A stretch of 64,000 nt of DNA, from positions 64,001 through 128,000 of the forward strand of contig CAWHAE010000015.1 of NCBI GenBank assembly GCA_963827235.1, written 5' to 3'. Numbering within the stretch: position 1 is the stretch's first letter; every line of letters begins with the position of its first letter. The notes under the pieces were generated by a model. It did no database searches and had not been told where the DNA came from. It worked only from the letters and a program-made list of their open reading frames with translations. The translations under genes were made by a program, and so were the position numbers. Positions 1-64,000 of this stretch are shown here, in pieces. The DNA comes from an uncultured bacterium (GTDB lineage: Bacteria; Chloroflexota; UBA5177; JANWHV01).

Positions 1-26
1 AGACAGTTTTGGGAGGCAGATTCGAA

Positions 27-1967
27 ATGCTATTCATGAAGTCTCACGGTGGCGCAAGGCTGGCGCTCAGCGCGGCCCTGGTCGCGGGAAGCATAATCGT
101 CGCGACGCTGCCGCGAGCTCTTGCAGCTCCCGCCAGTTACAGCGCGACGGCGGCCATGGCAGGCGCGACCGCGGGACAGCTTGCCGCCAGCTCGCCGCTC
201 AGCTTATCCTCCACGACTGTATCGGCCGGTGGTACGATCAACGCGTCATTCACCTTGCAGAACCAGGGCAGTGCGTCGGTCGTGGTCACCGGTGCTGCCT
301 TTGCCACGCGCACGCCCAGCGGCGGCAACGCCGATTTCGGATGGACATGGAGCACCACGACCCTGGCACCCGGCCAGACCCTACCCATGCAGGGCAGCCG
401 GACGTTCAGCGCCTCGGACGCCCTGGGCATGTGGACGATCTTCGCCAGCTATCGCACCAGCGATAACGTGTGGCACGACCTGGCGCCGACCCTCTCGCTC
501 ACGGTGAGCGCACCGGCTCCGGCCGCTACGGCGACCAAGCCTGCGCCCACCGCCACGCAGCCGGCGCCCACGGCTACACTGCCCACCGTGGCTCAGCTCT
601 CCGCCAGCTCGCCGCTCAGCTTGTCGTCGACGACGGTATGCGCCGGCAGTACGATCAACGCGTCGGTCACCCTGCAGAACCTGGGCAGCGCCTCGGTCGT
701 GGTCACCGGTGCCGCCTTTGCCACGCGCACGCCCAGCGGCGGCAACGCCGATTTCGGATGGACATGGAGCACCACGACCCTGGCACCCGGCCAGACCCTA
801 CCCATGCAGGGCAGCCGGACGTTCAGCGCCTCGGACGCCCTGGGCGTGTGGACGATCTTCGCCAGCTATCGCACCAGCGATAACGTGTGGCACGACCTGG
901 CACCGACCCTCTCGCTCACGGTGAGCGCACCGGCTCCGGCCGCTACGGCGACCAAGCCTGCGCCCACCGCCACGCAACCTGCCCCCACGGCGACCAAGCC
1001 GGCGCCCACGGCGACCAAGCCGGCGGCGACTGCGACGCAGCCTGCGCCTACGGCCACCAAGCCGGCGCCCACGGCTACAGCCACGACAGTACCTGCGTCT
1101 GGTAGCACCATCGCGCTCGGCGCCACGATTCACGACAACGGCACCTACGTCGGGCCAAGCACCGGCCTCCTCGAGTGGTATACCAGCACTGTCGGCCGTA
1201 TGCCCGCCATGGTGAATGCCGGGGGCGCCGCGTCGCTGACCGCGGCGTTCGACCCCAGCCTCGGCAACTACCTGCTGAGCAAGGGCACGACGTTCATGTG
1301 GACCATGATGCCGTCGACGAGCGACGCATCCGTCACCAGCGGCACCTACGACAGCTACTTCAACACCTTCGCCAAGGCCGTCAAGTCCTGGGGCCACACG
1401 CTCTACCTGCGCTTCGCTCACGAGGCGAACGGGAACTGGTATCCGTACGGCACAGAGGGCAACCCCAGTGGCGATACCCCGGCGAACTACGTGGCCATGT
1501 GGAAGCACGTGCACGACATCTTCACCAACGACGGCGCCACGAATGTCAAGTGGGTGTGGTGCATGAATGTGACCAGCAGCGGTATGCCCTCGTACTCCTC
1601 GCTCTACCCCGGAGACAACTACGTGGATTGGGTAGCGCTGGACGGCTATAACTGGGGCACCGACAATGGCAACGCCTGGCAGTCATTCTCCAGCGTGTTC
1701 AGCACCTCGTACCAGCAGATCACGGCGCTGACGAGCAAGCCGCTGATGATCGCCGAGACCGGATCGGCGGAAGACGGCGGCAGCAAGGCGAGCTGGATCA
1801 CGCAGGGCCTGCTGACCACCATGCCGCAGTCGTTCCCACGCATCAAGGCGTTGCTGTGGTTCGACTGGAACACCGGACCCGACTGGCGCGTGAACTCTTC
1901 CGCTTCGTCGCTGACGGCCTTCCAGTCCGTGGTTGCCTCGCCGCTGTACAGCGGGTCCATGTCCTGA
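27..1967 (+). CDS. Secreted glycoside hydrolase family 26 (beta-mannanase-like) with two duplicated N-terminal Ig-like domains and a Pro/Thr linker
   Basis: Signal peptide ending ALA-A. GH26 motifs LRFAHEANGNWYPYG, YPGDNYVDWVALDGYN and KPLMIAETG. GGAGG at 12-16 precedes ATG 27 (ATG 36 is an alternative). Confidence 0.85.
   Translation: MLFMKSHGGARLALSAALVAGSIIVATLPRALAAPASYSATAAMAGATAGQLAASSPLSLSSTTVSAGGTINASFTLQNQGSASVVVTGAAFATRTPSGGNADFGWTWSTTTLAPGQTLPMQGSRTFSASDALGMWTIFASYRTSDNVWHDLAPTLSLTVSAPAPAATATKPAPTATQPAPTATLPTVAQLSASSPLSLSSTTVCAGSTINASVTLQNLGSASVVVTGAAFATRTPSGGNADFGWTWSTTTLAPGQTLPMQGSRTFSASDALGVWTIFASYRTSDNVWHDLAPTLSLTVSAPAPAATATKPAPTATQPAPTATKPAPTATKPAATATQPAPTATKPAPTATATTVPASGSTIALGATIHDNGTYVGPSTGLLEWYTSTVGRMPAMVNAGGAASLTAAFDPSLGNYLLSKGTTFMWTMMPSTSDASVTSGTYDSYFNTFAKAVKSWGHTLYLRFAHEANGNWYPYGTEGNPSGDTPANYVAMWKHVHDIFTNDGATNVKWVWCMNVTSSGMPSYSSLYPGDNYVDWVALDGYNWGTDNGNAWQSFSSVFSTSYQQITALTSKPLMIAETGSAEDGGSKASWITQGLLTTMPQSFPRIKALLWFDWNTGPDWRVNSSASSLTAFQSVVASPLYSGSMS
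177..992 (+). repeat. Near-identical 417-bp tandem duplication inside the GH26 gene (139-aa unit)
   Basis: ccacgcgcacgcccagcggcggcaac occurs at 304 and 721. The protein unit QL.ASSPLSLSSTTV...HDLAPTLSLTVSAPAPAATATKPAPTATQPAPTAT occurs twice. Confidence 0.9.
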
Positions 1968-2047
1968 CGCGCAGGCGAGTCGCCGAGCCCCTGCCTGCAG
2001 GCGTTGCGCGCACCGTTTGCACGGCACCAGGGCCGAGCACCGGACTG

Positions 2048-2093
2048 AACACCAAGGGACCGCCAAAGTTGCCGGTCCCTTGGTGTTTCCTTC
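2048..2093. terminator. Likely intrinsic, possibly bidirectional terminator
   Basis: Perfect 15-bp inverted repeat aacaccaagggaccg (2048-2062) / cggtcccttggtgtt (2073-2087), followed by pyrimidines, between convergent genes. Confidence 0.7.
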
Positions 2094-2155
2094 TCGGTCG
2101 ATCTGCTCGGCATGATCCGCGGTGCCGCACCGCTCTGCCGTACGCGCCCGGAGCG

Positions 2156-3250
2156 CTACCGCGACGGAGCGTAGCGGTACACGCCGTACTGCGTTGCGGC
2201 GAGGAGGGTGGGCGTGGCATCCGCCGATGCGCCGGCGAGTGCCAGGGCAAGAATCGTGTTCTGCGCGCCGATCAAGCCTCGGCCAAGCTGCTGCCAGGCG
2301 GAGGTTCCCTGCTTGACGTAGATGCCGTATCCCATGGTCCCGGCGTAGAGCAGCGGCGGCCCGTGGCCGGCAAGCGCCACCAGAGGCATTGCGTGCCGCT
2401 CAGGCAGTCCCTGGCTGATGTCGTGCCAGCTGCCCTCTGCAGGCCGTTCCCACACGCCGCCGCCCATGGTGGTCAGGATCACGGCAGGCGGCTGTGTGTC
2501 AAGAGCAAGGAGGGTCTCGGTCGGCAGCTCCGCGGGCAGTCCGCCGGCTGCCGCGTGCCAGGTGCTCCCGTCGTCGTCGCTGGCCATTACCGGGGGCGTG
2601 ACGCCGAACACGCTGGCCATGACGTGACTACCGGTTGCCGGAAACCAGACGATAGAAGAGATGGAGGCGTCATCCGTGCGCGCGGTACGCTTCCACTGCC
2701 ATCCGTGCGCGCCGCGGGCGCCGCGATAGAGCGCGCCGGACGTCCCTGCCAGGATCACCGGCGGCGCGTGCGCGACGGCGAGGCTGAATATCGGGGTGCC
2801 TCCGAGGGGGGAGCTCGCCGCTTGCCACGCAACGCTGCCGAGGATGCCGCCGGCGGCGTGGACCACGCCGTCCTCGTCGCCGGCATAGAGTGTCGTGCCG
2901 CCGGTGTCGACGGCCAGCGCAGTGATTACTCGGCCGCGCATGCCGGCGCGCTCCCAGGAAGTACCCGCGTCGAGGGATCGCCAGGCGCCGTCGTCGGTGC
3001 CGGCGAACAGCACGGCGGGGCGCGCGGGGTCTGCCAGCAGGGCGTTGGTCTGCTCCCGCAGTCCGGTAGCCGTCCACAAGCCGCCGGTCCGGGGTCCCGT
3101 CCACACCGCGGGCGTAGCCGGCCCCGCGCTTCGGTCGGCTACGCCCAGGACGGAGGCGAGGACGGTAATGAGCAGGAGCACGATGACTCCCAGCCGCTTG
3201 CCCCGGATGCCGTTCCACCCGGGCCCACCGTCTCCGTCACGTATCTTCAT
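2156..3250 (-). CDS. Exported BNR/Asp-box repeat beta-propeller protein
   Basis: N-terminal hydrophobic segment. Asp-boxes SLDAGTSW and SDDDGSTW. Repeated LYAGT/LFAGT blades. Confidence 0.7.
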   Translation of the reverse strand: MKIRDGDGGPGWNGIRGKRLGVIVLLLITVLASVLGVADRSAGPATPAVWTGPRTGGLWTATGLREQTNALLADPARPAVLFAGTDDGAWRSLDAGTSWERAGMRGRVITALAVDTGGTTLYAGDEDGVVHAAGGILGSVAWQAASSPLGGTPIFSLAVAHAPPVILAGTSGALYRGARGAHGWQWKRTARTDDASISSIVWFPATGSHVMASVFGVTPPVMASDDDGSTWHAAAGGLPAELPTETLLALDTQPPAVILTTMGGGVWERPAEGSWHDISQGLPERHAMPLVALAGHGPPLLYAGTMGYGIYVKQGTSAWQQLGRGLIGAQNTILALALAGASADATPTLLAATQYGVYRYAPSR

Positions 3251-3266
3251 CTGCAGCTTGAGGAGC

Positions 3267-4331
3267 TCAGCTCGCGTACGTCACGGAGGCCGTCTTCACG
3301 GTGGCCGAGACCACGAACTTGTCCCACATGCCGGCCAGTGCATGCCCGGGGACGCCGCAAATCAGCATGTACGTGCCGGCCTTGTTGGCCACGAACGTGA
3401 ATGTAGTCGGACCGCTCGTTCTCGGCGGGCGATTGCCGGCCGGCGGCCGGCCGGAGGACGAGCCGCCGGCGCCGGGCCGGAAGCCCGAGAAGGACGAGCG
3501 GGCGCCCGCGAAAGCCGGCGTGACGCTGTGGCTCGGCAACGCCCGCATATTGGGGATTACCAGCACGTCGTGCGGCGTGGTCGAGTCATTCTTGAACGTG
3601 GCGACCACCTTGGAGCCGAGTGGCACGGTCACGGTCATGCGGCCGTAGGCGCCGCCGTCGAAGTTGAAGCCGGCATTGGCATTGTTCCAATCCGCCACCA
3701 GGGTGAGGTCGACGACATTGCCCTTGGTCGTCACCCAGGTAGGCGTCTTCGAAGGCGGAGCGGCAGGCGCGCCGGTGGTGGCGAGGTCGGAGCCGTTGAA
3801 GGCGACGCTCGCGGTCTTGGCTGAAGACGATACGATCAGCGTGTCCCACATGCCGGCCAGCGCGTGGCCGGAAATACCGCATACGATCATGTAGGTGCCT
3901 GCTGTGCTTGCCACAAATGAGAACGCCTGGGCCGTGCTCGGCCGCGGCGCGCTGCCGGGGCGGAACTGAGGCAGTGGCGAGGCGGCGCCGGCAAATGCCG
4001 GCTTCGTGGCACCGCCGGGAAGTGCCTTCTGGAAGGGAATGATTACCGCGTCGTGCAGCGCCCCGGAGCCGGCGTTCTTGAACGTAGCATCCACCGTGTC
4101 GCCGAGCGGTATGGTCACCACCATCTGCCCGTGCGCGGCGCCGTTGAAGTTGAATCCGGCGTTGACGTTGTTCCAGCCCGCGATCAGCGTGAGGTGGACG
4201 ACCTTTCCCGTCGTGGTCACCCAGGTGGGTGCCTGGGCAGCCGCCCGCGCCCCGGCCGGGCCGACCAGGCCGGCAAGCACGGCTCCCGCGATCAGACCGC
4301 CCTGTATGCAGTGTGTTCTGGACCTTGGCAT
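3267..4331 (-). CDS. Secreted tandem sulfocyanin/rusticyanin-like blue copper protein (two cupredoxin domains)
   Basis: Two type-1 Cu motifs, CGISGHALAGM and CGVPGHALAGM, each with an upstream His (LHDAVII, PHDVLVI) and an FNFNG/FNFDG motif. Signal peptide. GGAGG about 12 nt upstream of ATG 4331. Confidence 0.85.
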   Translation of the reverse strand: MPRSRTHCIQGGLIAGAVLAGLVGPAGARAAAQAPTWVTTTGKVVHLTLIAGWNNVNAGFNFNGAAHGQMVVTIPLGDTVDATFKNAGSGALHDAVIIPFQKALPGGATKPAFAGAASPLPQFRPGSAPRPSTAQAFSFVASTAGTYMIVCGISGHALAGMWDTLIVSSSAKTASVAFNGSDLATTGAPAAPPSKTPTWVTTKGNVVDLTLVADWNNANAGFNFDGGAYGRMTVTVPLGSKVVATFKNDSTTPHDVLVIPNMRALPSHSVTPAFAGARSSFSGFRPGAGGSSSGRPPAGNRPPRTSGPTTFTFVANKAGTYMLICGVPGHALAGMWDKFVVSATVKTASVTYAS

Positions 4332-4446
4332 GCTACTGAAAACCTCCACTCCGGCGGCGAACACACCGCGCCGTTCGGGCAACATCGCCCGACCGTCACG
4401 CCGCCCACCGCCCACTCCACTCCTGTCACGGCCGCGCGACCATGAC

Positions 4447-4464
4447 TACTACACAAGCGTAGTA
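4447..4464. promoter_or_regulatory. Putative BlaI-family operator TACTAC-N6-GTAGTA upstream of the cupredoxin gene
   Basis: tactac acaagc gtagta; the same arms and spacing recur at 5464-5481. Confidence 0.7.
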
Positions 4465-4653
4465 AATCGTCCGGTAACGATCAATGGCTCCGGCCGAAGG
4501 GGCCGTACCCGAGATCCGATCCAGCCCCTCGGTCCGCCGATCCGCGGACCGAGGCCGTCGTGCCCGCCTCCCGACGTGCCCGGCATGGCTTCCATCCTCG
4601 CAAGACAACAACCCGCTGCATCACACTGTGCAGGGGTTCCGGCCGGACGCCGG

Positions 4654-5415
4654 CTACCGTGACGCGCCGGCGATACCGCCGGCCAGCAGCGAATACGACT
4701 GCTCACCCGAGTCGGCATAGCGAATGATGCCGTTCTTGTCGAGCACGTAGATCGTGGGGTAGCTGCTCACGCCGTATGTGTTGACCGTTGAGAAATTGGG
4801 ATCGATCAGTGTCGGGTGCTTGACGCCGAAGTTCTGGATAAACCAGCTGACGTCGGACTTGGACACGCCGCTGAGGTCGGTGCCGCCGCTCGTGTCGTAG
4901 TTGCGGCCGTAGGGACTGGAGAGCACGGCCAGCGTCTGCAGGCCCTTGGGGCCATAGTTCTTGTCGATCTGGTTCAGGATGCCGGACTCCGCCTGGCAGT
5001 ACGGGCACCAAACGGCGAAGAACTCGAGCAGCACGGGCCGGCCCTTCAGCGACGAGAGGCTGTAGCGTTTGCCGTCTATGGTCGAGAGCGTGAAGCCCGG
5101 CGCCGCGGTCCCGGTGCTCAGCAGCTGCCCGCTAGGGTTGTAGGCACTCGCGCTCACCAGGTCACCTGCCGTGCTCGTGGTGCTCCTGGTGGCCAGGATA
5201 GCGGCTGCGATGCCGGCGGCGATGAGCACCAGCAGGCCGGACGAGAGCAGCACGAAGCGCTTGCGGGCACGCGCCGCCGACGTCCGCCTCATATACCGGG
5301 AGCGCACCGGCTTGACGGGGGCTTGCAACGCCGATCGCCGGGTGGACAGGGTAGCCACACCGTCCTGCGTGCTGGTCGTTCGATCGCTTCTGGCGAGGCT
5401 CGATCGCTTGCTCAT
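4654..5415 (-). CDS. Membrane-anchored TlpA/ResA-like thiol-disulfide oxidoreductase
   Basis: One TM helix, then APGFTL, LKGRPVLLEFFAVWCPYC and YPTIYVLDKNG (CxxC thioredoxin fold). AAGGA precedes ATG 5415. Confidence 0.85.
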   Translation of the reverse strand: MSKRSSLARSDRTTSTQDGVATLSTRRSALQAPVKPVRSRYMRRTSAARARKRFVLLSSGLLVLIAAGIAAAILATRSTTSTAGDLVSASAYNPSGQLLSTGTAAPGFTLSTIDGKRYSLSSLKGRPVLLEFFAVWCPYCQAESGILNQIDKNYGPKGLQTLAVLSSPYGRNYDTSGGTDLSGVSKSDVSWFIQNFGVKHPTLIDPNFSTVNTYGVSSYPTIYVLDKNGIIRYADSGEQSYSLLAGGIAGASR

Positions 5416-5463
5416 CTTGTCCTTCTCTGTCCGATAGCACCCAACCGGCATTTGGTGAATTTG

Positions 5464-5481
5464 TACTACGCAAATGTAGTA
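5464..5481. promoter_or_regulatory. Putative BlaI-family operator in the divergent tlpA/blaI intergenic region
   Basis: tactac gcaaat gtagta, overlapping a TATAAT at 5480-5485. Confidence 0.75.
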
Positions 5482-5622
5482 TAATTGACCCACAGAACGC
5501 GTCAAGACACGATGCCGGCCGGGCCGGTGGTTGTTTCTCTTCCTCTTCGTTCGTACGATCGAGGGGAACCAGGAATAGGCGGCCCCGCGTGGGCGGGCCT
5601 GCAGCGCACGAAGGAATCGCGA

Positions 5623-6057
5623 ATGGTGCGTCGCGGACGGCGGGATCGGCGTGACCTCGCCGTGCATGGCGAACAGAAGTATCTGGGCGAGCTGCAGGCA
5701 CAGATCATGGAGATCGCGTGGTCTCGCGCCGCCGTGACCGTGCGCGAGGTCATGGATGCCCTGGGCGCCGGCCGCGATCTGGCCTATACGACGGTCATGA
5801 CCGTGATGTCGCGACTGGCGGACCAGAGTATCCTCAGCCGCGAGCGCGTAGGCAAGACCTATGTCTACCGACCGGCCTGCTCGCGCGATGAGTTTCGAGC
5901 CGGCATCGCGGGCACCATCGTCAACGACTTGATCGTCGACTTCGGCGATCTCGCTCTATCGCAATTCGTCGACGCGCTCGAGCGTACGGATCCCGGTCGC
6001 CTGGAGCGCCTGCGCGTGTTCTTCAATGCCGCCGAGCAGACAGATGACCGTCCGTAG
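5623..6057 (+). CDS. BlaI/MecI/CopY family transcriptional repressor
   Basis: LGELQAQIMEIAW, TVREV, LAYTTVMTVMSRL, RERVGKTYVY. AAGGA RBS before ATG 5623. Confidence 0.9.
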   Translation: MVRRGRRDRRDLAVHGEQKYLGELQAQIMEIAWSRAAVTVREVMDALGAGRDLAYTTVMTVMSRLADQSILSRERVGKTYVYRPACSRDEFRAGIAGTIVNDLIVDFGDLALSQFVDALERTDPGRLERLRVFFNAAEQTDDRP

Positions 6058-7036
6058 GCCGTTTGCCGGTCTTCTGGCCGTGGCTGCTCTCGGCACGGCC
6101 CTTGCCGCCGCTCTGCTGCTGGTTGCTTTCCCTCCGCCCCCGCTCGGGGAGGCACTCAGACGCTGCTGCGAGTCCGGCAACTTCTGCTCCAGTCTGTTGC
6201 GATTCGGGCATCAGGTTGGTACGCCGCTCTTTCTCGCCCTGCTCCCCTGGTGCCTGCTCCGGGGACTGGGCCATGGCGCGCACCAGTGGTGGCTGACCCA
6301 CCGCGCCGTCGGGCGCCTGCGAGCGCGCGGCACTTGCGCGGTGACAGGCGAGGTGCAGGCGCTCTCCTCACGGCTCGGATTGCACCAGCGGCTGACCATC
6401 GTCGACATCGACGCGCCGCTCGCCTTCTGCCACGGCCTCTGGCGACCGTGTGTGTGGTTGTCGACGGGCATGCTGAATCTGCTTTCCATCCCGGAAGCAG
6501 CCGCGGTGCTGCGCCACGAGCAGGCGCACCTGCGTCTCCGGCACCCGTTGCAGCTCCTGGTAGCGCGCTCCCTGGCCGCCGCTTTCCCGTTCCTGCCCGT
6601 GCTGCGCGAGCTGACCGAGGCGGTCGTGCGCGCGCAAGAGCTGGCCGCGGATCGCGCGGTGATCGGTGCCGGCGAGCGCTATGCACTGGGACGTGCGCTG
6701 CTGGCTCTGGCTGCCGCGCCGAGAGCGACCGTGAGCGTTCCGGCCCCGAGCATGGTCGGTGCCCTGGATGCCCGGCTCGATCAGCTTACCGGCGTGAGCT
6801 CCGCGCCGCTGCAGCTCTCACGGCGCGCGCTGGTTCTTACCTGGCTGGCATTTGCGTTCGGCGTGCTACTGCTTCGCATGAGCAGCATGGCGCTGCCTCC
6901 GCAACACACGCTGCTCGGCCTGTTCGAGCTGCCGCCGGTGCGGCTCGCCGTATCCTGGCCCTGCCTGGCTGCCGCGTGTCTGCTGGCCGGCGCGCTGCAG
7001 GCGGCATCCCTGGCGATGGCGCGCGACCCATCCTAA
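6044..7036 (+). CDS. M56 family (BlaR1-like) membrane metallopeptidase without a penicillin-binding sensor domain
   Basis: Zinc motif HEQAH, ELAAD, AFCHGLWRP and TM segments. Overlaps the blaI stop. Confidence 0.85.
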   Translation: MTVRRPFAGLLAVAALGTALAAALLLVAFPPPPLGEALRRCCESGNFCSSLLRFGHQVGTPLFLALLPWCLLRGLGHGAHQWWLTHRAVGRLRARGTCAVTGEVQALSSRLGLHQRLTIVDIDAPLAFCHGLWRPCVWLSTGMLNLLSIPEAAAVLRHEQAHLRLRHPLQLLVARSLAAAFPFLPVLRELTEAVVRAQELAADRAVIGAGERYALGRALLALAAAPRATVSVPAPSMVGALDARLDQLTGVSSAPLQLSRRALVLTWLAFAFGVLLLRMSSMALPPQHTLLGLFELPPVRLAVSWPCLAAACLLAGALQAASLAMARDPS

Positions 7037-7415
7037 AGGCAAGCCACGCTGGGAACCACAACGGCAGCGCGCGCATACGATGTCCCACAATTCATCACAG
7101 GGACCTCGCTGCTGCCCTGCCGACCCACTGCGGCAGGTATCCCGATCCCAGCCTGGCGCTAGTGCCGGCGCGGCCATTCACCCCGAGCCCAGAGGGGCTG
7201 CGCCGACCGGAATCCCGTGCTATCCTACAAGAAGAGTGTCCAAACAGTTGAAGCAGTAATTTCCTCCATTCATCGCATCGCGCGCATGCCGGGCGGCAGG
7301 GTGATGGTTGCGCCGGCGGACCTCCAGGCAAACAGTGTTGGCCCCGCATACGGGGTTAGGGTGGGTATCGTCCAAGGTGAGTCAAGAATACGCAGCCCCT
7401 GCCGCTGGTCTCCAG

Positions 7416-8381
7416 ATGTCGCATGCCGATGCGAGCATCTCGGTGATCATTTGCGCCTATGCGGACGCGCGTTCCAGCCTGCTGGCAGCAGCAGTGCAGT
7501 CGGTTGGTGCCCAGAGCCTGCCCGCGTGTGAGATCATCGTGGTCGTCGATCACAACGCCGCGCTCCTCGCCTGGGTGCGTGCCGAGCTGCCCGGCGTCGT
7601 GGCACTGGCGAATTGCCACGATCGCGGCCTGAGCGGCGCCCGCAATACGGGAGTGGAGGCTGCGCGGGGCACGGTCGTGGCTTTTCTGGACGACGATGCC
7701 CTCGCGACTCCCGAGTGGCTGCTTCGCCTGCAGGTCTGCTACGAGGATGCGCGGGTAGTGGGCGCCGGCGGATCCATCTCGCCGCTGTGGGAAGCCGGCA
7801 GACCGACCTGGTTTCCGCCCGAATTCGACTGGGTGGTGGGCTGCACCTATCGCGGCATGCCCGCTTCGGTCAGCGCGGTCCGCAACCTGATTGGCGCCAA
7901 CATGTCCTTCCGGCGCGACGCCTGTCTGGAAGTGGGAGGCTTTCGCAGCGCGCTCGGCCGCGTGGGTGCTTCGGGAGCAGGCTGCGAGGAAACGGAGCTG
8001 TGTATCCGCCTCCGGCACCACGATCCGCGTCGCCTCGTGCTCTACGATCCACGCGCCCGGGTGCTGCATCACGTGCCGAGCGGCCGGACCCGACGCGAGT
8101 ACTTCATCAAACGCTGCCTTGGCGAAGGCCGCTCCAAGGCCCAGGTCGCATCCTCGGTAGGGGCCGGCGACGGGCTTTCGGCCGAGCGGGCCTACACACT
8201 CAGGACGCTCCCCTTGGGCTGCGCGCGAGGGGTGGCCGAAGGGGTCGTCAGAGGAGATGCTTCCGGGTTCGCCCGCGCGGGCGCCATCGCCGGGGGCCTC
8301 GCCGTCACGACCGTGGGCTACCTGAGCGGCCGGCTGCAGAGACGATCCGCGCCGGCGGAGATCCTCAATGGCGGCAAGTAG
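7416..8381 (+). CDS. Glycosyltransferase family 2
   Basis: SVIICAY, EIIVVVD, GLSGARNTG, AFLDDD, GANMSFRR, EETELC. Start is uncertain. Confidence 0.9.
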   Translation: MSHADASISVIICAYADARSSLLAAAVQSVGAQSLPACEIIVVVDHNAALLAWVRAELPGVVALANCHDRGLSGARNTGVEAARGTVVAFLDDDALATPEWLLRLQVCYEDARVVGAGGSISPLWEAGRPTWFPPEFDWVVGCTYRGMPASVSAVRNLIGANMSFRRDACLEVGGFRSALGRVGASGAGCEETELCIRLRHHDPRRLVLYDPRARVLHHVPSGRTRREYFIKRCLGEGRSKAQVASSVGAGDGLSAERAYTLRTLPLGCARGVAEGVVRGDASGFARAGAIAGGLAVTTVGYLSGRLQRRSAPAEILNGGK

Positions 8382-9585
8382 GCCGGACGCCGCGGCGTCC
8401 GTTTCTCGTACGGGCGTGACGCGCGTGCTGATGGTGACACCCCGCTATTATCCGCTGTCCGGCGGCGTGGAGCATCACGTCCGGCAGGTGGCCGAACGGC
8501 TGGCGCGCCTCGGCATCGAGGTCTCCGTGCTGACGACCGATCCGTCGGGGCGGCTCCGGCGGCGGGAGCTGCTCGACGGCGTCACGGTGCGGCGTGTCCG
8601 GGCGTGGCCGTCCAATCGCGACTACTACTTCGCGCCGTCTATCTACACGTCGATCCGCCGCGGGGACTGGGATATCGTGCATTGCCAGTCTTACCACACA
8701 CTGGTCGCGCCCCTGGCCATGGCCGCCGCGGTGCGGGCCGGCCTTCCCTACGTGGTGACGTTTCACGGCGGTGGAAGCAGCTCGCGCCTGCGACATGCCG
8801 CTCGCGGGCAGCAGCTCCGACTGCTCCGCCCCCTGCTGGCCCGCGCGGACAAGCTCGTGGCCGTGGCGGGGTTCGAGGTCGATCTGTATGGAAAGCTCCT
8901 TGGTGTCCCTCGCGACCGCTTCGCGGTCATTCCCAACGGGGCGGATGTGACTGCCGTGCCGCATCCCGACGCGCCGCCGCCGTCCGGATCGCTGATCATC
9001 TCGATCGGCCGGCTGGAGCGCTACAAGGGGCACCAGCGCATTCTCGCCGCCTTCCCCGCCGTTCTGGCCCGGCGTCCCGACGCCCGGCTGTGGATCATGG
9101 GAGAAGGCCGATACGAGGGCGCCTTGCGCAAGCAGGCGCAGGATCTTCGCGTGGCAGATCGGGTAGAGATTCGCGCCATTCCTCCGGGCAACCGTCAGGC
9201 CATGGCCGATGCCCTCTCCGGGGCCGCGCTGGTCACCCTGCTCAGCGAGTACGAGACGCATCCGATCGCCGTGCTCGAGGCGTTGGCGCTCGGGCGATCG
9301 GTGCTCGTGGCCGATACGTCGGGTCTACACGAGCTGGCAATGAAGGGCCTGGTCCGGGCGATCCCTCTTGTTTCCACACCCCGGCAGGTTGCCGCGGCAG
9401 TGCTGGCCCAGCTCGAGCAGCCCCTGCAGCCAAAGGACGTCGTACTGCCGACCTGGGATAGCTGTACTCATGAGCTTCTGGCACTCTATGATAGGGTATG
9501 GCTCGATCGCGCGGCCCGCACAGGCAGCTGCGGAAGTGCAGCGTCCACACGACATGGGGGTCGGGACGTAGCTCTCCGTGCCTGA
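8368..9585 (+). CDS. Glycosyltransferase family 4
   Basis: GGVEHHV, VIPNG, GRLERYKG, ETHPIAVLEALALG. Confidence 0.9.
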   Translation: MAASRPDAAASVSRTGVTRVLMVTPRYYPLSGGVEHHVRQVAERLARLGIEVSVLTTDPSGRLRRRELLDGVTVRRVRAWPSNRDYYFAPSIYTSIRRGDWDIVHCQSYHTLVAPLAMAAAVRAGLPYVVTFHGGGSSSRLRHAARGQQLRLLRPLLARADKLVAVAGFEVDLYGKLLGVPRDRFAVIPNGADVTAVPHPDAPPPSGSLIISIGRLERYKGHQRILAAFPAVLARRPDARLWIMGEGRYEGALRKQAQDLRVADRVEIRAIPPGNRQAMADALSGAALVTLLSEYETHPIAVLEALALGRSVLVADTSGLHELAMKGLVRAIPLVSTPRQVAAAVLAQLEQPLQPKDVVLPTWDSCTHELLALYDRVWLDRAARTGSCGSAASTRHGGRDVALRA

Positions 9586-10924
9586 CGCTCTTGGAGACAG
9601 GCCGTCCTCCGTCGACGGGGACGAGAACCGGAAGCCTTCAGCTTCCGGGCCGCAAGATGAGGAGGACAGAGTCATTCGCGTTCTGATGCTCTCGCAGTTC
9701 TACCCGCCAACGCTGGGTGGCGAGGAGCAGCACGTGCACGCGCTGAGTACCTCCCTGGCGGCCCGTGGACATTCAACGTCGGTGGCCACGCTCTGGCGCC
9801 CCGGTCTTCCCGAGATCGAGACCGATAAGGGCGTGACCGTCTACCGCATACGGGGTGTCGCACAGCGCATACCCTGGGCCTACCAGGAGAGCGATCGACG
9901 GCACACGCCGCCGGTCCCGGACCCCGAGCTTGCCTGGCATCTGCGCACGGTTGTGATGCGCGAGCGACCAGACATCGTGCACGCGCACAACTGGATGGTC
10001 CATTCCTTCCTGCCGCTCAAGTCCATGAGCCGCAGCAAGCTGGTGCTCACGCTCCATGACTACAGTCTGATCTGCGCCCAGAAGCGGCTCATGTACGAGC
10101 ACACGCCCTGCAGTGGGCCGGGAGCGATCAAGTGCCTGCGCTGTTGCGGTGCCCACTATGGCACGCTGAAGGGCATGCCGATCGCGGCGGCGAACTGGGT
10201 AATGAGCCTCGAAGAGAGGCGGTCGGTCGACTGGTTTCTAGCCGTCAGCCAGGCGGTCGCCGATCGGAACAGGCTGCCTGTTTCGCGTACGGAGGTGGTG
10301 CCGAACCTCGTGCCCGACGAGCTGGGGAATCTGCAGGGCGATCCGCCACCCGAGCTGGACCAGCTCCCGCAAGGCGACTTCATCCTCTTCGCCGGCGACC
10401 TGAGCGCGGACAAGGGCGTGCCGGTGCTGCTTGCCGCCTACGCCAAGCTTTCGTCGCCGCCGCCGCTCGTGCTGCTGGGCCGGCGATGTGCGGACACACC
10501 GACCACGCTGCCGCCCGGTGCCAGGATGTTCTTCAGTTGGCCGCGCCGCTCGGTGCTCTGGGCCTGGAGCCGGTGCATGCTGGCGGTGGTGCCTTCGGTC
10601 TGGGAAGAGCCGTGGGGGACGGTGGCGGTGGAAGCGATGGTCATGGGTAAGCCTGTGATCGCCTCGCGCTTCGGCGGTCTGCCGGACCTCGTTGCCGACG
10701 GACTGACGGGTCTGCTCGTACCGCCGGGCGACATCGAGGCCCTGCGCGCGGCATTGGCGAGGATCCTGAACGACCGCGACGAACGCGAGCGCATGGGCCG
10801 GGCCGCACTGAAGCATGCGACCCGGTTCTACGTCAGCTCAGTAGTCCCGCGCATCGAGCAGGTCTACCGCAGCCTGATGCAGCAGGAGCCGCGCGCTGGG
10901 CAGGGCAGCGAACTGGCCGGCTAG
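9578..10924 (+). CDS. Glycosyltransferase family 4
   Basis: GGEEQHV, HAHN, TLHDYSLIC, PSVWEEPWGTVAVEAMVMGKPVIAS. Confidence 0.9.
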   Translation: MPDALGDRPSSVDGDENRKPSASGPQDEEDRVIRVLMLSQFYPPTLGGEEQHVHALSTSLAARGHSTSVATLWRPGLPEIETDKGVTVYRIRGVAQRIPWAYQESDRRHTPPVPDPELAWHLRTVVMRERPDIVHAHNWMVHSFLPLKSMSRSKLVLTLHDYSLICAQKRLMYEHTPCSGPGAIKCLRCCGAHYGTLKGMPIAAANWVMSLEERRSVDWFLAVSQAVADRNRLPVSRTEVVPNLVPDELGNLQGDPPPELDQLPQGDFILFAGDLSADKGVPVLLAAYAKLSSPPPLVLLGRRCADTPTTLPPGARMFFSWPRRSVLWAWSRCMLAVVPSVWEEPWGTVAVEAMVMGKPVIASRFGGLPDLVADGLTGLLVPPGDIEALRAALARILNDRDERERMGRAALKHATRFYVSSVVPRIEQVYRSLMQQEPRAGQGSELAG

Positions 10925-10937
10925 GGACACGCGCGGC

Positions 10938-12800
10938 ATGGCAAGTGTGAGCTCACGCGATGACGACGCTCAGCTAGAGGCGACGGGGCCCGCTCAGGGT
11001 GCTCAGGCTGTCGACCTGGGATGGCTCCCTGCTCTCAGCGTGGTCGCAGCCGGCGGCCTGCTGCTGGTCGCGCTGGCCGACATGGCCGCGCGCGCGTCCA
11101 TGCACCTGGCGGCGCTGGTCTTCTGGCTCGGCCTGCTCATGCTGATCTGTCCGATTGCCGCGCGTCTGCTCTCCACCGCCGCTTCAGGCGGCGAGCGTCT
11201 CGGCCTCGTGGTGTTGCTCGGCATGGGGCTCTACGGCGTGAAGATGCTGCACAGCCCCCTCTACTTTACGTTCGTGGACGAGCTGCAGCACTGGCCCACG
11301 GCCGGCGACATACTGAGCACGAGCCACCTCTTCCACCTCAATTCCGTGCTGCCGGTCAGCTCGCTCTACCCATCCCTGGAGATCATCACGGAGGCGCTGT
11401 CCGCCCTTGGCGGGCTGTCCATCTTTGCCTCCGGCGTGATCGTGATGGCCGTGGCGCGGTTCATGCTCGCGCTGGCGCTGTTCCTGTACTACCGGCAGAT
11501 CGGCGGCTCGGCTCGGATCGCCGCTTTGGGCGTGATGCTCTACATGGCCAACCCCAACTTCATCTATTTCGACGCGCAGTTTTCCTACGAATCACTGGCC
11601 CTGCCGATAGCCGTTCTCGTGCTCTACGCGCTGGCGCGCCGCGAAGGAGCGCCGGCCAACCAGATGGCCGGCCTGGCGGCCGTGCTCGTGCTGGGGATCG
11701 CCATGATCGTGACCACGCACCACATGACCAGCTACATGCTGGCTGCCTTTGCCGTGCTCTGGGCTGCCATCGCCGCGCTGAAGGGCGGCGTGCGCGCCGC
11801 GGTCGGCCCGGGCGGTGTTGCCGTGCTGACCATTGCCCTGGCCCTGGCCTGGCTGTGCTTCGTGGCGTCGCTCACGATCAGCTACCTGGCGCCCAACTTC
11901 GTCGACGCGATGCAGCAGGTCGTGAAGCTCATAGCGCGAGAATCGGGGCCGCGGCAGCTCTTTCACTCCTCGACGTCCGGCTACGTGGCACCCGTCTGGG
12001 AACGCATCGCCGGCTTCGGCTCGATAGTCTGCATACTGGTGGGGCTGCCGTTCGGCTGGCTCTGCGTCTGGCGTGGGCGGCCCTGCAGCGCTCCGGTGCT
12101 GGCGCACGCGCTCGCCGCCCTGATCTATCCCCCCACGCTCTTCCTGCGTCTGACGTCCGGGGGCGCCGAGATCTCGAACCGGGCCTCGGAATTCGTGTTC
12201 ATTCCCGTAGCCTACATCCTGGCCGCCGGCATCGTGGAATACCGCGTCTTCGGGTGGCTCGAGCGCATCAAGCCGGTAGCGCTGCTGCCCTGGGTGGCAG
12301 TGATCTTCGTCGGCGGCCTGATCGTGGGATGGCCGCCCTGGGCGCGACAGCCTGGACCCTACCTGGTGGGAGCCGACTCCCGATCGATCGAGCCCCAGGG
12401 CGTCGACGCGGCGGAGTGGGCGGCGAGCGTGCTCGGACCCGGACACCGCGTGGCGGCAGATCGCACGAACACCCTGCTCATGAACAGCTACGGGAGGCAG
12501 TATGTAGTGACGCACCTGGAAGACAACGTGGACGTGTCCGGCATTTACTTCTCGCCGACCATGGGCTCCAACGAGCTCGACACGCTTCGCAAAGGCAAGA
12601 TCCGCTATCTGGTGGTGGATATGCGGCTGAGCACGGGAGTGCCTCAGGGTGGGCCGTTCTTCGAGGTGGATAGTAATGACTCGCATCCCATTGCCGCGGC
12701 CGCGCTGGCGAAGTTCGACCAATTCCCCTTGATCGATCGCGAGTTCGACAGCGGACAGATCGTGGTCTACGACACGCAGGCGCTGAGCAATGCGCCCTAG
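10938..12800 (+). CDS. Polytopic membrane protein, possibly a GT-C fold glycosyltransferase or polymerase
   Basis: More than 10 TM helices. Acidic loop FVDELQHW, SYESLA, TTHH, and a soluble C-terminal domain. Lies in the GT operon. Confidence 0.55.
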   Translation: MASVSSRDDDAQLEATGPAQGAQAVDLGWLPALSVVAAGGLLLVALADMAARASMHLAALVFWLGLLMLICPIAARLLSTAASGGERLGLVVLLGMGLYGVKMLHSPLYFTFVDELQHWPTAGDILSTSHLFHLNSVLPVSSLYPSLEIITEALSALGGLSIFASGVIVMAVARFMLALALFLYYRQIGGSARIAALGVMLYMANPNFIYFDAQFSYESLALPIAVLVLYALARREGAPANQMAGLAAVLVLGIAMIVTTHHMTSYMLAAFAVLWAAIAALKGGVRAAVGPGGVAVLTIALALAWLCFVASLTISYLAPNFVDAMQQVVKLIARESGPRQLFHSSTSGYVAPVWERIAGFGSIVCILVGLPFGWLCVWRGRPCSAPVLAHALAALIYPPTLFLRLTSGGAEISNRASEFVFIPVAYILAAGIVEYRVFGWLERIKPVALLPWVAVIFVGGLIVGWPPWARQPGPYLVGADSRSIEPQGVDAAEWAASVLGPGHRVAADRTNTLLMNSYGRQYVVTHLEDNVDVSGIYFSPTMGSNELDTLRKGKIRYLVVDMRLSTGVPQGGPFFEVDSNDSHPIAAAALAKFDQFPLIDREFDSGQIVVYDTQALSNAP

Positions 12801-13605
12801 CCGAGCCCTGCTCCTGGCGGCCGTCACCGTCGCGGCGGCGCTGATCTGCCTGCTGCCTGTGCCGGATGCGCTGGGCTGGCTGCGCGCGGCCTGCGCGGTG
12901 CTGCTGGTCCTGGTCCTGCCGGGGCTGGCGGTCACCGCGGCCCTGTTTCCCTGGCACACGCTCTCCGTCGCGGTGCGCCTGCTCTTCACCGTGGGGCTGA
13001 GCGTGTGCATCACGGCCTTGCTCGGCTACGTGCTGAACTGGAACGGCCCGGGACTGCAGCGCATCTGGTGGATCGGCGCCCTGGGCTACCTGACGCAGCT
13101 CGCGGCCGTCATAGCCGTGATCCGCCGGCGCGACGCCGAGCGTTTCCGCAGCCAGATGACCTCTCTCGCACCGCTACGCGATTTGCCCCCGGCGTGGTCC
13201 GCCACTCGCGCGCCGGTGTTTCGCATCCGCCGCGGGGCGTGCCTTCTCTTTGCCCTGGCGGCACTGATCACCACCACCGCGTTCGCGATCAATTATGTCA
13301 ACGCGAATGACGAGACCGGTCCCGGCTTCACGCAGTTGTGGATGCTTCCCACGGCGACCAATGCGGTGAGGCTGGGGGTGACGAATCACGAAGGCCGGAC
13401 CGTGCGCTACCGGCTCGTGCTCTCCGTTCCCGGCACCTCGCTGGCTTCCTGGCCGGCCCTGGCACTGCAGCCGGGCCACACCTGGACCGGCACCGTCTCC
13501 CTTCCGTCGTGGCTGCCCTTCGGCACCGAGCTGACCGGCACGCTCTACCGCGGCAGCGGCCCGCACGCCGTCCCCTACCGGCACGTGACCTACTGGACGC
13601 ACTAG
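12790..13605 (+). CDS. DUF1616-like membrane protein
   Basis: LVLPG..VTAALFP, GLSV, FTQLWML and GVTNHEGRTVRYRL match the remembered DUF1616 pattern. Confidence 0.6.
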   Translation: MRPSRALLLAAVTVAAALICLLPVPDALGWLRAACAVLLVLVLPGLAVTAALFPWHTLSVAVRLLFTVGLSVCITALLGYVLNWNGPGLQRIWWIGALGYLTQLAAVIAVIRRRDAERFRSQMTSLAPLRDLPPAWSATRAPVFRIRRGACLLFALAALITTTAFAINYVNANDETGPGFTQLWMLPTATNAVRLGVTNHEGRTVRYRLVLSVPGTSLASWPALALQPGHTWTGTVSLPSWLPFGTELTGTLYRGSGPHAVPYRHVTYWTH

Positions 13606-13779
13606 GGGCCTGACGGCAGCGAAAGCTCAGGCTTCCCGAGACCGCAGCCGCCCCGCTGCTGCGGTGACACCGCCGTGTCAGGCCGCGCTGCACCGTCCGG
13701 GGCCATCACGCTCCCCGGGTCGAGCTCCCTGTTCTCCGCCATGTCGTGCCCGGCCGGCACGACTGGTACTAATATCGAT

Positions 13780-13799
13780 ACGATACTATTGCGTTTCGT
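13780..13799. promoter_or_regulatory. Putative TetR operator
   Basis: Imperfect palindrome acgatac-N6-gtttcgt in the AT-rich region upstream of the MFS-tetR pair. Confidence 0.5.
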
Positions 13800-13856
13800 T
13801 ATCTGTTGTGATATACCGGATGGGAAAGGTAGTTGCCAAGCGGTTTGGAGACCCTC

Positions 13857-15416
13857 ATGCGCGCGCCTTCGAAGTATCTGATCGCTATCGTGGCGGCACT
13901 GGCACTCTTCCCCGTCGGCCTTGACAGCATGATCGTCAGCGTGGCCATCGTGCCGATCAGTCGCTCCATGCATACCACCGCCGACGTCGTGCAATGGATT
14001 ATGCTCGGTTATCTGCTGGCCAACGCCGCCGTAACTCCCCTGGGCGGCTACCTGGGCAACCGCCTGGGTGCCAAGCGGCTCTTCCTTCTGGGCATCGCCG
14101 TCTTTACGCTGTGTTCGTTCCTCTGCGGCGTGGCGGCCGACCAGACCTGGCTCGTGGCTTTCCGCGTGCTGCAGGGCCTCGGCGGCGGGTTCATCATTCC
14201 GCTGGGCGTGGCCGTGGCCCTGGCTCAGTTTCCCGCGAAGGAGCGGGCAAGAGGCATGGCGGCCGTTGCTCTCCCCATGCTGCTTGCGCCGGTGCTCGGT
14301 CCAATCGTGGGCGGCGTGATCATCGACAGTTTTAGCTGGCAGGCTATCTTCTTCGTCAACGTTCCGGTCGGTGCCCTGGCTGTGCTCCTCAACTGGCTCG
14401 TCGTACCGGCCGACCAAACGCGCGACGACCAGGCACGCGCCTCGTTCGATACTCCCGGCCTGGCCCTGTCGATGGTCGGCGTGGCGCTCGTCGTCTACGC
14501 CTTCAAGCTGGTGAGCCAGATCGATCCCGGCACCCGGAGCGCACTGAACCCGGGAGGCAGCATGTATGGCTGGGGCTACTGGCTGGTCTGGCTCCTGTTG
14601 GGCATAGGCTCCGCTCTGCTGGCTATCTTCGCCGTGCACGCCCTGCGCAACGACGATCCGGTGCTGGACCTGCGATTGTTCGCGGACCGCAACTTCACGC
14701 TGAGCAATCTGACCCAATGGATACAGGCTACGCTCACCTTTGGCGTTCTCTTCCTGGTGCCGGTGTACCTGGAGCAGATCCGGGTGCCGAACCTCTCTCC
14801 CCTGCACACCGGCCTGGCTCTGCTTCCTCTTGGGCTGGCCACGATCGTGGGCATGGTGCTGGCTACTCGGCTCTACCGCCCACTCGGCGTGCGTCCCCTC
14901 GTGGTGCTCGGCGGCGCCCTGACGGCCGTGGCAGCCTGGCAGCTGGCCACCCTCGGTCCCACGACCTCGATCGTCGACTTTTCACCCTGGCTGGCCCTGA
15001 TCGGCATGAGCACGACGCTGCTCGCCCTGCCGACGAACACGCTGGCACTGCAGTCGCTCACCGGCGAAGCACTCAACAAGGCCAGCTCGCTGGTGACGTC
15101 GACCAAGCTGCTTTTCGGCGCCATCGGGCCGGCGGTACTGGTAACCTACTTCCAGCAGCAGACGACCTGGCATGCCAATCGTTTGAGCGTCGTCCTGGCT
15201 CATGCACACGGCACAGCAGGAGGGGCCGGCGCGCCGACGAGCGGGCTGCTGGCCGCGCGGGTGGGATCGAGTGCGCTGCACGACGTCTTCCTGGTCATAG
15301 CCTGGATCTCGCTCGTGATAGTTGCCCTGGGTCTGTGCCTGCCGGGACGTGCGGGGTCGGCGCACAAGGCCGCGGCGGCATGGCGCCTGCCGGAGGCGGC
15401 ACCGGTATCGCTCTAG
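13857..15416 (+). CDS. DHA2 (EmrB/QacA-type) MFS efflux transporter
   Basis: LDSMIVSVAI, GYLGNRLGAKR, FRVLQGLGGG, APVLGPIVGG, IFFVNVPVG, PVLDLRLF. Confidence 0.92.
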   Translation: MRAPSKYLIAIVAALALFPVGLDSMIVSVAIVPISRSMHTTADVVQWIMLGYLLANAAVTPLGGYLGNRLGAKRLFLLGIAVFTLCSFLCGVAADQTWLVAFRVLQGLGGGFIIPLGVAVALAQFPAKERARGMAAVALPMLLAPVLGPIVGGVIIDSFSWQAIFFVNVPVGALAVLLNWLVVPADQTRDDQARASFDTPGLALSMVGVALVVYAFKLVSQIDPGTRSALNPGGSMYGWGYWLVWLLLGIGSALLAIFAVHALRNDDPVLDLRLFADRNFTLSNLTQWIQATLTFGVLFLVPVYLEQIRVPNLSPLHTGLALLPLGLATIVGMVLATRLYRPLGVRPLVVLGGALTAVAAWQLATLGPTTSIVDFSPWLALIGMSTTLLALPTNTLALQSLTGEALNKASSLVTSTKLLFGAIGPAVLVTYFQQQTTWHANRLSVVLAHAHGTAGGAGAPTSGLLAARVGSSALHDVFLVIAWISLVIVALGLCLPGRAGSAHKAAAAWRLPEAAPVSL

Positions 15417-15433
15417 CATTCGAAGGAGTGGGC

Positions 15434-16129
15434 ATGGACGCATTACCGCCGGGAGTCGACGACGCAATCTCCGGCTCGCATGGCGGTGAGCGCCGCACCC
15501 GGCCGAAGCGCGACAAGCACGCGACCACCCTGCCCGTGCGCACACCGGGTCGACCGCGCAGCGCCGAAGCGCACAGGGCGATTCTGGACGCTGCCGTCGA
15601 GCTGCTCGCCGAAGAGGGATTCGAAGGCTTGAGCATCGAGCGAGTGGCGGCGCGCGCCGGCGTGGGCAAGACCACGGTCTACCGGCGCTGGACGACCAAA
15701 GAAGCCCTGATCGTGGCCGCGGTCCAGGGACTGCACGCGGACTATCCCCTGATCGATACCGGCAACCTGCGCGACGATCTGCAGGCTCTGGCTCGTACCG
15801 GCGAACAGCCGCGCGCGCAGGAGTTGTTGCCCCGGCTGCTGCCGCGCTTCATCAGTCAGGTGGCGGCCAATCCCACGGTATTCGACGCCTTCTGGCAGGC
15901 CATGATCATGCCGCGACTGCAGCGGTTGATCGAGATGATCGAGCGCGCCAAGGCGCGTGGCGAGCTGCGCGCCGACGTAGAGCCCGCCGCGGTGGTCGAG
16001 CTGTTCGGCGGTGCCTTTTACTTCCAGATGCTCTTCGGCCGGCTGCTCGGCCTGCCGCCTTCGGATTTCGCCCGGCGCCTGATCGACACGCTCTGGCAGG
16101 GGATCGCGTCTCCCGATCCGGCGCCATGA
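15434..16129 (+). CDS. TetR/AcrR family regulator
   Basis: GRPRS...AILDAAVELLAEEG...SIERVAARAGVGKTTVYRRW. GGAG RBS. Confidence 0.92.
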   Translation: MDALPPGVDDAISGSHGGERRTRPKRDKHATTLPVRTPGRPRSAEAHRAILDAAVELLAEEGFEGLSIERVAARAGVGKTTVYRRWTTKEALIVAAVQGLHADYPLIDTGNLRDDLQALARTGEQPRAQELLPRLLPRFISQVAANPTVFDAFWQAMIMPRLQRLIEMIERAKARGELRADVEPAAVVELFGGAFYFQMLFGRLLGLPPSDFARRLIDTLWQGIASPDPAP

Positions 16130-16285
16130 CGGGTTCTCTGCAATGTCCGAAGGATTGTCCCCGCTAAGGGCCGTGGTGTCTAGCGGGGACGGAACCGGCT
16201 GCTCGTCCGAGAGCAGCTCGAGGCACGGCGGAGCCGTGCGGCTGTGGAGGCATGGTGGTGCGATCCAGGCCGCGCTTGTCGGCAC

Positions 16286-17179
16286 TCAGCGATTCGGCGC
16301 CACCGGAGCTAGAGTAGCCCGCTCAGCACGCAGCAGTACGTGCACAATCGACGCATCGGCATCACTACCAACAGCCTGCGCGTACATGGCCTCAAAGGCT
16401 GCAGCCAAGGCGGCACCGTAGGGGTGGAGACCGAAGTGCGGCGTTTGGTGATCGACCGCCCACTGGTAGTATCGATTCGTCGCTTCGCCCGCGCGGGCCA
16501 GTGTCGCCAGAGTAGCTCTGCCATGGTGGACGAGATAAGCATGGCTCCGAAACGGAAACGAGAGTATGCGCTGAGCCTGCGCAGCCACATCGTGCTGCAG
16601 GTGCCGCGCGGGGTCACCGTCTTCCAGAAAAGGACGATGCCGCGGCTGCCAGACTGCTGCCGGCTCGAACAGCAGGCTGTTCAGGGCTACCGGCCGTTCA
16701 GTCAGCTGCGGGCCTTGCGCATCGCCGTCGTCCGGCTCGCCGGCAAGCACTGCCCCCGTGCTCGCGAGTGCCGCGACGGCCGCGGTCAGGGTGTCCGAGC
16801 GGAGGAGATACACGTCCGTATCGAGGACCCACACCAGATTCAGATCGAGGGCACCGCTGCCCTGCAGCGCCGCGAGGTGGTTGACTCCTTGCGTGAGCGC
16901 TGGGCCGTGGTAGCGTTGCTGGTCGTTCACAATCGGTTCGACCAGGCCCGCCTCACCCAGCGCGGCGAGCAGCGACCGCGATCCATCAGTCGAGGCATTG
17001 TCGACGACGACGACAGCCTGGATTGCTCCGGGGGTAAGGACGCATCGGAGGCCGAAGAGCAAGCGGGCGAGCAGGTGCCGGGTATTGTAGTTGACCGCCA
17101 CCACGCCCACCCTCGGTGGCTCGTCCCGCCGGACGCGTGTAAGCACTGGCCATGGGCGCATCGGCTCGTCTCCTACCAT
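16286..17179 (-). CDS. Glycosyltransferase family 2
   Basis: VVAVNYN, VVVVDNASTDGS, DTD motif. Confidence 0.75.
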   Translation of the reverse strand: MVGDEPMRPWPVLTRVRRDEPPRVGVVAVNYNTRHLLARLLFGLRCVLTPGAIQAVVVVDNASTDGSRSLLAALGEAGLVEPIVNDQQRYHGPALTQGVNHLAALQGSGALDLNLVWVLDTDVYLLRSDTLTAAVAALASTGAVLAGEPDDGDAQGPQLTERPVALNSLLFEPAAVWQPRHRPFLEDGDPARHLQHDVAAQAQRILSFPFRSHAYLVHHGRATLATLARAGEATNRYYQWAVDHQTPHFGLHPYGAALAAAFEAMYAQAVGSDADASIVHVLLRAERATLAPVAPNR

Positions 17180-17789
17180 GAGCCGCAGCCTCTCTTTCCA
17201 TCATGGCACGCCCAGCCGGCTCGTGTGTCAGGAAGCGTGCTATCTCAGTCCCGACACACAACAGCAACCACCGCGTGACCGGTGCTGTCATTGACGCAGC
17301 GACGGCCCGTACGTGCTGCTTGCCGGCGCATTTCATCCCCGTATCGTATCTCTAGCTGCTATTGGCACGCAGGGCGGTCCTGATACGCTTCACCTCGTCG
17401 CACAACACTCCACGCAGAACGATCAGTCCATATCCAGTTCAGCTAGACTCGCCTGGCGATGTGCAACAGGCGTCTCTGGAAGCACGAGTCTGGCTGCTCG
17501 GCACTGCTCGAGCTGTATGCTCAGTGTGGCACGCCACCAACGGACAATCATCAGCCGGCGGGCTGAGTAGCACTCGAGACAGGGCAAGTACACTGAGATG
17601 AGTTCTGGCGGCTACTCATGGGAGCGCGTAGTGGCTCATCGCTCGATCGACACCGTACTCGCCGGGCGATCGGACCCTTCGCCGGTGGCCGCCGGCGCGG
17701 CTTCAGCTTCGTGGAGTGCGGCCCGCGCCGGTGCTCCGCCGTGCGGCAGCCCGCCGTGCCCCGATCTCTGCCGGCGACCGCCGAACCGG

Positions 17790-19784
17790 TTGCTGAAGCG
17801 CCTGCCCGCAGCGGCACTCGCCGCCGTGCTCGTGTTTTCGCTGGCGGCCTGCTCCGCCGGCGGCGCCACACCCGCGGCGGCCGGCCCGGCCCTCACCCTC
17901 CAGGCCGGTGAGCGAGGGATACCGATCAGTCCGACTCTGTTCGGCCTCATGTTCGAGGAGATCAACCACGCGGGTGACGGCGGCATCTATGCCGAGCTGC
18001 TGGCCAACCGCGCTATGCTCGACAATTCGCCTCGCGCCTCGCCCGATGAGCAGGATTCGACGCCGAGCACAGATCCGTGGGTGCTGGATTCGACCGGCCA
18101 GGCGTTCGGCTCAGTCGGTCTCGACACCCAGGATCCGGTGAACACGACGGCGCTCACCGAGAGCCTGCGCCTGGGGATCACACGGGTTGGGCCTGGCGAG
18201 CGCGTGGGCGTGGTCAATTCCGGCTACGGCGGCATTCCGGTGTGGCCGCGCACCACCTATCGCGTCTCCTTCTACGCACGCAGCGGGGACGGCTTCAAAG
18301 GGCCGCTCACGATCAGCCTGGAGAGCGCGACGACGAACAAGGTCTTCGTCTCCGCGACGGTACCTGGGGTTACCACCCGCTGGCGACACTATGCGATGAC
18401 CCTGACCACGCCCGGAGGCTTTGCGCCTAGCGAGGACAACCAGTTCGTGATCGCGGCAACCCACATAGGCACGATATGGCTCAGCCTGGTCTCGCTCTTC
18501 CCGCCCACGTGGAACGATCGGCCAAACGGCATGCGCATCGATCTGATGCGCGATCTGCTGGCCCTTCACCCCGCCTTCCTGCGCATCCCGGGCGGCAACT
18601 ACCTGGAGGGCCAGACGTTCGCCACGCGGTTCATCTGGCAGACCACTATTGGCGACCTGTCGTCACGTCCCGGCCATCTCGACGATGCGTGGGGCTACCG
18701 CTCCACCGACGGCCTGGGCTTGCTCGAGTACCTGGAATGGTGCCAGGACCTGCACGTGCTGCCCGTGCTGGCGGTGTTCGCCGGATACACCCTCTCGGGC
18801 AACTACGTCGAGGCAGGTCCGGCCCTGAGGCCGTACGTACAGGACGCCCTCGACGAGCTGCAGTATGCCACCGGCTCGACGTCGACCACGTGGGGAGCCA
18901 GGCGAGCCGCGGACGGCCATCCGGCACCTTTCAAGGTACCGTACGTGGAGATCGGCAACGAAGACTTCTTCGACCGATCGGGCAGCTACGACGGCCGGTT
19001 CGCCCAGTTCTACGATGCCATCCGCGCCACCTACCCGTCGATCAAGCTGATCGCCACCTCCACGGATGCCACCAGCCGGCGGCCGGATCTGGTCGATCTG
19101 CACTTTTATGAGACGCCCGACTGGTTCGCCGCCCATACTGATTACTTCGACCGCTACAGCCGCGAAGCGCCCAAGGTGCTGGTGGGAGAATATGCCGCGC
19201 ATACACCGGATAGCTCGCTGAACGGCGGGCCTTCGACCCTGGGCACCGCCATCGGCGAGGCAGCCTGGCTGACCGGTTTGGAGCGCAACTCGGACGTGGT
19301 GGCAATGGCCTCGTATGCACCCCTCTTCCAGAACGTGCAGCCCTCCCAGTCCCAATGGACCCCGGATCTGATCAGTTATGACAACCTGAGCAGCGCCGGC
19401 TCGCCATCCTACTACGTGCAGCAGCTCTTCAGCCTGAACCACGGCGACGTGGTTGTTCCTGCCGATCTGAGCGGCACGGCGCCGCTGGCCTACGTCGCCA
19501 GCAGAGACAGCCGCGGCAGTGCCCTGTATCTGACGGTGGTGAACAGTGGCACGGCGGTGGTGACGGCCCGCATCGCGGTCGACGGCGTTTCGTCCGTGGC
19601 CGCCCGCGGCACCGTCACGGTGCTCACGTCGGCGAGCGTGAACGACCAGAACACCCTGCAAGCGCCTACCACCGTGTATCCCGTAACGCGAACCGTCTCG
19701 ACCCTCGGACGCTCGTTCTCCTATGCCATCAGGCCGAGCTCCGTCACCGTGTTTCGCCTGTCGACGGTGCCGGCGGGGCCCTGA
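17790..19784 (+). CDS. Lipoprotein alpha-L-arabinofuranosidase (GH51)
   Basis: Lipobox LAAC. FGLMFEEINHAGDGGIYAEL, FLRIPGGN, EIGNE, VGEYAA, LERNSDVV. The start is uncertain; the ORF is open from 17598. Confidence 0.88.
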   Translation: MLKRLPAAALAAVLVFSLAACSAGGATPAAAGPALTLQAGERGIPISPTLFGLMFEEINHAGDGGIYAELLANRAMLDNSPRASPDEQDSTPSTDPWVLDSTGQAFGSVGLDTQDPVNTTALTESLRLGITRVGPGERVGVVNSGYGGIPVWPRTTYRVSFYARSGDGFKGPLTISLESATTNKVFVSATVPGVTTRWRHYAMTLTTPGGFAPSEDNQFVIAATHIGTIWLSLVSLFPPTWNDRPNGMRIDLMRDLLALHPAFLRIPGGNYLEGQTFATRFIWQTTIGDLSSRPGHLDDAWGYRSTDGLGLLEYLEWCQDLHVLPVLAVFAGYTLSGNYVEAGPALRPYVQDALDELQYATGSTSTTWGARRAADGHPAPFKVPYVEIGNEDFFDRSGSYDGRFAQFYDAIRATYPSIKLIATSTDATSRRPDLVDLHFYETPDWFAAHTDYFDRYSREAPKVLVGEYAAHTPDSSLNGGPSTLGTAIGEAAWLTGLERNSDVVAMASYAPLFQNVQPSQSQWTPDLISYDNLSSAGSPSYYVQQLFSLNHGDVVVPADLSGTAPLAYVASRDSRGSALYLTVVNSGTAVVTARIAVDGVSSVAARGTVTVLTSASVNDQNTLQAPTTVYPVTRTVSTLGRSFSYAIRPSSVTVFRLSTVPAGP

Positions 19785-19787
19785 GGG

Positions 19788-22136
19788 ATGACTCCTGCCG
19801 CCTACCCGACCGCACGCCCGTCCTGGCACAGCTATCTGCGGCTGCCGGCTAGGCGCCGTCTGCCGGCGTACCTGTTCATCTGGCTCTGCGGCCTGCTGTG
19901 CATCGGGCCGCTGGCGTACATCCTCATCCAATCGCTCACCTCGACGCCCAGGGGCCGGTTCGGTCTCTCGCCGGTTGCCAGCTACATCTTCATTCTGCAC
20001 AGCACGGCGCTCTGGAGCGCGTTCAAGAATACGGCCATTCAGGAAGGGATCCTCCTGACTACCACGATGTTCTTCTGCCCGCTCGCCGGATACGCCTATG
20101 CCAAGTTCACCTTTCGCTTCAAGGGCTTCTTCTTCGGCCTGACGATGTTGACCCTGTTCTTCGTGCCTATTGCCCAGACCATTCCGCTCTTGCTGGAGAT
20201 GAACGAGCTGGGCTGGCTTAACACCTATCAAGGCCTGGTGATACCCATGACCATCAGCTCGCTCGGCATCTTCTGGATGACCATGGTAATCCGGGGCGTT
20301 CCGGACGAGCTGATCCAGGCGGCGCGGCTCGACGGCTGCGGCATCTTCTCGAGCTGGTGGCGGATCGTTCTTCCGACCATCAGACCGGCGCTGCTGGCCC
20401 TGGCCTTTTTCACCTACATCACCGCCTATAGCGACTTCATGTGGCCGCTGCTCGTGCTTCCCGACAGCAGCATGCAAACGGTGTCGCTCTACCTCCAGTA
20501 CGCCGGCTTCAGCTTCTCGGGCGGCGGCGGTGGAGGAGGCGGCGGTGGATCGGCGGCGAACGTCGTGATCACGTCGCTACCCACCGTCCTCGTTTTCCTG
20601 GCCATGCGGCGCTACTTCATGCCGCAGTTGCTCAGGCGCGACGACATCGTGACGCCGGTGTACCTGGACGATGCCGGCGTGTTTCAACCGGCCGAGGCGC
20701 CGGGCGAACCCCTCCGTGCCGTGCGGCTTGCCGCGACGGAGTCCAGCGCCATGAGCCCAGCGGCGCCGTCCGCTTCGCGGGCCGAGACCGGCGGACCCCA
20801 GCCGGCCGTCTCCGTGCCGGCCGGCCTTCTTGCCCTGGCGGGCCTCCGCCGGTGGCAGGCAGTGCTGCCGGCGACGATCGTGCACTGTGCGGTGATAGCC
20901 TGCTGCACCTTCGCCGTCTATCTCACTGCGCTTCAGAACAGGCTGCATCTGGACGACGTCTACAAGGTGCTGGGCAACCCGGGCATTGAGAGTCTGCTGC
21001 CGATCCGGCGCTACTTCACCGATCCGCTCACCAGCGCGGCCGTGCCGAGCGAGGCGCAGTTCCGGCCGCTGGCCACACTCAGCCTGGCGCTCAACCACGC
21101 GCTCACGGGGGACAGCGTGCCCGGATATCATCTGGTGAATCTGATCGTGAGCGCGGTCACCGGCCTGCTGGTCTACTTTCTGGTACGCGAGCTGCTCGGC
21201 TATTGGTCCGCGATCCGCTTGCCCGGCTACCGCATCGACTTCCTGGCCATGATGGTGGGCTTGCTGGTAACCGTCCACCCGATCGCCGGGCTGCTCGTTA
21301 GCTACGTGTCCGGCCGTGATCTGCTGCTGATGGAGGCGTTTCTCTGTGCCTCGCTCCTCTGTTACGCGCGCATGCAGCGCGTGCACTACTTCGAAGAGCC
21401 GCGCTTCTTGCTGGAGGGGCGGCTGCTCGAGCGGCTGCTGCGGCGGTGGCTCGGCGGATCGCTCCTGAGCTGGGCGGCGGTGCTGGCTCTGTTCGAGCTG
21501 GCCCTGCTTTCAAAGGCCCAGGCCGTGATGGCACCGGCGCTGATCTTCGCTTTCGAGCTGACCCTGGGGAGGGGGAGCCTCTCCCGCGTGGCTCCCTACG
21601 CGCGCGTGCTGCCGTTTGCTCTGGTTGCCGCCGCGCACCTGTTCTACGTCGACGCCTACCTGCACTTCACGGTGTTGCCCGACGCACCGCTATTGGGGTT
21701 CGATGCCGAATGGACCTATCCGCTGACGCAAGCGCAGCTCAGCGTCACGCACTATCTGGCAAGCTTCGCCTGGCCGTTTGCCCTGCGGCAGGTGCCGGTA
21801 GTGGCCACCGTGCAGAGTCTGCTCGATCCCGGCGTGCTGATCGGCCTTGCGATGATCGTGGGAACGGTGGTCTGTGCCTGGCGCATCCGCCACGGCCGGC
21901 CGCTGCTGGCCTTCTGCATGCTCGCCTACTGGCTTGTGCAGAGCCCTGAATCCTCGTTCGTGCCGATGCTCCACAACGCCGCGGATTACCGGCCCTACCC
22001 GGCGAGTCCATTCCTCTTTCTAGCTCTGGCGCTGCTGATCGAGCGATTTCTCAAGCCGGCGCTGGCCACGGGCGTCATCCTGGGCCTCCTGGCCTTTTTC
22101 GCGATCGCCTCCGTGGTCATGAATGTGAGCTGGTAG
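19788..22136 (+). CDS. Fusion of a carbohydrate ABC permease (MalG-like) with a TMTC-like GT-C membrane domain
   Basis: The N-half has the EAA loop ELIQAARLDG and DFMWPLL. The C-half has LDD..V..N, FRPLATLS, GYHLVNL, VHP, SYVSGR, LALLSK and DYRPY. Confidence 0.7.
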   Translation: MTPAAYPTARPSWHSYLRLPARRRLPAYLFIWLCGLLCIGPLAYILIQSLTSTPRGRFGLSPVASYIFILHSTALWSAFKNTAIQEGILLTTTMFFCPLAGYAYAKFTFRFKGFFFGLTMLTLFFVPIAQTIPLLLEMNELGWLNTYQGLVIPMTISSLGIFWMTMVIRGVPDELIQAARLDGCGIFSSWWRIVLPTIRPALLALAFFTYITAYSDFMWPLLVLPDSSMQTVSLYLQYAGFSFSGGGGGGGGGGSAANVVITSLPTVLVFLAMRRYFMPQLLRRDDIVTPVYLDDAGVFQPAEAPGEPLRAVRLAATESSAMSPAAPSASRAETGGPQPAVSVPAGLLALAGLRRWQAVLPATIVHCAVIACCTFAVYLTALQNRLHLDDVYKVLGNPGIESLLPIRRYFTDPLTSAAVPSEAQFRPLATLSLALNHALTGDSVPGYHLVNLIVSAVTGLLVYFLVRELLGYWSAIRLPGYRIDFLAMMVGLLVTVHPIAGLLVSYVSGRDLLLMEAFLCASLLCYARMQRVHYFEEPRFLLEGRLLERLLRRWLGGSLLSWAAVLALFELALLSKAQAVMAPALIFAFELTLGRGSLSRVAPYARVLPFALVAAAHLFYVDAYLHFTVLPDAPLLGFDAEWTYPLTQAQLSVTHYLASFAWPFALRQVPVVATVQSLLDPGVLIGLAMIVGTVVCAWRIRHGRPLLAFCMLAYWLVQSPESSFVPMLHNAADYRPYPASPFLFLALALLIERFLKPALATGVILGLLAFFAIASVVMNVSW

Positions 22137-22147
22137 CCCTCCGCAGC

Positions 22148-23278
22148 TCAGCTGCCGTGTCGCGAGTGCGCAGCGGCTTCGACCTTCCTTGCCGGCTCGG
22201 CCGCGACGGCGGTCGCCATCGCGCCGCACGATTCGCGCACTACCAGGTGCGTGTAGAGCACGGTCTTGATCGGCCTGGATGATTCGCCGCGCAGCAGTGC
22301 CTGGAGACGGCGCACCGCCTCCACGCCCATCTCGGCACGCGGCACGCTGACGGTGGTCAGCGGCGGCGTCGTATGCGCGCTTTCCAGGACGTCGTCGATA
22401 CTCACCACCGCCATGTCCCTGGGAATCTGCAGGCCCCGTTCCTTCAGCGCCTCCAGGGCACCGAAGGCGGTCTTGTCGCTGATCGCCACGACCGCCGTGG
22501 GAGGCTGATCCGCGTCCAGCAGATGCAGCATCTGCTGGTAGCCCTTCTGCCCGCCGGCATGATGGGTCGGCACGGGCATGAGCGAGCGATCGGCCGGGAT
22601 CTCGTGCTCGGTCAAGGCATCCAGATACCCTTCCTGGCGGTCGACCAGGCTCCTGTACTTTCGCGGACCGGTGAGCAGTCCGATGCGCGTGTGGCCGAGC
22701 TGGAGCAGGTGTCGCGTAGCCAGGTAGCCTGCGGTGACGTTGTCGGCGACGACGCAGTGCAGCGGCTGGTCGACGACGTAGTTGTCGACCAGCACGGCGG
22801 GCAGGCTGCTGGCCACCAATCGGCGAATGGCGCCGTCGGTCAGGTCGCCGCCGTTGGCCAGGATCATGCCGTCGGCCTCTCCGCGCAGGCTGTCGAGCAA
22901 GGCGTCGACGCCCGACTCGCCTCCCTCCAGCAGGTTGAGCATAACGCGATGCCTCTGCCGCTGGGCCTCGGTCTGTATGCCCTGCAGGATCTCGGAGTAG
23001 AAGATGTCGCGCTCGATCGGCTGCACCAGCCGCTCGGTGATGATGGAGACTGTGTAGCGCTCTTCGTCTCGCCGGGACCGCGAGCGCTGGACGTAGCCGA
23101 GCTGACGCATCACCGCGAGAGTTCGCGCGCGCGTCTCCTCGCTGACCCCGGGACGGCCGGTGGCCACCAGGGAAACGGCCGCCGCCGACACGCCGGCGGC
23201 ACGTGCGACGTCACGCATGCTTGGACGCCGCTCGCGGCTCAGCGACGGCTGCTCCAGGTGATCGCTCTCCGCACGCAC
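22148..23278 (-). CDS. LacI family transcriptional regulator
   Basis: SMRDVARAAGVSAAAVS helix-turn-helix, HLLQLGHTRIG, PPLTTV. GTG start inferred from GGGAG. Confidence 0.92.
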   Translation of the reverse strand: MRAESDHLEQPSLSRERRPSMRDVARAAGVSAAAVSLVATGRPGVSEETRARTLAVMRQLGYVQRSRSRRDEERYTVSIITERLVQPIERDIFYSEILQGIQTEAQRQRHRVMLNLLEGGESGVDALLDSLRGEADGMILANGGDLTDGAIRRLVASSLPAVLVDNYVVDQPLHCVVADNVTAGYLATRHLLQLGHTRIGLLTGPRKYRSLVDRQEGYLDALTEHEIPADRSLMPVPTHHAGGQKGYQQMLHLLDADQPPTAVVAISDKTAFGALEALKERGLQIPRDMAVVSIDDVLESAHTTPPLTTVSVPRAEMGVEAVRRLQALLRGESSRPIKTVLYTHLVVRESCGAMATAVAAEPARKVEAAAHSRHGS

Positions 23279-23709
23279 TTCTTGATTCCGTCTCCCAACC
23301 ACTGTTGAGACATAATACAACCGGCCCGCGCGCTCCGGCAATCGACCATGTTTGCCAGGTGCCGCGTGGTCTGCATGGCACAGTTCTCCAGCATTGGCCT
23401 ATACGATACCACATTGCATACTGGATGTTTAGTAGTGGGATTCATCCCGCCATTCCGCGCGCTGGGCCTGCTTTCCGCATATCCGATGCGCCACGACACC
23501 GGGATTCATCCCGCTCGTCACCCTGGCTGAGCCCGTTTCCCGCTCATCTGAGCGGCCTTGGGCTCCAACCTGCCCGTCCCCGGAGCCAAGCCTGTTTCCC
23601 GCATATCCGAGCCATACCGGTCGGACACCAGCGTTTCACCTCGCTGTACCCCTTACCGGCTCGCTAAACAATCAGCGCGCTGTCTCGGGTTTGTTCAACG
23701 GCATGATGC

Positions 23710-23738
23710 TTGACATACATAAACACGGATGCTATGCT
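23710..23738 (+). promoter_or_regulatory. Sigma70-type promoter of the sugar ABC operon
   Basis: TTGACA (23710-15), 17-nt spacer, TATGCT (23733-38) with an extended -10 TG. Confidence 0.75.
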
Positions 23739-23970
23739 CGTGTCGCCAACTCGGGGAAAGGAACATCTCGCCGGCCGCCCGTGCCGGAGGAGATTCCTAC
23801 CGAGGCGACGTGGCACTCATCCATATCCATTGCCAGGACCACGACGTGGAGAGAGGGGGTGGGCGGGCACAGAGTCGAGAGGTGAAGAAGCTGGTCATAG
23901 AGTCTGGCGCTATCATCGTGGCTCGTCGTTGGCACGAGGCAATGTGCCGATCAAACCCAAAGGGGGAGAT

Positions 23971-25349
23971 ATGGACCGCGAAGTAACCAGCATGCCCGAA
24001 GCGAAGAAGATCGAGCGCAAGACGTTCCTCAAGGGCGCCGCGGCCACCGCGGCGGCGGTAGCCGGAGCAGGCACGGTAGCCGGGATCGCAAAAGCCGCGC
24101 CGCGCGTCGAAGTGATAAGCTCGGCCCCCTCGGGCGAAGCTCTCATCTGGGTGAACACGAACCTGTTCAACGCGGGCCAGGTGGCCGCCTTCAACAAGGT
24201 CTATCCGAACGTCAAGATCACGCAGAAGGCGACCCTGTACGTGCCTGGCACGCCGAGCCTCTCCTCCCACCTCGTGACAGGCGTCGACGTTCCCGACGGC
24301 ATCTTCTTCATGGAGGATGCCTACCTTGGCCAGTTCGCGCCGAACCTGTATGACGTCACCAAGTACGTGGCGCCCTATGCGAGCAAGATCGCGCCCTACA
24401 AGCTGGCGGTCTCCAAGCAGCTGGGTAAGACGGTGGGCATTCCCTGGGACGTGGATCCGGCTTTCCTGATCTACAACAAGACTATCACCGACGCTGCAGG
24501 CGTCGACGTGAGCAAGATCGTGACGCGCGACGACCTCATCCAGGCGGCGCTCACGGTGCGAGTCGAAAGTGCCCACGTGCAAGTACTCCGATCGGCATCG
24601 GCGCCGATCAGGCCCACGTGCAGTTCATCGTCGAAGGCATGGCCTGGCAGCAGCACACCGGCATCGTGGACGCCAAGGGCAACCTCAACATCATGGCGCC
24701 GGAATACACCAACGCCTTCAACTACCTGGAGAAGAAGGCAAGAACAAGCTGGCGACCACGCTACTTCTTCGCCACGCCTTCCCTCTACAACGCGTGGAAC
24801 AAGGGCAGTGTGCTGCTTCACGGTCTTCGCCGACTGGTTCACGCACTGGAACGAGCCGGGCATGAAGCCGCTCTGGGGCAAGATCGGGTTGGCAAAGCAG
24901 CCGGTGTTCGACACCGGCCAAGGACAGCCCGTACTCCATGATGGGTGGCTCAGCCTACGTGGTGCCGCTCAAGGCCAAGAACCCGGAAGCGGGCGCCCTG
25001 TTCGGCACCTTCCAGCTCTTCGAGCCGGCCGCGCTGCAGGCCGGCAACGCCTCCAACATCTACGAAGGCATCCTTCCGTCTGCCGAGGCACTCTGGCCGG
25101 ACGTCAACCTGAATGCCTTCCGGCACAAGATGATCATCAACCCCTCTATCGACGAGCACAGCTTGCTGGTCACGGCTGCGGCTGGGCACACCCTCGAACT
25201 ACCGCTATCCGCCGTGGTACTCGCAGGCGTTCCCCTACTATGCCCCGCCGGTACTGAACGTGATCAAGGGCAAGATGAGCGCCGCGCAGGCCCAGCAGCA
25301 GATGTACAACGACGTATTGAACAAGGTGGTCAAGCGCTATAACGGATAG
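23971..25349 (+). pseudogene. Sugar ABC substrate-binding protein, frameshifted (pseudogene or assembly indels)
   Basis: Tat-like leader IERKTFLKGAAA, then FNKVYPNVKI, GIPWDVDPAFLIYNK and MMGGSAYVVP. The coding sense is spread over several frames between about 24550 and 25200 and ends VVKRYNG-TAG at 25349. Confidence 0.75.
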
Positions 25350-25680
25350 TAGCGACCGCGAGTCGAATCGCGCGGTGCCGTAACGTGTGGCTCCGGGAGG
25401 CGTGGGTCTTCGGACCCCGCCTCTGGAGCACAAACCCAGGTTGTGATTCTGGTCGTGACTCAATCGGTGGCGAATCGCAGAGGAATCTGCTATGGCGTTT
25501 GTTCCCGGGAGCGCGCGGACGGAGCGTATGCTTGCGCTCCCGGGCTACACGCTGGCTTCTGGGCGAGTCCGCGTGTGATAGCGGTAGTCCGTGGCCCCAG
25601 AGTCCGCCGATTCGGGTGTCGGAGAGTTCTGGCTTGAGTGGGTGTATGGTGCCGACGAGGCCAAGACAGGGCAGGCGGAC

Positions 25681-26619
25681 ATGACTGAGCGCCGAAGCGC
25701 AGTTCTCGTTTCCCCTTCATCCCCTTCACAGAACAGTGGATATATGAGGCGCGTGCGGCTCATCCGCACGACTGCGCCCTACGTGTTCATCGCGCCGTTC
25801 TTCATCATCTTCTTCGCCTTCTTCGCCTATCCCGTCGCCTACTCGTTCTACGTCAGCCTGCACGCGTACACGGGGCAGGGCACGATGAAGTGGGTCGGCT
25901 GGGGCAACTATAACTTTGCCCTTTCCGACAACTACTTCTGGGGGGCGCTGGAGAATACCGGCTTCTTCTGGCTGTCGGTGCCGATCACGGTCTTTCTCGC
26001 GCTGATCCTCGCCGTGATCTGGAACCGGCCCGGCATGCTCGGCCGCAGCGTCCTGCTGGTGCTGTTTCTCATGCCCACCGTTATCTCCGTCGTGGCCATT
26101 TCGGTGGTGTTCAAGATCCTCTATGACCCGACCGCCGGGCCGGTCGATACGGCCCTGGGGTGGCTGGGCATCCCGCCGGTCGACTGGCTTAACGACGACA
26201 CCTCGGCGCGGTTCGGCCTGCTGATCCTGCGTATCTGGGAGACGCTCGGCCTGGGCATCCTGTTCATCGCCTCATCCCTGCAGGCCATCTCCCAGGACTT
26301 CTACGACGCTGCCGCCGTGGACGGCAGCGGGCCGATGCGTACCTTCATCTCCATCACCGTGCCGCTGCTGGCGCGTACCATCCTGTTCCTCACCGTGTGG
26401 TACACGCTGACGGCCCTGAGCCTCTTCGCCGAGCCGCTGCTGGTGATGAGTAACGGTGGTCCTGACAACTCGACCGTGACGCTCGGTCTGTATCTATTCC
26501 TGAAGGATGTAAACCTCGATCTCGGCACAGCGTCGGCCGTCTCCTTCTTGACCACGGTCGTCATGATGATCATGTCGGTGCTGCTGTTCCTGGGTGCGCG
26601 CCGCTGGACGAGAGAGTAG
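25681..26619 (+). CDS. Carbohydrate ABC transporter permease (MalF-like)
   Basis: PYVFIAPF, VGWGNY, EAA loop FYDAAAVDG, LGTASAVS. Confidence 0.9.
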   Translation: MTERRSAVLVSPSSPSQNSGYMRRVRLIRTTAPYVFIAPFFIIFFAFFAYPVAYSFYVSLHAYTGQGTMKWVGWGNYNFALSDNYFWGALENTGFFWLSVPITVFLALILAVIWNRPGMLGRSVLLVLFLMPTVISVVAISVVFKILYDPTAGPVDTALGWLGIPPVDWLNDDTSARFGLLILRIWETLGLGILFIASSLQAISQDFYDAAAVDGSGPMRTFISITVPLLARTILFLTVWYTLTALSLFAEPLLVMSNGGPDNSTVTLGLYLFLKDVNLDLGTASAVSFLTTVVMMIMSVLLFLGARRWTRE

Positions 26620-26653
26620 AGACGGGAGACTTCAGCGTGCACGGAGATCGGCC

Positions 26654-27538
26654 ATGAGCATCGCACTCGAGATGAAGTCGCATCGCAGACGACGGGCCCT
26701 CACGCCTACTCGAGTCGGCGGTGTGCTGCTGCTGGTCCTGGCTTGGGTCATCGGGCTCATCTGCGTCTTTCCCCTCGCCTGGACCACATGGGCGTCTTTC
26801 CGCCCGGATTCGAGCTTTCTCAGTAACCCATTCGCCGTCAACGTGCACGAGCTGATGGCGAGCAACTACTCGAGCGCTTGGAACCAGAGTGACTTCAATA
26901 CCGGTTTCAAGAACAGTGCCGTGCAGGTTACAGTCATCCTGGCTACCACGCTGTTCTTCTGCCCGCTCGCCGGCTACGGCTTCGCCAAGTTCAACTTCCG
27001 GGGCAAGAGCTTCTTGTTCGGCTTGATGATGCTGACGCTCTTCTTCGTTCCCATTACCCAGTACATCCCTCTGCTCCTCGAGCTGAACAATTTCGGCTGG
27101 CTCGATACCTACCACGGGCTGGTCATTCCCCTGCTGATCAGCTCCCTGGGCATCTTCTGGATGAACGGCGTGATCGCCGGCATCCCCAATGAGCTGCTGC
27201 ACGCGGCACGCGTGGACGGCTGCGGCCTGTTCTCGACCTGGTGGCGCGTGGTCATGCCCGTGATCAGGCCGGCCCTGGTGAGCCTGGCTGTGATCACGTT
27301 CCTGGGGACCTACAACGACTATTTCTGGCCGCTGCTCGTCGTGCCCGCGCTGCCCACGGTGCAAATCACATTAGGCACGCTGGCGACGACGCTGTTTGCG
27401 CAGGCGCAGACCACCACGCAAAGCTGGGGCGCCTTGCTAGCCGGCAGCGTCATCGTGTTCGCGCCGACCGTGATCGTCTTCCTCGCCATGCAGCGTTTCT
27501 TCCTGCGCGGTGTGTTGCAGGGCAGTCTCAAGGAATGA
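26654..27538 (+). CDS. Carbohydrate ABC transporter permease (MalG-like)
   Basis: AGYGFAKFNFRGK, ELLHAARVDG, YNDYFWPLL. GGAG RBS. Confidence 0.92.
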   Translation: MSIALEMKSHRRRRALTPTRVGGVLLLVLAWVIGLICVFPLAWTTWASFRPDSSFLSNPFAVNVHELMASNYSSAWNQSDFNTGFKNSAVQVTVILATTLFFCPLAGYGFAKFNFRGKSFLFGLMMLTLFFVPITQYIPLLLELNNFGWLDTYHGLVIPLLISSLGIFWMNGVIAGIPNELLHAARVDGCGLFSTWWRVVMPVIRPALVSLAVITFLGTYNDYFWPLLVVPALPTVQITLGTLATTLFAQAQTTTQSWGALLAGSVIVFAPTVIVFLAMQRFFLRGVLQGSLKE

Positions 27539-27542
27539 CAGA

Positions 27543-29039
27543 GTGATACAGGCACAAGTTCATCTCGATACGGAACATAATGCCGGTCCGATCGACCGCC
27601 GGATCTTCGGAGGCTTCCTGGAGCACCTCGGACGTGCGGTCTACGAGGGCGTCTACGATCCCGGAAGCGCGCTGGCCGATCAGCATGGCTTTCGACGCGA
27701 CGTGGCCGATAGCCTGAGCGCGCTGGAGATGCCCGTGGTCCGCTATCCCGGCGGCAACTTCGTGAGCTGCTACGACTGGAAGGACGGCGTCGGACCGAGA
27801 GAGGCGCGGCCGAGCCGCCCGGACTACGCCTGGCGGTCTATCGAGACCAACCAGTTCGGCACCGACGAGTTCATGGACTGGTGCAAGATGCTCGGCACGG
27901 AGCCCATGCTGGCAGTCAATCTCGGCACGGGCAATACGGCGGGCGCTGCACAGCTTCTGGAGTACTGCAACCTGGCGGGCGGCAGCTACTGGGCCGACCA
28001 GCGCCGCCGGCATGGGCACGCCGACCCCTACAGGGTGAAGCTGTGGTGCATGGGCAACGAGATGGACGGCCCCTGGCAGGCGGGGCACGTGCCCGCCGGC
28101 GTCTACGCGCAGCGGGCGGACCAGGCGGCAACCATGATGAAGGGGCTCGACCCGAGCATCGAGACCGTCGCCTGCGGCTCGTCCCATCGCAACATGCCGA
28201 CCTATATGGAGTGGGATCGCGCGGTGCTGGAGTATTGCTGGGAGCACGTCGACTATATCTCCGCCCACCGGTACAGCCATAACCGCGCCGACGACAGCGC
28301 CTGGTTCCTGGCCGAGGGCCTGGAGATCGATCGCGTGCTCGACGACTACGCCGGCCTGCTGACCTACGTGCGCGGCGTGAAGAAGAGCGACAAGAAGGTC
28401 TTCCTGTCGTTCGATGAGTGGAACGTCTGGTACAAGGATCGGGCCGATGACGGCCGGTGGGCGGCCGCGCCACACCTGCTCGAAGAGGTCTACAACCTGG
28501 AAGACGCCCTGGTCTGCGCCCAGTACCTGACCGGCTTCCTGCGCCACGCGGACACTGTGAAGATCGCCTGCATCGCCCAGATCGTGAACGTGATCGCGCC
28601 CATCCTCACCCGGAGCGATGGACTCCTGGTGCAGGCGACCTACTACCCATTCCGCATGATCTCGCGGTGCGCCCGCGGCGAGGCACTGAAGCCCGTGGTC
28701 TGCTGTCCGACCTATAAGGCGGGCGAGCGGGGCGAGGCGCCGGTGCTGGACTGCGCGGCGAGCTACGATGCGGCGACCGGATCGGCCGCGGTATTCATCG
28801 TCAATCGGCATCTGCAGGACGACCTCGAGGTGACGGTGGACGTGGCGGACCGGCAGCTGGCCGGCATCGCCGGCCTCGAGGTGCTAGGCGGCGGGGACGT
28901 GAAGGCCGCGAATAGCTGGGAGCACCCGCACGCCGTATCGCCCGTCAGGGGCGAGGCGGCGCTCGACGGCGGTGTGGCGCGCATGCGCATCCCGGCGCCC
29001 GGTTTGGCGGTGCTGCGCCTGGAGACTCGCCGGGCGTAA
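27543..29039 (+). CDS. abfA: Cytoplasmic alpha-L-arabinofuranosidase (GH51)
   Basis: FLEHLGRAVYEG, RYPGGNFVS, ETNQFGTDEF, GNEMDGPWQ, SFDEWNVW, LEEVYNLEDA, AQIVNVIAP. Confidence 0.93.
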   Translation: MIQAQVHLDTEHNAGPIDRRIFGGFLEHLGRAVYEGVYDPGSALADQHGFRRDVADSLSALEMPVVRYPGGNFVSCYDWKDGVGPREARPSRPDYAWRSIETNQFGTDEFMDWCKMLGTEPMLAVNLGTGNTAGAAQLLEYCNLAGGSYWADQRRRHGHADPYRVKLWCMGNEMDGPWQAGHVPAGVYAQRADQAATMMKGLDPSIETVACGSSHRNMPTYMEWDRAVLEYCWEHVDYISAHRYSHNRADDSAWFLAEGLEIDRVLDDYAGLLTYVRGVKKSDKKVFLSFDEWNVWYKDRADDGRWAAAPHLLEEVYNLEDALVCAQYLTGFLRHADTVKIACIAQIVNVIAPILTRSDGLLVQATYYPFRMISRCARGEALKPVVCCPTYKAGERGEAPVLDCAASYDAATGSAAVFIVNRHLQDDLEVTVDVADRQLAGIAGLEVLGGGDVKAANSWEHPHAVSPVRGEAALDGGVARMRIPAPGLAVLRLETRRA

Positions 29040-29057
29040 GGGTGAGGGCAGCGCTGC

Positions 29058-31460
29058 TCAGCTCATGTGCAGGATCTCGCCGCCGGTGCCGACGGCGACG
29101 CAGGTAGTGGCGCGAGTACAGGCCACACCGTTCAAGACCGCGGTCTTGCTCGCGCCGGCTGCCACCTGACTCGTCCAGGTCCTTCCCCCGTCCGCGGTGG
29201 TCAGGATGGTGCCGTACTGGCCCACGGCGGCGCAGAAGGCGGCGCCGGCGCAGCTCACCGCGTGCAGCGTGCTGCCCAGCACGACGGCGTCGAACGAGGC
29301 ATAGCTGGACCACGTCGTGCCGCCGTCGTGGCTGCTCAGGATGGTTCCGTCGTAGTCGCCGCCCACGGCAATGCACATCTGCGGGCTCGGACAGCTCACG
29401 CCGGTCAGCGTCGTCTCTTTGGTGCCCGACTGTCGGCTTGCCCAGGTCGTGCCGCCGTCCTTGCTGACCAGGATGGTGCTGTCGTTGCCCACGGCCAGGC
29501 AGAAGGTGATGCTCGGGCAGCTCACGGCTGCCAGCGCAGCGGTGCCGGCCGCCAGGCGGCCCGTCCAGCTCTTGCCTCCGTCCGCGGTGGTCAGGACGGC
29601 GCTGCCGCCTATGCCGGCGCTGCCCACGGCGACGCAGCGGCCGGTGCTCGGGCAGCTCACCCCGTTGAGGAATGTATCGGGCGCCGGCGCCGGGCTCGTC
29701 CAGCTCGTCCCGCCGTCCGTGCTGACCAGGACGCCGTGCATGAGGGCGGCCAAGCACGTGCTCGCGGTCGGACATGCGACGCCATAGAGGCTGGAGTCGC
29801 TACCCGAGCGGCGGCTGCTCCAGCTATGGCCCTGGTCGGTGGTCACGAGCACGGCACCGTCGTCGCCGGCTGCCAGGCAGAAGCTCGATCCGGCGCAGCC
29901 CACGGCGCGCAGGCTCTGCGAGATGCCCGTGCTACCGCGGCTCCACGTGCTGCCCCCGTCCGCGCTGATGAGGAGGGTGCCGTTCATGCCAGCGGCCAGG
30001 CAAAGGCCGCTGCTCGGGCAAGCCACGCTATACAGGTTGTTGTCGGTGCCCGAGGTACGGCTCGTCCACGTGGCGCCTCCGTCGGTGCTGGCCAGAATGG
30101 TACCACTGTCGCCCACGGCCAGGCAGCTGCCGCTCGTGGGACAGGCAATGCCGTGCAGGGCGCTATAGACATCGGAGGGCCTCTTGCGGGCGCTCCACGA
30201 GGCGCCGCCGTCCGCGCTCGCCAAGATGCTGCTATCACCGCCGGCGAGGCACAGGCTGCTGCTCGGGCAGGTCACGGCGTAGAGGTCGTCGCTGGTGCCC
30301 GAGGTGCGGCTCGTCCACGTGGTGCCGCCATCGACGCTGGCCAGGATGGTGCCCTCGTCGCCCACCGCGATGCAGGCGACCGTACTCCGGCAGGTGACGG
30401 CTTCCAGCATCTTGGTGGTGCCCGGCGCGTGGCTCGTCCAGCTGGCGCCGCCATTCTTGCTGCTGAGCACGGCGCCGTCTTCGCCCACTGCCATGCACCA
30501 CGAGAGGCCGGCGCAGGTGATGCCGCGGAAGTCCCCGGAATCCGGGCCGATGGCATTCGAGGTCCAATCGACGTTACCTCCCACGGTGGTCAGGGCGACC
30601 CCGGCCGGGCGGTCGCTCGAGCCCACGAGCACGCAGGTACCTGCGGCCGCGCAGCTGGCGGCGACCAGCTTTATCCCGCTGTGCAGGCTCGCCCGGCTCG
30701 TCCAGGTAGCACCGCCGTCGGCGCTGCCGGCCACGGGCGTATCGTCGCTCAGGCTTGAATCGAGCTTCCAGCCCACGGCCCGGCAGTCGCGCGCGCCGCC
30801 GCAGGCCACGCCGAAGAGGTCGAGGTTGGTGCCGGAGGCGCGGCTGCTCCAGGCAGCGGTGCCCGTGCCGGTGGAGACCGAGGTGGCTTTGGCGGGCGCC
30901 GTGCTCTCGAGCCAGTAGCCGCAGTTCGGCTTTGCGTCAGGTTTGGGCGTCCGTTGCTGCAGGCAGAGCTTGGTGCCACGCTGGTAGCGATCGATCGCCC
31001 AGCGAAAGGTCTGTACCGCCAGCGAGCCCTTCTTCGTGTAGTTGTACTTCGCGTTGCAGGTATCCTTGCTGACCACCGCGTTCTGGTCCGGCACGAGCGT
31101 GAGGCCGTCCTTGGTGGCGGACGCTTTCCCCTTGGTGTAGATGTAGTAGGAGGTGGTGCAGCTATAGAAGGAGGTCTGCAGAAGGCCGCCGAACACAAAT
31201 TGGCCATCGGCCGCAAAGGTATAGCGTTCGCCCGCCCCGGTAGGAGGGGCATATTCACCGGTCAGGGGATTGACGAAGGTGATGCCGGAGACCGTGCCGG
31301 CCGACCAGTTGCCGAGGAGAATCTGGGGAAGCGGCGCCCCTGCCGGCGCGGTGCCGGGCGAGGCAGTGCTGATCGCGCCCAGCGCGGTGTGAAGCGGCAC
31401 AGAGAAGACCGGGAGCAGACCAACCATCACACACGCCAGGAGAGCAGCACGGCGAAACAC
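29058..31460 (-). CDS. Secreted Asp-box (YCF48-like) repeat protein with a Cys pair in each repeat
   Basis: Signal peptide after GGGAGG and GTG 31460. About 13 repeats of L..VxCPS...CxAVG..G.IL.SxDGGxTW follow an N-terminal domain of about 150 aa. Confidence 0.8.
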   Translation of the reverse strand: MFRRAALLACVMVGLLPVFSVPLHTALGAISTASPGTAPAGAPLPQILLGNWSAGTVSGITFVNPLTGEYAPPTGAGERYTFAADGQFVFGGLLQTSFYSCTTSYYIYTKGKASATKDGLTLVPDQNAVVSKDTCNAKYNYTKKGSLAVQTFRWAIDRYQRGTKLCLQQRTPKPDAKPNCGYWLESTAPAKATSVSTGTGTAAWSSRASGTNLDLFGVACGGARDCRAVGWKLDSSLSDDTPVAGSADGGATWTSRASLHSGIKLVAASCAAAGTCVLVGSSDRPAGVALTTVGGNVDWTSNAIGPDSGDFRGITCAGLSWCMAVGEDGAVLSSKNGGASWTSHAPGTTKMLEAVTCRSTVACIAVGDEGTILASVDGGTTWTSRTSGTSDDLYAVTCPSSSLCLAGGDSSILASADGGASWSARKRPSDVYSALHGIACPTSGSCLAVGDSGTILASTDGGATWTSRTSGTDNNLYSVACPSSGLCLAAGMNGTLLISADGGSTWSRGSTGISQSLRAVGCAGSSFCLAAGDDGAVLVTTDQGHSWSSRRSGSDSSLYGVACPTASTCLAALMHGVLVSTDGGTSWTSPAPAPDTFLNGVSCPSTGRCVAVGSAGIGGSAVLTTADGGKSWTGRLAAGTAALAAVSCPSITFCLAVGNDSTILVSKDGGTTWASRQSGTKETTLTGVSCPSPQMCIAVGGDYDGTILSSHDGGTTWSSYASFDAVVLGSTLHAVSCAGAAFCAAVGQYGTILTTADGGRTWTSQVAAGASKTAVLNGVACTRATTCVAVGTGGEILHMS

Positions 31461-31724
31461 GATCAACCTCCCGACCACTGGGCCGGCGAGGTCCGGCTCG
31501 CCGGCATCGCAGGCAGACGGTGCCACCTATCAGCGCCAGTATAGATCGGCTCGGCTCGCTTGTCGCGGTGGGCGCTCTCCGGGACCTCGCCCGGCTTGGG
31601 GACATCTGGACCGCCATCAGGGTCTTTCGGGTATCTGTTCAGGGCTCTGTCTTTGCATAGTGCGTCGGAGTGTTGATGTGTCGTTGACTCCTTTGACGTT
31701 TATGAGCACTATTACCTCGTGCAC

Positions 31725-32649
31725 AGGTCAGCATGGTGCGCCGGCCTGCCGCGTCATAGGTCTCGTGCAGGTGCATACTCACCTGGCCCGCTGCCGGCGT
31801 CGCCGTGGCCGGGGTGACCGTGCCGCTGCTCGTCGCGGTGGCCGTGGGCTCCGCGGCCGGCAGGCTGTCGGCGGCGATCTCCACCACCCGGCCGGCATCG
31901 CGCATGGTCAGCCACAGGTTGCCGGCCTCGTCGAAGGCGATCCCCGCGGGCACGCTGCCCGCCGGCTGGTCCAGCTGGTACTCGCCGATCCTGCCGCCGG
32001 CGTCCAGCTGCCCCACCATGCCGGCCTGCTGCTCCGTGAACCACAGGCTGCCGTCCGGCCCCACGGCCAGCCGGTCTGCTCCCGAGTTGGCCGTGGGCAC
32101 GTCGATCTCGCAGAAGGTGCCATCGGCGCTGAGCCGGGCGATCTTGTCGTTCGCATACTCGTTCATGAAGACGCTGCCGTCGGGCGCCCTCGCCACGTAG
32201 CCGTTGCCGCCCTCGCCGGCCAGGGAGACCGGGTACTGGGTGACCTGGCCGCTGGTCGTGTCCAGCTTGCCCAGGTAGGCCGGCATGTCGCCCGTGTACG
32301 CCAGCGCGAACCACAGCACGTGGCCCGCTCCCAAGGCCAGGCCCATCGGCGACCCGGTGCCGCCGTCCTGCACGGGCAGGGGGTCGTCCGCCAGCAGGGT
32401 GCCGCTGGCCTCCACGTGGGCGATCGAGGAGCTGCCCGTGCTGTTGACGGACAGCCAGAAGGTGCCGTCGCTGTCCTGCGCGATGCCGGCCAGCTCAGCC
32501 CAGGTCGTCGATGCTGGGCAGGGAGACGGCCGTCTCGGTGCCGTCCTGCTGGATGTGGAAGAGCTCGTCGTAGTAGCCGGCCGCCCAGATCGAGCCGTCG
32601 GCGCCCAGCACCATGCCTGCCACGATGTCGTAGCCGGGCGCGGTGAAGC
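31725..32649 (-). pseudogene. Rhs relic: Vgb-like propeller segment plus first distal YD strand, without core or toxin
   Basis: Near-identical to about 54701-55640 of the main rhs gene. Frameshift near 32515. Truncated after YDAAGRRTMLT. Confidence 0.85.
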
Positions 32650-32860
32650 ACTCTCTACACGGCAGTGGCAGGCATTGGTGCCGGACACCATCACCCCACT
32701 TCCACAGCACAGGCGCCAAGGTTGCAGCAGGGAGGATGCGCAGTGTTTCAGCGTGCTGTGCCTTGGGGTGCAAGCGCCGAAGTACTTTGGGCCAACACAA
32801 TGGACCTACAGGCCGGCACAGGGTCTGGCCGCTGCGTGCAGGGTAAGGAGCGCGAACTAC

Positions 32861-33226
32861 TTAGTACCTGTCGCCGGCAGTCGTGCTCGGCAGGTCGAAG
32901 GCGATGAGGAGTGCCTGTTCGATGCCGGCGATAGCGGTGGCGCTGAGCATGCCGAGTCTGCGCAGCAGTCTCCCGTGACTGAGCACCCGAACCTGTTCGC
33001 CCAGAGCGATAGAGTCTGTGCTGAGACCGCCATCAGGACTATGCAGAAGGATTTGGCTGGGGTAGATGCGCTGCCCACGGTAGGTCGTGCAGGGGACGGC
33101 GAGCACTATCCCGCTGTTCGCATTGATCGCGTTGCGGGAGACGATGACGACCGGTCGACTGCCTGCTTGCTCGGACCCTTCGGTCGGATCCAGCCGCGCG
33201 CTGTACACCTCGCCGCGCAAGATCAT
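32861..33226 (-). CDS. mazF: Type II TA toxin, PemK/MazF endoribonuclease
   Basis: RGEVYSARLDPTEGSEQAGSRPVVIVS, VPCTT, EQVRVLS. Confidence 0.92.
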   Translation of the reverse strand: MILRGEVYSARLDPTEGSEQAGSRPVVIVSRNAINANSGIVLAVPCTTYRGQRIYPSQILLHSPDGGLSTDSIALGEQVRVLSHGRLLRRLGMLSATAIAGIEQALLIAFDLPSTTAGDRY

Positions 33227-33495
33227 AGCGGCTCAGCCGCCTGAAGTGCCTCCCAGCTCGAGCGGTCTAGCCCCTTTTCGAGCAACTCGGCTTCGGCGAG
33301 ATACTCGGTGTCAGTCGCCATGCCGACGAAAGCGGCGTCGATCGCCGTGCGGCGCTGCTCCGCCAGAAACCGGCGCAGCGCCTCCGCAAGCAGGTCGTTG
33401 CGCGATTTGGCAACACCCGCCTCAATTGCCCGGTCGGCGGCGTCAAGCAACGCCTTTGGCAGCGCGACCGTGGTGCGCGAAACGTCAGAGTTCAT
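33223..33495 (-). CDS. Ribbon-helix-helix (CopG-type) antitoxin
   Basis: RTTVALPKALLDAADRAI...SRNDLLAEALRRFL. ATGA overlap with the toxin gene. Confidence 0.85.
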   Translation of the reverse strand: MNSDVSRTTVALPKALLDAADRAIEAGVAKSRNDLLAEALRRFLAEQRRTAIDAAFVGMATDTEYLAEAELLEKGLDRSSWEALQAAEPL

Positions 33496-33751
33496 CGGCG
33501 TCAAGCCCCTTCTTGGCATCAGGATCGATGCTTCGAATGATAGCAGATACGGTGCGAGATGATACAGCGTGCAACAGCCTTCGCTGGGCTGTGCTGGCTG
33601 AAAAGTCCATCCGGCTGTGTCAAGTAGCGCGAAAAGCTGAATGGGAAGTTGCCTGCTCCTTCATGCTGATGGAGGCAATTCGCACCTGCGCCCTGAGCTT
33701 TAGGTAGCGCTACTCGGGCGGACGGGCTTTCCGGCCAGCACAACCGGTGCC

Positions 33752-33828
33752 GCTCAGGGTCACGTATCGGTGATCACCGTGCGGTTGCCTGCCCCGTCGT
33801 AGTGGTCCTGCTCGCTGCTGCCATCCGG
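33752..33828 (-). pseudogene. Tiny Rhs relic (about 75 bp)
   Basis: tgatcaccgtgcggttgcc...cctgctcgctgctgccatccgg matches the PDGSSEQD.YD.AGNRTVIT segment at about 54310-54368. Confidence 0.65.
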
Positions 33829-34079
33829 TCCCCGGCGCCTACTATGTGCGCACACGCGATATCGTGATTAGGAAAGGCAAGCACGAGCAGCCTGACGAGG
33901 AGTACGTGTGCTCCACGACGCCTACTCGGGCGTAACGGCCACGCCCGGGCGGCCAATCTGCCCCTCGCCGATTGTCAGGTCCGCGTCGATGTTGGCGCCT
34001 GTCTGCCCCTTCTCCAGCGCATACCCTGGCCGCACGCCTACGGAAATAGGACGTATCCAGGACGGCCGGTCACTCTGGT

Positions 34080-34598
34080 TCACGCCTCGCCTCGCTCCAG
34101 AAGCTTCCTCACCGCTACAAAAGGCGGCTCAGAATCATTGCGCCCTCGACCGCGAAAGCAGTAGTGATAGGCTCGAGACTCAATGTTGCGGCACACAAAC
34201 TTACCATCAGAAGCAATCCGGTAACTGGCAAACTGCATAGCGCTGCTTCCTAGAGCATGGGCTATGTCGCCAAACCGTGGTGCCACGCCTTCGGGCATAC
34301 ACCACCCAGGAATGTCCGAATCCGTTCCCTCATCGGCCTCGATCTCCAGGAACCAGGCGCGTCGAGCCGCACCCTCGCTTGTCGCCCACATCACTCCAGC
34401 CACATACGGACCGTCCGTCCCCTCCTCGACATCTTGACCCCTAGCTCGAATGGGGGTGACAGCCAAGTATGCGTCAGCGCCAAGCCTGTAGAGAACAGCG
34501 CGCGTTCTGCCTCTAATCATGTTGTCGTCGCGGATCTGGTCAACAACTTCTGCTAAGGGAGTCCAAATCGGCATTGTCAGGATCCTGCCAAGTTCCAT
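34080..34598 (-). CDS. Putative immunity protein of orphan cassette E
   Basis: 172-aa ORF starting 13 nt after the toxin stop, with a GGAGG RBS overlapping that stop. No recognisable family. Confidence 0.7.
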   Translation of the reverse strand: MELGRILTMPIWTPLAEVVDQIRDDNMIRGRTRAVLYRLGADAYLAVTPIRARGQDVEEGTDGPYVAGVMWATSEGAARRAWFLEIEADEGTDSDIPGWCMPEGVAPRFGDIAHALGSSAMQFASYRIASDGKFVCRNIESRAYHYCFRGRGRNDSEPPFVAVRKLLERGEA

Positions 34599-34611
34599 GG
34601 GACGCTTCCTC

Positions 34612-37600
34612 CTATTTCAGATAGGGATAGATCTGGCCCGTATAGCTGCCGTTGTTCAGTGCGTTCAGGGCCTTGTCCCGGAGCGTGCCTTGCGGAAGCG
34701 CGTTGACTGCAGCTCGCACATCGGGCAGCCATCTCGCCAACTTTCCTGCGGGCATGGAACTGGCGTAACGACCGCCTGGACCCCGGTATTTCGCATCCCA
34801 TGCAACAACCTGATCCTTGACCGGGTCGTACGTGATGAAGTCAGGCCCTGGAGCGGTCACCGCGCCGGGCGCTTTGACGCCCATCTGCCCAAGATCATTC
34901 GTCGCGTACTGGTAGCCTTGGTACTCGCCAATTGCGGCGTTCTGATGGATTATGTTCGCGCCGCAATAGGCATTATGCACCAGCACGCGTGCCAACCCCA
35001 CGAAATAGTCGTGGTCGGCGGCCACGGTGAGCGTGTACACCACAGCGTACCCGGCGTGCTCGTCGATGGCCAGGATCGTGACGTCCTTGCCCGCCTCGGT
35101 GCGTAGCGTGTCGCCGACCCGCAGCTTGCCGGCTTCCACCCAGTCGGCGTGCTTGCTGCCGGGGCCAGTATCCACGAAGAACGGATGGTTGGCGGTCACC
35201 TTGATCGTGCTGCCGTCCGACAGGTGCAGCGCCAGCAGCGGCGAGACCGGTTTGACGATGAGGGCTTGCACCGGTTCCGCTTCTACCTGCTTGGTGGCAG
35301 GGTTCTCCGCCAGGACCTTGTCGCCGACCTTGAGATCCTCGATGGCCACCGAGCCATGGTCCGTCTGCACCAGCGTGCCCGCCGGGAAGCAGGTCTGATT
35401 GGTGCCCCTGCACGCGCCGACACAGGGCGTCTCACTCTGGTCCCCAGTCTCCGACTCGCGACTCAGTCGCTGGAACGCTTCGGTGAGCTTCTGCCTGGAG
35501 GCAGCGGTAGCCTCCTTGACAAACGTCCCGGCAGCGTCGAGGAACTCCCAGTGCCGCATCCCCTGGTCCGCGATGGCACCGATGATACTGCGGAGGCCGG
35601 CCACGGTCGGCGAGACAACCTTGCTCCCGACGTAGCGCAGGATGGGTCCGCCGACCAGACTGGTGCTGACGACAAGGGCGGCATCAGCGCAACCCAGCGG
35701 CCCGGTGTCACGAGCGGTGCATTGCTTGACCGGCATGATGAAGAAGTTGTCCGCGATCAGCGCCGGTGCGTCGATACCGCTTGCCCAGAGGAAGGCCAGG
35801 ATGTGCGAGCCGCCGCTCGACGAGTTGTACCACTGCCGTGTACTCGCCTCATTGCCGTGAATAGCCTCCTCAAGCCAGCCGGCTGCCTGGGACAGCTCGT
35901 CGGCGCCGTTGAGGATGTCGCCGCTGATCGCATTCAGCGCGCACAGGGTGGGCGACTTCTCACAGACGGTCTGGTTCAGGTTCTGGGTGAAGACGATGAC
36001 ACCGGGCTGGAGCTGCCAGGCCTGCAAGAAGGAGCCCGGTGAACGACCGAGCCGGATGTTGACCGCAGGATCACCGTCAAGGGTGGTCAGCGTGGCAAAC
36101 TGGGTGCCGGCCTTGGGCGGGAAGTCGTCGCCGGGCCGGAGGTCCGCATGGACGATGCTACCGGAGCAATCCGGGCTCTCCATGTTGACGTAGTCGTAGT
36201 TGCACTTCCAGGAGGGCCAGAGCATGCCGAACACCTTGGCGTCGCGGATGATCTGGTTGACCTTGGCCGTAAAGCCGTTTCGTGGCGCGTCTGCGCGCTC
36301 GATGTCCCAGTATTCACCGTCCTTGAGGTCGACCACGTCGGCCGCGTAGGTCGATGCGCGCAGAGCCGCCTGGGTATGCCAACAAGACTTGCTCGCGTTT
36401 TCCTTGAGCACCGGGATCCAGAAGCCATACTGGCCGGCATCGCTCAACACGCTGCTGGAGGCGGTGGAGGATGTCCGGCGCCACACGGAGTCCAGGTAGC
36501 CTTGCTGGGCCTGGGCGATCTGACTACCGAAGAAATAGCTTGCCTGGCCACCGATACTGCTTTCCTCGATGTAGTCGCCGTAGTAGTTGCCGGCATCGAG
36601 AGGGAACGTCCACCCCTGTCCACTCGGATCCCTCACATCCGTGGGCATATTCCCCGCGTACTGGTAGGGGTCGAGCGTCACCGGCACCTGCGGGTCGGCA
36701 GGCAGCGGATCCACGCTCTCGAACTGCCCCTCGCTGCGGGCTGTACTCCCGGGCCCGCATGTCATAGGTGCCGGCCGCCGCGTCGTAGTACTGGCCGGCG
36801 AACCCGAAGGGCTGGCTGCCCAGCAGGCCGGCGAGCAGCGTGGCGCCGCTGCCGGTGGACGTGTCCGGGTTGGGCCGCGCGTTGCCCCAGGCGTCGTAGG
36901 CGCCGGCGCCAATGGTGGCGCCGGTGGGGTCGGTGACCAGCCGCACGCTGCCCAGCAGGTCCGTGCCCAGGGTGGTGATGCGACCGGTGCTCAGCGTGTA
37001 GCCCGCTAGCGGTGCCTGGCCGCTGCCCGGATTGAGGTAGGCGTAGTCGGCACTGCCATCGGAGACCAGGTCGGACATGCCGGCCGCCAGGTCCTGCGCG
37101 CAGTTGGAGAGAGTTGGCGTGCCGCTTGAGGCGTCGTAGCTGCGCAGGCGACCGCCCTGCCCGTCGTAGACGAAGGTGAGGTTGGTGGTCGGGCCGGTGA
37201 TGGCCACCAGCTCGTTCCGAAGGTCGTAGGTGTTGGTGATCGTGCCGGTCTGTCCGGTGCTCCCCACCTGGTTGCCCGCGACATCATACGTATAGGCGGT
37301 AGGTTCGCCCGGGCCGACGTCCGAGGCCGTCGAGGCGCTGGTCAGCTCGTCCGCCGCGTCGTAGCTGTTGGCGGTGACGGTGGTGGAGAGGGCATCGGTG
37401 GTGCTCAGGGTCACCGTGCTGGTGATGACGGTGCGGTTGCCGGCCCCGTCGTACGCGTCCTGCTCGCTGCTGCCGTCCGGGTAGGTGGCCGATCATCAGC
37501 TCGCCCGCCGGGTCGTAGGCAAGGCTGGACGTGCCCCAGGAGTCGTCGATACCCGTGCGCTCGCCCGGCCGCGTCCAGGGTGTCCGTCTGGCTGAACAGC

Positions 37601-38327
37601 ACGGTGCCCGAGATGCTCACCGTGGTGTCGATGGCCCGGCCGGCGCTGTCGTAGCCCCACACCTGGCTGGTGCCGTTCGCCGCCTGCAGCCGCGTCAGGT
37701 TGCCCGCCTTGTCGTAGCTCGCGTGACTGGTGTTGGGCGCCGCTCCCGGCTGGGTCAGCGTGCTCACCCGCCCCGCCGCGTCGTAACTCCACGTCGCGGT
37801 CGTGCCCGTCCGGGTAGGTCAGCGTGGTGCGCCGGCCCGCCGCGTCATACGTCTCGTGCAGGTGCATGGTCACCTGGCCCGCTGCCGGCGTGCCGGCCGT
37901 GGGCGTGGCCGTCGTGACCGTGCCGCTGCTCGTGGCGGTAGCCGTGGGCTCCGCGGCGGCAGGCCGTCGGCGGCGATCTCCACTACGCGGCCGGCGTCGC
38001 GCATGGTCAGCCACAGGTTGCCGGCCTCGTCGAAGGCGATGCCGGTGGGCACGCTGCCCGCCGGCTGGTCCAGCTGGTACTCGCCGATCCTGCCGCCGGC
38101 GTCCAGCCGCCCCACCATGCCCGCCTGCTGCTCCGTGAACCACAGGCTGCCGTTCGGCCCTACGGCCAGCCGGTCCGCCCCCGCGTTGGCCGTGGGCACG
38201 TCGATCTCGCCGAACGTGCCATCGGCAGTGACGCGGGCGATCTTGTCGTTCGCATACTCGTTCATGAAGACTCTGCAGTCGGGCGCCGTCGCCAGGTAGC
38301 CGTTGCCGCCCTCGCTGGCCAGGGAGA
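34612..38327 (-). pseudogene. Orphan Rhs cassette E: Vgb fragment, distal YD, core, HINT and PD-(D/E)xK-like nuclease tip
   Basis: Homology to the main gene starts at about 38327, with several frameshifts before the core. PTDVRDPSG ends at 36619-36630. HINT runs CFPAGT...VLVHN (35391-34972). Tip has GPDFITY...VAWDAKYR. Confidence 0.88.
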
Positions 38328-38397
38328 TGGAGACCCCTAGCAGTCGGCAGGCTGGCCGCCATTTGATCCAACACCATGGCCGAACGAGCCTGGCCAA

Positions 38398-39222
38398 CTA
38401 TTGGCGACTATCCCTCCGCGCGCCGGGGATCGTGTTGAAGCTCTCTAGCAACTCCACTGGAAAGCCCGAATCCCGCTGAGGATCCCGCGCAAACCGCAGG
38501 TAGAACAGATCCCTGCCCCAGTGCTCGAGCCGTGCCACGTCCTGGGAGGGCACGGTCGTGGGATCACCGCTAGCAAAATGAGATCTGAGAAGTACATTCC
38601 CCCAGTACAACCGAGGTATGAACCTGTCCATGGTGTATTCACCGAAGCCGTAGTCGTTCCCGGTGCGATCGTGGTACCTCATGTCGATGAGGTCTGACCG
38701 GTATAGACCACCCGCCTTCGGCTCTGACCAACCCACATCGTACTCAATACAACCGTAAATCGCTGACGTCAACTCCGCGAGGGTCCTGGTGTAGCTCTCC
38801 AGGGTCTCCATGCGCTGAGCGATCAGCTCTCTGCGCATAGCTAGCACTACATGGTTGTCCGCGCCTACAGTCGGCTGCTGACTATAAGCGGTCGGTCCGA
38901 GCTTGTGGATGCCCGCGTATACTGCCGGCCAGTCGCTGTCAGAGATAGCCTTATCGAATAGCTCAAAATAGCGAAAGATCCCGCCCTTGATGGCGCCGAG
39001 CCAAGCCTCTAGCAGCTTGTCGCTCAACTGCGCGCTTCGAGGGGCAATATTCCGTGAGCGCGGACGATTGATGCGCCCGCGGCACTTGAGCGGACGACCG
39101 GGGATTCGAACAAACCCAGCAAGTGACTCAACGAGTTCCCGGAACAGGTCGTCCGAGATCACGCTCCTGGGTTCTTCTCTTCCGAACAGCAGGATCGTGG
39201 AGTAGCGAGGTTCCTCCATCAT
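38398..39222 (-). CDS. Putative immunity protein of orphan cassette D
   Basis: 274-aa ORF with an ATGA overlap to the toxin stop. Lower GC than the Rhs core. Confidence 0.75.
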   Translation of the reverse strand: MMEEPRYSTILLFGREEPRSVISDDLFRELVESLAGFVRIPGRPLKCRGRINRPRSRNIAPRSAQLSDKLLEAWLGAIKGGIFRYFELFDKAISDSDWPAVYAGIHKLGPTAYSQQPTVGADNHVVLAMRRELIAQRMETLESYTRTLAELTSAIYGCIEYDVGWSEPKAGGLYRSDLIDMRYHDRTGNDYGFGEYTMDRFIPRLYWGNVLLRSHFASGDPTTVPSQDVARLEHWGRDLFYLRFARDPQRDSGFPVELLESFNTIPGARRDSRQ

Positions 39223-41580
39223 GGCAGCACCAAGAGGCTCTCGGGTGATTCGGGCGGCGGTGGTATCGGTATGAGCTTCCCAGTTTGCGGGTCCCGAACA
39301 TATACGTCGCCTGCATTGCGTATGCGAATTGTTCTTGTAAGCTGAGGATTCTTGTTGGCTGCCTGACCTGGCGTTGTAACCTCTCGGATCGCAATCACTT
39401 GTTTATCCTGTACGACCACGATGTCCAGACGTCTGCCCTGCTCGTCCGCTGCATCGATGATCTTCTTCCCTTTTGAATTCAGAATGTATCGCTCCGTGAG
39501 TATCTTTGCACCGGGGAAATCTTGTTTCACGATTTGCACGGCCCGAGCTTCCCTGGTCATACTAGTCGCCTTGAGTCTCGCTCCCTTGGACAGCGAGGAT
39601 TTCAGCTCATCGCGCTCCGCCTGACCGAGGAGTTCGCTTCTGTCGTTGCTCGTGACAATTACGTTGGTCTCAGCTCGCAGGTCCGCTACCACGCCGTCAG
39701 CGGTATCCGAGTCAAGCAGCGCACTGTCCGCGAAGAGGCTTACCTTGCCGGTCGCGGACAACGCGGAAATCACCTTGATCGGTAACGCATTTATGAGCGT
39801 GCCGAGCAATGCGCGGCCCTGACACCAGTGGTCACTACTTGGGCACTCTGACACGCCACCGAACGCCACCATGTCTATGGCGCAGGCGAGCACGGAGACG
39901 CCCAGTGGGCAGGCGCTTACGGGAGCCACGTTGCCCGGCGTGGGGACTGCGCACGCATTCCCGGCGCCTGGCACCAGCTTGCACACCCGGTAGCCGATGA
40001 TACCAGGGAGTTGTTGAGAAGCGAGAACCAGGTATACATCGGACGCCGTGGACACAAGCAACTGCGAAAATGCGCTGAACACAAAGCGCCTGCCGCTGAG
40101 TTCATCGCCGGTTGACAGGGGGTAGCTCTTGCCTCGCTGCAGGCTGACATGCGGTGTTGCCACGCACTCGGTGCCCCGATGCCAGGACAGTCCACGCTGC
40201 GCGGCACTGAGACCAAGGAGGTTCATGTCCAGGCGCGAACCGATGTCGTAGTCGATGTTGACGATGTCGTACATCTCGCCGTAAACGCTGCCTTGATAGG
40301 GCATCGGGTCCATGCTCACTAAATCAGCGTGAGCAGGCCCCACCAGGTGACCTGCGTTGTCCGGCATGGGGAGCGTCACGTCCGCCATGCTGCTGTGGGT
40401 CGTGTCATGAGAGAGGAAGTCGGTCTCGATACGTTCCTTGATGAGATCCTCGTCCTGCGTGGTAGCACCGCTGTACACGGCCCATCCCTGCCCGCTCGCG
40501 TCCGTCACGTCCGTGGGCACGTTCCCCGCGTACTGGTAGGGGTCGACGGTCACCGGCACCTGCGGGTTGTAGGACTGTGGATCCTCGCTCTCGAACTGCC
40601 CCTGCTGCGGGCTGTACTCCCGGGCCCGCATGTCATACGTGCCTGCCGCCGCGTCGTAGTACTGGCCGGCGAACCCGAAGGGCTGGCTGCCCTGCAGGCC
40701 GGCGAGGAGCGTGGCGCCGCTGCCGGCGGACGTGTCCGGGTTGGGCCGCGCGTTGCCCCAGGCGTCGTAGGCGCCGGCACCGATCAGCGCGCCGCTGGGG
40801 TCGGTGGCGAGGCGGACGCTGCCCAGGAGGTCGGTGCCCAGGGTGGTGCTGCGCTGGGTGCTCAGGGTGTAGCCTGCCAGCGGCGCCTGGCCGCTGCCCG
40901 GATTCAGGTAGGCGTAGTCTGCACTGCCGTCGGAGACCAGGTCGGACATGCCGGCCGCCAGGTCCTGCGCATAGTTGGTGAGCACCGGCGTGCCGCTTGA
41001 CGCGTCGTAGGCGCGCAGGCGGTCGCCCTGCCCGTCGTAGACGAAGGCGAGGTTGGTGGTCGGGCCGATGATGGCCACCAGCTCGTTCCGCAGGTCGTAG
41101 GTGTTGGTGATCGTGCCGGTCTGTCCGGTGCTCCCCACCTGGTTGCCCGCGACATCATACGTATAGGTGGTAGGTTCGCCCGGGCCGACGTCCGAGGCCG
41201 TCGAGGCGCTGGTCAGCTAGTCCGCCGCGTCGTAGCCGAAGCTGGAGGTGCCCCAGCTATCGTCGATGGCCGTGCGCTCGCCCGCCGCGTCCAGCGTGTC
41301 CGTCTGGCTGAAGAGCACGGTGCCCGAGATGCTCACCGTGGTGTCGATGGTCCGGCCGGCGCTGTCGTAGCCCCACACCTGGCTGGTGCCGTTGGCTGCC
41401 TGCAGCCGCGTCAGGTTGCCTGCCTTGTCGTAGCCGGCGTGACTGGTGTTGGGCGCCGCCCCCGGCTGGGTCAGCGTGCTCACCTGACCCGCGGCGTCGT
41501 AGCTCCACGTCGCCGTGTGCCCGTCCGGGTAGGTCAGCGTGGTGCGCCGGCCCGCCGCGTCATACGTCTCGTGCAGGTGC
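39219..41580 (-). pseudogene. Orphan Rhs cassette D with a putative PD-(D/E)xK-like nuclease tip
   Basis: Rhs core and DASG at 40491-40502. Tip has TERYI...GRRLDIVVV...REVT...K..Q. The 5' part has a 153-bp deletion and a TAG at 41217-41219. The C-terminal ORF 39219-41138 is intact. Confidence 0.85.
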
Positions 41581-41643
41581 AGTGGAGATTGAGCCCGAAC
41601 GTCGGGTTCCCTTCAGTGGCTGGCTCGGAGCCCGATCCGTTTT
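41581..41643. repeat. 63-bp non-coding cassette-head sequence, copy 1
   Basis: 62/63 identical to 45197-45259 and abuts the Rhs homology start. Confidence 0.9.
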
Positions 41644-41744
41644 GGTGCTACTGGCTATCTTTTCACGCTTGTCGGCAGCACTCGGCAACCACGAGAGCGC
41701 GGGCTAGCGCGAGAGCGGCAAGACGCGCGAACGGTCGCGGTGAT

Positions 41745-41893
41745 CGCGAGCCAGCTTGGTGGTAGCTGCATGACCTTGGCTTTGAGGTGGTCATCACACC
41801 CAGAGCTCCGGCGGCCTGATCGCACCCGAAGGCGACCATGCCGTCGGAAGAGATTGCCTGCTGAGCCGGTTTCATGTGACATTTTCGGGCGAG
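41745..41893 (+). mobile_element. Possible IS110-family transposase C-terminal remnant
   Basis: 41766-41819 reads LHDLGFEVVITPRAPAA-stop, resembling IS110 transposase C-termini. No catalytic motifs remain. Confidence 0.25.
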
Positions 41894-42016
41894 CGATCTG
41901 ACGGCTGCCTTCACCGTCGCCAACACTGGAGTTCCTATCAACGCCGGACAACTCAGTAGTTGCGGCCAACTACCCCGAGCGCGACAGCGGACGCCTGCAC
42001 TGCGCACCCGGACGTG

Positions 42017-42517
42017 CTATGTCAGGGCCTGCGCAGATATCGACACCACAAAAGGGTCCGTTGGACTCGGTTGGTCGTACTCCACCTGCACCCTTGCGTG
42101 CTCCACATGCCAACAGGTGAGCATGCCTGCAATCTCGCCTTCGGGATAGCCATCGGATCCGTACTTACCGGCGAAGATCGGACTCCCGAGCTGTTCTATG
42201 ACAGTGGCTACCACGCTGTCATAGAACTGAGACAGCTCACGGGCAAAGGTGGTGACATCCTCCTCCAGCTTGTCGCCTGGGTAGTCATAAGGGAATGAAA
42301 CGCTCTGCTTCAACCTTGCCTGAATCCGATCAAGTTTCCCTTCCATGTCGAACATAATCTCGATGTCGTATGGGCGTTCACGATCCGCGAATACTAGGCA
42401 AAGGTCGGACGGGCCTTCGCTAGATAACCGAACGTTTGCAGGTAGGATGCACTTAGACCGTGGCATGTGCCAACTCATGCCGAATGTAGTTGGGTTCACG
42501 AGATCGACAGGCGACAC
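42017..42517 (-). CDS. Putative immunity protein of orphan cassette C
   Basis: GGAGG and GTG 42517 lie just after the toxin stop at 42544. Acidic 166-aa ORF. Confidence 0.7.
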   Translation of the reverse strand: MSPVDLVNPTTFGMSWHMPRSKCILPANVRLSSEGPSDLCLVFADRERPYDIEIMFDMEGKLDRIQARLKQSVSFPYDYPGDKLEEDVTTFARELSQFYDSVVATVIEQLGSPIFAGKYGSDGYPEGEIAGMLTCWHVEHARVQVEYDQPSPTDPFVVSISAQALT

Positions 42518-42543
42518 AGCACCTCCAACGTTGTGAACGATTG

Positions 42544-45196
42544 CTAGTCCGACATTCCTGCACCCGAGCGATAGAGGACTTCGATCTGACCCGAAGACCA
42601 CTCGCTTGGGAAGGACGACTGGAGCCAACGCGTGTAGTCCTGTACCGCTGCCGGAGCACTGACGTACCACCTCACCCCCTTGAGCCCGTTCTCTTGCACA
42701 AACTCAAGCTGCCTCCTCATCTGGTCAGTCAATTCCGCCGTCTTGGTATCGGACGAGGACTTCACTGGATCAAACCATGATCTATGGTACTCTAGGTCAT
42801 TCTTACCGACCCACTTTGGATCTTCCACCCAACCGTCTTGTAGCGCGTCAATGCGGACATGTTGTCCTGCATCTGGACCGGTGGCTAGTTCCCATTCGGT
42901 CTCAAACTCGGTCCCAGTTATGGAGTATTGGTACTTTGGCCAGGCAGCATTTATCGCTCTGCTATACCACCTTATGCCGATAAACGGAGAGACCTGGGCA
43001 GCCTGCCCTTCCTGCGGAACGATATTCCTGGCCAGAGTTGTGGCCTGCTGCGCGCTAATCTGTACCTGGCTACCATTGTCTGCCGCTACTTGTATCTTCC
43101 CAGGCGCAGCCTCCTCCGACTCAACAACGTTGACAGCATCTGCGCCGGACTCGAGAGCAGTGTCAGCCGCCTCAGCTGCGCCGATATCGTCTGGGAGCAG
43201 ATCTTGCTGAAGGATCGCACGTTCCTTGTTACTCACTGCCCCGAGAGCATAGAGCGCGGGAAGACAGACGGCAGATGACGATGCTCCCGACGAGCAGTTC
43301 TCAAACGCAGCGCTGTAGTCGGGAGGCACCCAGCATCCCACGCCTCGTCCGCGCAGGTATGATCCGGCGTGTTGGCCCTTGGTGCACGCCAGATAGCCGA
43401 CCAGTCCCGGCGCAACTAGGCGTGCAAATATGCGCACCTGCACGCCACCGATCGTGGTGTCGATATGATGTGTGGTGCCGGACGAGCGGGCCGCCCGTTC
43501 TGGTCGCAAGAACCTGTCGATGGCCGCTCCTACGCTATAGGGGTACTCCAGCCCGCGGTATATAGTCAGACCGCCGCGCGGGTAGCATCGCCCCATCCTT
43601 TGGCTGCGCATTGTCGAGAATTCAAGGAGGTCTGCATGGTCTTGCAATGTGCCCAGTCCAGCAAGCTGCTTTTCGTATATGTCGACTAGGCTGGTTGTGT
43701 AAAGGCCGTTATGGAACATTAGGTACGCTGGATCCGTGGGCCACGCTACAACGTCGTAGATCTCGGCGAACGCCTGGCGGTGGAGGTTGGCAAACGGGCT
43801 GAAGCTGATTATGTCCGCAGAACCGGACCCGCCCTCGCCGGTGACGTTTGAGAAGGTGTTCTGCGTCGGGTCCGAAGCCAGGAAATCGTTCACGATCGCG
43901 TTCTTGATGAGCGTATCGTCGCCGTTTGGCCACGCCGCAAAGTAGCCCGCGACCGGGCTGGCCGCCTGTCCACTCGGATCCGCGTCCTCATTGGGCCTGT
44001 CGTTGGCATACTCGTAGGACTCACCCGTCTGGTCCAGCAGCGGATCGACGCTCTCGAACTGCCCCTCACTGGGGCTGTACTCCCGGGCCCGCATGTCATA
44101 CGTGCCTGCCGCCGCGTCGTAGTACTGGCCGGCGAACCCGAAGGGCTGGCTGCCCTGCAGGCCGGCGAGGAGCGTGGCACCGCTGCCGGTGGACGTGTCC
44201 GGGTTGGGCCGCGCGTTGCCCCAGGCGTCGTAGGCGCCGGCCCCGATGGTGGCACCCGTCGGGTCGGTGACCACCCGCACGCTGCCCAGCAGGTCGGTGC
44301 CCAGCGTGGCGCTGTGACTGGTGCTCAGGGCGTAGCCGGCCAGCGGTGCCTGGCCGCTGCCCGGATTGAGGTAGGCGTAGTCTGCACTGCCGTCGGAGGC
44401 GAGGTCGGACATGCCGGCCTCCAGGTCCTGCGCGTAGTTGGTGAGAGTTGGCGTGCCGCTTGACGCGTCGTCGGCTGCGCAGGCTGTCGCCCTGGCCGTC
44501 GTAGACGAAGGTCAGATTGGTACTGGGGCTGATCACCTGGATGAGCTGGTTATGCAGGTCGTAGGTATTGGTGATCGTGCCGGTCGGTCCCACGCTGCCC
44601 GTCTGGTTGCCCGCGGTATCGTAGCTATAGGTGGTGGGCTCGCCCGGGCCGACGTCCGAGGCCGTGGAGGCGCTGGTCAACTCGTCCGCCGCGTCGTAGG
44701 TGTTGGCGGTCACCGTGGTGGAGAGGGCTCGGTGGTGGTCAGCGTGACGGTGCTGGTGATCACGGTGCGGTTGCCGGCCGCGTCGTACTGGTCGGCTTCG
44801 GTGCTGCCGTCCGGGTAGCTAGCGTTCGCCAGCTCGCCTGCCCGGTTGTAGCCGAAGCTGGAGGTGCCCCAGCTGTCCTGGATGCCCGTGCGCTCCCCTG
44901 CCGCGTCCAGGGTGTCCGTCTGGCTGAAGAGCACGGTGCCCGAGATGCTCACCGTGGTGTCGAAGGTCCGGCCGGCGCTGTCGTAGCCCCACACCTGGCT
45001 GGTGCCGTTGGCCGCCTGCAGCCGCGTCAGGTTGCCTGCCTTGTCGTAGCCGGCGTGACTGGTGTTGGGCGCCGCCCCCGGCTGGGTCAGCGTGCTCACC
45101 CGACCCGCGGCGTCGTAGCTCCACGTCGCCGTGTGCCCGTCCGGGTAGGTCAGCGTGGTGCGCCGGCCCGCCGCGTCATACGTCTCGTGCAGGTGC
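42544..45196 (-). pseudogene. Orphan Rhs cassette C with a Tox-REase-5-like nuclease tip
   Basis: Frameshifts near 44730 and 44470. DPSG at 43969-43980. Tip has YQYSITG...EW...VRIDAL...DPK...DQMRRQ...VRWYVS. Confidence 0.85.
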
Positions 45197-45259
45197 AGTG
45201 GAGATTGAGCCCGAACGTCGGGTACCCTTCAGTGGCTGGCTCGGAGCCCGATCCGTTTT
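45197..45259. repeat. 63-bp non-coding cassette-head sequence, copy 2
   Basis: 62/63 identical to 41581-41643. Confidence 0.9.
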
Positions 45260-45579
45260 AGCGCTTTCCAACGGCTTTCATTTCGCGCTTGCCGAGGCCA
45301 CGCTTGGCCTGCATAACTGCACGAGTTCGATGCCTGGCGCGAGCTTCAGCCCCATTCCGCCAGGCCCCGCAGGCCGGCACAGCGGGAGCGCCATGAGAGG
45401 CTGGGGAAGGTTGCTGGGTTGAGGCTCGTGCTCCCCGCTGCCGGATCTAGTCGTGTGCAAAGCCGCGAGCGACGCAACAAACACCAGCACTGCGTAGCAC
45501 AACCGTTTCCGATCCGAAGGTGTCGGATTCCGTCGTTCTCCACCTTCCAGCCCGATGCTCCCGCCGTGCTCCCCGGCCG

Positions 45580-46407
45580 TCACTGCTCAGCGCCGCTGCT
45601 GGGAAGTCTGAGAGGAAGAATCCGCTTCATCACGACCTGCGGAGCTTCCTCGGCCCGGACGGCAGCCTGGGATTCCGGCGCGGGAGCGGCAAACTGAACA
45701 AGCGCATGCCTGGCGAAGTTCCGAACTGAAGGGTCGGCGTCCTGCGCCGCCCTTTGCAGCGCGGCAATGACACCGTCCGACGCAACTCCGGCGTTGCCAA
45801 GGGCACCTGCGGCATTTGCACGCACGTCGCAGAACGGATGGGACAGGGACGCAAGGAGCGCTCCGATCACGCCTGCATCTCGGAACTGCAGCGCGCCGAG
45901 CGCCCAGGCGGCTGTCGCCTGTACGTTGGCGTCCCTATCGGCGAGAGCGGCGAGCAGGGCGTCGCGTGCCTCGCCTGTGCTAAGGCCGAGCCTAGCGATG
46001 CTATCCACGACCCAGCCCCGGATGGAAGGCGACTCGTCGGCAAGCTGCGCGGTCAGGCGATGCAGCACGACTGGATCTCCCTTTCCGATGTCACCAAGCG
46101 CTGCAACCGCCGCTTCCCGCACCTCAGGTTCAGTATCCTCCAGGGCGCCCAGCAATCCTTTGACCGCGCCGGAATCGTGCGATGCCCAAGTGGGCATAGT
46201 CAGAGCAGCCAATTCCCGTACGGACGCGTCGGCGTCGGACAGAGCGTCGAGGTAGGCTGCTGTAGCACGAGTTCTCAGCTGCCCAAGATCGTCTTCCTCA
46301 CCGTCCGCTAAAGAGCGCAGGCTTGCAAGCCCCTGGCGTCGTGTGACAGCATCCTCGGCGGCAAGCGCCAGTAATGAGTCGGCGAAACTCAAGATCTGGT
46401 CGTCCAT
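45580..46407 (-). CDS. HEAT/PBS-lyase repeat protein, candidate immunity protein of cassette B
   Basis: Repeated L.D....VR.AA..ALG units. GGAGG RBS. Lies 160 nt downstream of the toxin. Confidence 0.8.
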   Translation of the reverse strand: MDDQILSFADSLLALAAEDAVTRRQGLASLRSLADGEEDDLGQLRTRATAAYLDALSDADASVRELAALTMPTWASHDSGAVKGLLGALEDTEPEVREAAVAALGDIGKGDPVVLHRLTAQLADESPSIRGWVVDSIARLGLSTGEARDALLAALADRDANVQATAAWALGALQFRDAGVIGALLASLSHPFCDVRANAAGALGNAGVASDGVIAALQRAAQDADPSVRNFARHALVQFAAPAPESQAAVRAEEAPQVVMKRILPLRLPSSGAEQ

Positions 46408-46566
46408 GGGTGTATTGAACCTCCGCTTGGCCCAACTATCAGGTTCTCAGTGCAATGCGAGAGCCACGCTTCACATGCCGCCATACCTGCCGCGTTTCTC
46501 GCCAGCGCCTAGCGAGTTGCGCCTTCCTGGAGAAACGGGTGCCGCAGTCGTGGCATCCACAGTGCT

Positions 46567-48741
46567 TCAATTCGGCATCGGGAGATTGTATGCGATCGTG
46601 GTGTACCCACGGCCCGAAGTATCGGTGTTGACTCCGTCCACGTTGAAGTTGTGGAGGTGGAACCGGACAATCAGCACCGGCTTCCCATTGAGGAAGTGAG
46701 TGTGCCGCGCGTCGGGCCTTGGGAAGCTCTCGTCATGTATGTCCGCGACGATGAGGAAGCCGCTAGCAGCGTATGTCTTCGTGGCCCATGAACTGAAATG
46801 CTGCTGCCCGCCGCTCCGGGAATCGTCATACTGGTTGTCGATCTCGACTGAGACCTCTTCGGGTGAATCCGGAAGCCCGATGTAGGCGATACCGAACAGT
46901 GCTGACAGGTAGGCACCGGACCAACAGTGACTGAACAGGCACCAGGCGCCTCCATGCAGGGCAGGCCAACCCGGGGCGCCTGGGCGGGCAGCAGAGATAA
47001 TGATGGTGCCCAATTCCACCTGGTTCTGCCGGCAATTGCAATTAGTCGCGATTGGGTTCTTGCTTAGCGTCGCTGATACGTTATCGTCGGTGAAGATAGT
47101 CACGTGCCTGAATATGCCATAAACATCCGAGTTAACTGAGAATGGCCCTGACCCGGAGGCGTTCGGTCGCGGCTGTGTCAACACGCCTACCAGGTCGGTT
47201 CGGCGCGTGACATGCCCCTCAATTTCACTATCGGTCATGTAGAAGTTGTTGCCCAGGATACTCTGATCGGCGGCACTGGCCGGCTGGCCACAGACAGCCC
47301 TGAAGTAGCCGTAGGGCCTCTGCCAGAAGCAGCCCTCCCACTTCGCGAACGGGTTGGTCGACGAGGCGCAATTCGCCCTCGTACTGGCATTGACCCACGC
47401 CATGGACCCTTGTACCAAGTTGCCGTAGGCACGCGGGAAGTCGCTCTGCGAAAGGCTCCCATCTGATCGGTACTTCACCTCGACGGCGACGAGATCCATA
47501 TGCCCCGGCAGACTCCCTCTGTAGGCGATGAAGTCGGGACCGCGGGCGCTGTCGCCCTTCGCCAACAACCAGCCCATGCCGACCTGAGGATCGATCGTCC
47601 TGTCCCACTGATCAATTCGCCCGGGCTGCGCCGCACCAAAGTTGGGTCCGGAAGCGATCGAGTATCCGGCCTGCCGGTAAAGCTCTACAGCGCACAGCAG
47701 TGCGTCTTGCGATCGAGTAAGGTTGTTGTCCTCGACCTCTGAGTCGCCTTCAGGCGTGGAAGCCAACCCCGCCGCTGGCATAGATGAGGCAACGATCGAC
47801 AGGCCGCTTTCGGCAAGCATGTCGCGCTGCACGATCTTCCCACTCGGATCCGTCGCATCGGTCGGCCTGTCCCCCGCATACCGGTATGGCTCGTTCGTCT
47901 GGTCGAGCAGCGGGTCCTCGCTCTCGAACTGCCCCTCGCTGGGGCTGTACTCCCGTGCCCGCATGTCGTAGGTGCCGGCCGCCGCGTCGTAGTACTGCCC
48001 GGCGAAGCCGAAGGGCTGGCTGCCCTGCATGCCGGCGAGCAGCGTGACGCCGCTGCCGGTGGACGTGTCCGGGTTGGCTCGCGCGTTGCCCCAGGCGTCG
48101 TAGGCGCCGGCGCCGATGGTAGCGCCGGTGGGGTCGGTGACCAGGCGCACGCTGCCCAGCAGGTCGGTGCCCAGGGTAGTGCTGCGCTGGGTGCTCAGCG
48201 TGTAGCCCGCTAGCGGTGCCTGGCCGCTGCCCGGGTCGAGGTAGGCGTAGTCGGCGTTGCCGTCCGAGACCAGGTCGGACATGCCGGCCTCCAGGTCCTG
48301 CGCGTAGTTGGAGAGAGTTGGCGTGCCGCTTGACGCGTCGTAGCTGCGCAGGCGGTCGCCCTGGCCGTCGTAGACGAAGGTGAGGTTGGTGGTCGGGCCG
48401 ATGATGGCCACCAGCTCGTTCCGCAGGTCGTAGGTATTGGTGATCGTGCCGGTGGGTCCCACGCTGCCCGTCTGGTTGCCCGCGGTATCGTAGCTATAGG
48501 TGGTGGGCTCGCCCGGGCCGGCGTCCGAGGCTGTCGAGGCGCTGGTCAACTCGTCGGCGGCGTCGTAGCTGTTGCTGGTCACCGTGGTGGAGAGGGCATC
48601 GGTGGTGGTGAGCGTGACCGTGCTGGTGATCACGGTGCGGTTGCCGGCGTCGTCATACTGGTCGACTTCGCTGCTGCCGTCCGGGTAGCCGGCGCTGGTC
48701 AGCCCGCCTGCCGGGTCGTAGCTGAATCCAGACTCTACCAC
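46567..48741 (-). CDS. Orphan Rhs cassette B (uninterrupted frame): distal YD, core and a C-terminus with a PD-(D/E)xK motif
   Basis: Homology starts at about 48722. PTDATDPSG ends at 47839-47850. RGPDFIAY...VAVEVKYR, followed by a Cys/His-containing tail. Confidence 0.88.
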   Translation of the reverse strand: MVESGFSYDPAGGLTSAGYPDGSSEVDQYDDAGNRTVITSTVTLTTTDALSTTVTSNSYDAADELTSASTASDAGPGEPTTYSYDTAGNQTGSVGPTGTITNTYDLRNELVAIIGPTTNLTFVYDGQGDRLRSYDASSGTPTLSNYAQDLEAGMSDLVSDGNADYAYLDPGSGQAPLAGYTLSTQRSTTLGTDLLGSVRLVTDPTGATIGAGAYDAWGNARANPDTSTGSGVTLLAGMQGSQPFGFAGQYYDAAAGTYDMRAREYSPSEGQFESEDPLLDQTNEPYRYAGDRPTDATDPSGKIVQRDMLAESGLSIVASSMPAAGLASTPEGDSEVEDNNLTRSQDALLCAVELYRQAGYSIASGPNFGAAQPGRIDQWDRTIDPQVGMGWLLAKGDSARGPDFIAYRGSLPGHMDLVAVEVKYRSDGSLSQSDFPRAYGNLVQGSMAWVNASTRANCASSTNPFAKWEGCFWQRPYGYFRAVCGQPASAADQSILGNNFYMTDSEIEGHVTRRTDLVGVLTQPRPNASGSGPFSVNSDVYGIFRHVTIFTDDNVSATLSKNPIATNCNCRQNQVELGTIIISAARPGAPGWPALHGGAWCLFSHCWSGAYLSALFGIAYIGLPDSPEEVSVEIDNQYDDSRSGGQQHFSSWATKTYAASGFLIVADIHDESFPRPDARHTHFLNGKPVLIVRFHLHNFNVDGVNTDTSGRGYTTIAYNLPMPN

Positions 48742-48961
48742 GTTATGCTGGCTCAGAGGTAGAACACTACCCGAGCACGCACGCGGACTTCGCCATCAGT
48801 ATCAACAGTGCCGGAGACCCCTGTTTTCGCGCTTCTTGGCACCCGCAACGCCCGCGCCACACGCTCGCATCACAAACGTCGCTTGCGCAGGCAGCGTGAT
48901 CGGAGGACCCACGAAGCCGCCGTATGACCCGCCTTTGCAGTACCAGTGTCCACTACGCGCC

Positions 48962-49089
48962 TAATACTACAGCGACAGTCTGCAAAATCGGCACAAGATA
49001 CGGGATTTTCGAACGGGGTGAACCACAACATATGGCATTTGCAGACGCCCTACAACCTCACAAATCGGTCATGTGTCGCTGTAGTATTA
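48962..49089. mobile_element. 128-bp MITE-like element
   Basis: Perfect 16-bp terminal inverted repeats taatactacagcgaca / tgtcgctgtagtatta, with an AT-rich interior and no plausible gene. Confidence 0.7.
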
Positions 49090-49090
49090 A

Positions 49091-50810
49091 GGGAGCGCCT
49101 CAGCTTTGTGTAGCTGAGGCTGTTGATGTTCAGGCTGAGCGCCGGTGACTGACGGCCACGCGACCCCAATAGCCCTTCCCCTTGCCCCAGGGTTTGCCGG
49201 TGGAGACGATGCGCTGCGGTGCGATCGGCGGTGCTGCGCTGTCGGCGGGCGTCGGATCAGTCGGCGCTGGCGCCGGTGCCGCATCCACAGCCGGCCACAG
49301 GCCGGGCAACGCATCGGCGGCGGGGAGCGCGCGCAGGCGGGTGAGGGGTCGGCTGGCCCAGAACATCGCCCAGCGGCCGTGGCCGCTCTGGTGCAGTGCC
49401 CGCAGGTTGGCGATGGCCTGCGCGCCCTGGGGCGTCCAGCGCATGCCGGCCCCCTTGGCGCGCTTGCTGATCAGCTGCTTGCAGCCGCTCTCCACCGCGC
49501 CCGAACCAATGGGCAACTGGCGGGCCACGAAGCGCGGGTAGTCCAGCCGGTCCGCGTTGTCCGTGAAGTACTCCTCCAGGTTGCGGCGCACGACGTCGTG
49601 CGCTTCCGCGGACAGGTCGGGCCGCGCCAGCGGGGCCTGCAACGCGGCGAGCACCGGCGGCGCGCCCTGCTGCAAGAGGGTGTGCCGCTGTTCGGCCTAC
49701 CAGGCACGCGCCGGCAGGCTGCCCGCGCCATACACCGCGCTGGCTACCTCGGCCAGCTGCTCGCTGGCGTGGTAGAAATCAACGATCTCCACCACCGCAG
49801 TGCCCGGGTGGCTGAACTGCGTGCGCGCCTGCTTCCAGATCCAGCGCGCCCCGTCGGCAATCACGACCACTTCCTGCACGCCGCGCGTGAAGCCGGCGCG
49901 CCAGGCCTCCCGGGTCAGGCGCGGAAAGAAGGCCTCGCTGCACTCCAGCCCGGCGCAGAAGCCGGATGGCCCCAGCACGAGTGTCGCGCGTGCCGTCGCG
50001 GCATCTGCGCGCACCGCCGGGCCCAGCGCCGCCACGCGGCCCACCGTCATCTCGCGGTAGCCGTCTTGCAGGGGCGTGTGCACGCCATCGGTCTCCACCA
50101 CCAGCCGCGTGGGCACCGCCTGCGCCGGCACCGCCCATTGCGTGCGGTCGGCCTGCTCGTGCTCGATCAGCGCACCGAGCCCTTCGGCCAGCCGCCGGAT
50201 GGTCTCCTTGGCCACGTGCACCCCGACGCTGCTCGCCACACTCGCGCGCGCCGCGGCGAAGGAGTCCTGCTGCGCCTGCTCGCACACCACCTGGGCCAGG
50301 CCCGGCGAGAGCTGGCCGGCGCCCAGCCCCAGCACACAATCCAGCGGCGCATGGCCCGCCTGGCAGCGCGCGCAGTAGAACGTGGGCCGCATGAACCGAT
50401 ACTCACCGACCAGCCTCAGCACCGTCCGCCGCCGCTCCCGCCCTACCAGGTGCAGCTGCCGGCCACACTGCGGACAGCGGCTCGCCACCCCTTCCGGCCC
50501 TTGCGCGCGCGCCTGCAGTACCACGCCCTCCACGGCGCTCCCTACCTGCCGCAGCACCTGCTGCAAGGCCCGCTCCCCGGCCAGCAAATCACCCGTCAGC
50601 AGCACTTCCACCGCCGCCCACAGCCCGGCCTCCAGGGCTGCCGCCCCGTCCGCCACCGCCGTCGCCAGAATCCGGGTACGCTCCATCGTGCCTCCTCCGC
50701 TCGGGCACGCGCGGTTGACAGATCGCTTGCCGTGCCCTGTAGCCGAGGAGGCTACCTCTTCGCGCGTTACTTTGCCTTAGCCCAGCCGACATCAATCGTG
50801 GGGCGCACCC
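49091..50810 (-). mobile_element. ISKra4-family (UPF0236-like) insertion sequence
   Basis: Imperfect terminal IRs gggagcgcctca (from 49091) and tggggcgcaccc (to 50810) enclose the transposase. No target duplication seen. Confidence 0.75.
49130..50686 (-). pseudogene. ISKra4-family transposase with one in-frame TAG at 49697-49699
   Basis: CPQCG and CARC zinc finger, ETDG, IADGARWIW, VDFYHASE, LPIGSGAVESGCKQL, GMRW. Both ORF halves share a frame. Confidence 0.88.
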
Positions 50811-50892
50811 AGCCCTGGGTGTGGGGCCGGCCGCCCCCAAGGCATCGCCATCTACGCCGCTGTTTTACGTATCGCCTTTGAGGAACGGAGCA

Positions 50893-51381
50893 TTAAGAGG
50901 GTGGCGCCCGCTTCACGACGGCAAGCTCAATGGGACTGCCAGGCCAAAGCGCGATCCTGTAAGTATCCTCGCCCTCTAGGCCGTCAGCGCTGAGTGTATC
51001 AAGTCCCGCGAAACAAATCCGCACACGGTAATAACCTGGGCTCACCTTGACGATCAGGTCGTCGGTACCCATCTCAGTGATAACTAGCGTCCCCGACTGG
51101 ATGTTGATACCCGTCTCGACGATGTGGTCCCACTGATCGACGTCTGTCTCCGGTTCTGAGGCGCAAAGCTCAACGTGAACAGGCACACGCATGTTCCTGG
51201 CGGTGGCGATATTCAGCAGCCCTGGCACGGCTATCACACGGTTGGCGAGGTTCTGTGGAGTCCAATCACACCATCCTTCGGTCAACTCGTCGTAGTCACG
51301 ATGTCCATCCTCCAGGTAGAACTGGAAGTAGTCTGCGAAGACAGTCAGGTCAGCCCTGTACGTCACCCGACCTCCAGCCAC
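50893..51381 (-). CDS. Immunity protein of the main toxin, Nin/ComJ-like
   Basis: GGAGG and GTG start. ADYFQFYL, VPVHVEL, WDHIVE, SGTLVI, PGYYRVR and YRIALWP follow a NucB-like tip. Confidence 0.7.
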   Translation of the reverse strand: MAGGRVTYRADLTVFADYFQFYLEDGHRDYDELTEGWCDWTPQNLANRVIAVPGLLNIATARNMRVPVHVELCASEPETDVDQWDHIVETGINIQSGTLVITEMGTDDLIVKVSPGYYRVRICFAGLDTLSADGLEGEDTYRIALWPGSPIELAVVKRAPPS

Positions 51382-51434
51382 GTTGTCGCCTCCAAATCCC
51401 GATCAGCCGCGAAACAGCGGCGTAGGCGGCACCA

Positions 51435-51806
51435 TCACCGTGTAACGACGATCTTGACTCTCGTTCCATCGGGAAACCTACTCAAGAGACTGCGGATGGT
51501 CGCGCCGAGCCCGCGATTGTCCAGACGTTGTATCGGCCGAATACTGGCTCCCTTCCCGCCCTCAGCAAACATGGCCATGGGAAACTCATCCCGATCCATA
51601 TTAGGGGTGGTTGCGGTGCCGGCAAGTGACTCAGCGCGCCTCGCGGCTGCCCCGGCTCGGTCTATGGTGAGATCAGAGAACTGACCTGCACTGATCGCGT
51701 CCTCAATATGGCTCAGTGCCTGGTCATACGCCGGATAAGCCTGCTTCGATAGGGTTAGGGTGACAACACCTGTTGACGGGTCGACGTTGACAGGACACGG
51801 CCCCGC
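51435..51806 (-). other. NucA/NucB-like DNase toxin tip
   Basis: HIEDAISAG..LTIDR..A..RR.ESL...DRDEFPMAMFAEGGKGASIRPI...DNRGLG. Confidence 0.85.
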
Positions 51807-54800
51807 GTTGTGCACCAGCACCTCGGCCAACCCGACGAAGAAGTCGTGGTCGCTGGCGACGGTGAGGGTGTAGACGTGCGCCTCGCCCATGTTCCAGTGT
51901 ATGCCCAGCACCGTGACGTCGCGCCCGTCTTCGGTGCGCAGCCGGTCACCTGCCTGCAACTGGCCGGCCTCAACCCAGCCGGGTTTGGTCAGGTCACGGC
52001 CGCTGTCCACATAGAACGGATGGTTGCTCGTCACCTTGAGTGTGCTGCCGTCGGAGAGTTCGAGGGCTAGCAGCGGCTTGATGCCGTCGTCGATCACCGC
52101 CAGCACGCGCTCAGCTTCGGGCTTGCCCTTGGCCGGGTCTTCCGCCAGGATGGTGTCGCCCGCGTGCAGGCTGGCGATAGCCACCAGACCGTGCTGGGTG
52201 GCCACACCGGTGTCCGCCGGGAAGCAGGAGCACGGCAGTTCGCCGGTGGTGCCGCCCTGCGCGGTGCACGTCGTGCCCGAACACGGTTCGGTCAACTGGG
52301 CATTGTCGAGCGCCTTGCCCGCTGCCTGCTCTTCTTGGACAGTGGCGGGCTGCATGTGGCCGGATGGATCCAGCAGTTCCAGGGTTGCCTTGCCATCGTC
52401 GAGCATGGTGCCTTGTGTGTGCAGCACCGCCGTTTCAGCCGCTTCCGCCGCAGCGTCGAAGCCACCGCCCGCCGCCGCACCGGCCGCCAGGCGCAGCAAC
52501 GGCCCGGCCAGCTCGGGAGCAACGAAGGTGGCCACCGTGAACATGCGCACCAGCAAGCCCGTGCGTGGGTCGACGGCGACCTGGATGCTGCCCAAGGTCA
52601 GCGCGGCGAGCTTGGTGAGACCGGCCGCAGCCAGGAGGTCGACCTCCACACCACCGGGCAGCCAGGACGGTAGGTGCACGCCTGCCTTCTTGGCCGCGTT
52701 GAAGTAGTCGGTGGCCGCTTGCTCGGTCCAGTCGCCTACCTGGCCGATCGCGCAGGTGAGATTGGTGAGCGCATCGTGGCAGTAGCTAGTGCTGTCCGCG
52801 TAGACCAGGACGCCGGGCGCCTGGGGCCAGAAGGTTAGCGTCTTGCCGTGGTAGGGTGCCGTGAAGGCGGGGTACTCGTCATCCCCGCCGCCATGATAGT
52901 CAGACGGCCGGATCTCAGGAGTGTAGGGGCCGGCGGTTCCCACGAAGGGGATAGCGGCGCTGCCTGCCGGGCCTGGCTTGATGGTGGGGAACTTCCGCAC
53001 CGTCCACGCGCAGCCACCGCCAACCTTCCACAGGCACTGCTGGTCGGTGATCCATGCCACTCCAAACGTCTTGGCGTCGGCAATGAGCGTGTTCACGCCA
53101 TTGATAACCGAGACCTGCTGTGTCAGCGACTTGAAAGACTGAGCATGCTCGATGTCCCAGAGATAGGTCCCGCGGTCGGTGACGGAGATGATGTTCGCGT
53201 TCAGGGTCTTGCCGATGCTGGCCTTCGCGCAGGCCAGGGTGGGCACCGGCTTGGTGAACACGGGTACCCAGAACTCGGTCTCGCTGGCCCGCGCCACGGA
53301 CCAGGCCGGCGTCTTGAGGGCAGTGGTGCCCTGGTCAGCAGTCGTGGTGCCGACGGCAGGCGACTGCGCTACTCTTGCCGCCGCGGCGGCCATCGCAGTC
53401 TCCTGCGCCGCGCTGACCGCCTCGGAGGGATAGAGCACCACAGCGACCGCGCCCTCGATGGCCGACTGCTGCTCATAGTCCTGTGCGGTGGGCAGCGCCC
53501 ATCCTTTCCCACTCGGGTCCGTCCCGTCCGTGGGCATGTTGCCGGCGTACTCGTAGGGGTCCAGCGTCACCGGCACCTGCGGATCGGCAGGCAGCGGATC
53601 CACGCTCTCGAACTGCCCCTCACTTGGGCTGTACTCCCGGGCCCGCATGCCATACGTGCCTGCCGCCGCGTCGTAGTACTGCCCCGCGTAGCCGAAGGGC
53701 TGGCTGCCCAGGAGGCCGGCCAGCAGGGTGGCGCCGCTGCCGGTGGACGTGTCCGGGTTGGCTCTGGCCTTGCCCCAGGCGTCGTAGGCGCTAGCCCCGA
53801 TCGTAGCACCGGTGGGGTCGGTGACCAGCCGCACGCTGCCCAGCAGGTCGGTGCCCAGGGTGGTGGTGCGCTGGGTGCTCAGGGTGTAGCCTGCCAGCGG
53901 TGCCTGGCCGCTGCCCGGATTCAGGTAGGCGTAGTCGGCGTTGCCGTCCGAGACCAGGTCGGACATGCCGGCCTCCAGGTCCTGCGCGTAGTTGGAGAGG
54001 GTTGGGATCGATCCGGAGGCGTCCTCGGCACGCAGCCTGTCGCCCTGCCCGTCGTAGACGAAGGTGAGGTTGGTGGTCGGGCCGATGATGGCCACCAGCT
54101 CGTTCCGCAGGTCGTAGGTGTTGGTGATCGTGCCGGTCTGTCCGGTGCTCCCCACCTGGTTGCCCGCGACATCATACGTATAGGTGGTAGGTTCGCCCGG
54201 GCCGACGTCCGAGGCCGTCGAGGCGCTGGTCAACTCGTCCGCCGCGTCGTAGCTGTTGGTGGTCACCGTGGTGGAGAGTGCACCGGTGGTGGTGAGCGTG
54301 ACCGTGCTGGTGATGACGGTGCGGTTGCCGGCCGCGTCGTACGCATCCTGCTCGCTGCTGCCGTCCGGGTAGCCGGCATTGGTCAGATCGCCCGCCGGGT
54401 CGTAGCCGAAGCTGGAGGTGCCCCAGCTATCGTCGATGGCCGTGCGCTCGCCCGCCGCGTCCAGCGTGTCCGTCTGGCTGAAGAGCACGGTGCCCGAGAT
54501 GCTCACCGTGGTGTCGATGGTCCGGCCGGCGCTGTCGTAGCCCCACACCTGGCTGGTGCCGTTGGCCGCCTGCAGCCGCGTCAGCTTGCCTGCCTTGTCG
54601 TAGCCGGCGTGACTGGTATTGGGCGCCGCCCCCGGCTGGGTCAGCGTGCTCACCTGACCCGTCGCGTCGTAACTCCACGTCGCCGTCTTGCCGTCCGGGT
54701 AGGTCAGCGTAGTGCGCCGGCCCGCCGCGTCGTAGGTGTAATGCAGGTGCATGCTCACCTGGCCCGCTGCCGGCGTGCCCGCCGTGGGCGTGGCCGTGGC

Positions 54801-57800
54801 CGGGGTGACCGTGCCGCAGGTCGTGGCGGTGGCCGTGGGCTCCGCGGCCGGCAGGCTATCGGCGGCAATCTCCACCACCCGGCCTGCGTCCCGCATGGTC
54901 AGCCACAGGTTGCCGGCCTCGTCGAAGGCGATCCCCGTGGGCACGCTGCCCGCCGGCTGGTCGAGCTGGTACTCGCCGATCCTGCCGCCGGCGTCCAGCC
55001 GCCCCACCATGCCCGCCTGCTGCTCCGTGAACCACAGGCTGCCGTCCGGCGCTATCGCCAGCCGGTCCGCCCCCGCGTTGGCCGTGGGCACGTCGACCTC
55101 GCCGAAGGTGCCATCGGCAGTGACGCGGGCGATCTTGTCGTTCGCATACTCGTTCATGAAGACGGTGCCGTCGGGCGCCGCGACGAGGTAGCCGTTGCCG
55201 CCCTCGCCCGCCAGGGAGACCGGGTACTGGGTGACCTGGCCGCTGGCCGTGTCCAGCTTGCCCAGGTAGGCCGGCATGTCGCCCGTGTACGCCAGCGCGA
55301 ACCACAGCACGTGGCCCGCTCCCAAGGCCAGGCCCATCGGCGACCCGGTGTCGCCGTCCTGCACGGGCAGGGGGTCGTCGGCCAGCAGGGTGCCGCTGGG
55401 GTCCACGTGCGCGATCGAGGAACTGCCCGTGCTGTTGACGGACAGCCAGAAGGTGCCGTCGCTGTCCTGCGCGATGCCGGCCAGCTCACCCAGGTCGTCG
55501 ATGGCGGGCAGGGAGACGACCGTCTCGGTGCCGTCCTGCTGGATGTGGAAGAGCTCGTCGTAGTAGCCGGCCGCCCAGATGGAGCCGTCGGTGCCCAGCA
55601 CCATGCCTTCGACGATGTCGTAGCCGGGCGCGGTGAAGCGGCTGACCGTGCCGTCGGCGGCCACGCGGTCGATCTCGTTGCCGTACTCGCCGTAGGTCCA
55701 GGCGTTGCCGTTGTGGTCGACCAGCATGCCGCGCGGACCGAAGCCGCCGGCCAGCTGGTAGGTGGCCAGGCTGGGCAGCAGCGAGTTCGTGTTCGGCGTG
55801 GCCGTCGGCGTCTCGGTCGGCGTGTCGGTACTCGTGGGCGTATTGGTATCAGTTGGTGTGTCGGTGCTCGTCGGGGTGTCGGTCGAGGTGTCCGTATCCG
55901 CCGGCGTGTCGGTGATGGTCGGCGTATCGGTCGCCGTATCCGTGTCTGCCGGCGCCGTGGCACTCGTGCCGGTAGTCGCCGTCGGCGTGGAGGTCGGTGC
56001 CGATTCGCCCTGGCCTTCCTGGTAGTGCGCCGCGATCTGGCCCGGCGTCAGTGCATAGCGATAGACGGCCACGCCGGCAAGCTCGCCATGCAGATACGCT
56101 CCGCCGTCGGTGAGGTCGCAGGCGCCGATCGTGAGCGGACCCACCAGCTCCAGGGCATGGGTCTGCGGCGTATCCTGGTCTACTTGCACGCCGTCCTGGT
56201 AGATCGTGCGCGTGGTGCCGTCGTACGTCGCTACCACGTAATGCCAGCTGCTGCTCATGTCGGAGACACTGTCGTCGTAGAGGTCGTCGTTCCACCAGTA
56301 GTTCGTCAGGCTGTTTTCGTTGTTCCCGTCGGTCGAGAACGCGTTGGTGTCGGAGTCGTTGTTGCCGTAGGGCCCGTAGCCGATGATGCCCTGGCCCGGA
56401 TAGCCGTCCGGGTCCCCGCCGTTGTTGCCGTCCGGCGAGAGGTTGACCCAGGCCTCGAGCGTGTACGCATCATTGCCGGACGGCAGCCCGCTCACCTGCG
56501 GCACGCTGATGTAGCCGGCGTTGCCGTCGAACGCCGCCGAGCCGCTCATGCCGGGCGGCGCGGTCGTGGTGAAGGCCGCGGTGTTCTGCAGGGTTCCGTC
56601 ATAGCCGTTGCCGGTGGCGTCGTGGGCCGTGGTGCCGTCGCTCTCGTCCAGCGGCCAGTAGGCCACGGCGCCGTCGGCCAGCACCGCCGACTCGTAGGCC
56701 GCGGAGCTCGGCGTGGCGGTGCCGGTGGCTGCCGGCGTGGCGGTGCCGGTGACTGCCGGCGTGGCGGTTGCCGTGGTGCAGGCAGGCTGCGGCGCGGTCA
56801 GCACCTCGATGCCGCTCACCAGCGGGTTGTCCGTCTCCCGCACGAAGCTGACCCGCAACTGGCCAAGCTGGTCCGCGGTCACCGGGAAGCTATCCACCAG
56901 CGCCTTGTCCTTGGCTCCCGCCGTGGCATAGATGTCGAACTGGTCGAGCACCTGCTCGCCGTTCACGCTCACGCCGAACAGCCGCTGGCCGGCACTGTCC
57001 CAGGAGAGCTCGGCGAAGTGCAGCCGCAGGGTGTAGCTGCCGCCCGGCTGCAGATTGGGGATGGTGTAGGTAAAGGCACCCCAGCGCGCCGTCTGGTAGA
57101 CCAGCGCCGGCGCCGCGTCGCTCACTCCACTGGTGTCGATGGAATCACTCACGCTCTCCACGTCGCCGTCGGCGCGCTCGGCCCTGCTGTCGCCGCTGAA
57201 GCCGCCCACGTCGCCACCGCCCACGTTGATCGCCGCTACCGTGGTCGGCGTCTCCACCGGCGCGCCCGTGCAGCTCTGCGGCGGGCCGGCCAGCGGGATC
57301 ACCTCCAGGCCGCTGCTTTCCGCCTCGTCTAACACCGAGGTGTAGGCGACCGCGATCTGCCCGTTATCGTCGGCCTGCACGCTGAAGGCGCGCACCACCG
57401 CCGTGTACGGCATGCCCGCGGCGGCGATGATGTCGAAGTGGTGCAGCACGGTGGTGCCGTTGACCGCCACGTCGAACACGCGCTGGCCCGGGCTGTAGAA
57501 GGTGTTGTCCGTGAAGTGCAGGCGGAGGGTGTACCAGCCGTCTGGGGTCAGGTTGGGAATGGTGTAGGTGAAGTCGCCCAGCCGCTCGGTCTGGTAGACC
57601 TCGGCCGGCGGCGGGTCGACCACGCCGTTGGAGTCGACGAGCCCGGTCTGGTTGCCGGTGTCGCCGCCGCTCACGTCCGTGTCGGCCACGAAGACGCCGG
57701 CTCCGTTGCCGCCGCTGTCGATGGCAATCACGGGAGTGGCCGTGGCGGCCGGTGTCGCCGGCGTGCAGGCCGTCTCCACGGCCGGGAACACCTGCACCGC

Positions 57801-60800
57801 CGACACCTCCGCATTGTCGCTGATCGACACGAAGTAGATGACGATATGCCCCCGGTCGTCGGCATGGGTCGCGAACGTGCGCGTCACGGCCACGTCCCGG
57901 CCGCCCGCCGCCCCTTCGATGTCGAAGTGGGAAAGCACCTGATCGCCGTTGATGTTCACGTCGGAGATGCGCCCGCCCGGCTGGTCGTAATACAGCTCGG
58001 CGAAGTGCAGCCGTACGCGGTAGGGAGCATCGGCCGTCAAGCCGGGAATGTCGTAGCGGAAGTAGCCGCCGTTGCGCTCGTTCTGGTACACCTCCTGCGG
58101 CGCAGGGTCGGTCACCCCGCTGGTGTCAATCGTGTCGCCCGTGCCGTCGGTGGCGCCGTTGGCATACGCGTCGTCGTCGAACAGATAGGCTCCGCTGCCG
58201 TAGCCGCCGCTGTCCAGGGCCACCACGGCCGTGGGCGTGGCGGTGGCCGGGCCCCCAACCGTCGCGCAGGGGGGCAGGGGGTCGCTGGGGAACACCTCGA
58301 TGGCGCTCACCGTCGCCTGGTCCAGGACGGAGATGAAGCGCAGGGCCACCTGGCCATTGGCGTCCGCGGTCACCACGAAGGAGCGCGTCACCGCCGTGTC
58401 CTGCAGCCCGGCCGCCGCCCAGACGTCGAAGCGGTGCAGCTCGGTGACGCCGTTGGCCAGCACGTCGAAGAGCCGCTGGTCGGCTCCGCCGTGGTTGAAC
58501 TCCGCGAAGTGCAGGCGCACGCGGTAACTGGCGCCCGGGGTCAGACTGGGCACCACGTAGGTGAAATCGCCGAACATGGCCGCCTGGTAGACGTCCTCGG
58601 GCGCCGCGTCGGCCACGCCGGAGGTATCGATGGGGTCGCCCGTGTTACCCGCACTGCCGTAACCGCCGCTGGTGCCGGGGTCGCCGGCGAAGCGGCCGTC
58701 GGCGTCACCTGCCACGCGGAAGGCGGCCACAGCCGTCGCGGTGGCCGCCGGCGTCGCCGGCGCACAGGCGGGGGCCGGCCCATCGGCCGGGAAGACCTCC
58801 AGACCGCTCAGCTTGGCGTTGTCCACGAGGCTAACGAAGCTCAGGTCGGATATGGCCCAGGGCGTCGGCCGTGGCCGGCACGTCGCGCGTGATCGCCACG
58901 TCCTTGCCGCCTGCCGCCGCCAGGATGTCGAAGTGGTGCAGCACGGCCACGCCGCCGGCATCCACGTCGAACAGGCGCTCGCCGGGCTGGTCCCAATAGA
59001 TCTCGGCGAAGTGCAGTCGCACGCGGTAGTAGCCACCCGGGGTCAGGTTGGGCAGCGTGTAGCTGAAGGTGCCGAAACGCTCCGTCTGGTAGACCGCCTG
59101 CGGCGCCGGATCGGTCACCCCGCTGGTATCGATCGCGTCGCCGCTGTTGCTGGTCGCCCCACCCTGGTTGTCTTCGTCCGCCGCGTAGCCGTCCGCCACG
59201 TCGCCACCGGCGTCGATCGCCAGCACCGCCGTGGGCGTGGGACTGCTTGGCGTGGGCGATGCCGCACAGACCGGCAGGGGGTCGGCCGCCAGCACCTCCA
59301 GCCCGCTCACCATGGCCGTGTCCCGCTCGGCGTCGAAGCGCACCGCCAGCTGGCCGTTGCCGTCGGCCTGCACCGTGAAGCCGCGCACCACCGCCGTGTC
59401 CGTGGCGCCCGCCGCCGCCCACACGTCGAAATGCGAGAGCACCATGCTGCCGTTGATGCTCACGCTGAACAACCGTTGCCCGGGCCCGTTGTCCCAGTCG
59501 TCGGCAAAATGCAGCCGTACGGTGTAGGCATCGCCGGCGGTCAGGCCTTCCACGAGGTACGCGAAGCTCCCCGCCGAGTAGCGTGCCGTCTGGTAGACCG
59601 CTGCCGGCGCCGCGTCCGTCGCCTGGCCGGTGTCGATGGTGTCGCCGCTCGTCAGCACGTCGCCGCCCAGCCAGCCGCTATCCGTGGCGAACGACCCTTC
59701 CGCGTCCCCGCCGGCGTTGATCGCCAGGGGTAGAGTGGCACTGCCGGGTAGCACCAGCGCGCGCCGGATAGCCTTGAACAATGGCCGGGCTCCCGTGCGG
59801 ACCGGCGTCGCGGTAGCCGTGCGTGTGCGCGTCGCGGTAGCCGTGCGTGTGCGCGTCGCCGAGACGGTGCGTGAGGCGGTCGACGTCCGGCTCGTGGTCG
59901 CCGTGGCCGTGGGTGTGCCGCTGGCGGTCGGCGTCTCGGTCGCCGCCGTGGGCGTGTCGCTCTCGGTGGACGTATCCGTGACCGTGGGCGAGAAATCGGC
60001 CGTGGGCGTGCCGGTCGATGTATCCGTGACGTTGCTTGTCGCCGTCGGGCTGGGCGTGCCGGTGGTCGTGTCCGTCGAGCTCGTGGCCGTGCCGGTGGTG
60101 GTCGCGGCGTCGCCGGGCACGGACCCGGTAGCCGTGTCCGTCGCCGAGGCAGGTGCCGTGGCCGTCGCGGTGTCGCTCGTCTGAGCGGACTCCGTGGCGG
60201 TGTCGCTGGGTTGGGCGGGCTCGGCAGCCGTGGCCGTGGCGCTCGGCTCGTCCTGGGCGTCGCGCGCCCGGCCTGCCGGCTTGACCGCGGCCTGCGCGGC
60301 GGCAGCAGTGCGCTGTGCCGATGTCGCGGCGCGGCTCATCGCCGTTGCCGGCGCGTGATAGTCGGTGAGGCCGGCAGGCACCGCCGCTACGCCCCGGGCC
60401 GCTCCCTGCAATCCGGCAACCGTCGACCCGAGCGCCGGCACCCTGCCGCCGCTCGTCATCTGTCCGCTCGTGGAGCTCAGGGACCACACGCTGCTCAGGG
60501 TCTGCGCTGCGCTGCCGGGCCTGTTCGCCTGGCCGGTGGCCAGATGCACGCTCGCGAACGTGGCGCCAAGCTGCTGGGTGACCACGTCCGGCGTCACCCC
60601 GTTCTCCGGCGTGTCGCTCACCGTGGCAGTGGCCGTATCCGCGTCGCCGATCGTGGCAGTGTCCGTGCCGGTGCCGATCGCCGTCGCGGTGTCCGTCCCA
60701 GCTGCCAAGGTGGCGGTGTCCGTGCCGGTCGCCGTGCCCCCGGTGTCGCTGGTCGCCGTCGTGGTCGGGCTGGCCGTCCCGGTGGGCACGCGGCCCAGGC

Positions 60801-63800
60801 CGCCGGCCGTCTCGGTGATGTCCGTGGTCCGTCCCGCCGCGTCGTAACCCCAGCTCACCCGGCTGTCCTGCGTGCTCAGGCTCACCTGCCGGCCCGCCGC
60901 GTCGTAGCCGTGCTGCACGTAGGTGCCGTCGGCATAGCTCGTCTGCAGCGGCTGGTTGTCCGCGTCGTAGGTGGTGGTGGCCACGTGCCCGGCGGCGTCC
61001 GTCACCACGATGGTATTCCCCACCGCGTCGTAGCCATAGGTGGTGGTGCGGCCCAGGGGGTCGCTGCCGCCGGTCAGGCGGCCGGCCAAGTCGTAGCGGT
61101 TCGTGCGCACGTGCCCGTTGGCGTCGGTCACCGCGATGGTGTGGCCCAGGGCATCGTAGCCGTAGGTCGTGCGGTGGCCCGCCGGGTCGGTGACCGCAAT
61201 CAGCCGGCCCGCCGCGTCATAGGTGTTGCCGGTGGTGCGGCCCAGGGGATCGCGCAGACTGGTCTGCCGGCCGTCCTGGTCGTAGCCGTAGCCGGTGACG
61301 TCCTGCAGCCCGTCGGCGCTGCTCAGCAGCCTGCCCGCCGCGTCGTAGGTCTTGCCGGTCACCCGGCCGGCCCCGTCCGTGATCAGGATGGCATGGCCCA
61401 GGGCGTCGTACTGGGTGAGCGTGAGGTCGTTGTTGCCGTCGTTGCTGCCCACCAGGCGGCCGGCGGCATCGTAGGCGCTGGCCGTCCAGCGGCCGGTGGC
61501 GTCGGTGACCAGCACGGCATGACCCAGGGCGTCGTACTGGGTGCGGGTGGTGTGGCCCAGGGCGTCGGTGCTCGCCACCAGCCGGCCGGCGGCATCGTAG
61601 GTGCTGCCGGTGGTGTGGCCCATCGGGTCGGTGACGCCGGTCTGCCGGCCCAGGGCATCGTAGGCGTAGCGCGTGGTGCGGCCCAGGGCGTCGGTATCGG
61701 CGGTCAGGCGGCCGTCCAGGTCGTAGCTGCTGGCGCGGGCATGGCCGTCCGCGTCGGTGACGGCGATGGTATGGCCCAGGGCGTCGTAGCCGTAGGCGGT
61801 GGTGGCGCCCACGGCGTCGGTGGCGGCAAGCAGCCTGCCCGCCGCGTCGTAGCTGCTCGTGTTCAGGCCACCCAGGGCGTCGGTGACGGCGATGGTGCGG
61901 CCCAGGGCATCGTAGGCGGTGCGGGTCAGGTTGCCCAGGGCGTCGGCGCTCGCGGTCAGCCGGCCGTCGCCATCGTAGCTGCTGCGGGTCACCGCGCCGG
62001 TGGGATCGGTGACGGCGATCGTGTGGCCAAGGGCGTCGTAGCCATACTGCGTGGCCTCGCCCAGGGCGTCGATGCCGGCGGTCAGGCGGCCGTCGGGGTC
62101 GTAGGTGCTGGTCGTCACGTTGCCCAGGGCGTCGGTGACGGCGATGGTGTGCCCGAGCGCGTCGTAGCCGTAGACGGTAGGATTGCCCAGCGCATCAATG
62201 CTGGTGAGCAGTCGGCCGCCGGCATCGTACTGGCTGTAGGCGGTGTTGCCGCCCGCGTCGGTGACGGCGAAGGTGCGGCCCAGGGGGTCGTACTGGTAGC
62301 GCGTGCTATCGCCCAGCGGGTCGCTGCTGGCGACCTGACGTCCATCGGCATCGTAGCTGGTGCGCCACACCTTGCCCGCCGCGTCCTTGCGCGTGGTCTG
62401 CTCGCCGTCGGCGTCATAGCCGTAGCCGGTCGCGTAGCCCAGGGCGTCGGTGCTCCCTGTTAGCCGCCCCGCCGCGTCGTAGGCGCTCTGCGTCACCCCG
62501 CCCAGGGCATCGGTGACGGCAATGGTGCGGCCCAGCGCGTCGTAGCCGTACTCGGTCGGATTGCCCAACGCGTCCGTGCTCGCGGCCAGCCGGCCGTCGT
62601 CATCGTAGCTGCTGCGCGTCACGTTGCCCAGGGCATCGGTGACGGCGATCGAGCGCCCGAGCGCATCGTAGCCGTAGCTCGTAATGTTGCCCAGGGCGTC
62701 CGTGCTGCTGCTCAGCCGCCCGCCCAGGTCGTAGCTGCTCCCGGTCACGTTGCCCAGGGCGTCGGTGACGGCAATGGTGTGGCCCAGGGCGTCGTAGCCG
62801 TAGCGCGTCGTGTAGCCCAGGGCATCGGTGCTCGCGGCCAGGCGCCCGTCGGCGTCATAGGTGCTGCGCGTCGTGTAGCCCGCCGCGTCCGTCACCGCGA
62901 TGGTGCGGCCCAGGGCATCGTAGCCGTACGCGGTGCCGTTCCCGAGCGCATCCACGCTCAGCGCCAGCCGGCCGTCGCCGTCGTAGCTGCTCGTGCTCAC
63001 GTTGCCCAGGGCATCGGTGACGGCGATCGTGTGTCCGAGCGCGTCGTAGCCGTAGCTTGTGCCGTTGCCCATGGCATCGGTGCTCACCAGCAGGCGGCCG
63101 TCCGCGTCGTAGCTGCTGCTGGTCGAGCGGCCCAGCGGATCGCTGCGCCGCACCTGGCGTCCATCGGCGTCGTACCGGTAGCTCGTCGCCCCGCCCAGCG
63201 CGTCGGTGCTGGTCACCAGCTCGCCGTCCGCGTCGTACTGGCTGGCCGTCACGTTGCCCAGCGCGTCGGTGACGGCAATGGTGTGGCCGAGCGCGTCATA
63301 GTCGTAGCTGGTGCCGTTGCCCAGGGCATCCGTGCTCTCGGCCAGGCGGCCGTCCGCGTCGTAGCTGCTCTGGGTCACCCCGCTCAGCGGGTCGGTGACC
63401 GCGATGGTGCGGCCCAGGGCGTCGTAGCCGTAGGCGGTCGCGTTCCCCAGGGCGTCCGTGCTCGTCTGCAGCCGGCCATCCGCATCGTAGGCGCTCCGCG
63501 TCACCCCGCCCAGGGCATCGGTGACGGCAATGGTGTGCCCGAGCGCGTCGTAGCCGTAGCTCGTACTGTTGCCCAGGGCATCGATGCTGCTGCTCAGCCG
63601 CCCGTCCGCGTCGTAGGTGCTGCGCGTCACGTTGCCCAGGGGATCGGTGACGGCGATCGTGTGGCCGAGCGCGTCGTAGCCGTAGGTCGTCGTATTGCTC
63701 AGGGCATCGGTGCCGGCGGCCAGCCGGCCCTCGGCGTCGTAGGTGCTGCGGGTCACGTTCCCGCCGGCGTCGGTGACGGCAATCGTCTGGCCGAGGGCGT

Positions 63801-64000
63801 CGTAGCCGTAGGTGGTGGCGTTGCCCAGGGCGTCGGTGCTGGTCAGCAGGCGGCCGTTGCCGTCGTAAGCGCTCTGCGTCACGTTGCCCAGCGGGTCGGT
63901 CACTGCGATGGTGCGGCCCAGCTCGTCGTACAGGTAACCCGTGCCGCGGCCCAGGGCATCCGTCTTGCCGATCAGCCGCCCGGCCTGGTCGTACGCGTAG
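51435..64000 (-). CDS. Giant Rhs/YD-repeat polymorphic toxin (5' end outside window; one frameshift at about 58849)
   Basis: ORFs 58831-63903 and 51435-59036 join within malectin domain 2 if one base is removed (GHI-DLSFVSL). More than 4,100 aa are visible. PTDGTDPSG ends at 53508-53519. Confidence 0.92.
51807..52226 (-). other. Pretoxin HINT autoprocessing domain (140 aa)
   Basis: CFPADT, TSNHPF, VYTLTV..DHDFFVG...VLVHN. Confidence 0.9.
54865..55775 (-). other. Vgb (virginiamycin B lyase)-like beta-propeller domain inside the Rhs protein
   Basis: Repeated blades PDGSLWFTE, DGSIWAA, AGNLWLT. Confidence 0.75.
56020..56700 (-). other. LamG/concanavalin-like domain inside the Rhs protein
   Basis: VAYWPLDE, YTLEAWV, WHYVVATYDG...IYQDG, GELAGVAVY..ALTP.QI..HY. 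Confidence 0.85.
56800..59735 (-). repeat. Six tandem malectin-like domains inside the Rhs protein
   Basis: Six copies of AI[ND].GG...VYQ[TN].R...F.Y...Y.[VL]RLHF...R.F.V.[IV]NG...FD[IV]...AG...VS[GA][LI]EV. Confidence 0.9.
60810..64000 (-). repeat. YD-repeat array (21-aa hairpins alternating as 42-aa/126-bp units)
   Basis: About 50 repeats alternating YGYDALG[HR]TIAVTDALG and SSYDA[DA]GRL..STDALG. Continues beyond the window. Confidence 0.95.

Follow-up and report, generated by a model that had tools for sequence, protein, structure and literature searches.

A predicted Rhs polymorphic toxin locus with four orphan toxin/immunity modules in an uncultured Chloroflexota bacterium

Described systems and the present locus

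Orphan rhs-CT/rhsI modules accompanying a main rhs gene are described from Salmonella LT2 (PMC3967940; scheme in PMC3482391; both sources, like PMC7043789 below, are cited from excerpts), and it is in Salmonella that recombination from orphan to main gene has been demonstrated (PMC3967940). In HINT-bearing Rhs toxins, domains of the RicinB, discoidin and bulb-lectin kinds are embedded among the RHS repeats while LamG is usually N-terminal, according to the excerpted text of PMC3482391. Bacterial teneurin-like proteins place an FN-plug and an NHL propeller ahead of the shell (PMC13018210).

The window considered here is a stretch of 64,000 nt of contig CAWHAE010000015.1 (assembly GCA_963827235.1) from an uncultured Chloroflexota bacterium, and all positions are window coordinates (Table 1). 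Its Rhs array, on the minus strand throughout, holds one main Rhs gene and four orphan modules of core, tip and open reading frame (B to E), bearing out the original prediction of one delivery gene followed by orphan toxin/immunity modules. Judged from its sequence, the locus probably comprises the main gene of an Rhs polymorphic toxin together with four orphan toxin/immunity modules, and would serve bacterial competition. It shares with the Salmonella LT2 system, as excerpted in PMC3967940, the YD shell, the Rhs core with DPxG, a variable low-GC tip, the order of toxin then immunity gene, and fragmented orphans lacking a start or export signal. It differs in having four orphans, a cargo of 423-690 aa, a shared inner domain of ~250 aa (plus HINT in A and E) between DPxG and toxin, and an insert of ~2,000 aa inside the shell. 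With the HINT-bearing Rhs toxins of PMC3482391 it has in common a PT-HINT beside the toxin and carbohydrate-binding domains within the repeats; here, by comparison with that excerpt, six malectins, LamG and a propeller are gathered in a single insert at a conserved junction. A beta-propeller, YD shell, variable toxin and downstream immunity gene also recall the teneurin-like proteins, an identity that we rejected: the propeller lies behind a YD-repeat stretch of 1,066 aa or more, and the domain search returned no teneurin FN-plug or NHL family.

The first shell part contains 50 YD-like motifs, the last at 60846. The main-gene frame is still open at the window edge (64000), so that the N-terminus and any export signal lie outside the view, and the visible part of the locus gave no sign of PAAR or VgrG. 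The insert runs from a Ser/Thr-rich linker through six malectin domains (anchors at 59520, 59022, 58520, 58016, 57527 and 57029) and LamG to a Vgb-lyase-like propeller. A single frame break lies within it, near 58850; were this an error, the product would exceed 4,200 aa. A literature search on Rhs, malectin and YD repeats together found no paper.

One related genome locus (L001), found among 187 candidate stretches, repeats this layout with different toxins and includes an Imm8 gene. The YD shell is, unexpectedly, interrupted at one common point in both genomes by different adhesion inserts; that of L001 consists of DUF7948 and an SBBP propeller (926 aa), and the two motifs at which the shell is left and resumed are common to both loci.

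Table 1. Features of the Rhs array, in window coordinates
Feature	Position	Strand	Evidence and remarks
First part of YD-repeat shell, 1,066 aa or more	60800..64000	-	PF05593, 30 stretches, 718 bits (above cut-off)
Mid-shell insert, ~2,015 aa	54753..60799	-	Pfam Malectin, Laminin_G_3, Vgb_lyase, each above cut-off
LamG domain	~56669-56069	-	Laminin_G_3
Vgb-lyase-like beta-propeller	~55769-54881	-	Vgb_lyase
Second shell part and Rhs core, 414 aa	53508..54752	-	TIGR03696 53.5 bits, cut-off 32.5; ends DPxL...DPSG
Tip A inner domain and helical linker	52227..53507	-	Similarity to E; inner-domain HMM
PT-HINT autoprotease domain A, 140 aa	51807..52226	-	PF07591 70.3 bits; Cys1, TxxH, ends HN then Ala
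Toxin A, NucA/NucB DNase by sequence	51435..51806	-	PF14040 28.7 bits, cut-off 23.8
Immunity candidate A, 162 aa	50893..51381	-	Widespread unnamed family, weakly Nin/ComJ-like
ISKra4-family transposase	49087..50776	-	Each half matches NF033572 (E=2e-44, 1.4e-26); internal TAG 49699-49697
Orphan core B	47839..48726	-	88.8% to main gene over 823 nt; no frameshift
Tip B, 423 aa	46567..47838	-	PD-(D/E)xK-like motif 47541-47470, then tail
Immunity candidate B, HEAT-repeat protein, 275 aa	45580..46407	-	HEAT_2 91.2 bits, cut-off 27.7; 159 nt after tip B
Orphan core C	43969..45197	-	Starts at main-shell resumption point; out of frame ~44730 to 44477
Tip C, 474 aa	42544..43968	-	Inner domain, then Tox-REase-5-like domain, motif 42855-42811
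Immunity candidate C, 166 aa, GTG start	42017..42517	-	No relative found (limited searches)
Orphan core D	40491..41581	-	Ends DASG; 153-nt deletion at 41236; TAG 41219-41217
Tip D, 423 aa	39219..40490	-	Putative RRLD..EVT nuclease (motif at 39434-39372) behind the inner domain
Immunity candidate D, 274 aa	38398..39222	-	Start overlaps toxin stop (ATGA); no relative found (limited searches)
Orphan core E	36619..38327	-	90.4% to main gene over 1,731 nt; begins inside propeller
Tip E, 668 aa	34612..36618	-	Inner domain, PT-HINT (35391-34972), 119-aa GPD..DAK putative nuclease
Immunity candidate E, 172 aa	34080..34598	-	No relative found (limited searches)
Core-copy remnant, 85 nt	33745..33838	-	Nucleotide similarity to core
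Ribbon-helix-helix antitoxin candidate and PemK/MazF toxin	32861..33519	-	PF01402 E=0.0014; PF02452 81.7 bits
Sixth partial copy F	31725..32649	-	92.3% to main gene over 940 nt; Vgb_lyase 109.8 bits

The toxin tips and the genes behind them

The two-motif autocleavage site DPxL...DPSG is present in all five cores, with a motif spacing of 22 or 27 residues and the variants DPQ and DASG in copy D. Its second motif starts at 53519, 47850, 43980, 40502 (DASG) and 36630, and the five coordinates predicted for the divergence of the copies (53508, 47839, 43969, 40491 and 36619) are the last base of each motif. Every tip is open from DPxG to its own stop (423-690 codons), and GC content falls from 69% in the core through 61-67% in the inner regions to 53-59% in the toxins, the flank being at 66%. 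A small co-oriented reading frame follows each tip, as expected, at 53 nt in A, 26 nt in C and 13 nt in E, and with a 4-nt overlap in D. All five are stop-free, four have GGAGG upstream, and no pair among them is similar at E<0.05, in line with the claim that they are mutually unrelated. The tip motifs named beforehand were likewise all recovered: NucB (A), GPDF..VEVKY (B), RIDA..EDPKW (C), RRLD..REVTT (D) and GPDF..WDAKY (E).

Tips A, C, D and E have in common a cysteine-containing inner domain of ~250 aa after DPxG. An HMM built on relatives from outside the window scored A at 54 bits (best shuffle 5.3), C at 24 (4.4), D at 17.6 (8.2) and E at 110; tip B, at -1 bit, lacks the domain. Tips A and E are 31% identical over 622 aa, HINT included, and both carry a PT-HINT with Cys1, TxxH and a terminal HN (PF07591, 75.2 bits in E; cut-off 27.7). 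We infer a pre-toxin or translocation function for the inner domain. Two predicted models of it had a mean pLDDT of 48.5 and 48.9, too low for judging a match to a degenerate restriction-endonuclease (PD-(D/E)xK) fold. The actual toxins of A, C, D and E are only the last ~120-160 aa.

Toxin A is by its sequence clearly a NucB DNase: it matches the NucB structure 5OMT at E=3.4e-25 with 4/4 site residues intact (equivalents of H53, D93, E94 and N117). This close homology recalls Bacillus NucB/NucA with Nin (ComJ), and Tox-NucA/Tox-ComI with Imm-ComJ, from which the locus differs in that toxin A is followed by a member of another, unnamed family, which has matches in 27 plasmid records. Its link to Nin/ComJ appears weak: the family profile matches Nin 4MQD at E=0.012, and two of 14 family members match Pfam ComJ (PF11033; best E=6e-4). 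Of the other Rhs-NucB fusions found, one has an annotated ComJ behind it and another has SMI1/KNR4; immunity candidate A did not match the ComJ behind another Rhs-NucB (L019).

In toxin C, positions 3-94 of the 95-position Tox-REase-5 model (PF15648) are covered, so the predicted likeness stands. Membership does not, since the score of 15.2 bits (E=0.033) falls below the cut-off of 25 and IDA..DPK stands where FDG..EAK is expected. Nor does the partner match the Imm52 known with Tox-REase-5, the frame behind tip C matching no Pfam family at E up to 1. Toxin C is also 32% identical over 157 aa to the tip of a Streptomyces Rhs, and toxin E (motif at 34848-34786) matches the C-terminal end of a Rhizobium haemagglutinin-repeat protein at 34% identity over 88 aa. 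For tip D, PDDEXK_4 was reached only at E=0.063, its EVT lacks the catalytic lysine, and homology searches returned no relative of the toxin. Tip B was foreseen as a PD..EVK motif with a tail of no recognised domain, and so it proved: the motif lies at residues 99-122 of 422-423, its region is 41% identical over 39 aa to toxin E, and the last ~250 aa are without assignment. Among 1.84 billion representatives tip B matched only itself. Immunity candidate B has HEAT repeats behind a toxin tip, as Imm-HEAT does, and such repeats are listed in the excerpt of PMC3482391 as immunity to Tox-REase-7; an assignment of tip B to Tox-REase-7 was rejected, there being no such Pfam match.

The suggestion that all five tips are of nuclease type is therefore firm for A and likely for C and E, which are homologous to terminal toxin domains and have PD-(D/E)xK-like motifs; it rests on the motif for D and is doubtful for B. 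The motifs are of (D/E)xK type in B (EVK), C (DPK) and E (DAK), and for none of B to E did a profile above cut-off or a solved structure match the PD-(D/E)xK fold. Three new immunity families had also been proposed. Candidates C, D and E indeed have no detected relatives, but they are singletons in limited searches, and their standing as new families is unproven.

Repeated cores, recombination and rival readings

The five core copies were recovered as a single five-member repeat family. They had been called near-identical, yet their identity is only 84-91% over 734 gap-free columns. Mismatches to the main gene at the three codon positions number 14/20/52 in B, 26/22/77 in C, 26/15/53 in D and 29/28/92 in E; this divergence with its third-position bias implies that they are not assembly copies. 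Divergence right after DPSG/DASG holds only in part, in that A, C, D and E stay related past the motif and in B and C the similarity to the main gene stops ~70 nt short of it. Cores C and D share their start point and a common leader of ~62 nt; module E begins 70 nt after the preceding gene.

Past recombination is supported by mosaic cores and by conflict between core and tip trees. The 56 informative sites are clustered (p=1e-4; p=0.004 when thinned to 38), and every copy matches the main gene without a mismatch over tracts of 66-168 nt. Cores group by genome and inner domains across genomes, each grouping being rejected on the other tree by AU tests (p=3e-72 and 1.3e-5), although core homogenisation without tip movement can produce such a conflict; a protein from elsewhere (P0009) falls among the cores of the window. 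Moreover, the tip can change at the core, as proposed, but the switch point can also be the HINT end: two outside relatives are identical at 297/307 positions in the inner region and 130/140 in HINT, and unlike thereafter. The claim that switching occurs here is supported for the past, no current event being seen, and neither the one locus from the 187 candidate stretches nor four outside proteins contained a main gene with tip B, C, D or E.

We count the homology of toxins C and E to terminal domains of other polymorphic toxins in favour of a main gene with orphan modules, and the main-gene frame break, the damage to three of the four orphan cores and the insertion sequence behind the main pair against it. 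The last three are what a decaying relic would display, one with a broken main gene and pseudogene orphan cores, in which switching has ceased and only the small genes downstream, along with the MazF-type pair, are retained to serve as an immunity library. This reading, which we hold possible though clearly the less probable, gains from the break near 58850, from single-base indels in cores C and E (five in E, at 37957, 37807, 37568, 37492 and 36737), from the deletion and TAG in D, B alone keeping an unbroken frame, and from the ISKra4 copy, itself interrupted by a stop, that separates pair A from module B. The 85-nt remnant and copy F, which has the propeller and shell-resumption point without core or tip, fit it too, as do five stop-free downstream frames. 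Five open tips of 423-690 codons speak against it, and an unrelated sugar-binding-protein gene at 23710-25400 is likewise split into several frames, which points to indel errors in the contig; the breaks in the main gene and cores C to E may be sequencing errors. Orphans in working loci, too, have fragmented reading frames (PMC3967940, as excerpted). The ribbon-helix-helix/MazF pair lies inside the Rhs array.

It is unlikely that the orphan tips, instead of or besides serving as recombination donors, are made from internal starts as cytoplasmic type II toxin-antitoxin pairs with their partners, a behaviour shown for Salmonella rhs. A conserved in-frame ATG does lie ~150 codons before DPxG, and in A, B and C (53966, 48282 and 44412) it has a GGAGG placed 5 nt upstream; internal rhs expression has been shown in Salmonella (PMC7043789, as excerpted). 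The equivalent ATG in D and E lacks GGAGG, however, which may itself be a by-product of the encoded residues, and a promoter scan returned 3 sites where chance predicts 2.9. The cysteines of the tips, 5-11 in number and with pairs that are conserved, would suit exported better than cytoplasmic proteins.

Slightly less probable still is that the orphans are separate second-half shell subunits, pairing in trans with the main first half as in TcB/TcC, with toxins exchanged at the protein level. The shared exit and resumption motifs would agree with this, as would the fact that orphans C and D, like two of those in L001, begin at the resumption point, and the hydrophobic, signal-peptide-like leaders on all three L001 orphans (12-residue hydropathy 2.5-3.0). 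Against it, such a leader is absent from window orphans B, C and D (-0.1 to 0.5), which have in-frame stops just upstream; B, E and F start elsewhere; and the L001 orphans comprise a frameshifted copy, a copy with an incomplete half-shell and a fragment. That the repeated cores are an assembly artefact is scarcely credible: indel errors are visible in the contig, but the copies diverge by 9-16% with third-position bias, bear different tips of different GC, and recur in identical layout in a second genome.

A proposed working of the locus

Returning to the main gene with its orphan modules, family knowledge suggests that the main protein would be exported by a non-T6SS route; the excerpt of PMC3482391 reports that HINT and T6SS export never occur together. 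The glycan-binding-type domains of the insert would bind a cell surface, the core would cut at DPxG, HINT would cut again to free a small nuclease, and the downstream gene would neutralise the toxin. Lacking a start and a leader themselves, the orphans would be spare tips, which recombination through the core could put on the main gene, while their small genes would provide standing immunity. Variation may thus come in layers: the tip at the core, the toxin alone at the HINT end, and the mid-shell insert between genomes. Overall, the kind of locus, a main rhs gene with orphan toxin/immunity modules, is already known, but the present one seems to possess additional swappable parts and several proteins without recognisable relatives.

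A main Rhs gene and its spare copies

The locus is probably a main Rhs toxin gene accompanied by four spare tips plus a library of immunity genes, a reading we hold with good confidence. A repeat search of the window recovers a five-member family of Rhs cores (A in the main gene, B to E in orphan modules), each ending in the autocleavage motif DPxG, and a sixth, tip-less partial copy (F) and a core remnant also match the main gene (table). The five copies, their common orientation and the intact ORF behind each of the five tips had been predicted and are borne out, the predicted coordinates being the last base of DPSG or DASG in each copy. Since the cores are 84-91% identical pairwise (734 gap-free columns) and their mismatches favour third codon positions by about 3:1, they are diverged paralogues, and an assembly artefact as the source of the repeats is rejected. 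A main rhs gene with orphans is a textbook array type and by itself no surprise to a specialist.

Coordinates of the array and neighbouring features (window positions unless marked L001, a related genome locus of the same layout)
Feature	Position	Strand	Content or relation to the main gene
Main gene, core and tip A	beyond 64000 to 51435; repeat 53626; motif end 53508	minus	tip stop-free for 690 aa
Module B	repeat 47942; motif end 47839	minus	823 nt aligned, 88.8% identity; tip stop-free for 423 aa
Module C	repeat 44072; motif end 43969	minus	1,167 nt aligned, 88.3% identity; tip stop-free for 474 aa
Module D	repeat 40609; motif end 40491	minus	760 + 372 nt aligned, 88.8% and 94.9% identity; tip stop-free for 423 aa
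Module E	repeat 36738; motif end 36619	minus	1,731 nt aligned, 90.4% identity; tip stop-free for 668 aa
Copy F	31725-32649	minus	92.3% identity
Core remnant		minus	85 nt match
Conserved in-frame ATG of core	53966, 48282, 44412		GGAGG 5 nt upstream in A, B, C, not D, E
Inverted-repeat element	48962-49089		128 bp, flanked by perfect inverted repeats of 16 nt; ISKra4 gene on one side, orphan B on the other
RHH antitoxin candidate and MazF/PemK toxin	32861-33519		between module E and copy F
822-aa protein	29058-31526	minus	co-oriented, directly after F; signal-peptide-like start, Rot1-like domain, BNR/YCF48 propeller repeats
782-aa ORF	19788-22136	plus	ABC permease fused to a multi-pass membrane domain
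Sugar-binding-protein gene	23710-25400	plus	several frames; twin-arginine-like leader
Copper protein	3267-5667	minus	sulfocyanin/rusticyanin-like, adjoining thioredoxin-like protein
tRNA-Val call (ARAGORN)	62229-62322	plus	antisense within YD repeats
L001 orphan leaders	7032-7200, 11069-11210, 14041-14200		hydrophobic, signal-peptide-like in 3/3; first two alike
L001 terminal toxins	5951-6301, 9728-10123, 13100-13827		differ from the window's; no family assignment; one followed by Imm8

The main gene, whose export signal lies beyond the window edge, begins within the window with YD repeats (at least 1,066 aa) and continues, in this order, through an insert of roughly 2,015 aa (a Ser/Thr linker, six malectins, LamG and a Vgb-like propeller), a second stretch of shell with the Rhs core (414 aa), an inner domain, a PT-HINT domain and NucA/NucB. 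The longer ORFs scanned in the left part of the window (25 and 27 ORFs) contain no secretion-system gene and encode sugar transporters, glycosyltransferases, arabinofuranosidases and similar proteins. Since PMC3482391 lists HINT with T2SS, T5SS, T7SS and TcdB/TcaC export, and never with T6SS, the main protein would be exported by a non-T6SS route.

The condition of the genes bears on whether the locus is instead a decaying relic, which is possible but rather doubtful and partly compatible with the main reading. Core B has an unbroken frame; core C is out of frame from about 44730 to 44477, core D has a 153-nt deletion plus a TAG, core E carries five single-base indels, the main gene switches between two frames near 58850, and an ISKra4 transposase between pair A and module B has its own internal stop. 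However, the sugar-binding-protein gene, unrelated to the Rhs locus, is likewise broken, so part of the Rhs indels, including the main-gene break, may be local errors of the consensus.

Several neighbouring features deserve mention. The inverted-repeat element folds better than shuffles (z -3.6) and is possibly a miniature transposon remnant; the RHH/MazF pair could stabilise the region; the 782-aa ORF could reflect a genuine fusion or a stop that was overlooked; and the copper protein pair hints at an acid-tolerant host. The tRNA-Val call was taken as an artefact, promoters and terminators were predicted about as often as chance would give, and Rfam gave no match.

Tips, inner domain and candidate immunity genes

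The original prediction had the tips differ immediately after DPSG, and thereby overlooked an inner domain of about 250 aa that follows the motif in A, C, D and E, with PT-HINT added in A and E. An HMM built from seven non-window rows scores 54, 110, 24 and 18 bits on A, E, C and D, respectively, against 4-8 for the best shuffle, and -1 bit on tip B. In the species-genome scan, L001 (a soil MAG record, 61% identity) was the sole confirmed locus among 187 candidate stretches; it holds a main Rhs gene with HINT, orphans and an Imm8 gene, and its post-DPSG regions align with those of the window. A profile search found six proteins among 7,997 candidates scored, two from the window and four from elsewhere. 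Conserved cysteines mark the domain, together with an A[DN]-hydrophobic ... [YW]D pattern that we take to be reminiscent of a PD-(D/E)xK core lacking its lysine. Two structural models (mean pLDDT 48.5 from an 11-row and 48.9 from a 10-row alignment) are too poor for a fold call and gave nothing in Foldseek at E<=0.001, and therefore no fold is assigned; the best VIA-align Z scores were 5.1, for a generic helical stretch, and 3.4. Searching solved structures with a profile returned nothing, and tblastn of the domain from D on plasmids reached E=3 at best.

The tips had further been predicted to be all of nuclease type, which is firm for one, likely for two, motif-based for one and doubtful for tip B. 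Toxin A is firmly placed as a nuclease by its match to NucB (5OMT, E=3.4e-25) and by its equivalents of H53, D93, E94 and N117, named as the NucB site in PMC5758888. Toxins C and E are likely nucleases: C shares 32% identity over 157 aa with the tip of an Rhs protein from Streptomyces that carries a T7SS-secreted annotation (2 plasmid records), and scores 15.2 bits on Tox-REase-5, below the cut-off of 25; E shares 34% over 88 aa with the C-terminus of a haemagglutinin-repeat protein from Rhizobium (1 record). In toxin D the motif reads RRLD..EVT and so lacks the lysine; the PDDEXK_4 match is sub-threshold (E=0.063), and searches of plasmids, phages and solved structures turned up no homolog. 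In tip B the motif GPDF..VEVKY spans residues 99-122 (422 in all) and can be aligned with toxin E at 41% identity over 39 aa (pairwise E=6e-5); the tail of tip B matches only itself among 1.84 billion representatives and nothing in plasmids, the ESM Atlas or the PDB, residues 190-419 giving no usable ESM Atlas match.

The downstream genes have a GC content of 54-58%, and their spacing, ribosome-binding motifs and GC fit those of immunity genes. Immunity B is a HEAT-repeat protein, a class that PMC3482391 lists for immunity, there paired with Tox-REase-7; neither PADLOC nor PHROGs contributed more than HEAT and HINT. Immunity A has homologs in 27 plasmid records, and a 14-member profile matches Nin (4MQD, E=0.012), behind the best structure match, the uncharacterised 156-aa protein of PDB 6I86 (E=0.006). 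Pfam ComJ is matched by 2/14 members, and the link to Nin/ComJ is weak because the profile finds no match in the ComJ that follows an Rhs-NucB of Burkholderia. Among 13 homologous plasmid loci (11 annotated), NucA/NucB lies two genes upstream in one and SMI1/KNR4 is a neighbour in three; literature searches found no paper under the code 6I86 or on Nin/ComJ inhibition of NucA/NucB. The three new immunity families originally proposed are so far singletons under limited searches: immunity C and D each recovered itself alone (1/29 and 1/1,035 word-seeded candidates) and nothing in plasmids, and E found nothing in plasmids and no usable ESM Atlas match. A by-eye likeness of immunity C to the protein behind its toxin's Streptomyces homolog gave z=0.5 (500 shuffles), with non-cognate pairs reaching z=3.9, and one between immunity E and the Rhizobium partner was unsupported.

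Exchange between cores and tips

Cores and tips have recombined in the past. The 56 informative sites among the five cores lie in tracts (B and C share 16 in succession), adjacent-site compatibility is 0.71 against 0.43 when shuffled (p=1e-4; p=0.004 thinned to 38 sites), and each copy matches the main gene perfectly over stretches of 66-168 nt. In the core tree (117 columns, 11 rows) the window cores, with the outside protein P0009 among them, split from those of L001 at 99/97, while in the inner-domain tree (11 rows, B omitted) window C clusters with one of the L001 orphans (97/95); by AU tests, neither grouping is compatible with the other tree (p=3e-72 and 1.3e-5). Such conflict shows that cores and tips were exchanged in the past, whether by tip movement or by core homogenisation; the predicted toxin switching is supported as a past event.

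In outside relatives the end of HINT can be a second switch point. P0005 and P0006 agree at 297/307 residues in the inner region and 130/140 in HINT and differ after HN, the P0006 tail being only 45 aa and possibly cut; P0008 agrees with P0005 at 131/140 HINT residues but has a different domain at its end. Within this locus DNA identity between the HINT copies of A and E is just 69%, so the core is the likelier crossover region. Closer relatives and switched main genes may lie in metagenome and viral contig collections.

HINT makes a second cut in this family. In the preferred reading of a main toxin with spare tips, the insert would bind the target surface, the protein would be cleaved at DPxG and again by HINT, and the nuclease would act in the target cell. 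The motif's role in cleavage is described in PMC8636562 and PMC13018210, and tips would occasionally be replaced, as described for Salmonella in PMC3967940. The sequence shows the domain content and the past recombination, whereas export, cleavage, toxicity and protection are inferred. Expression of the orphans as internal toxin-antitoxin pairs, an idea drawn from PMC7043789, is quite unlikely.

Shell interruption and its significance

The YD shell is interrupted between the same pair of motifs in the window and in L001, and the L001 insert differs (926 aa, DUF7948 and an SBBP propeller). In P0009 an insert of a third type precedes this resumption motif. PMC3482391 describes carbohydrate-binding domains set within the RHS repeats. 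A literature search covering mainly open-access main texts found no paper on Rhs proteins with malectin and YD repeats, and no title on a fixed-site shell insert among the listings; such architectures may appear in supplements.

Orphans C and D begin at the resumption point with a common leader of about 62 nt, which folds no better than shuffles (z 0.45, -0.19) and has no further copy in the window or in L001. Two L001 orphans start there too and the L001 leaders are signal-peptide-like, which could suggest half-shells that complement the main protein in trans; the window orphans, however, have no hydrophobic leader, and this alternative is very unlikely. A joint reading, improbable in our view, is a three-slot Rhs chassis whose orphans complete the main protein in trans as secreted half-shells. 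Slot 1 may be a targeting cassette inserted at one constant position in the YD shell (malectin-LamG-propeller in the window, different domains in its relatives), slot 2 an undescribed pre-toxin domain with cysteines after DPxG, possibly a disarmed restriction-endonuclease fold, and slot 3 the toxin after HINT, while orphans start at the shell junction and those keeping signal peptides (L001) may be secreted half-shells. If true, half-shells would allow toxin switching without DNA rearrangement.

Tip B and the three candidate immunity proteins, all four without detected relatives, are cheap test subjects, and toxin A and its partner form a small pair in which to ask if NucB-type DNases can be blocked by a Nin-like protein, a mechanism left open in PMC5758888. 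The unannotated domain that several tips share, placed between Rhs cut site and toxin, plus a second protease in some tips, would provide two exchange points. Finally, the conserved interruption point with different surface-binding inserts offers a route to how non-T6SS Rhs toxins choose their targets.

Follow-up and report, generated by a model that had tools for sequence, protein, structure and literature searches.

The window analysed here (the whole stretch of 64,000 nucleotides) contains a giant minus-strand Rhs gene of ~5,470 codons, which runs from position 51435 to beyond 64000 and is read as two overlapping minus-strand frames, ORF-A (3024 codons, from 58831 past 64000) and ORF-B (2533 codons, 51435-59036). 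Extension of the contig upstream, as proposed in the initial annotation, placed the start of ORF-A, and with it the start of the gene, in the same contig (G000:C15), while remapping of ORFs and translations found all coordinates of that annotation to be correct to within a few bases. The features, listed in the direction of transcription with their basis in brackets, are as follows.

60793..64000, minus strand: N-side YD array, in-window part (RHS_repeat E 6.6e-223, 30 stretches; YD-HMM map; 126-nt tandem array)
59728..60792, minus strand: Thr/Ala-rich low-complexity linker of ~355 residues, following ...TETAGGLG (translation; no Pfam family)
59287..59727, minus strand: malectin domain 1 (Pfam Malectin; motif map)
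58788..59223, minus strand: malectin domain 2, broken by a one-base frame shift at 58848-58850 (translations, motif map)
56796..58724, minus strand: malectin domains 3-6, at 58287-58724, 57792-58223, 57294-57728 and 56796-57236 (Pfam Malectin E 1e-72, 4 stretches; motif map)
56013..56696, minus strand: LamG-like domain, Laminin_G_3 (Pfam E 2.2e-17, ORF-B residues 837-1002)
55770..56012, minus strand: Thr/Pro/Asp-rich linker (translation)
54852..55769, minus strand: Vgb-lyase-like beta-propeller (Pfam Vgb_lyase E 4.5e-36)
54753..54851, minus strand: Pro/Thr/Ala linker immediately before the resumed YD array (translation)
53502..54752, minus strand: C-module (ORF-B 1429-1845), ~330 residues of YD hairpins with the Rhs core and the predicted DPSGKG cleavage motif (AF2 model, VIA alignment, identity to relatives)
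52227..53501, minus strand: cargo N-part of 425 residues with a hydrophobic stretch (no Pfam match)
51804..52226, minus strand: pretoxin HINT domain (PF07591 E 1.2e-18)
51438..51803, minus strand: predicted NucB-family DNase toxin domain (phmmer vs PDB)
50893..51381, minus strand: candidate immunity gene by position only, a 162-codon ORF directly downstream (ORF list; no Pfam family)
31660..48741, minus strand: array of five orphan propeller/C-module cassettes, which differ in their C-terminal ends and have small ORFs downstream (tblastn 57-97% identity; Pfam)

The Rhs identity of the gene is evident from tandem YD repeats (PF05593, E 6.6e-223 for the N-side and 4.4e-16 for the C-side segment) and from an Rhs core with a PxxxxDPxG autoprotease motif (...RAREYSPSEGQFESVDPL...DPYEYAGNMPTDGTDPSGKG), where D416, S418 and G419 do not vary across 6 family sequences; an aspartyl autoprotease (DPSGKG) is predicted at the core. 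The complete N-side array occupies ORF-A residues 906-2371, is encoded by a 126-nt tandem repeat of 22.4 copies, and is preceded outside the window by a putative signal peptide, followed by a BNR-like propeller, FlgD_ig and DUF6531. It ends with ...WGYDAAGRTTDITETAGGLG at 60793 and the C-side YD segment begins with MHLHYTYDAAGRR at 54752, in agreement with the break and resumption read initially at about 60795 and 54760. The 6,040 nt between the two segments encode a Thr-rich linker followed by six malectin domains and a LamG domain, then a TP linker leading to a Vgb-like propeller, and lastly a PT linker; Pfam and translation upheld the content assigned to this insert from the bare sequence. 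The malectin count of six is the sum of two Pfam stretches in ORF-A (E 1.3e-40) and four in ORF-B (E 1e-72), and is matched by six VYQxxR motifs; by Pfam assignment, these domains belong to the carbohydrate-binding malectin family.

The indel noted initially at about 58849 was confirmed as a change of frame by one base at 58848-58850, within malectin domain 2, where '...ADALGHI' in one frame carries on as 'DLSFVSLVDNAKLSGLEVF' in the other. The length of the malectin domain at this point is equal in the other five malectins, both halves of the shifted domain are intact, and this is the single break across ~16.4 kb of otherwise open frame. The gene may be intact despite the shift. A gene that is in fact dead, with a real shift that ends ORF-A in malectin 2 and leaves ORF-B without a start or signal peptide, so that the architecture is a relic, falls short of an even chance but has to be taken seriously: the assembly itself contains the shift and a stop follows after 5 codons, no slippery sequence was seen at the site on inspection by eye, and many cassettes of the locus are likewise interrupted by stops. 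Against it stand the solitary nature of the break and the intact domain halves, and single-base indels also arise commonly as errors of assembly. This alternative is compatible with either of the structural models considered below. Public reads for window positions 54000-61500 came from one run (X1, 7% of sampled words) and gave only fragments of 151-357 bases, with no usable cover of the indel or of either junction; this run also yielded numerous short cross-matches that stem from other organisms.

The host genome consists of 21 contigs (96% complete, 9% estimated contamination) and the locus is packed with repeats, circumstances under which a lectin adhesin gene might have been misjoined into an Rhs gene at repeats during assembly. 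Such a chimera is nevertheless highly improbable, since both YD flanks stop exactly at a site that recurs in independent contigs of other samples, the propeller-to-C-module junction is seen again in paralogous cassettes on C12 and C15, the malectins are mutually only ~50% identical as protein (self-hits 53-55%), and the reading frame is open over both YD/insert junctions.

At the C-terminal end, the toxin domain matches a nuclease (6ejs, E 4.8e-26) and NucB (5omt, E 3.6e-25) in a phmmer comparison with the PDB, and on these matches it is homologous to NucB; its Pfam DNase_NucA_NucB score of 23.0 bits is slightly below the 23.8-bit cut-off. The cargo N-part, which has no Pfam family, is ~25% identical to P0004 and P0123 over residues 73-236, with too few relatives to align, and its best Atlas score (0.87, to a PT-TG cluster) does not reach the trust level and is a lead only. 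In total, the region past the cleavage motif comprises 688 residues, which is large for encapsulation. Eleven partial propeller/C-module copies were counted in the genome, and further orphan cassettes lie outside the window on C15 and also on C12 and C14.

With respect to export, the N-terminus appears signal-peptide-like when read by eye (RKRPILAWTTIAVLVLQSLSPLAQA/SAQ). Searches of the 96%-complete host genome returned no match to Omp85/BamA (the Omp85 control gave matches in 7 named genomes) or to TssC (PF05943; the control matched in E. coli). The TcA (VRP1) search returned no match, and neither did its control. A T6SS Rhs effector identity was rejected on the basis of the lack of TssC in the genome and of PAAR among the Pfam matches to the first 1,469 residues of the protein. 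Furthermore, SpvB, TcdB_mid and the teneurin-like domains TTR, TIP, FN-plug and NHL are absent among the Pfam matches of the Rhs protein. The product would be read, from its sequence features, as Sec-exported by a WapA-type route.

The same split site is kept in six other metagenomic or MAG sequence groups (P0004/L021/L028; P0005; P0006/L033/L032; P0123; L031; L039/L040/L037), whose C-modules are 59-70% identical to that of the present gene in the closest members. The inserts, of 135 to ~2,010 residues, are flanked by '...W[GA]YDAAGRT..[ILV]TET' and '[ML]xLxYxYDxAxRR', and the linker that precedes the resumed YD array is present in every family member examined. The inserts of the relatives differ, being a linker only (135 residues in P0005), DUF7948 with an SBBP propeller, DUF11, a weak Ig-like match (Big_3_5), or an unnamed domain with no Pfam family. 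Because relatives hold different modules, or a linker only, at exactly the same site, the split hairpin is likely to constitute a general slot for receptor-binding modules. Ordinary Rhs proteins of 24-39% identity align along the entire C-module, and in 18 of 18 such relatives the YD cover is uninterrupted at the equivalent point. Homology of the insert site with that of giant proteobacterial LysM-Rhs proteins is not claimed, as the best BLAST matches slide within the repeats; only 5 of 97 projections fell within 40 residues of a gap, and 4 of these were the family itself.

Searches for an orthologue carrying the malectin arm recovered none among proteins of 4,434-5,000 residues (one family member, P0123, was recovered), and the contig search for a full-length orthologue returned the P0004 locus only. 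Neither an arm-in-Rhs orthologue nor a family-type N-side array was found in 40 relatives, 150 other phylum genomes and 4 same-genus genomes (83-92% complete), where the tallies over the relatives and the phylum genomes take in the unpublished genomes G018 and G055, on which none of the individual statements made here depends. Malectin matches elsewhere among the 151 phylum genomes (own included) lie in open frames of mostly <1,300 residues. Additionally, stand-alone C-module genes were identified that each encode a signal peptide but have no N-side array of the family nearby (L012/L030/L029, L043 and L045), and in one genome (G003) such a gene follows cell-wall genes, identified by eye. As these stand-alone secreted genes exist and the four same-genus genomes yielded no family N-side array, the C-module may fold and act alone.

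The AF2 model of the C-module (pLDDT 84, pTM 0.81) corresponds to the C-terminal cap in solved shells, with Foldseek TMq 0.74 and TMt 0.32 against 8qjb, and a VIA Z of 32 (rmsd 2.7-2.8 over 372 residues) against S. bongori Rhs residues 982-1416; as modelled, it amounts to no more than the final ~40% of a known Rhs shell. A complex model was generated from the last 520 residues of the N-side array and the C-module (pieces of ≤1,000 residues were modelled). It reached an ipSAE of 0.85 in 3 of 3 runs against 0.00 for the best of 3 controls, these controls being unrelated proteins rather than a non-adjacent YD segment of the same array; according to the calibration of the tool, 58 of 80 solved complexes attain the ipSAE mark, as against 2 of 110 mismatched pairs. 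The runs share ≥95% of contacts, with a partner pLDDT of ≥87. The contacts with the lowest error join residues 508-519 of chain 1, in antiparallel orientation, to residues 1-15 of chain 2. Other contacts are spaced at intervals of 21 residues over ~255 residues in both chains, the pattern to be expected of adjacent turns in a spiral. This outcome may reflect memorisation of, or likeness to, the solved Rhs and TcB-TcC cocoons.

The unbroken array in the 18 ordinary relatives, the partial nature of the C-module, the hairpin of the complex model and the bracketing of the arm by linkers together support the view that the two YD segments act as parts of one beta-spiral. The initial proposal that the resumed YD segment is the next strand of the same hairpin series is supported by the relatives and by the strand pairing in the model. 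The junction model bears on the continuity of the spiral and not on closure or contents, and a single closed shell that would encapsulate the toxin is proposed beyond it. An unlikely alternative is that the gene encodes two YD bodies, in which the N-side array forms its own solenoid or stalk that holds the arm off the cell, the C-module is an autonomous toxin cap and the arm is a linker between modules. The stand-alone secreted C-module genes and the long disordered linkers on both sides of the insert would suit this arrangement, as would the recent-looking character of the 126-nt tandem array and the variable length of the N-side array among relatives, which is 1,550 residues in L032 against 310 in L033 with the same insert and C-module. 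It is less easily reconciled with a C-module that fits only the last part of solved shells, with the position of the equivalent point in mid-array in all 18 ordinary relatives, with the joining of the flanking strands in the complex model, or with P0005, where a mere 135-residue linker occupies the site.

The single-spiral reading forms the core of a proposal that we regard as somewhat probable as a whole, namely a Sec-exported Rhs toxin with one cocoon, from which an arm is looped out at one hairpin that acts as a slot for receptor-binding modules. One Rhs/YD polymorphic toxin of ~5,470 codons would be exported by Sec from a host whose genome has no detectable BamA or T6SS. Its YD hairpins would build a single long beta-spiral cocoon, plugged at the N end by DUF6531 and closed at the C end by the Rhs core with the aspartyl autoprotease DPSGKG, and the 688 residues after the cleavage motif end in the pretoxin-HINT and NucB-type DNase domains. 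At one hairpin turn ~415 residues before the cleavage site, the chain would exit the shell for ~2,010 residues (disordered linker, six malectins, LamG, linker, Vgb-like propeller, linker) and then return, leaving the arm to hang outside the cocoon on two flexible tethers. Judging by the names of its domains, the arm would bind surface carbohydrate of target cells, and glycan targeting is accordingly suggested as its function. The orphan propeller/C-module cassettes may allow the toxin end to be swapped by recombination, as in other rhs loci. A more speculative and rather improbable extension is a two-piece cocoon in bacteria without an outer membrane, where the N-side array would be an acceptor for exchangeable C-module cartridges (cap, autoprotease and toxin), joined covalently by the arm-slot tether or in trans by stand-alone secreted C-modules docking on the open array, akin to the B/C split of Tc toxins without TcA. 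To our knowledge, little is understood of the way in which Sec-exported Rhs toxins locate their targets and gain entry. If the slot is conserved for lectin strings, propellers, Ig-like domains or nothing, it would represent a defined, testable receptor-binding site on the cocoon and a natural example of binding specificity and toxin identity being shuffled separately.

Among known systems, WapA-type Gram-positive Rhs proteins share with the present gene DUF6531, the YD array and Rhs core, a nuclease at the C-terminal end, a small downstream ORF and orphan cassettes, and also a signal peptide, which is putative here. Binding domains of WapA-type proteins normally lie N-terminal to a continuous YD array, whereas here the arm lies inside it. 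At ~1,465 plus 330 residues, the YD array is also about twice the median (980) of 235 retrieved Rhs proteins. In Tc toxins, the TcB propeller is inserted within the TcB RHS repeats. It caps the Tc cocoon, and the YD cocoon with its aspartyl autoprotease encapsulates the toxin, as described in PMC8765631. The C-module model aligns to TcC residues 211/225-654/689 of the BC cocoons (TcdB2-TccC3, YenB-YenC2) with a Z of about 30. Unlike Tc, the present protein has no SpvB or TcdB_mid among its Pfam matches, its propeller is of the Vgb-lyase type on a 33-residue linker, and its split point is ~215 residues inside the TcC-equivalent region rather than at the B/C boundary. Bacterial TLPs carry TTR, TIP, FN-plug and NHL before the YD shell (PMC13018210), and the C-module aligns to TLP 9ifo with a Z of 26.6, as it does to every YD shell.

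The initial annotation knew of no such architecture among characterised Rhs toxins, yet insertions into the shell have precedents in TcB, in mosquito SGS1 and in metagenomic Rhs proteins with PKD, Big_1 or CarboxypepD_reg arrays. All three unrelated metagenomic Rhs proteins scanned (P0051, P0052 and P0139) have DUF6531 and a YD array, then a long adhesin-type array, then a short YD segment; among this set the arrays consist of 11 PKD, of Big_1/Invasin_D3 with PKD, and of 8 CarboxypepD_reg domains. None of these proteins is characterised, and they differ from the present gene in lineage (~30% identity), in the inserted domains and in the hairpin used, with YD resumption ~215 residues before the core motif in P0052 versus 371 here. 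In the literature (supplementary files aside), no paper among the matches listed treats Rhs, YD repeat and malectin together, and a search for receptor-binding domains inserted in YD shells led to SGS1 and the TLP paper, with no bacterial Rhs bearing a shell insert. SGS1, a salivary YD cocoon of bacterial ancestry (PDB 8FJP), has its YD repeats interrupted by an inserted propeller, CBM and lectin domain, according to PMC9935623, and the C-module model aligns to its residues 2069-2718 with a Z of 28.8. Homology of the insertion sites is not claimed. SGS1 has single compact domains at several sites, an Ig-like CBM and a CRD as its lectin folds, and helices within its cocoon, whereas the present protein has a single site, at which eight domains are strung along 2,010 residues on long disordered tethers, malectin and LamG folds, and a nuclease at its C-terminal end. 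Shell insertion as such is already known; beyond the two solved cases, TcB and SGS1, the present locus would add free-living bacteria to those with receptor domains inserted in the shell, with an arm far larger than in either.

The giant Rhs/YD toxin gene is read on the minus strand in two overlapping frames, ORF-A and ORF-B, and comprises approximately 5,470 codons if both are read as one. The changeover from ORF-A to ORF-B occurs at window 58848-58850, within the second malectin domain, which reads '...ADALGHI' in one frame and then 'DLSFVSLVDNAKLSGLEVF' in the other; the spacing of this domain across the changeover equals that of the other five malectins, and the ORF-A stop codon lies five codons past the shift. 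Translation and domain scans of the gene bore out the coordinates and domain list of the initial annotation.

Features of the giant Rhs/YD toxin gene
G000:C15:64001-128000: the window
From window 58831 beyond the window end, minus: ORF-A, 3024 codons, with its start 3.9 kb further on the same contig
Window 51435-59036, minus: ORF-B, 2533 codons, overlapping ORF-A
N-terminus of ORF-A, minus: signal-peptide-like sequence (by eye)
Following this sequence, minus: weak BNR/Ycf48-like propeller, then FlgD_ig and DUF6531 (domain scan)
ORF-A residues 906-2371, minus: N-array of YD repeats (custom YD-HMM)
Directly after the N-array, minus: Thr/Ala-rich stretch of 355 residues
After the Thr/Ala-rich stretch, minus: six malectin domains, then Laminin_G_3, then a TP linker
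Between TP linker and C-module, minus: Vgb_lyase propeller, then a 33-residue PT linker
After the PT linker, minus: approximately 330 residues of YD hairpins with Rhs core and DPSGKG (C-module)
C-terminal to DPSGKG, minus: 688 residues with terminal PT-HINT and nuclease

The domain order and array boundaries confirm that a lectin/adhesin arm lies between two YD segments. The N-array is encoded by 22.4 tandem copies of a 126-nt unit, and the nuclease shows homology to NucB nucleases of solved structure (E 4.8e-26).

In the closest proteins and contigs (P0004/L021/L028, P0005, P0006/L033, L032, P0123, L031 and L039/L040/L037), the YD array is broken at exactly the same two motifs, namely ...W[GA]YDAAGRT..[ILV]TET before the insert and, after it, a Pro/Thr linker followed by [ML]xLxYxYDxAxRR. 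The split is a family trait that is not confined to the main gene.

Inserts at the shared split site
P0005: linker alone, 135 residues
P0004: DUF7948 and SBBP propeller, 925 residues
P0006, L032 and P0123: basic low-complexity stretch, then an unnamed domain, ~640 residues
L039 and L037: DUF11
L031: Ig-like match, weak
Main gene: malectin-LamG-Vgb arm, ~2,010 residues

The alignment with ordinary Rhs proteins (24-39% identity) spans the whole C-module, and their YD cover is unbroken at the equivalent position in 18 of 18 cases; the insert therefore lies within an otherwise continuous array. Despite a common insert and C-module, the N-array is 1,550 residues long in L032 and 310 in L033 (=P0006), which could represent real repeat-number variation or assembly collapse of the tandem array. 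P0003 has a second Pro/Thr-rich stretch of ~60-80 residues (residues ~905-985) between two C-module hairpins, so that inserts can be accommodated at other hairpins too.

Modelling of the C-module alone (AF2, 45-row alignment) gave a pLDDT of 84 and a pTM of 0.81. Its match to solved cocoons is limited to their C-terminal part, as for S. bongori Rhs (Foldseek TMq 0.74, TMt 0.32; residues 982-1416 by VIA, with Z 32 and an rmsd of 2.7-2.8 for 372 residues) and TcC residues 211/225-654/689 (VIA), and the C-module thus constitutes ~40% of an ordinary shell. When the last 520 N-array residues were modelled with the C-module, an ipSAE of 0.85 was obtained in all three runs; of the three controls, all unrelated proteins, the best scored 0.00. 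In the tool's calibration, 58 of 80 solved complexes attain the ipSAE mark, as do 2 of 110 mismatched pairs; these counts apply only roughly here since our own alignments were used, and likeness to solved cocoons may itself have caused this pass. Contact agreement between runs was at least 95%, with a partner pLDDT of at least 87. The best-defined contacts place N-side residues 508-519 antiparallel to C-side residues 1-15, so that in this model the resumed YD segment pairs as the next strand of the same hairpin, as had been guessed from the sequence. Further contacts recur with a 21-residue period along ~255 residues per chain, as in adjacent spiral turns; at this period the N-array would make ~5.6 turns and the C-module ~1.3. 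According to PMC11461821, the Rhs cocoons of T6SS are triple-layered.

Evidence against a simple one-shell picture comes from the tandem make-up of the N-array, from its differing length in L032 and L033, and from stand-alone C-modules. The latter occur as three distinct genes (L012 (=L030/L029), L043 and L045), in each of which a signal peptide and a short PT linker precede the C-module (the last ~40% of an Rhs shell) and a cargo/toxin region. No N-array is present in the same frame in L012, L030, L029, L043 or L045.

Stand-alone gene in the same-genus genome G003
G003:C81:20806-23367: L012 stand-alone C-module gene

This gene lies downstream of genes that by eye are for cell-wall synthesis, and the 20 kb upstream of it contain no Rhs array. 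As such genes exist and a search of four same-genus genomes (83-92% complete) yielded no family-type N-array, the C-module may be viable alone. On balance, the best reading, of moderate probability, is still that the arm loops out of one spiral, and a putative role of the arm in glycan targeting is a reasonable inference.

The surroundings are those of a typical rhs locus. Eleven partial propeller/C-module copies (57-97% identity) were counted in the genome. Five lie downstream of the main gene at window 31660-48741, three on its opposite side, two at the start of contig C12 and one on C14; the C-terminal ends differ in several copies, and stops interrupt several. None of the eleven reaches the malectins, and no N-array paralogue was found in this genome. 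One orphan cassette, together with its 274-codon downstream ORF, is present twice, inverted, flanking the main gene on both sides.

Duplicated orphan cassette
G000:C15:102398-105138 (=window 38398-41138): first copy
G000:C15:142424-145014: second copy, inverted relative to the first

Between the candidate immunity ORF of the main gene and the first orphan cassette lies an ORF (window 49697-50686, minus) that matches the transposase-like UPF0236 (E 2.7e-7). A HEAT-repeat protein (window 45580-46407, minus; HEAT_2, E 5.3e-26) immediately follows the orphan cassette at 46567-48741 and is, by position, a possible immunity protein. Additionally, an 822-codon ORF (window 29058-31526, minus) ends in a motif (...TCVAVGTGGEILHMS) resembling the N-terminal BNR-type propeller of the main gene. 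Since neither TssC nor Omp85 was matched in this 96% complete genome (the Omp85 positive control was detected in seven named genomes), export by a T6SS is unlikely; the protein is likely to be exported by the Sec route, from a cell that lacks a classical outer membrane.

The TcB propeller is inserted within the RHS repeats. Receptor domains inserted in a YD shell are established in two solved cases, this propeller and mosquito SGS1, whose YD repeats are interrupted by a propeller, a CBM and a lectin domain (PMC9935623). The Tc cocoon is capped by the TcB propeller (PMC8765631). Among 235 retrieved Rhs proteins, a set biased to very long proteins, 97 display a gap in YD-HMM cover of at least 100 residues. 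Each of the three scanned proteins with a large gap before a short terminal YD segment (P0051, P0052 and P0139) has adhesin-type arrays in it, the contents being 11 PKD; Big_1/Invasin_D3 and PKD; and 8 CarboxypepD_reg. Residues 1586-2902 of P0079 were rejected as an insert, as they are by eye the end of a first Rhs unit, with its toxin region and core motif, and the start of a second in one open frame. Giant proteins of 4,400-5,000 residues (P0094, P0147, P0168, P0170, P0214, P0237 and ~40 more), chiefly proteobacterial and many named LysM-domain proteins, comprise 2,000-2,500 residues of YD, 500-900 without YD-HMM cover and then 330-480 of YD. No Pfam domain was found in the P0168 gap, and its LysM domain lies past the last YD segment, outside the gap.

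Given the two solved cases and the gapped arrays, the shell-insert idea in general is neither without precedent nor rare in sequence data. The initial interpretation is supported in part: a loop-out from one spiral stands as the best reading, and the lack of precedent claimed for the architecture does not hold, in view of TcB, SGS1 and the PKD, Big_1 and CarboxypepD_reg arrays in other Rhs gaps. A literature search of main texts found no publication that describes malectins or an insert of this kind in a bacterial Rhs toxin. In bacterial teneurin-like proteins the adhesion domains are N-terminal (PMC13018210). New by comparison are the size and composition of the malectin-LamG-Vgb arm, the use of one conserved hairpin, in a single bacterial family, as a slot for differing modules, and the C-modules that occur as stand-alone genes.
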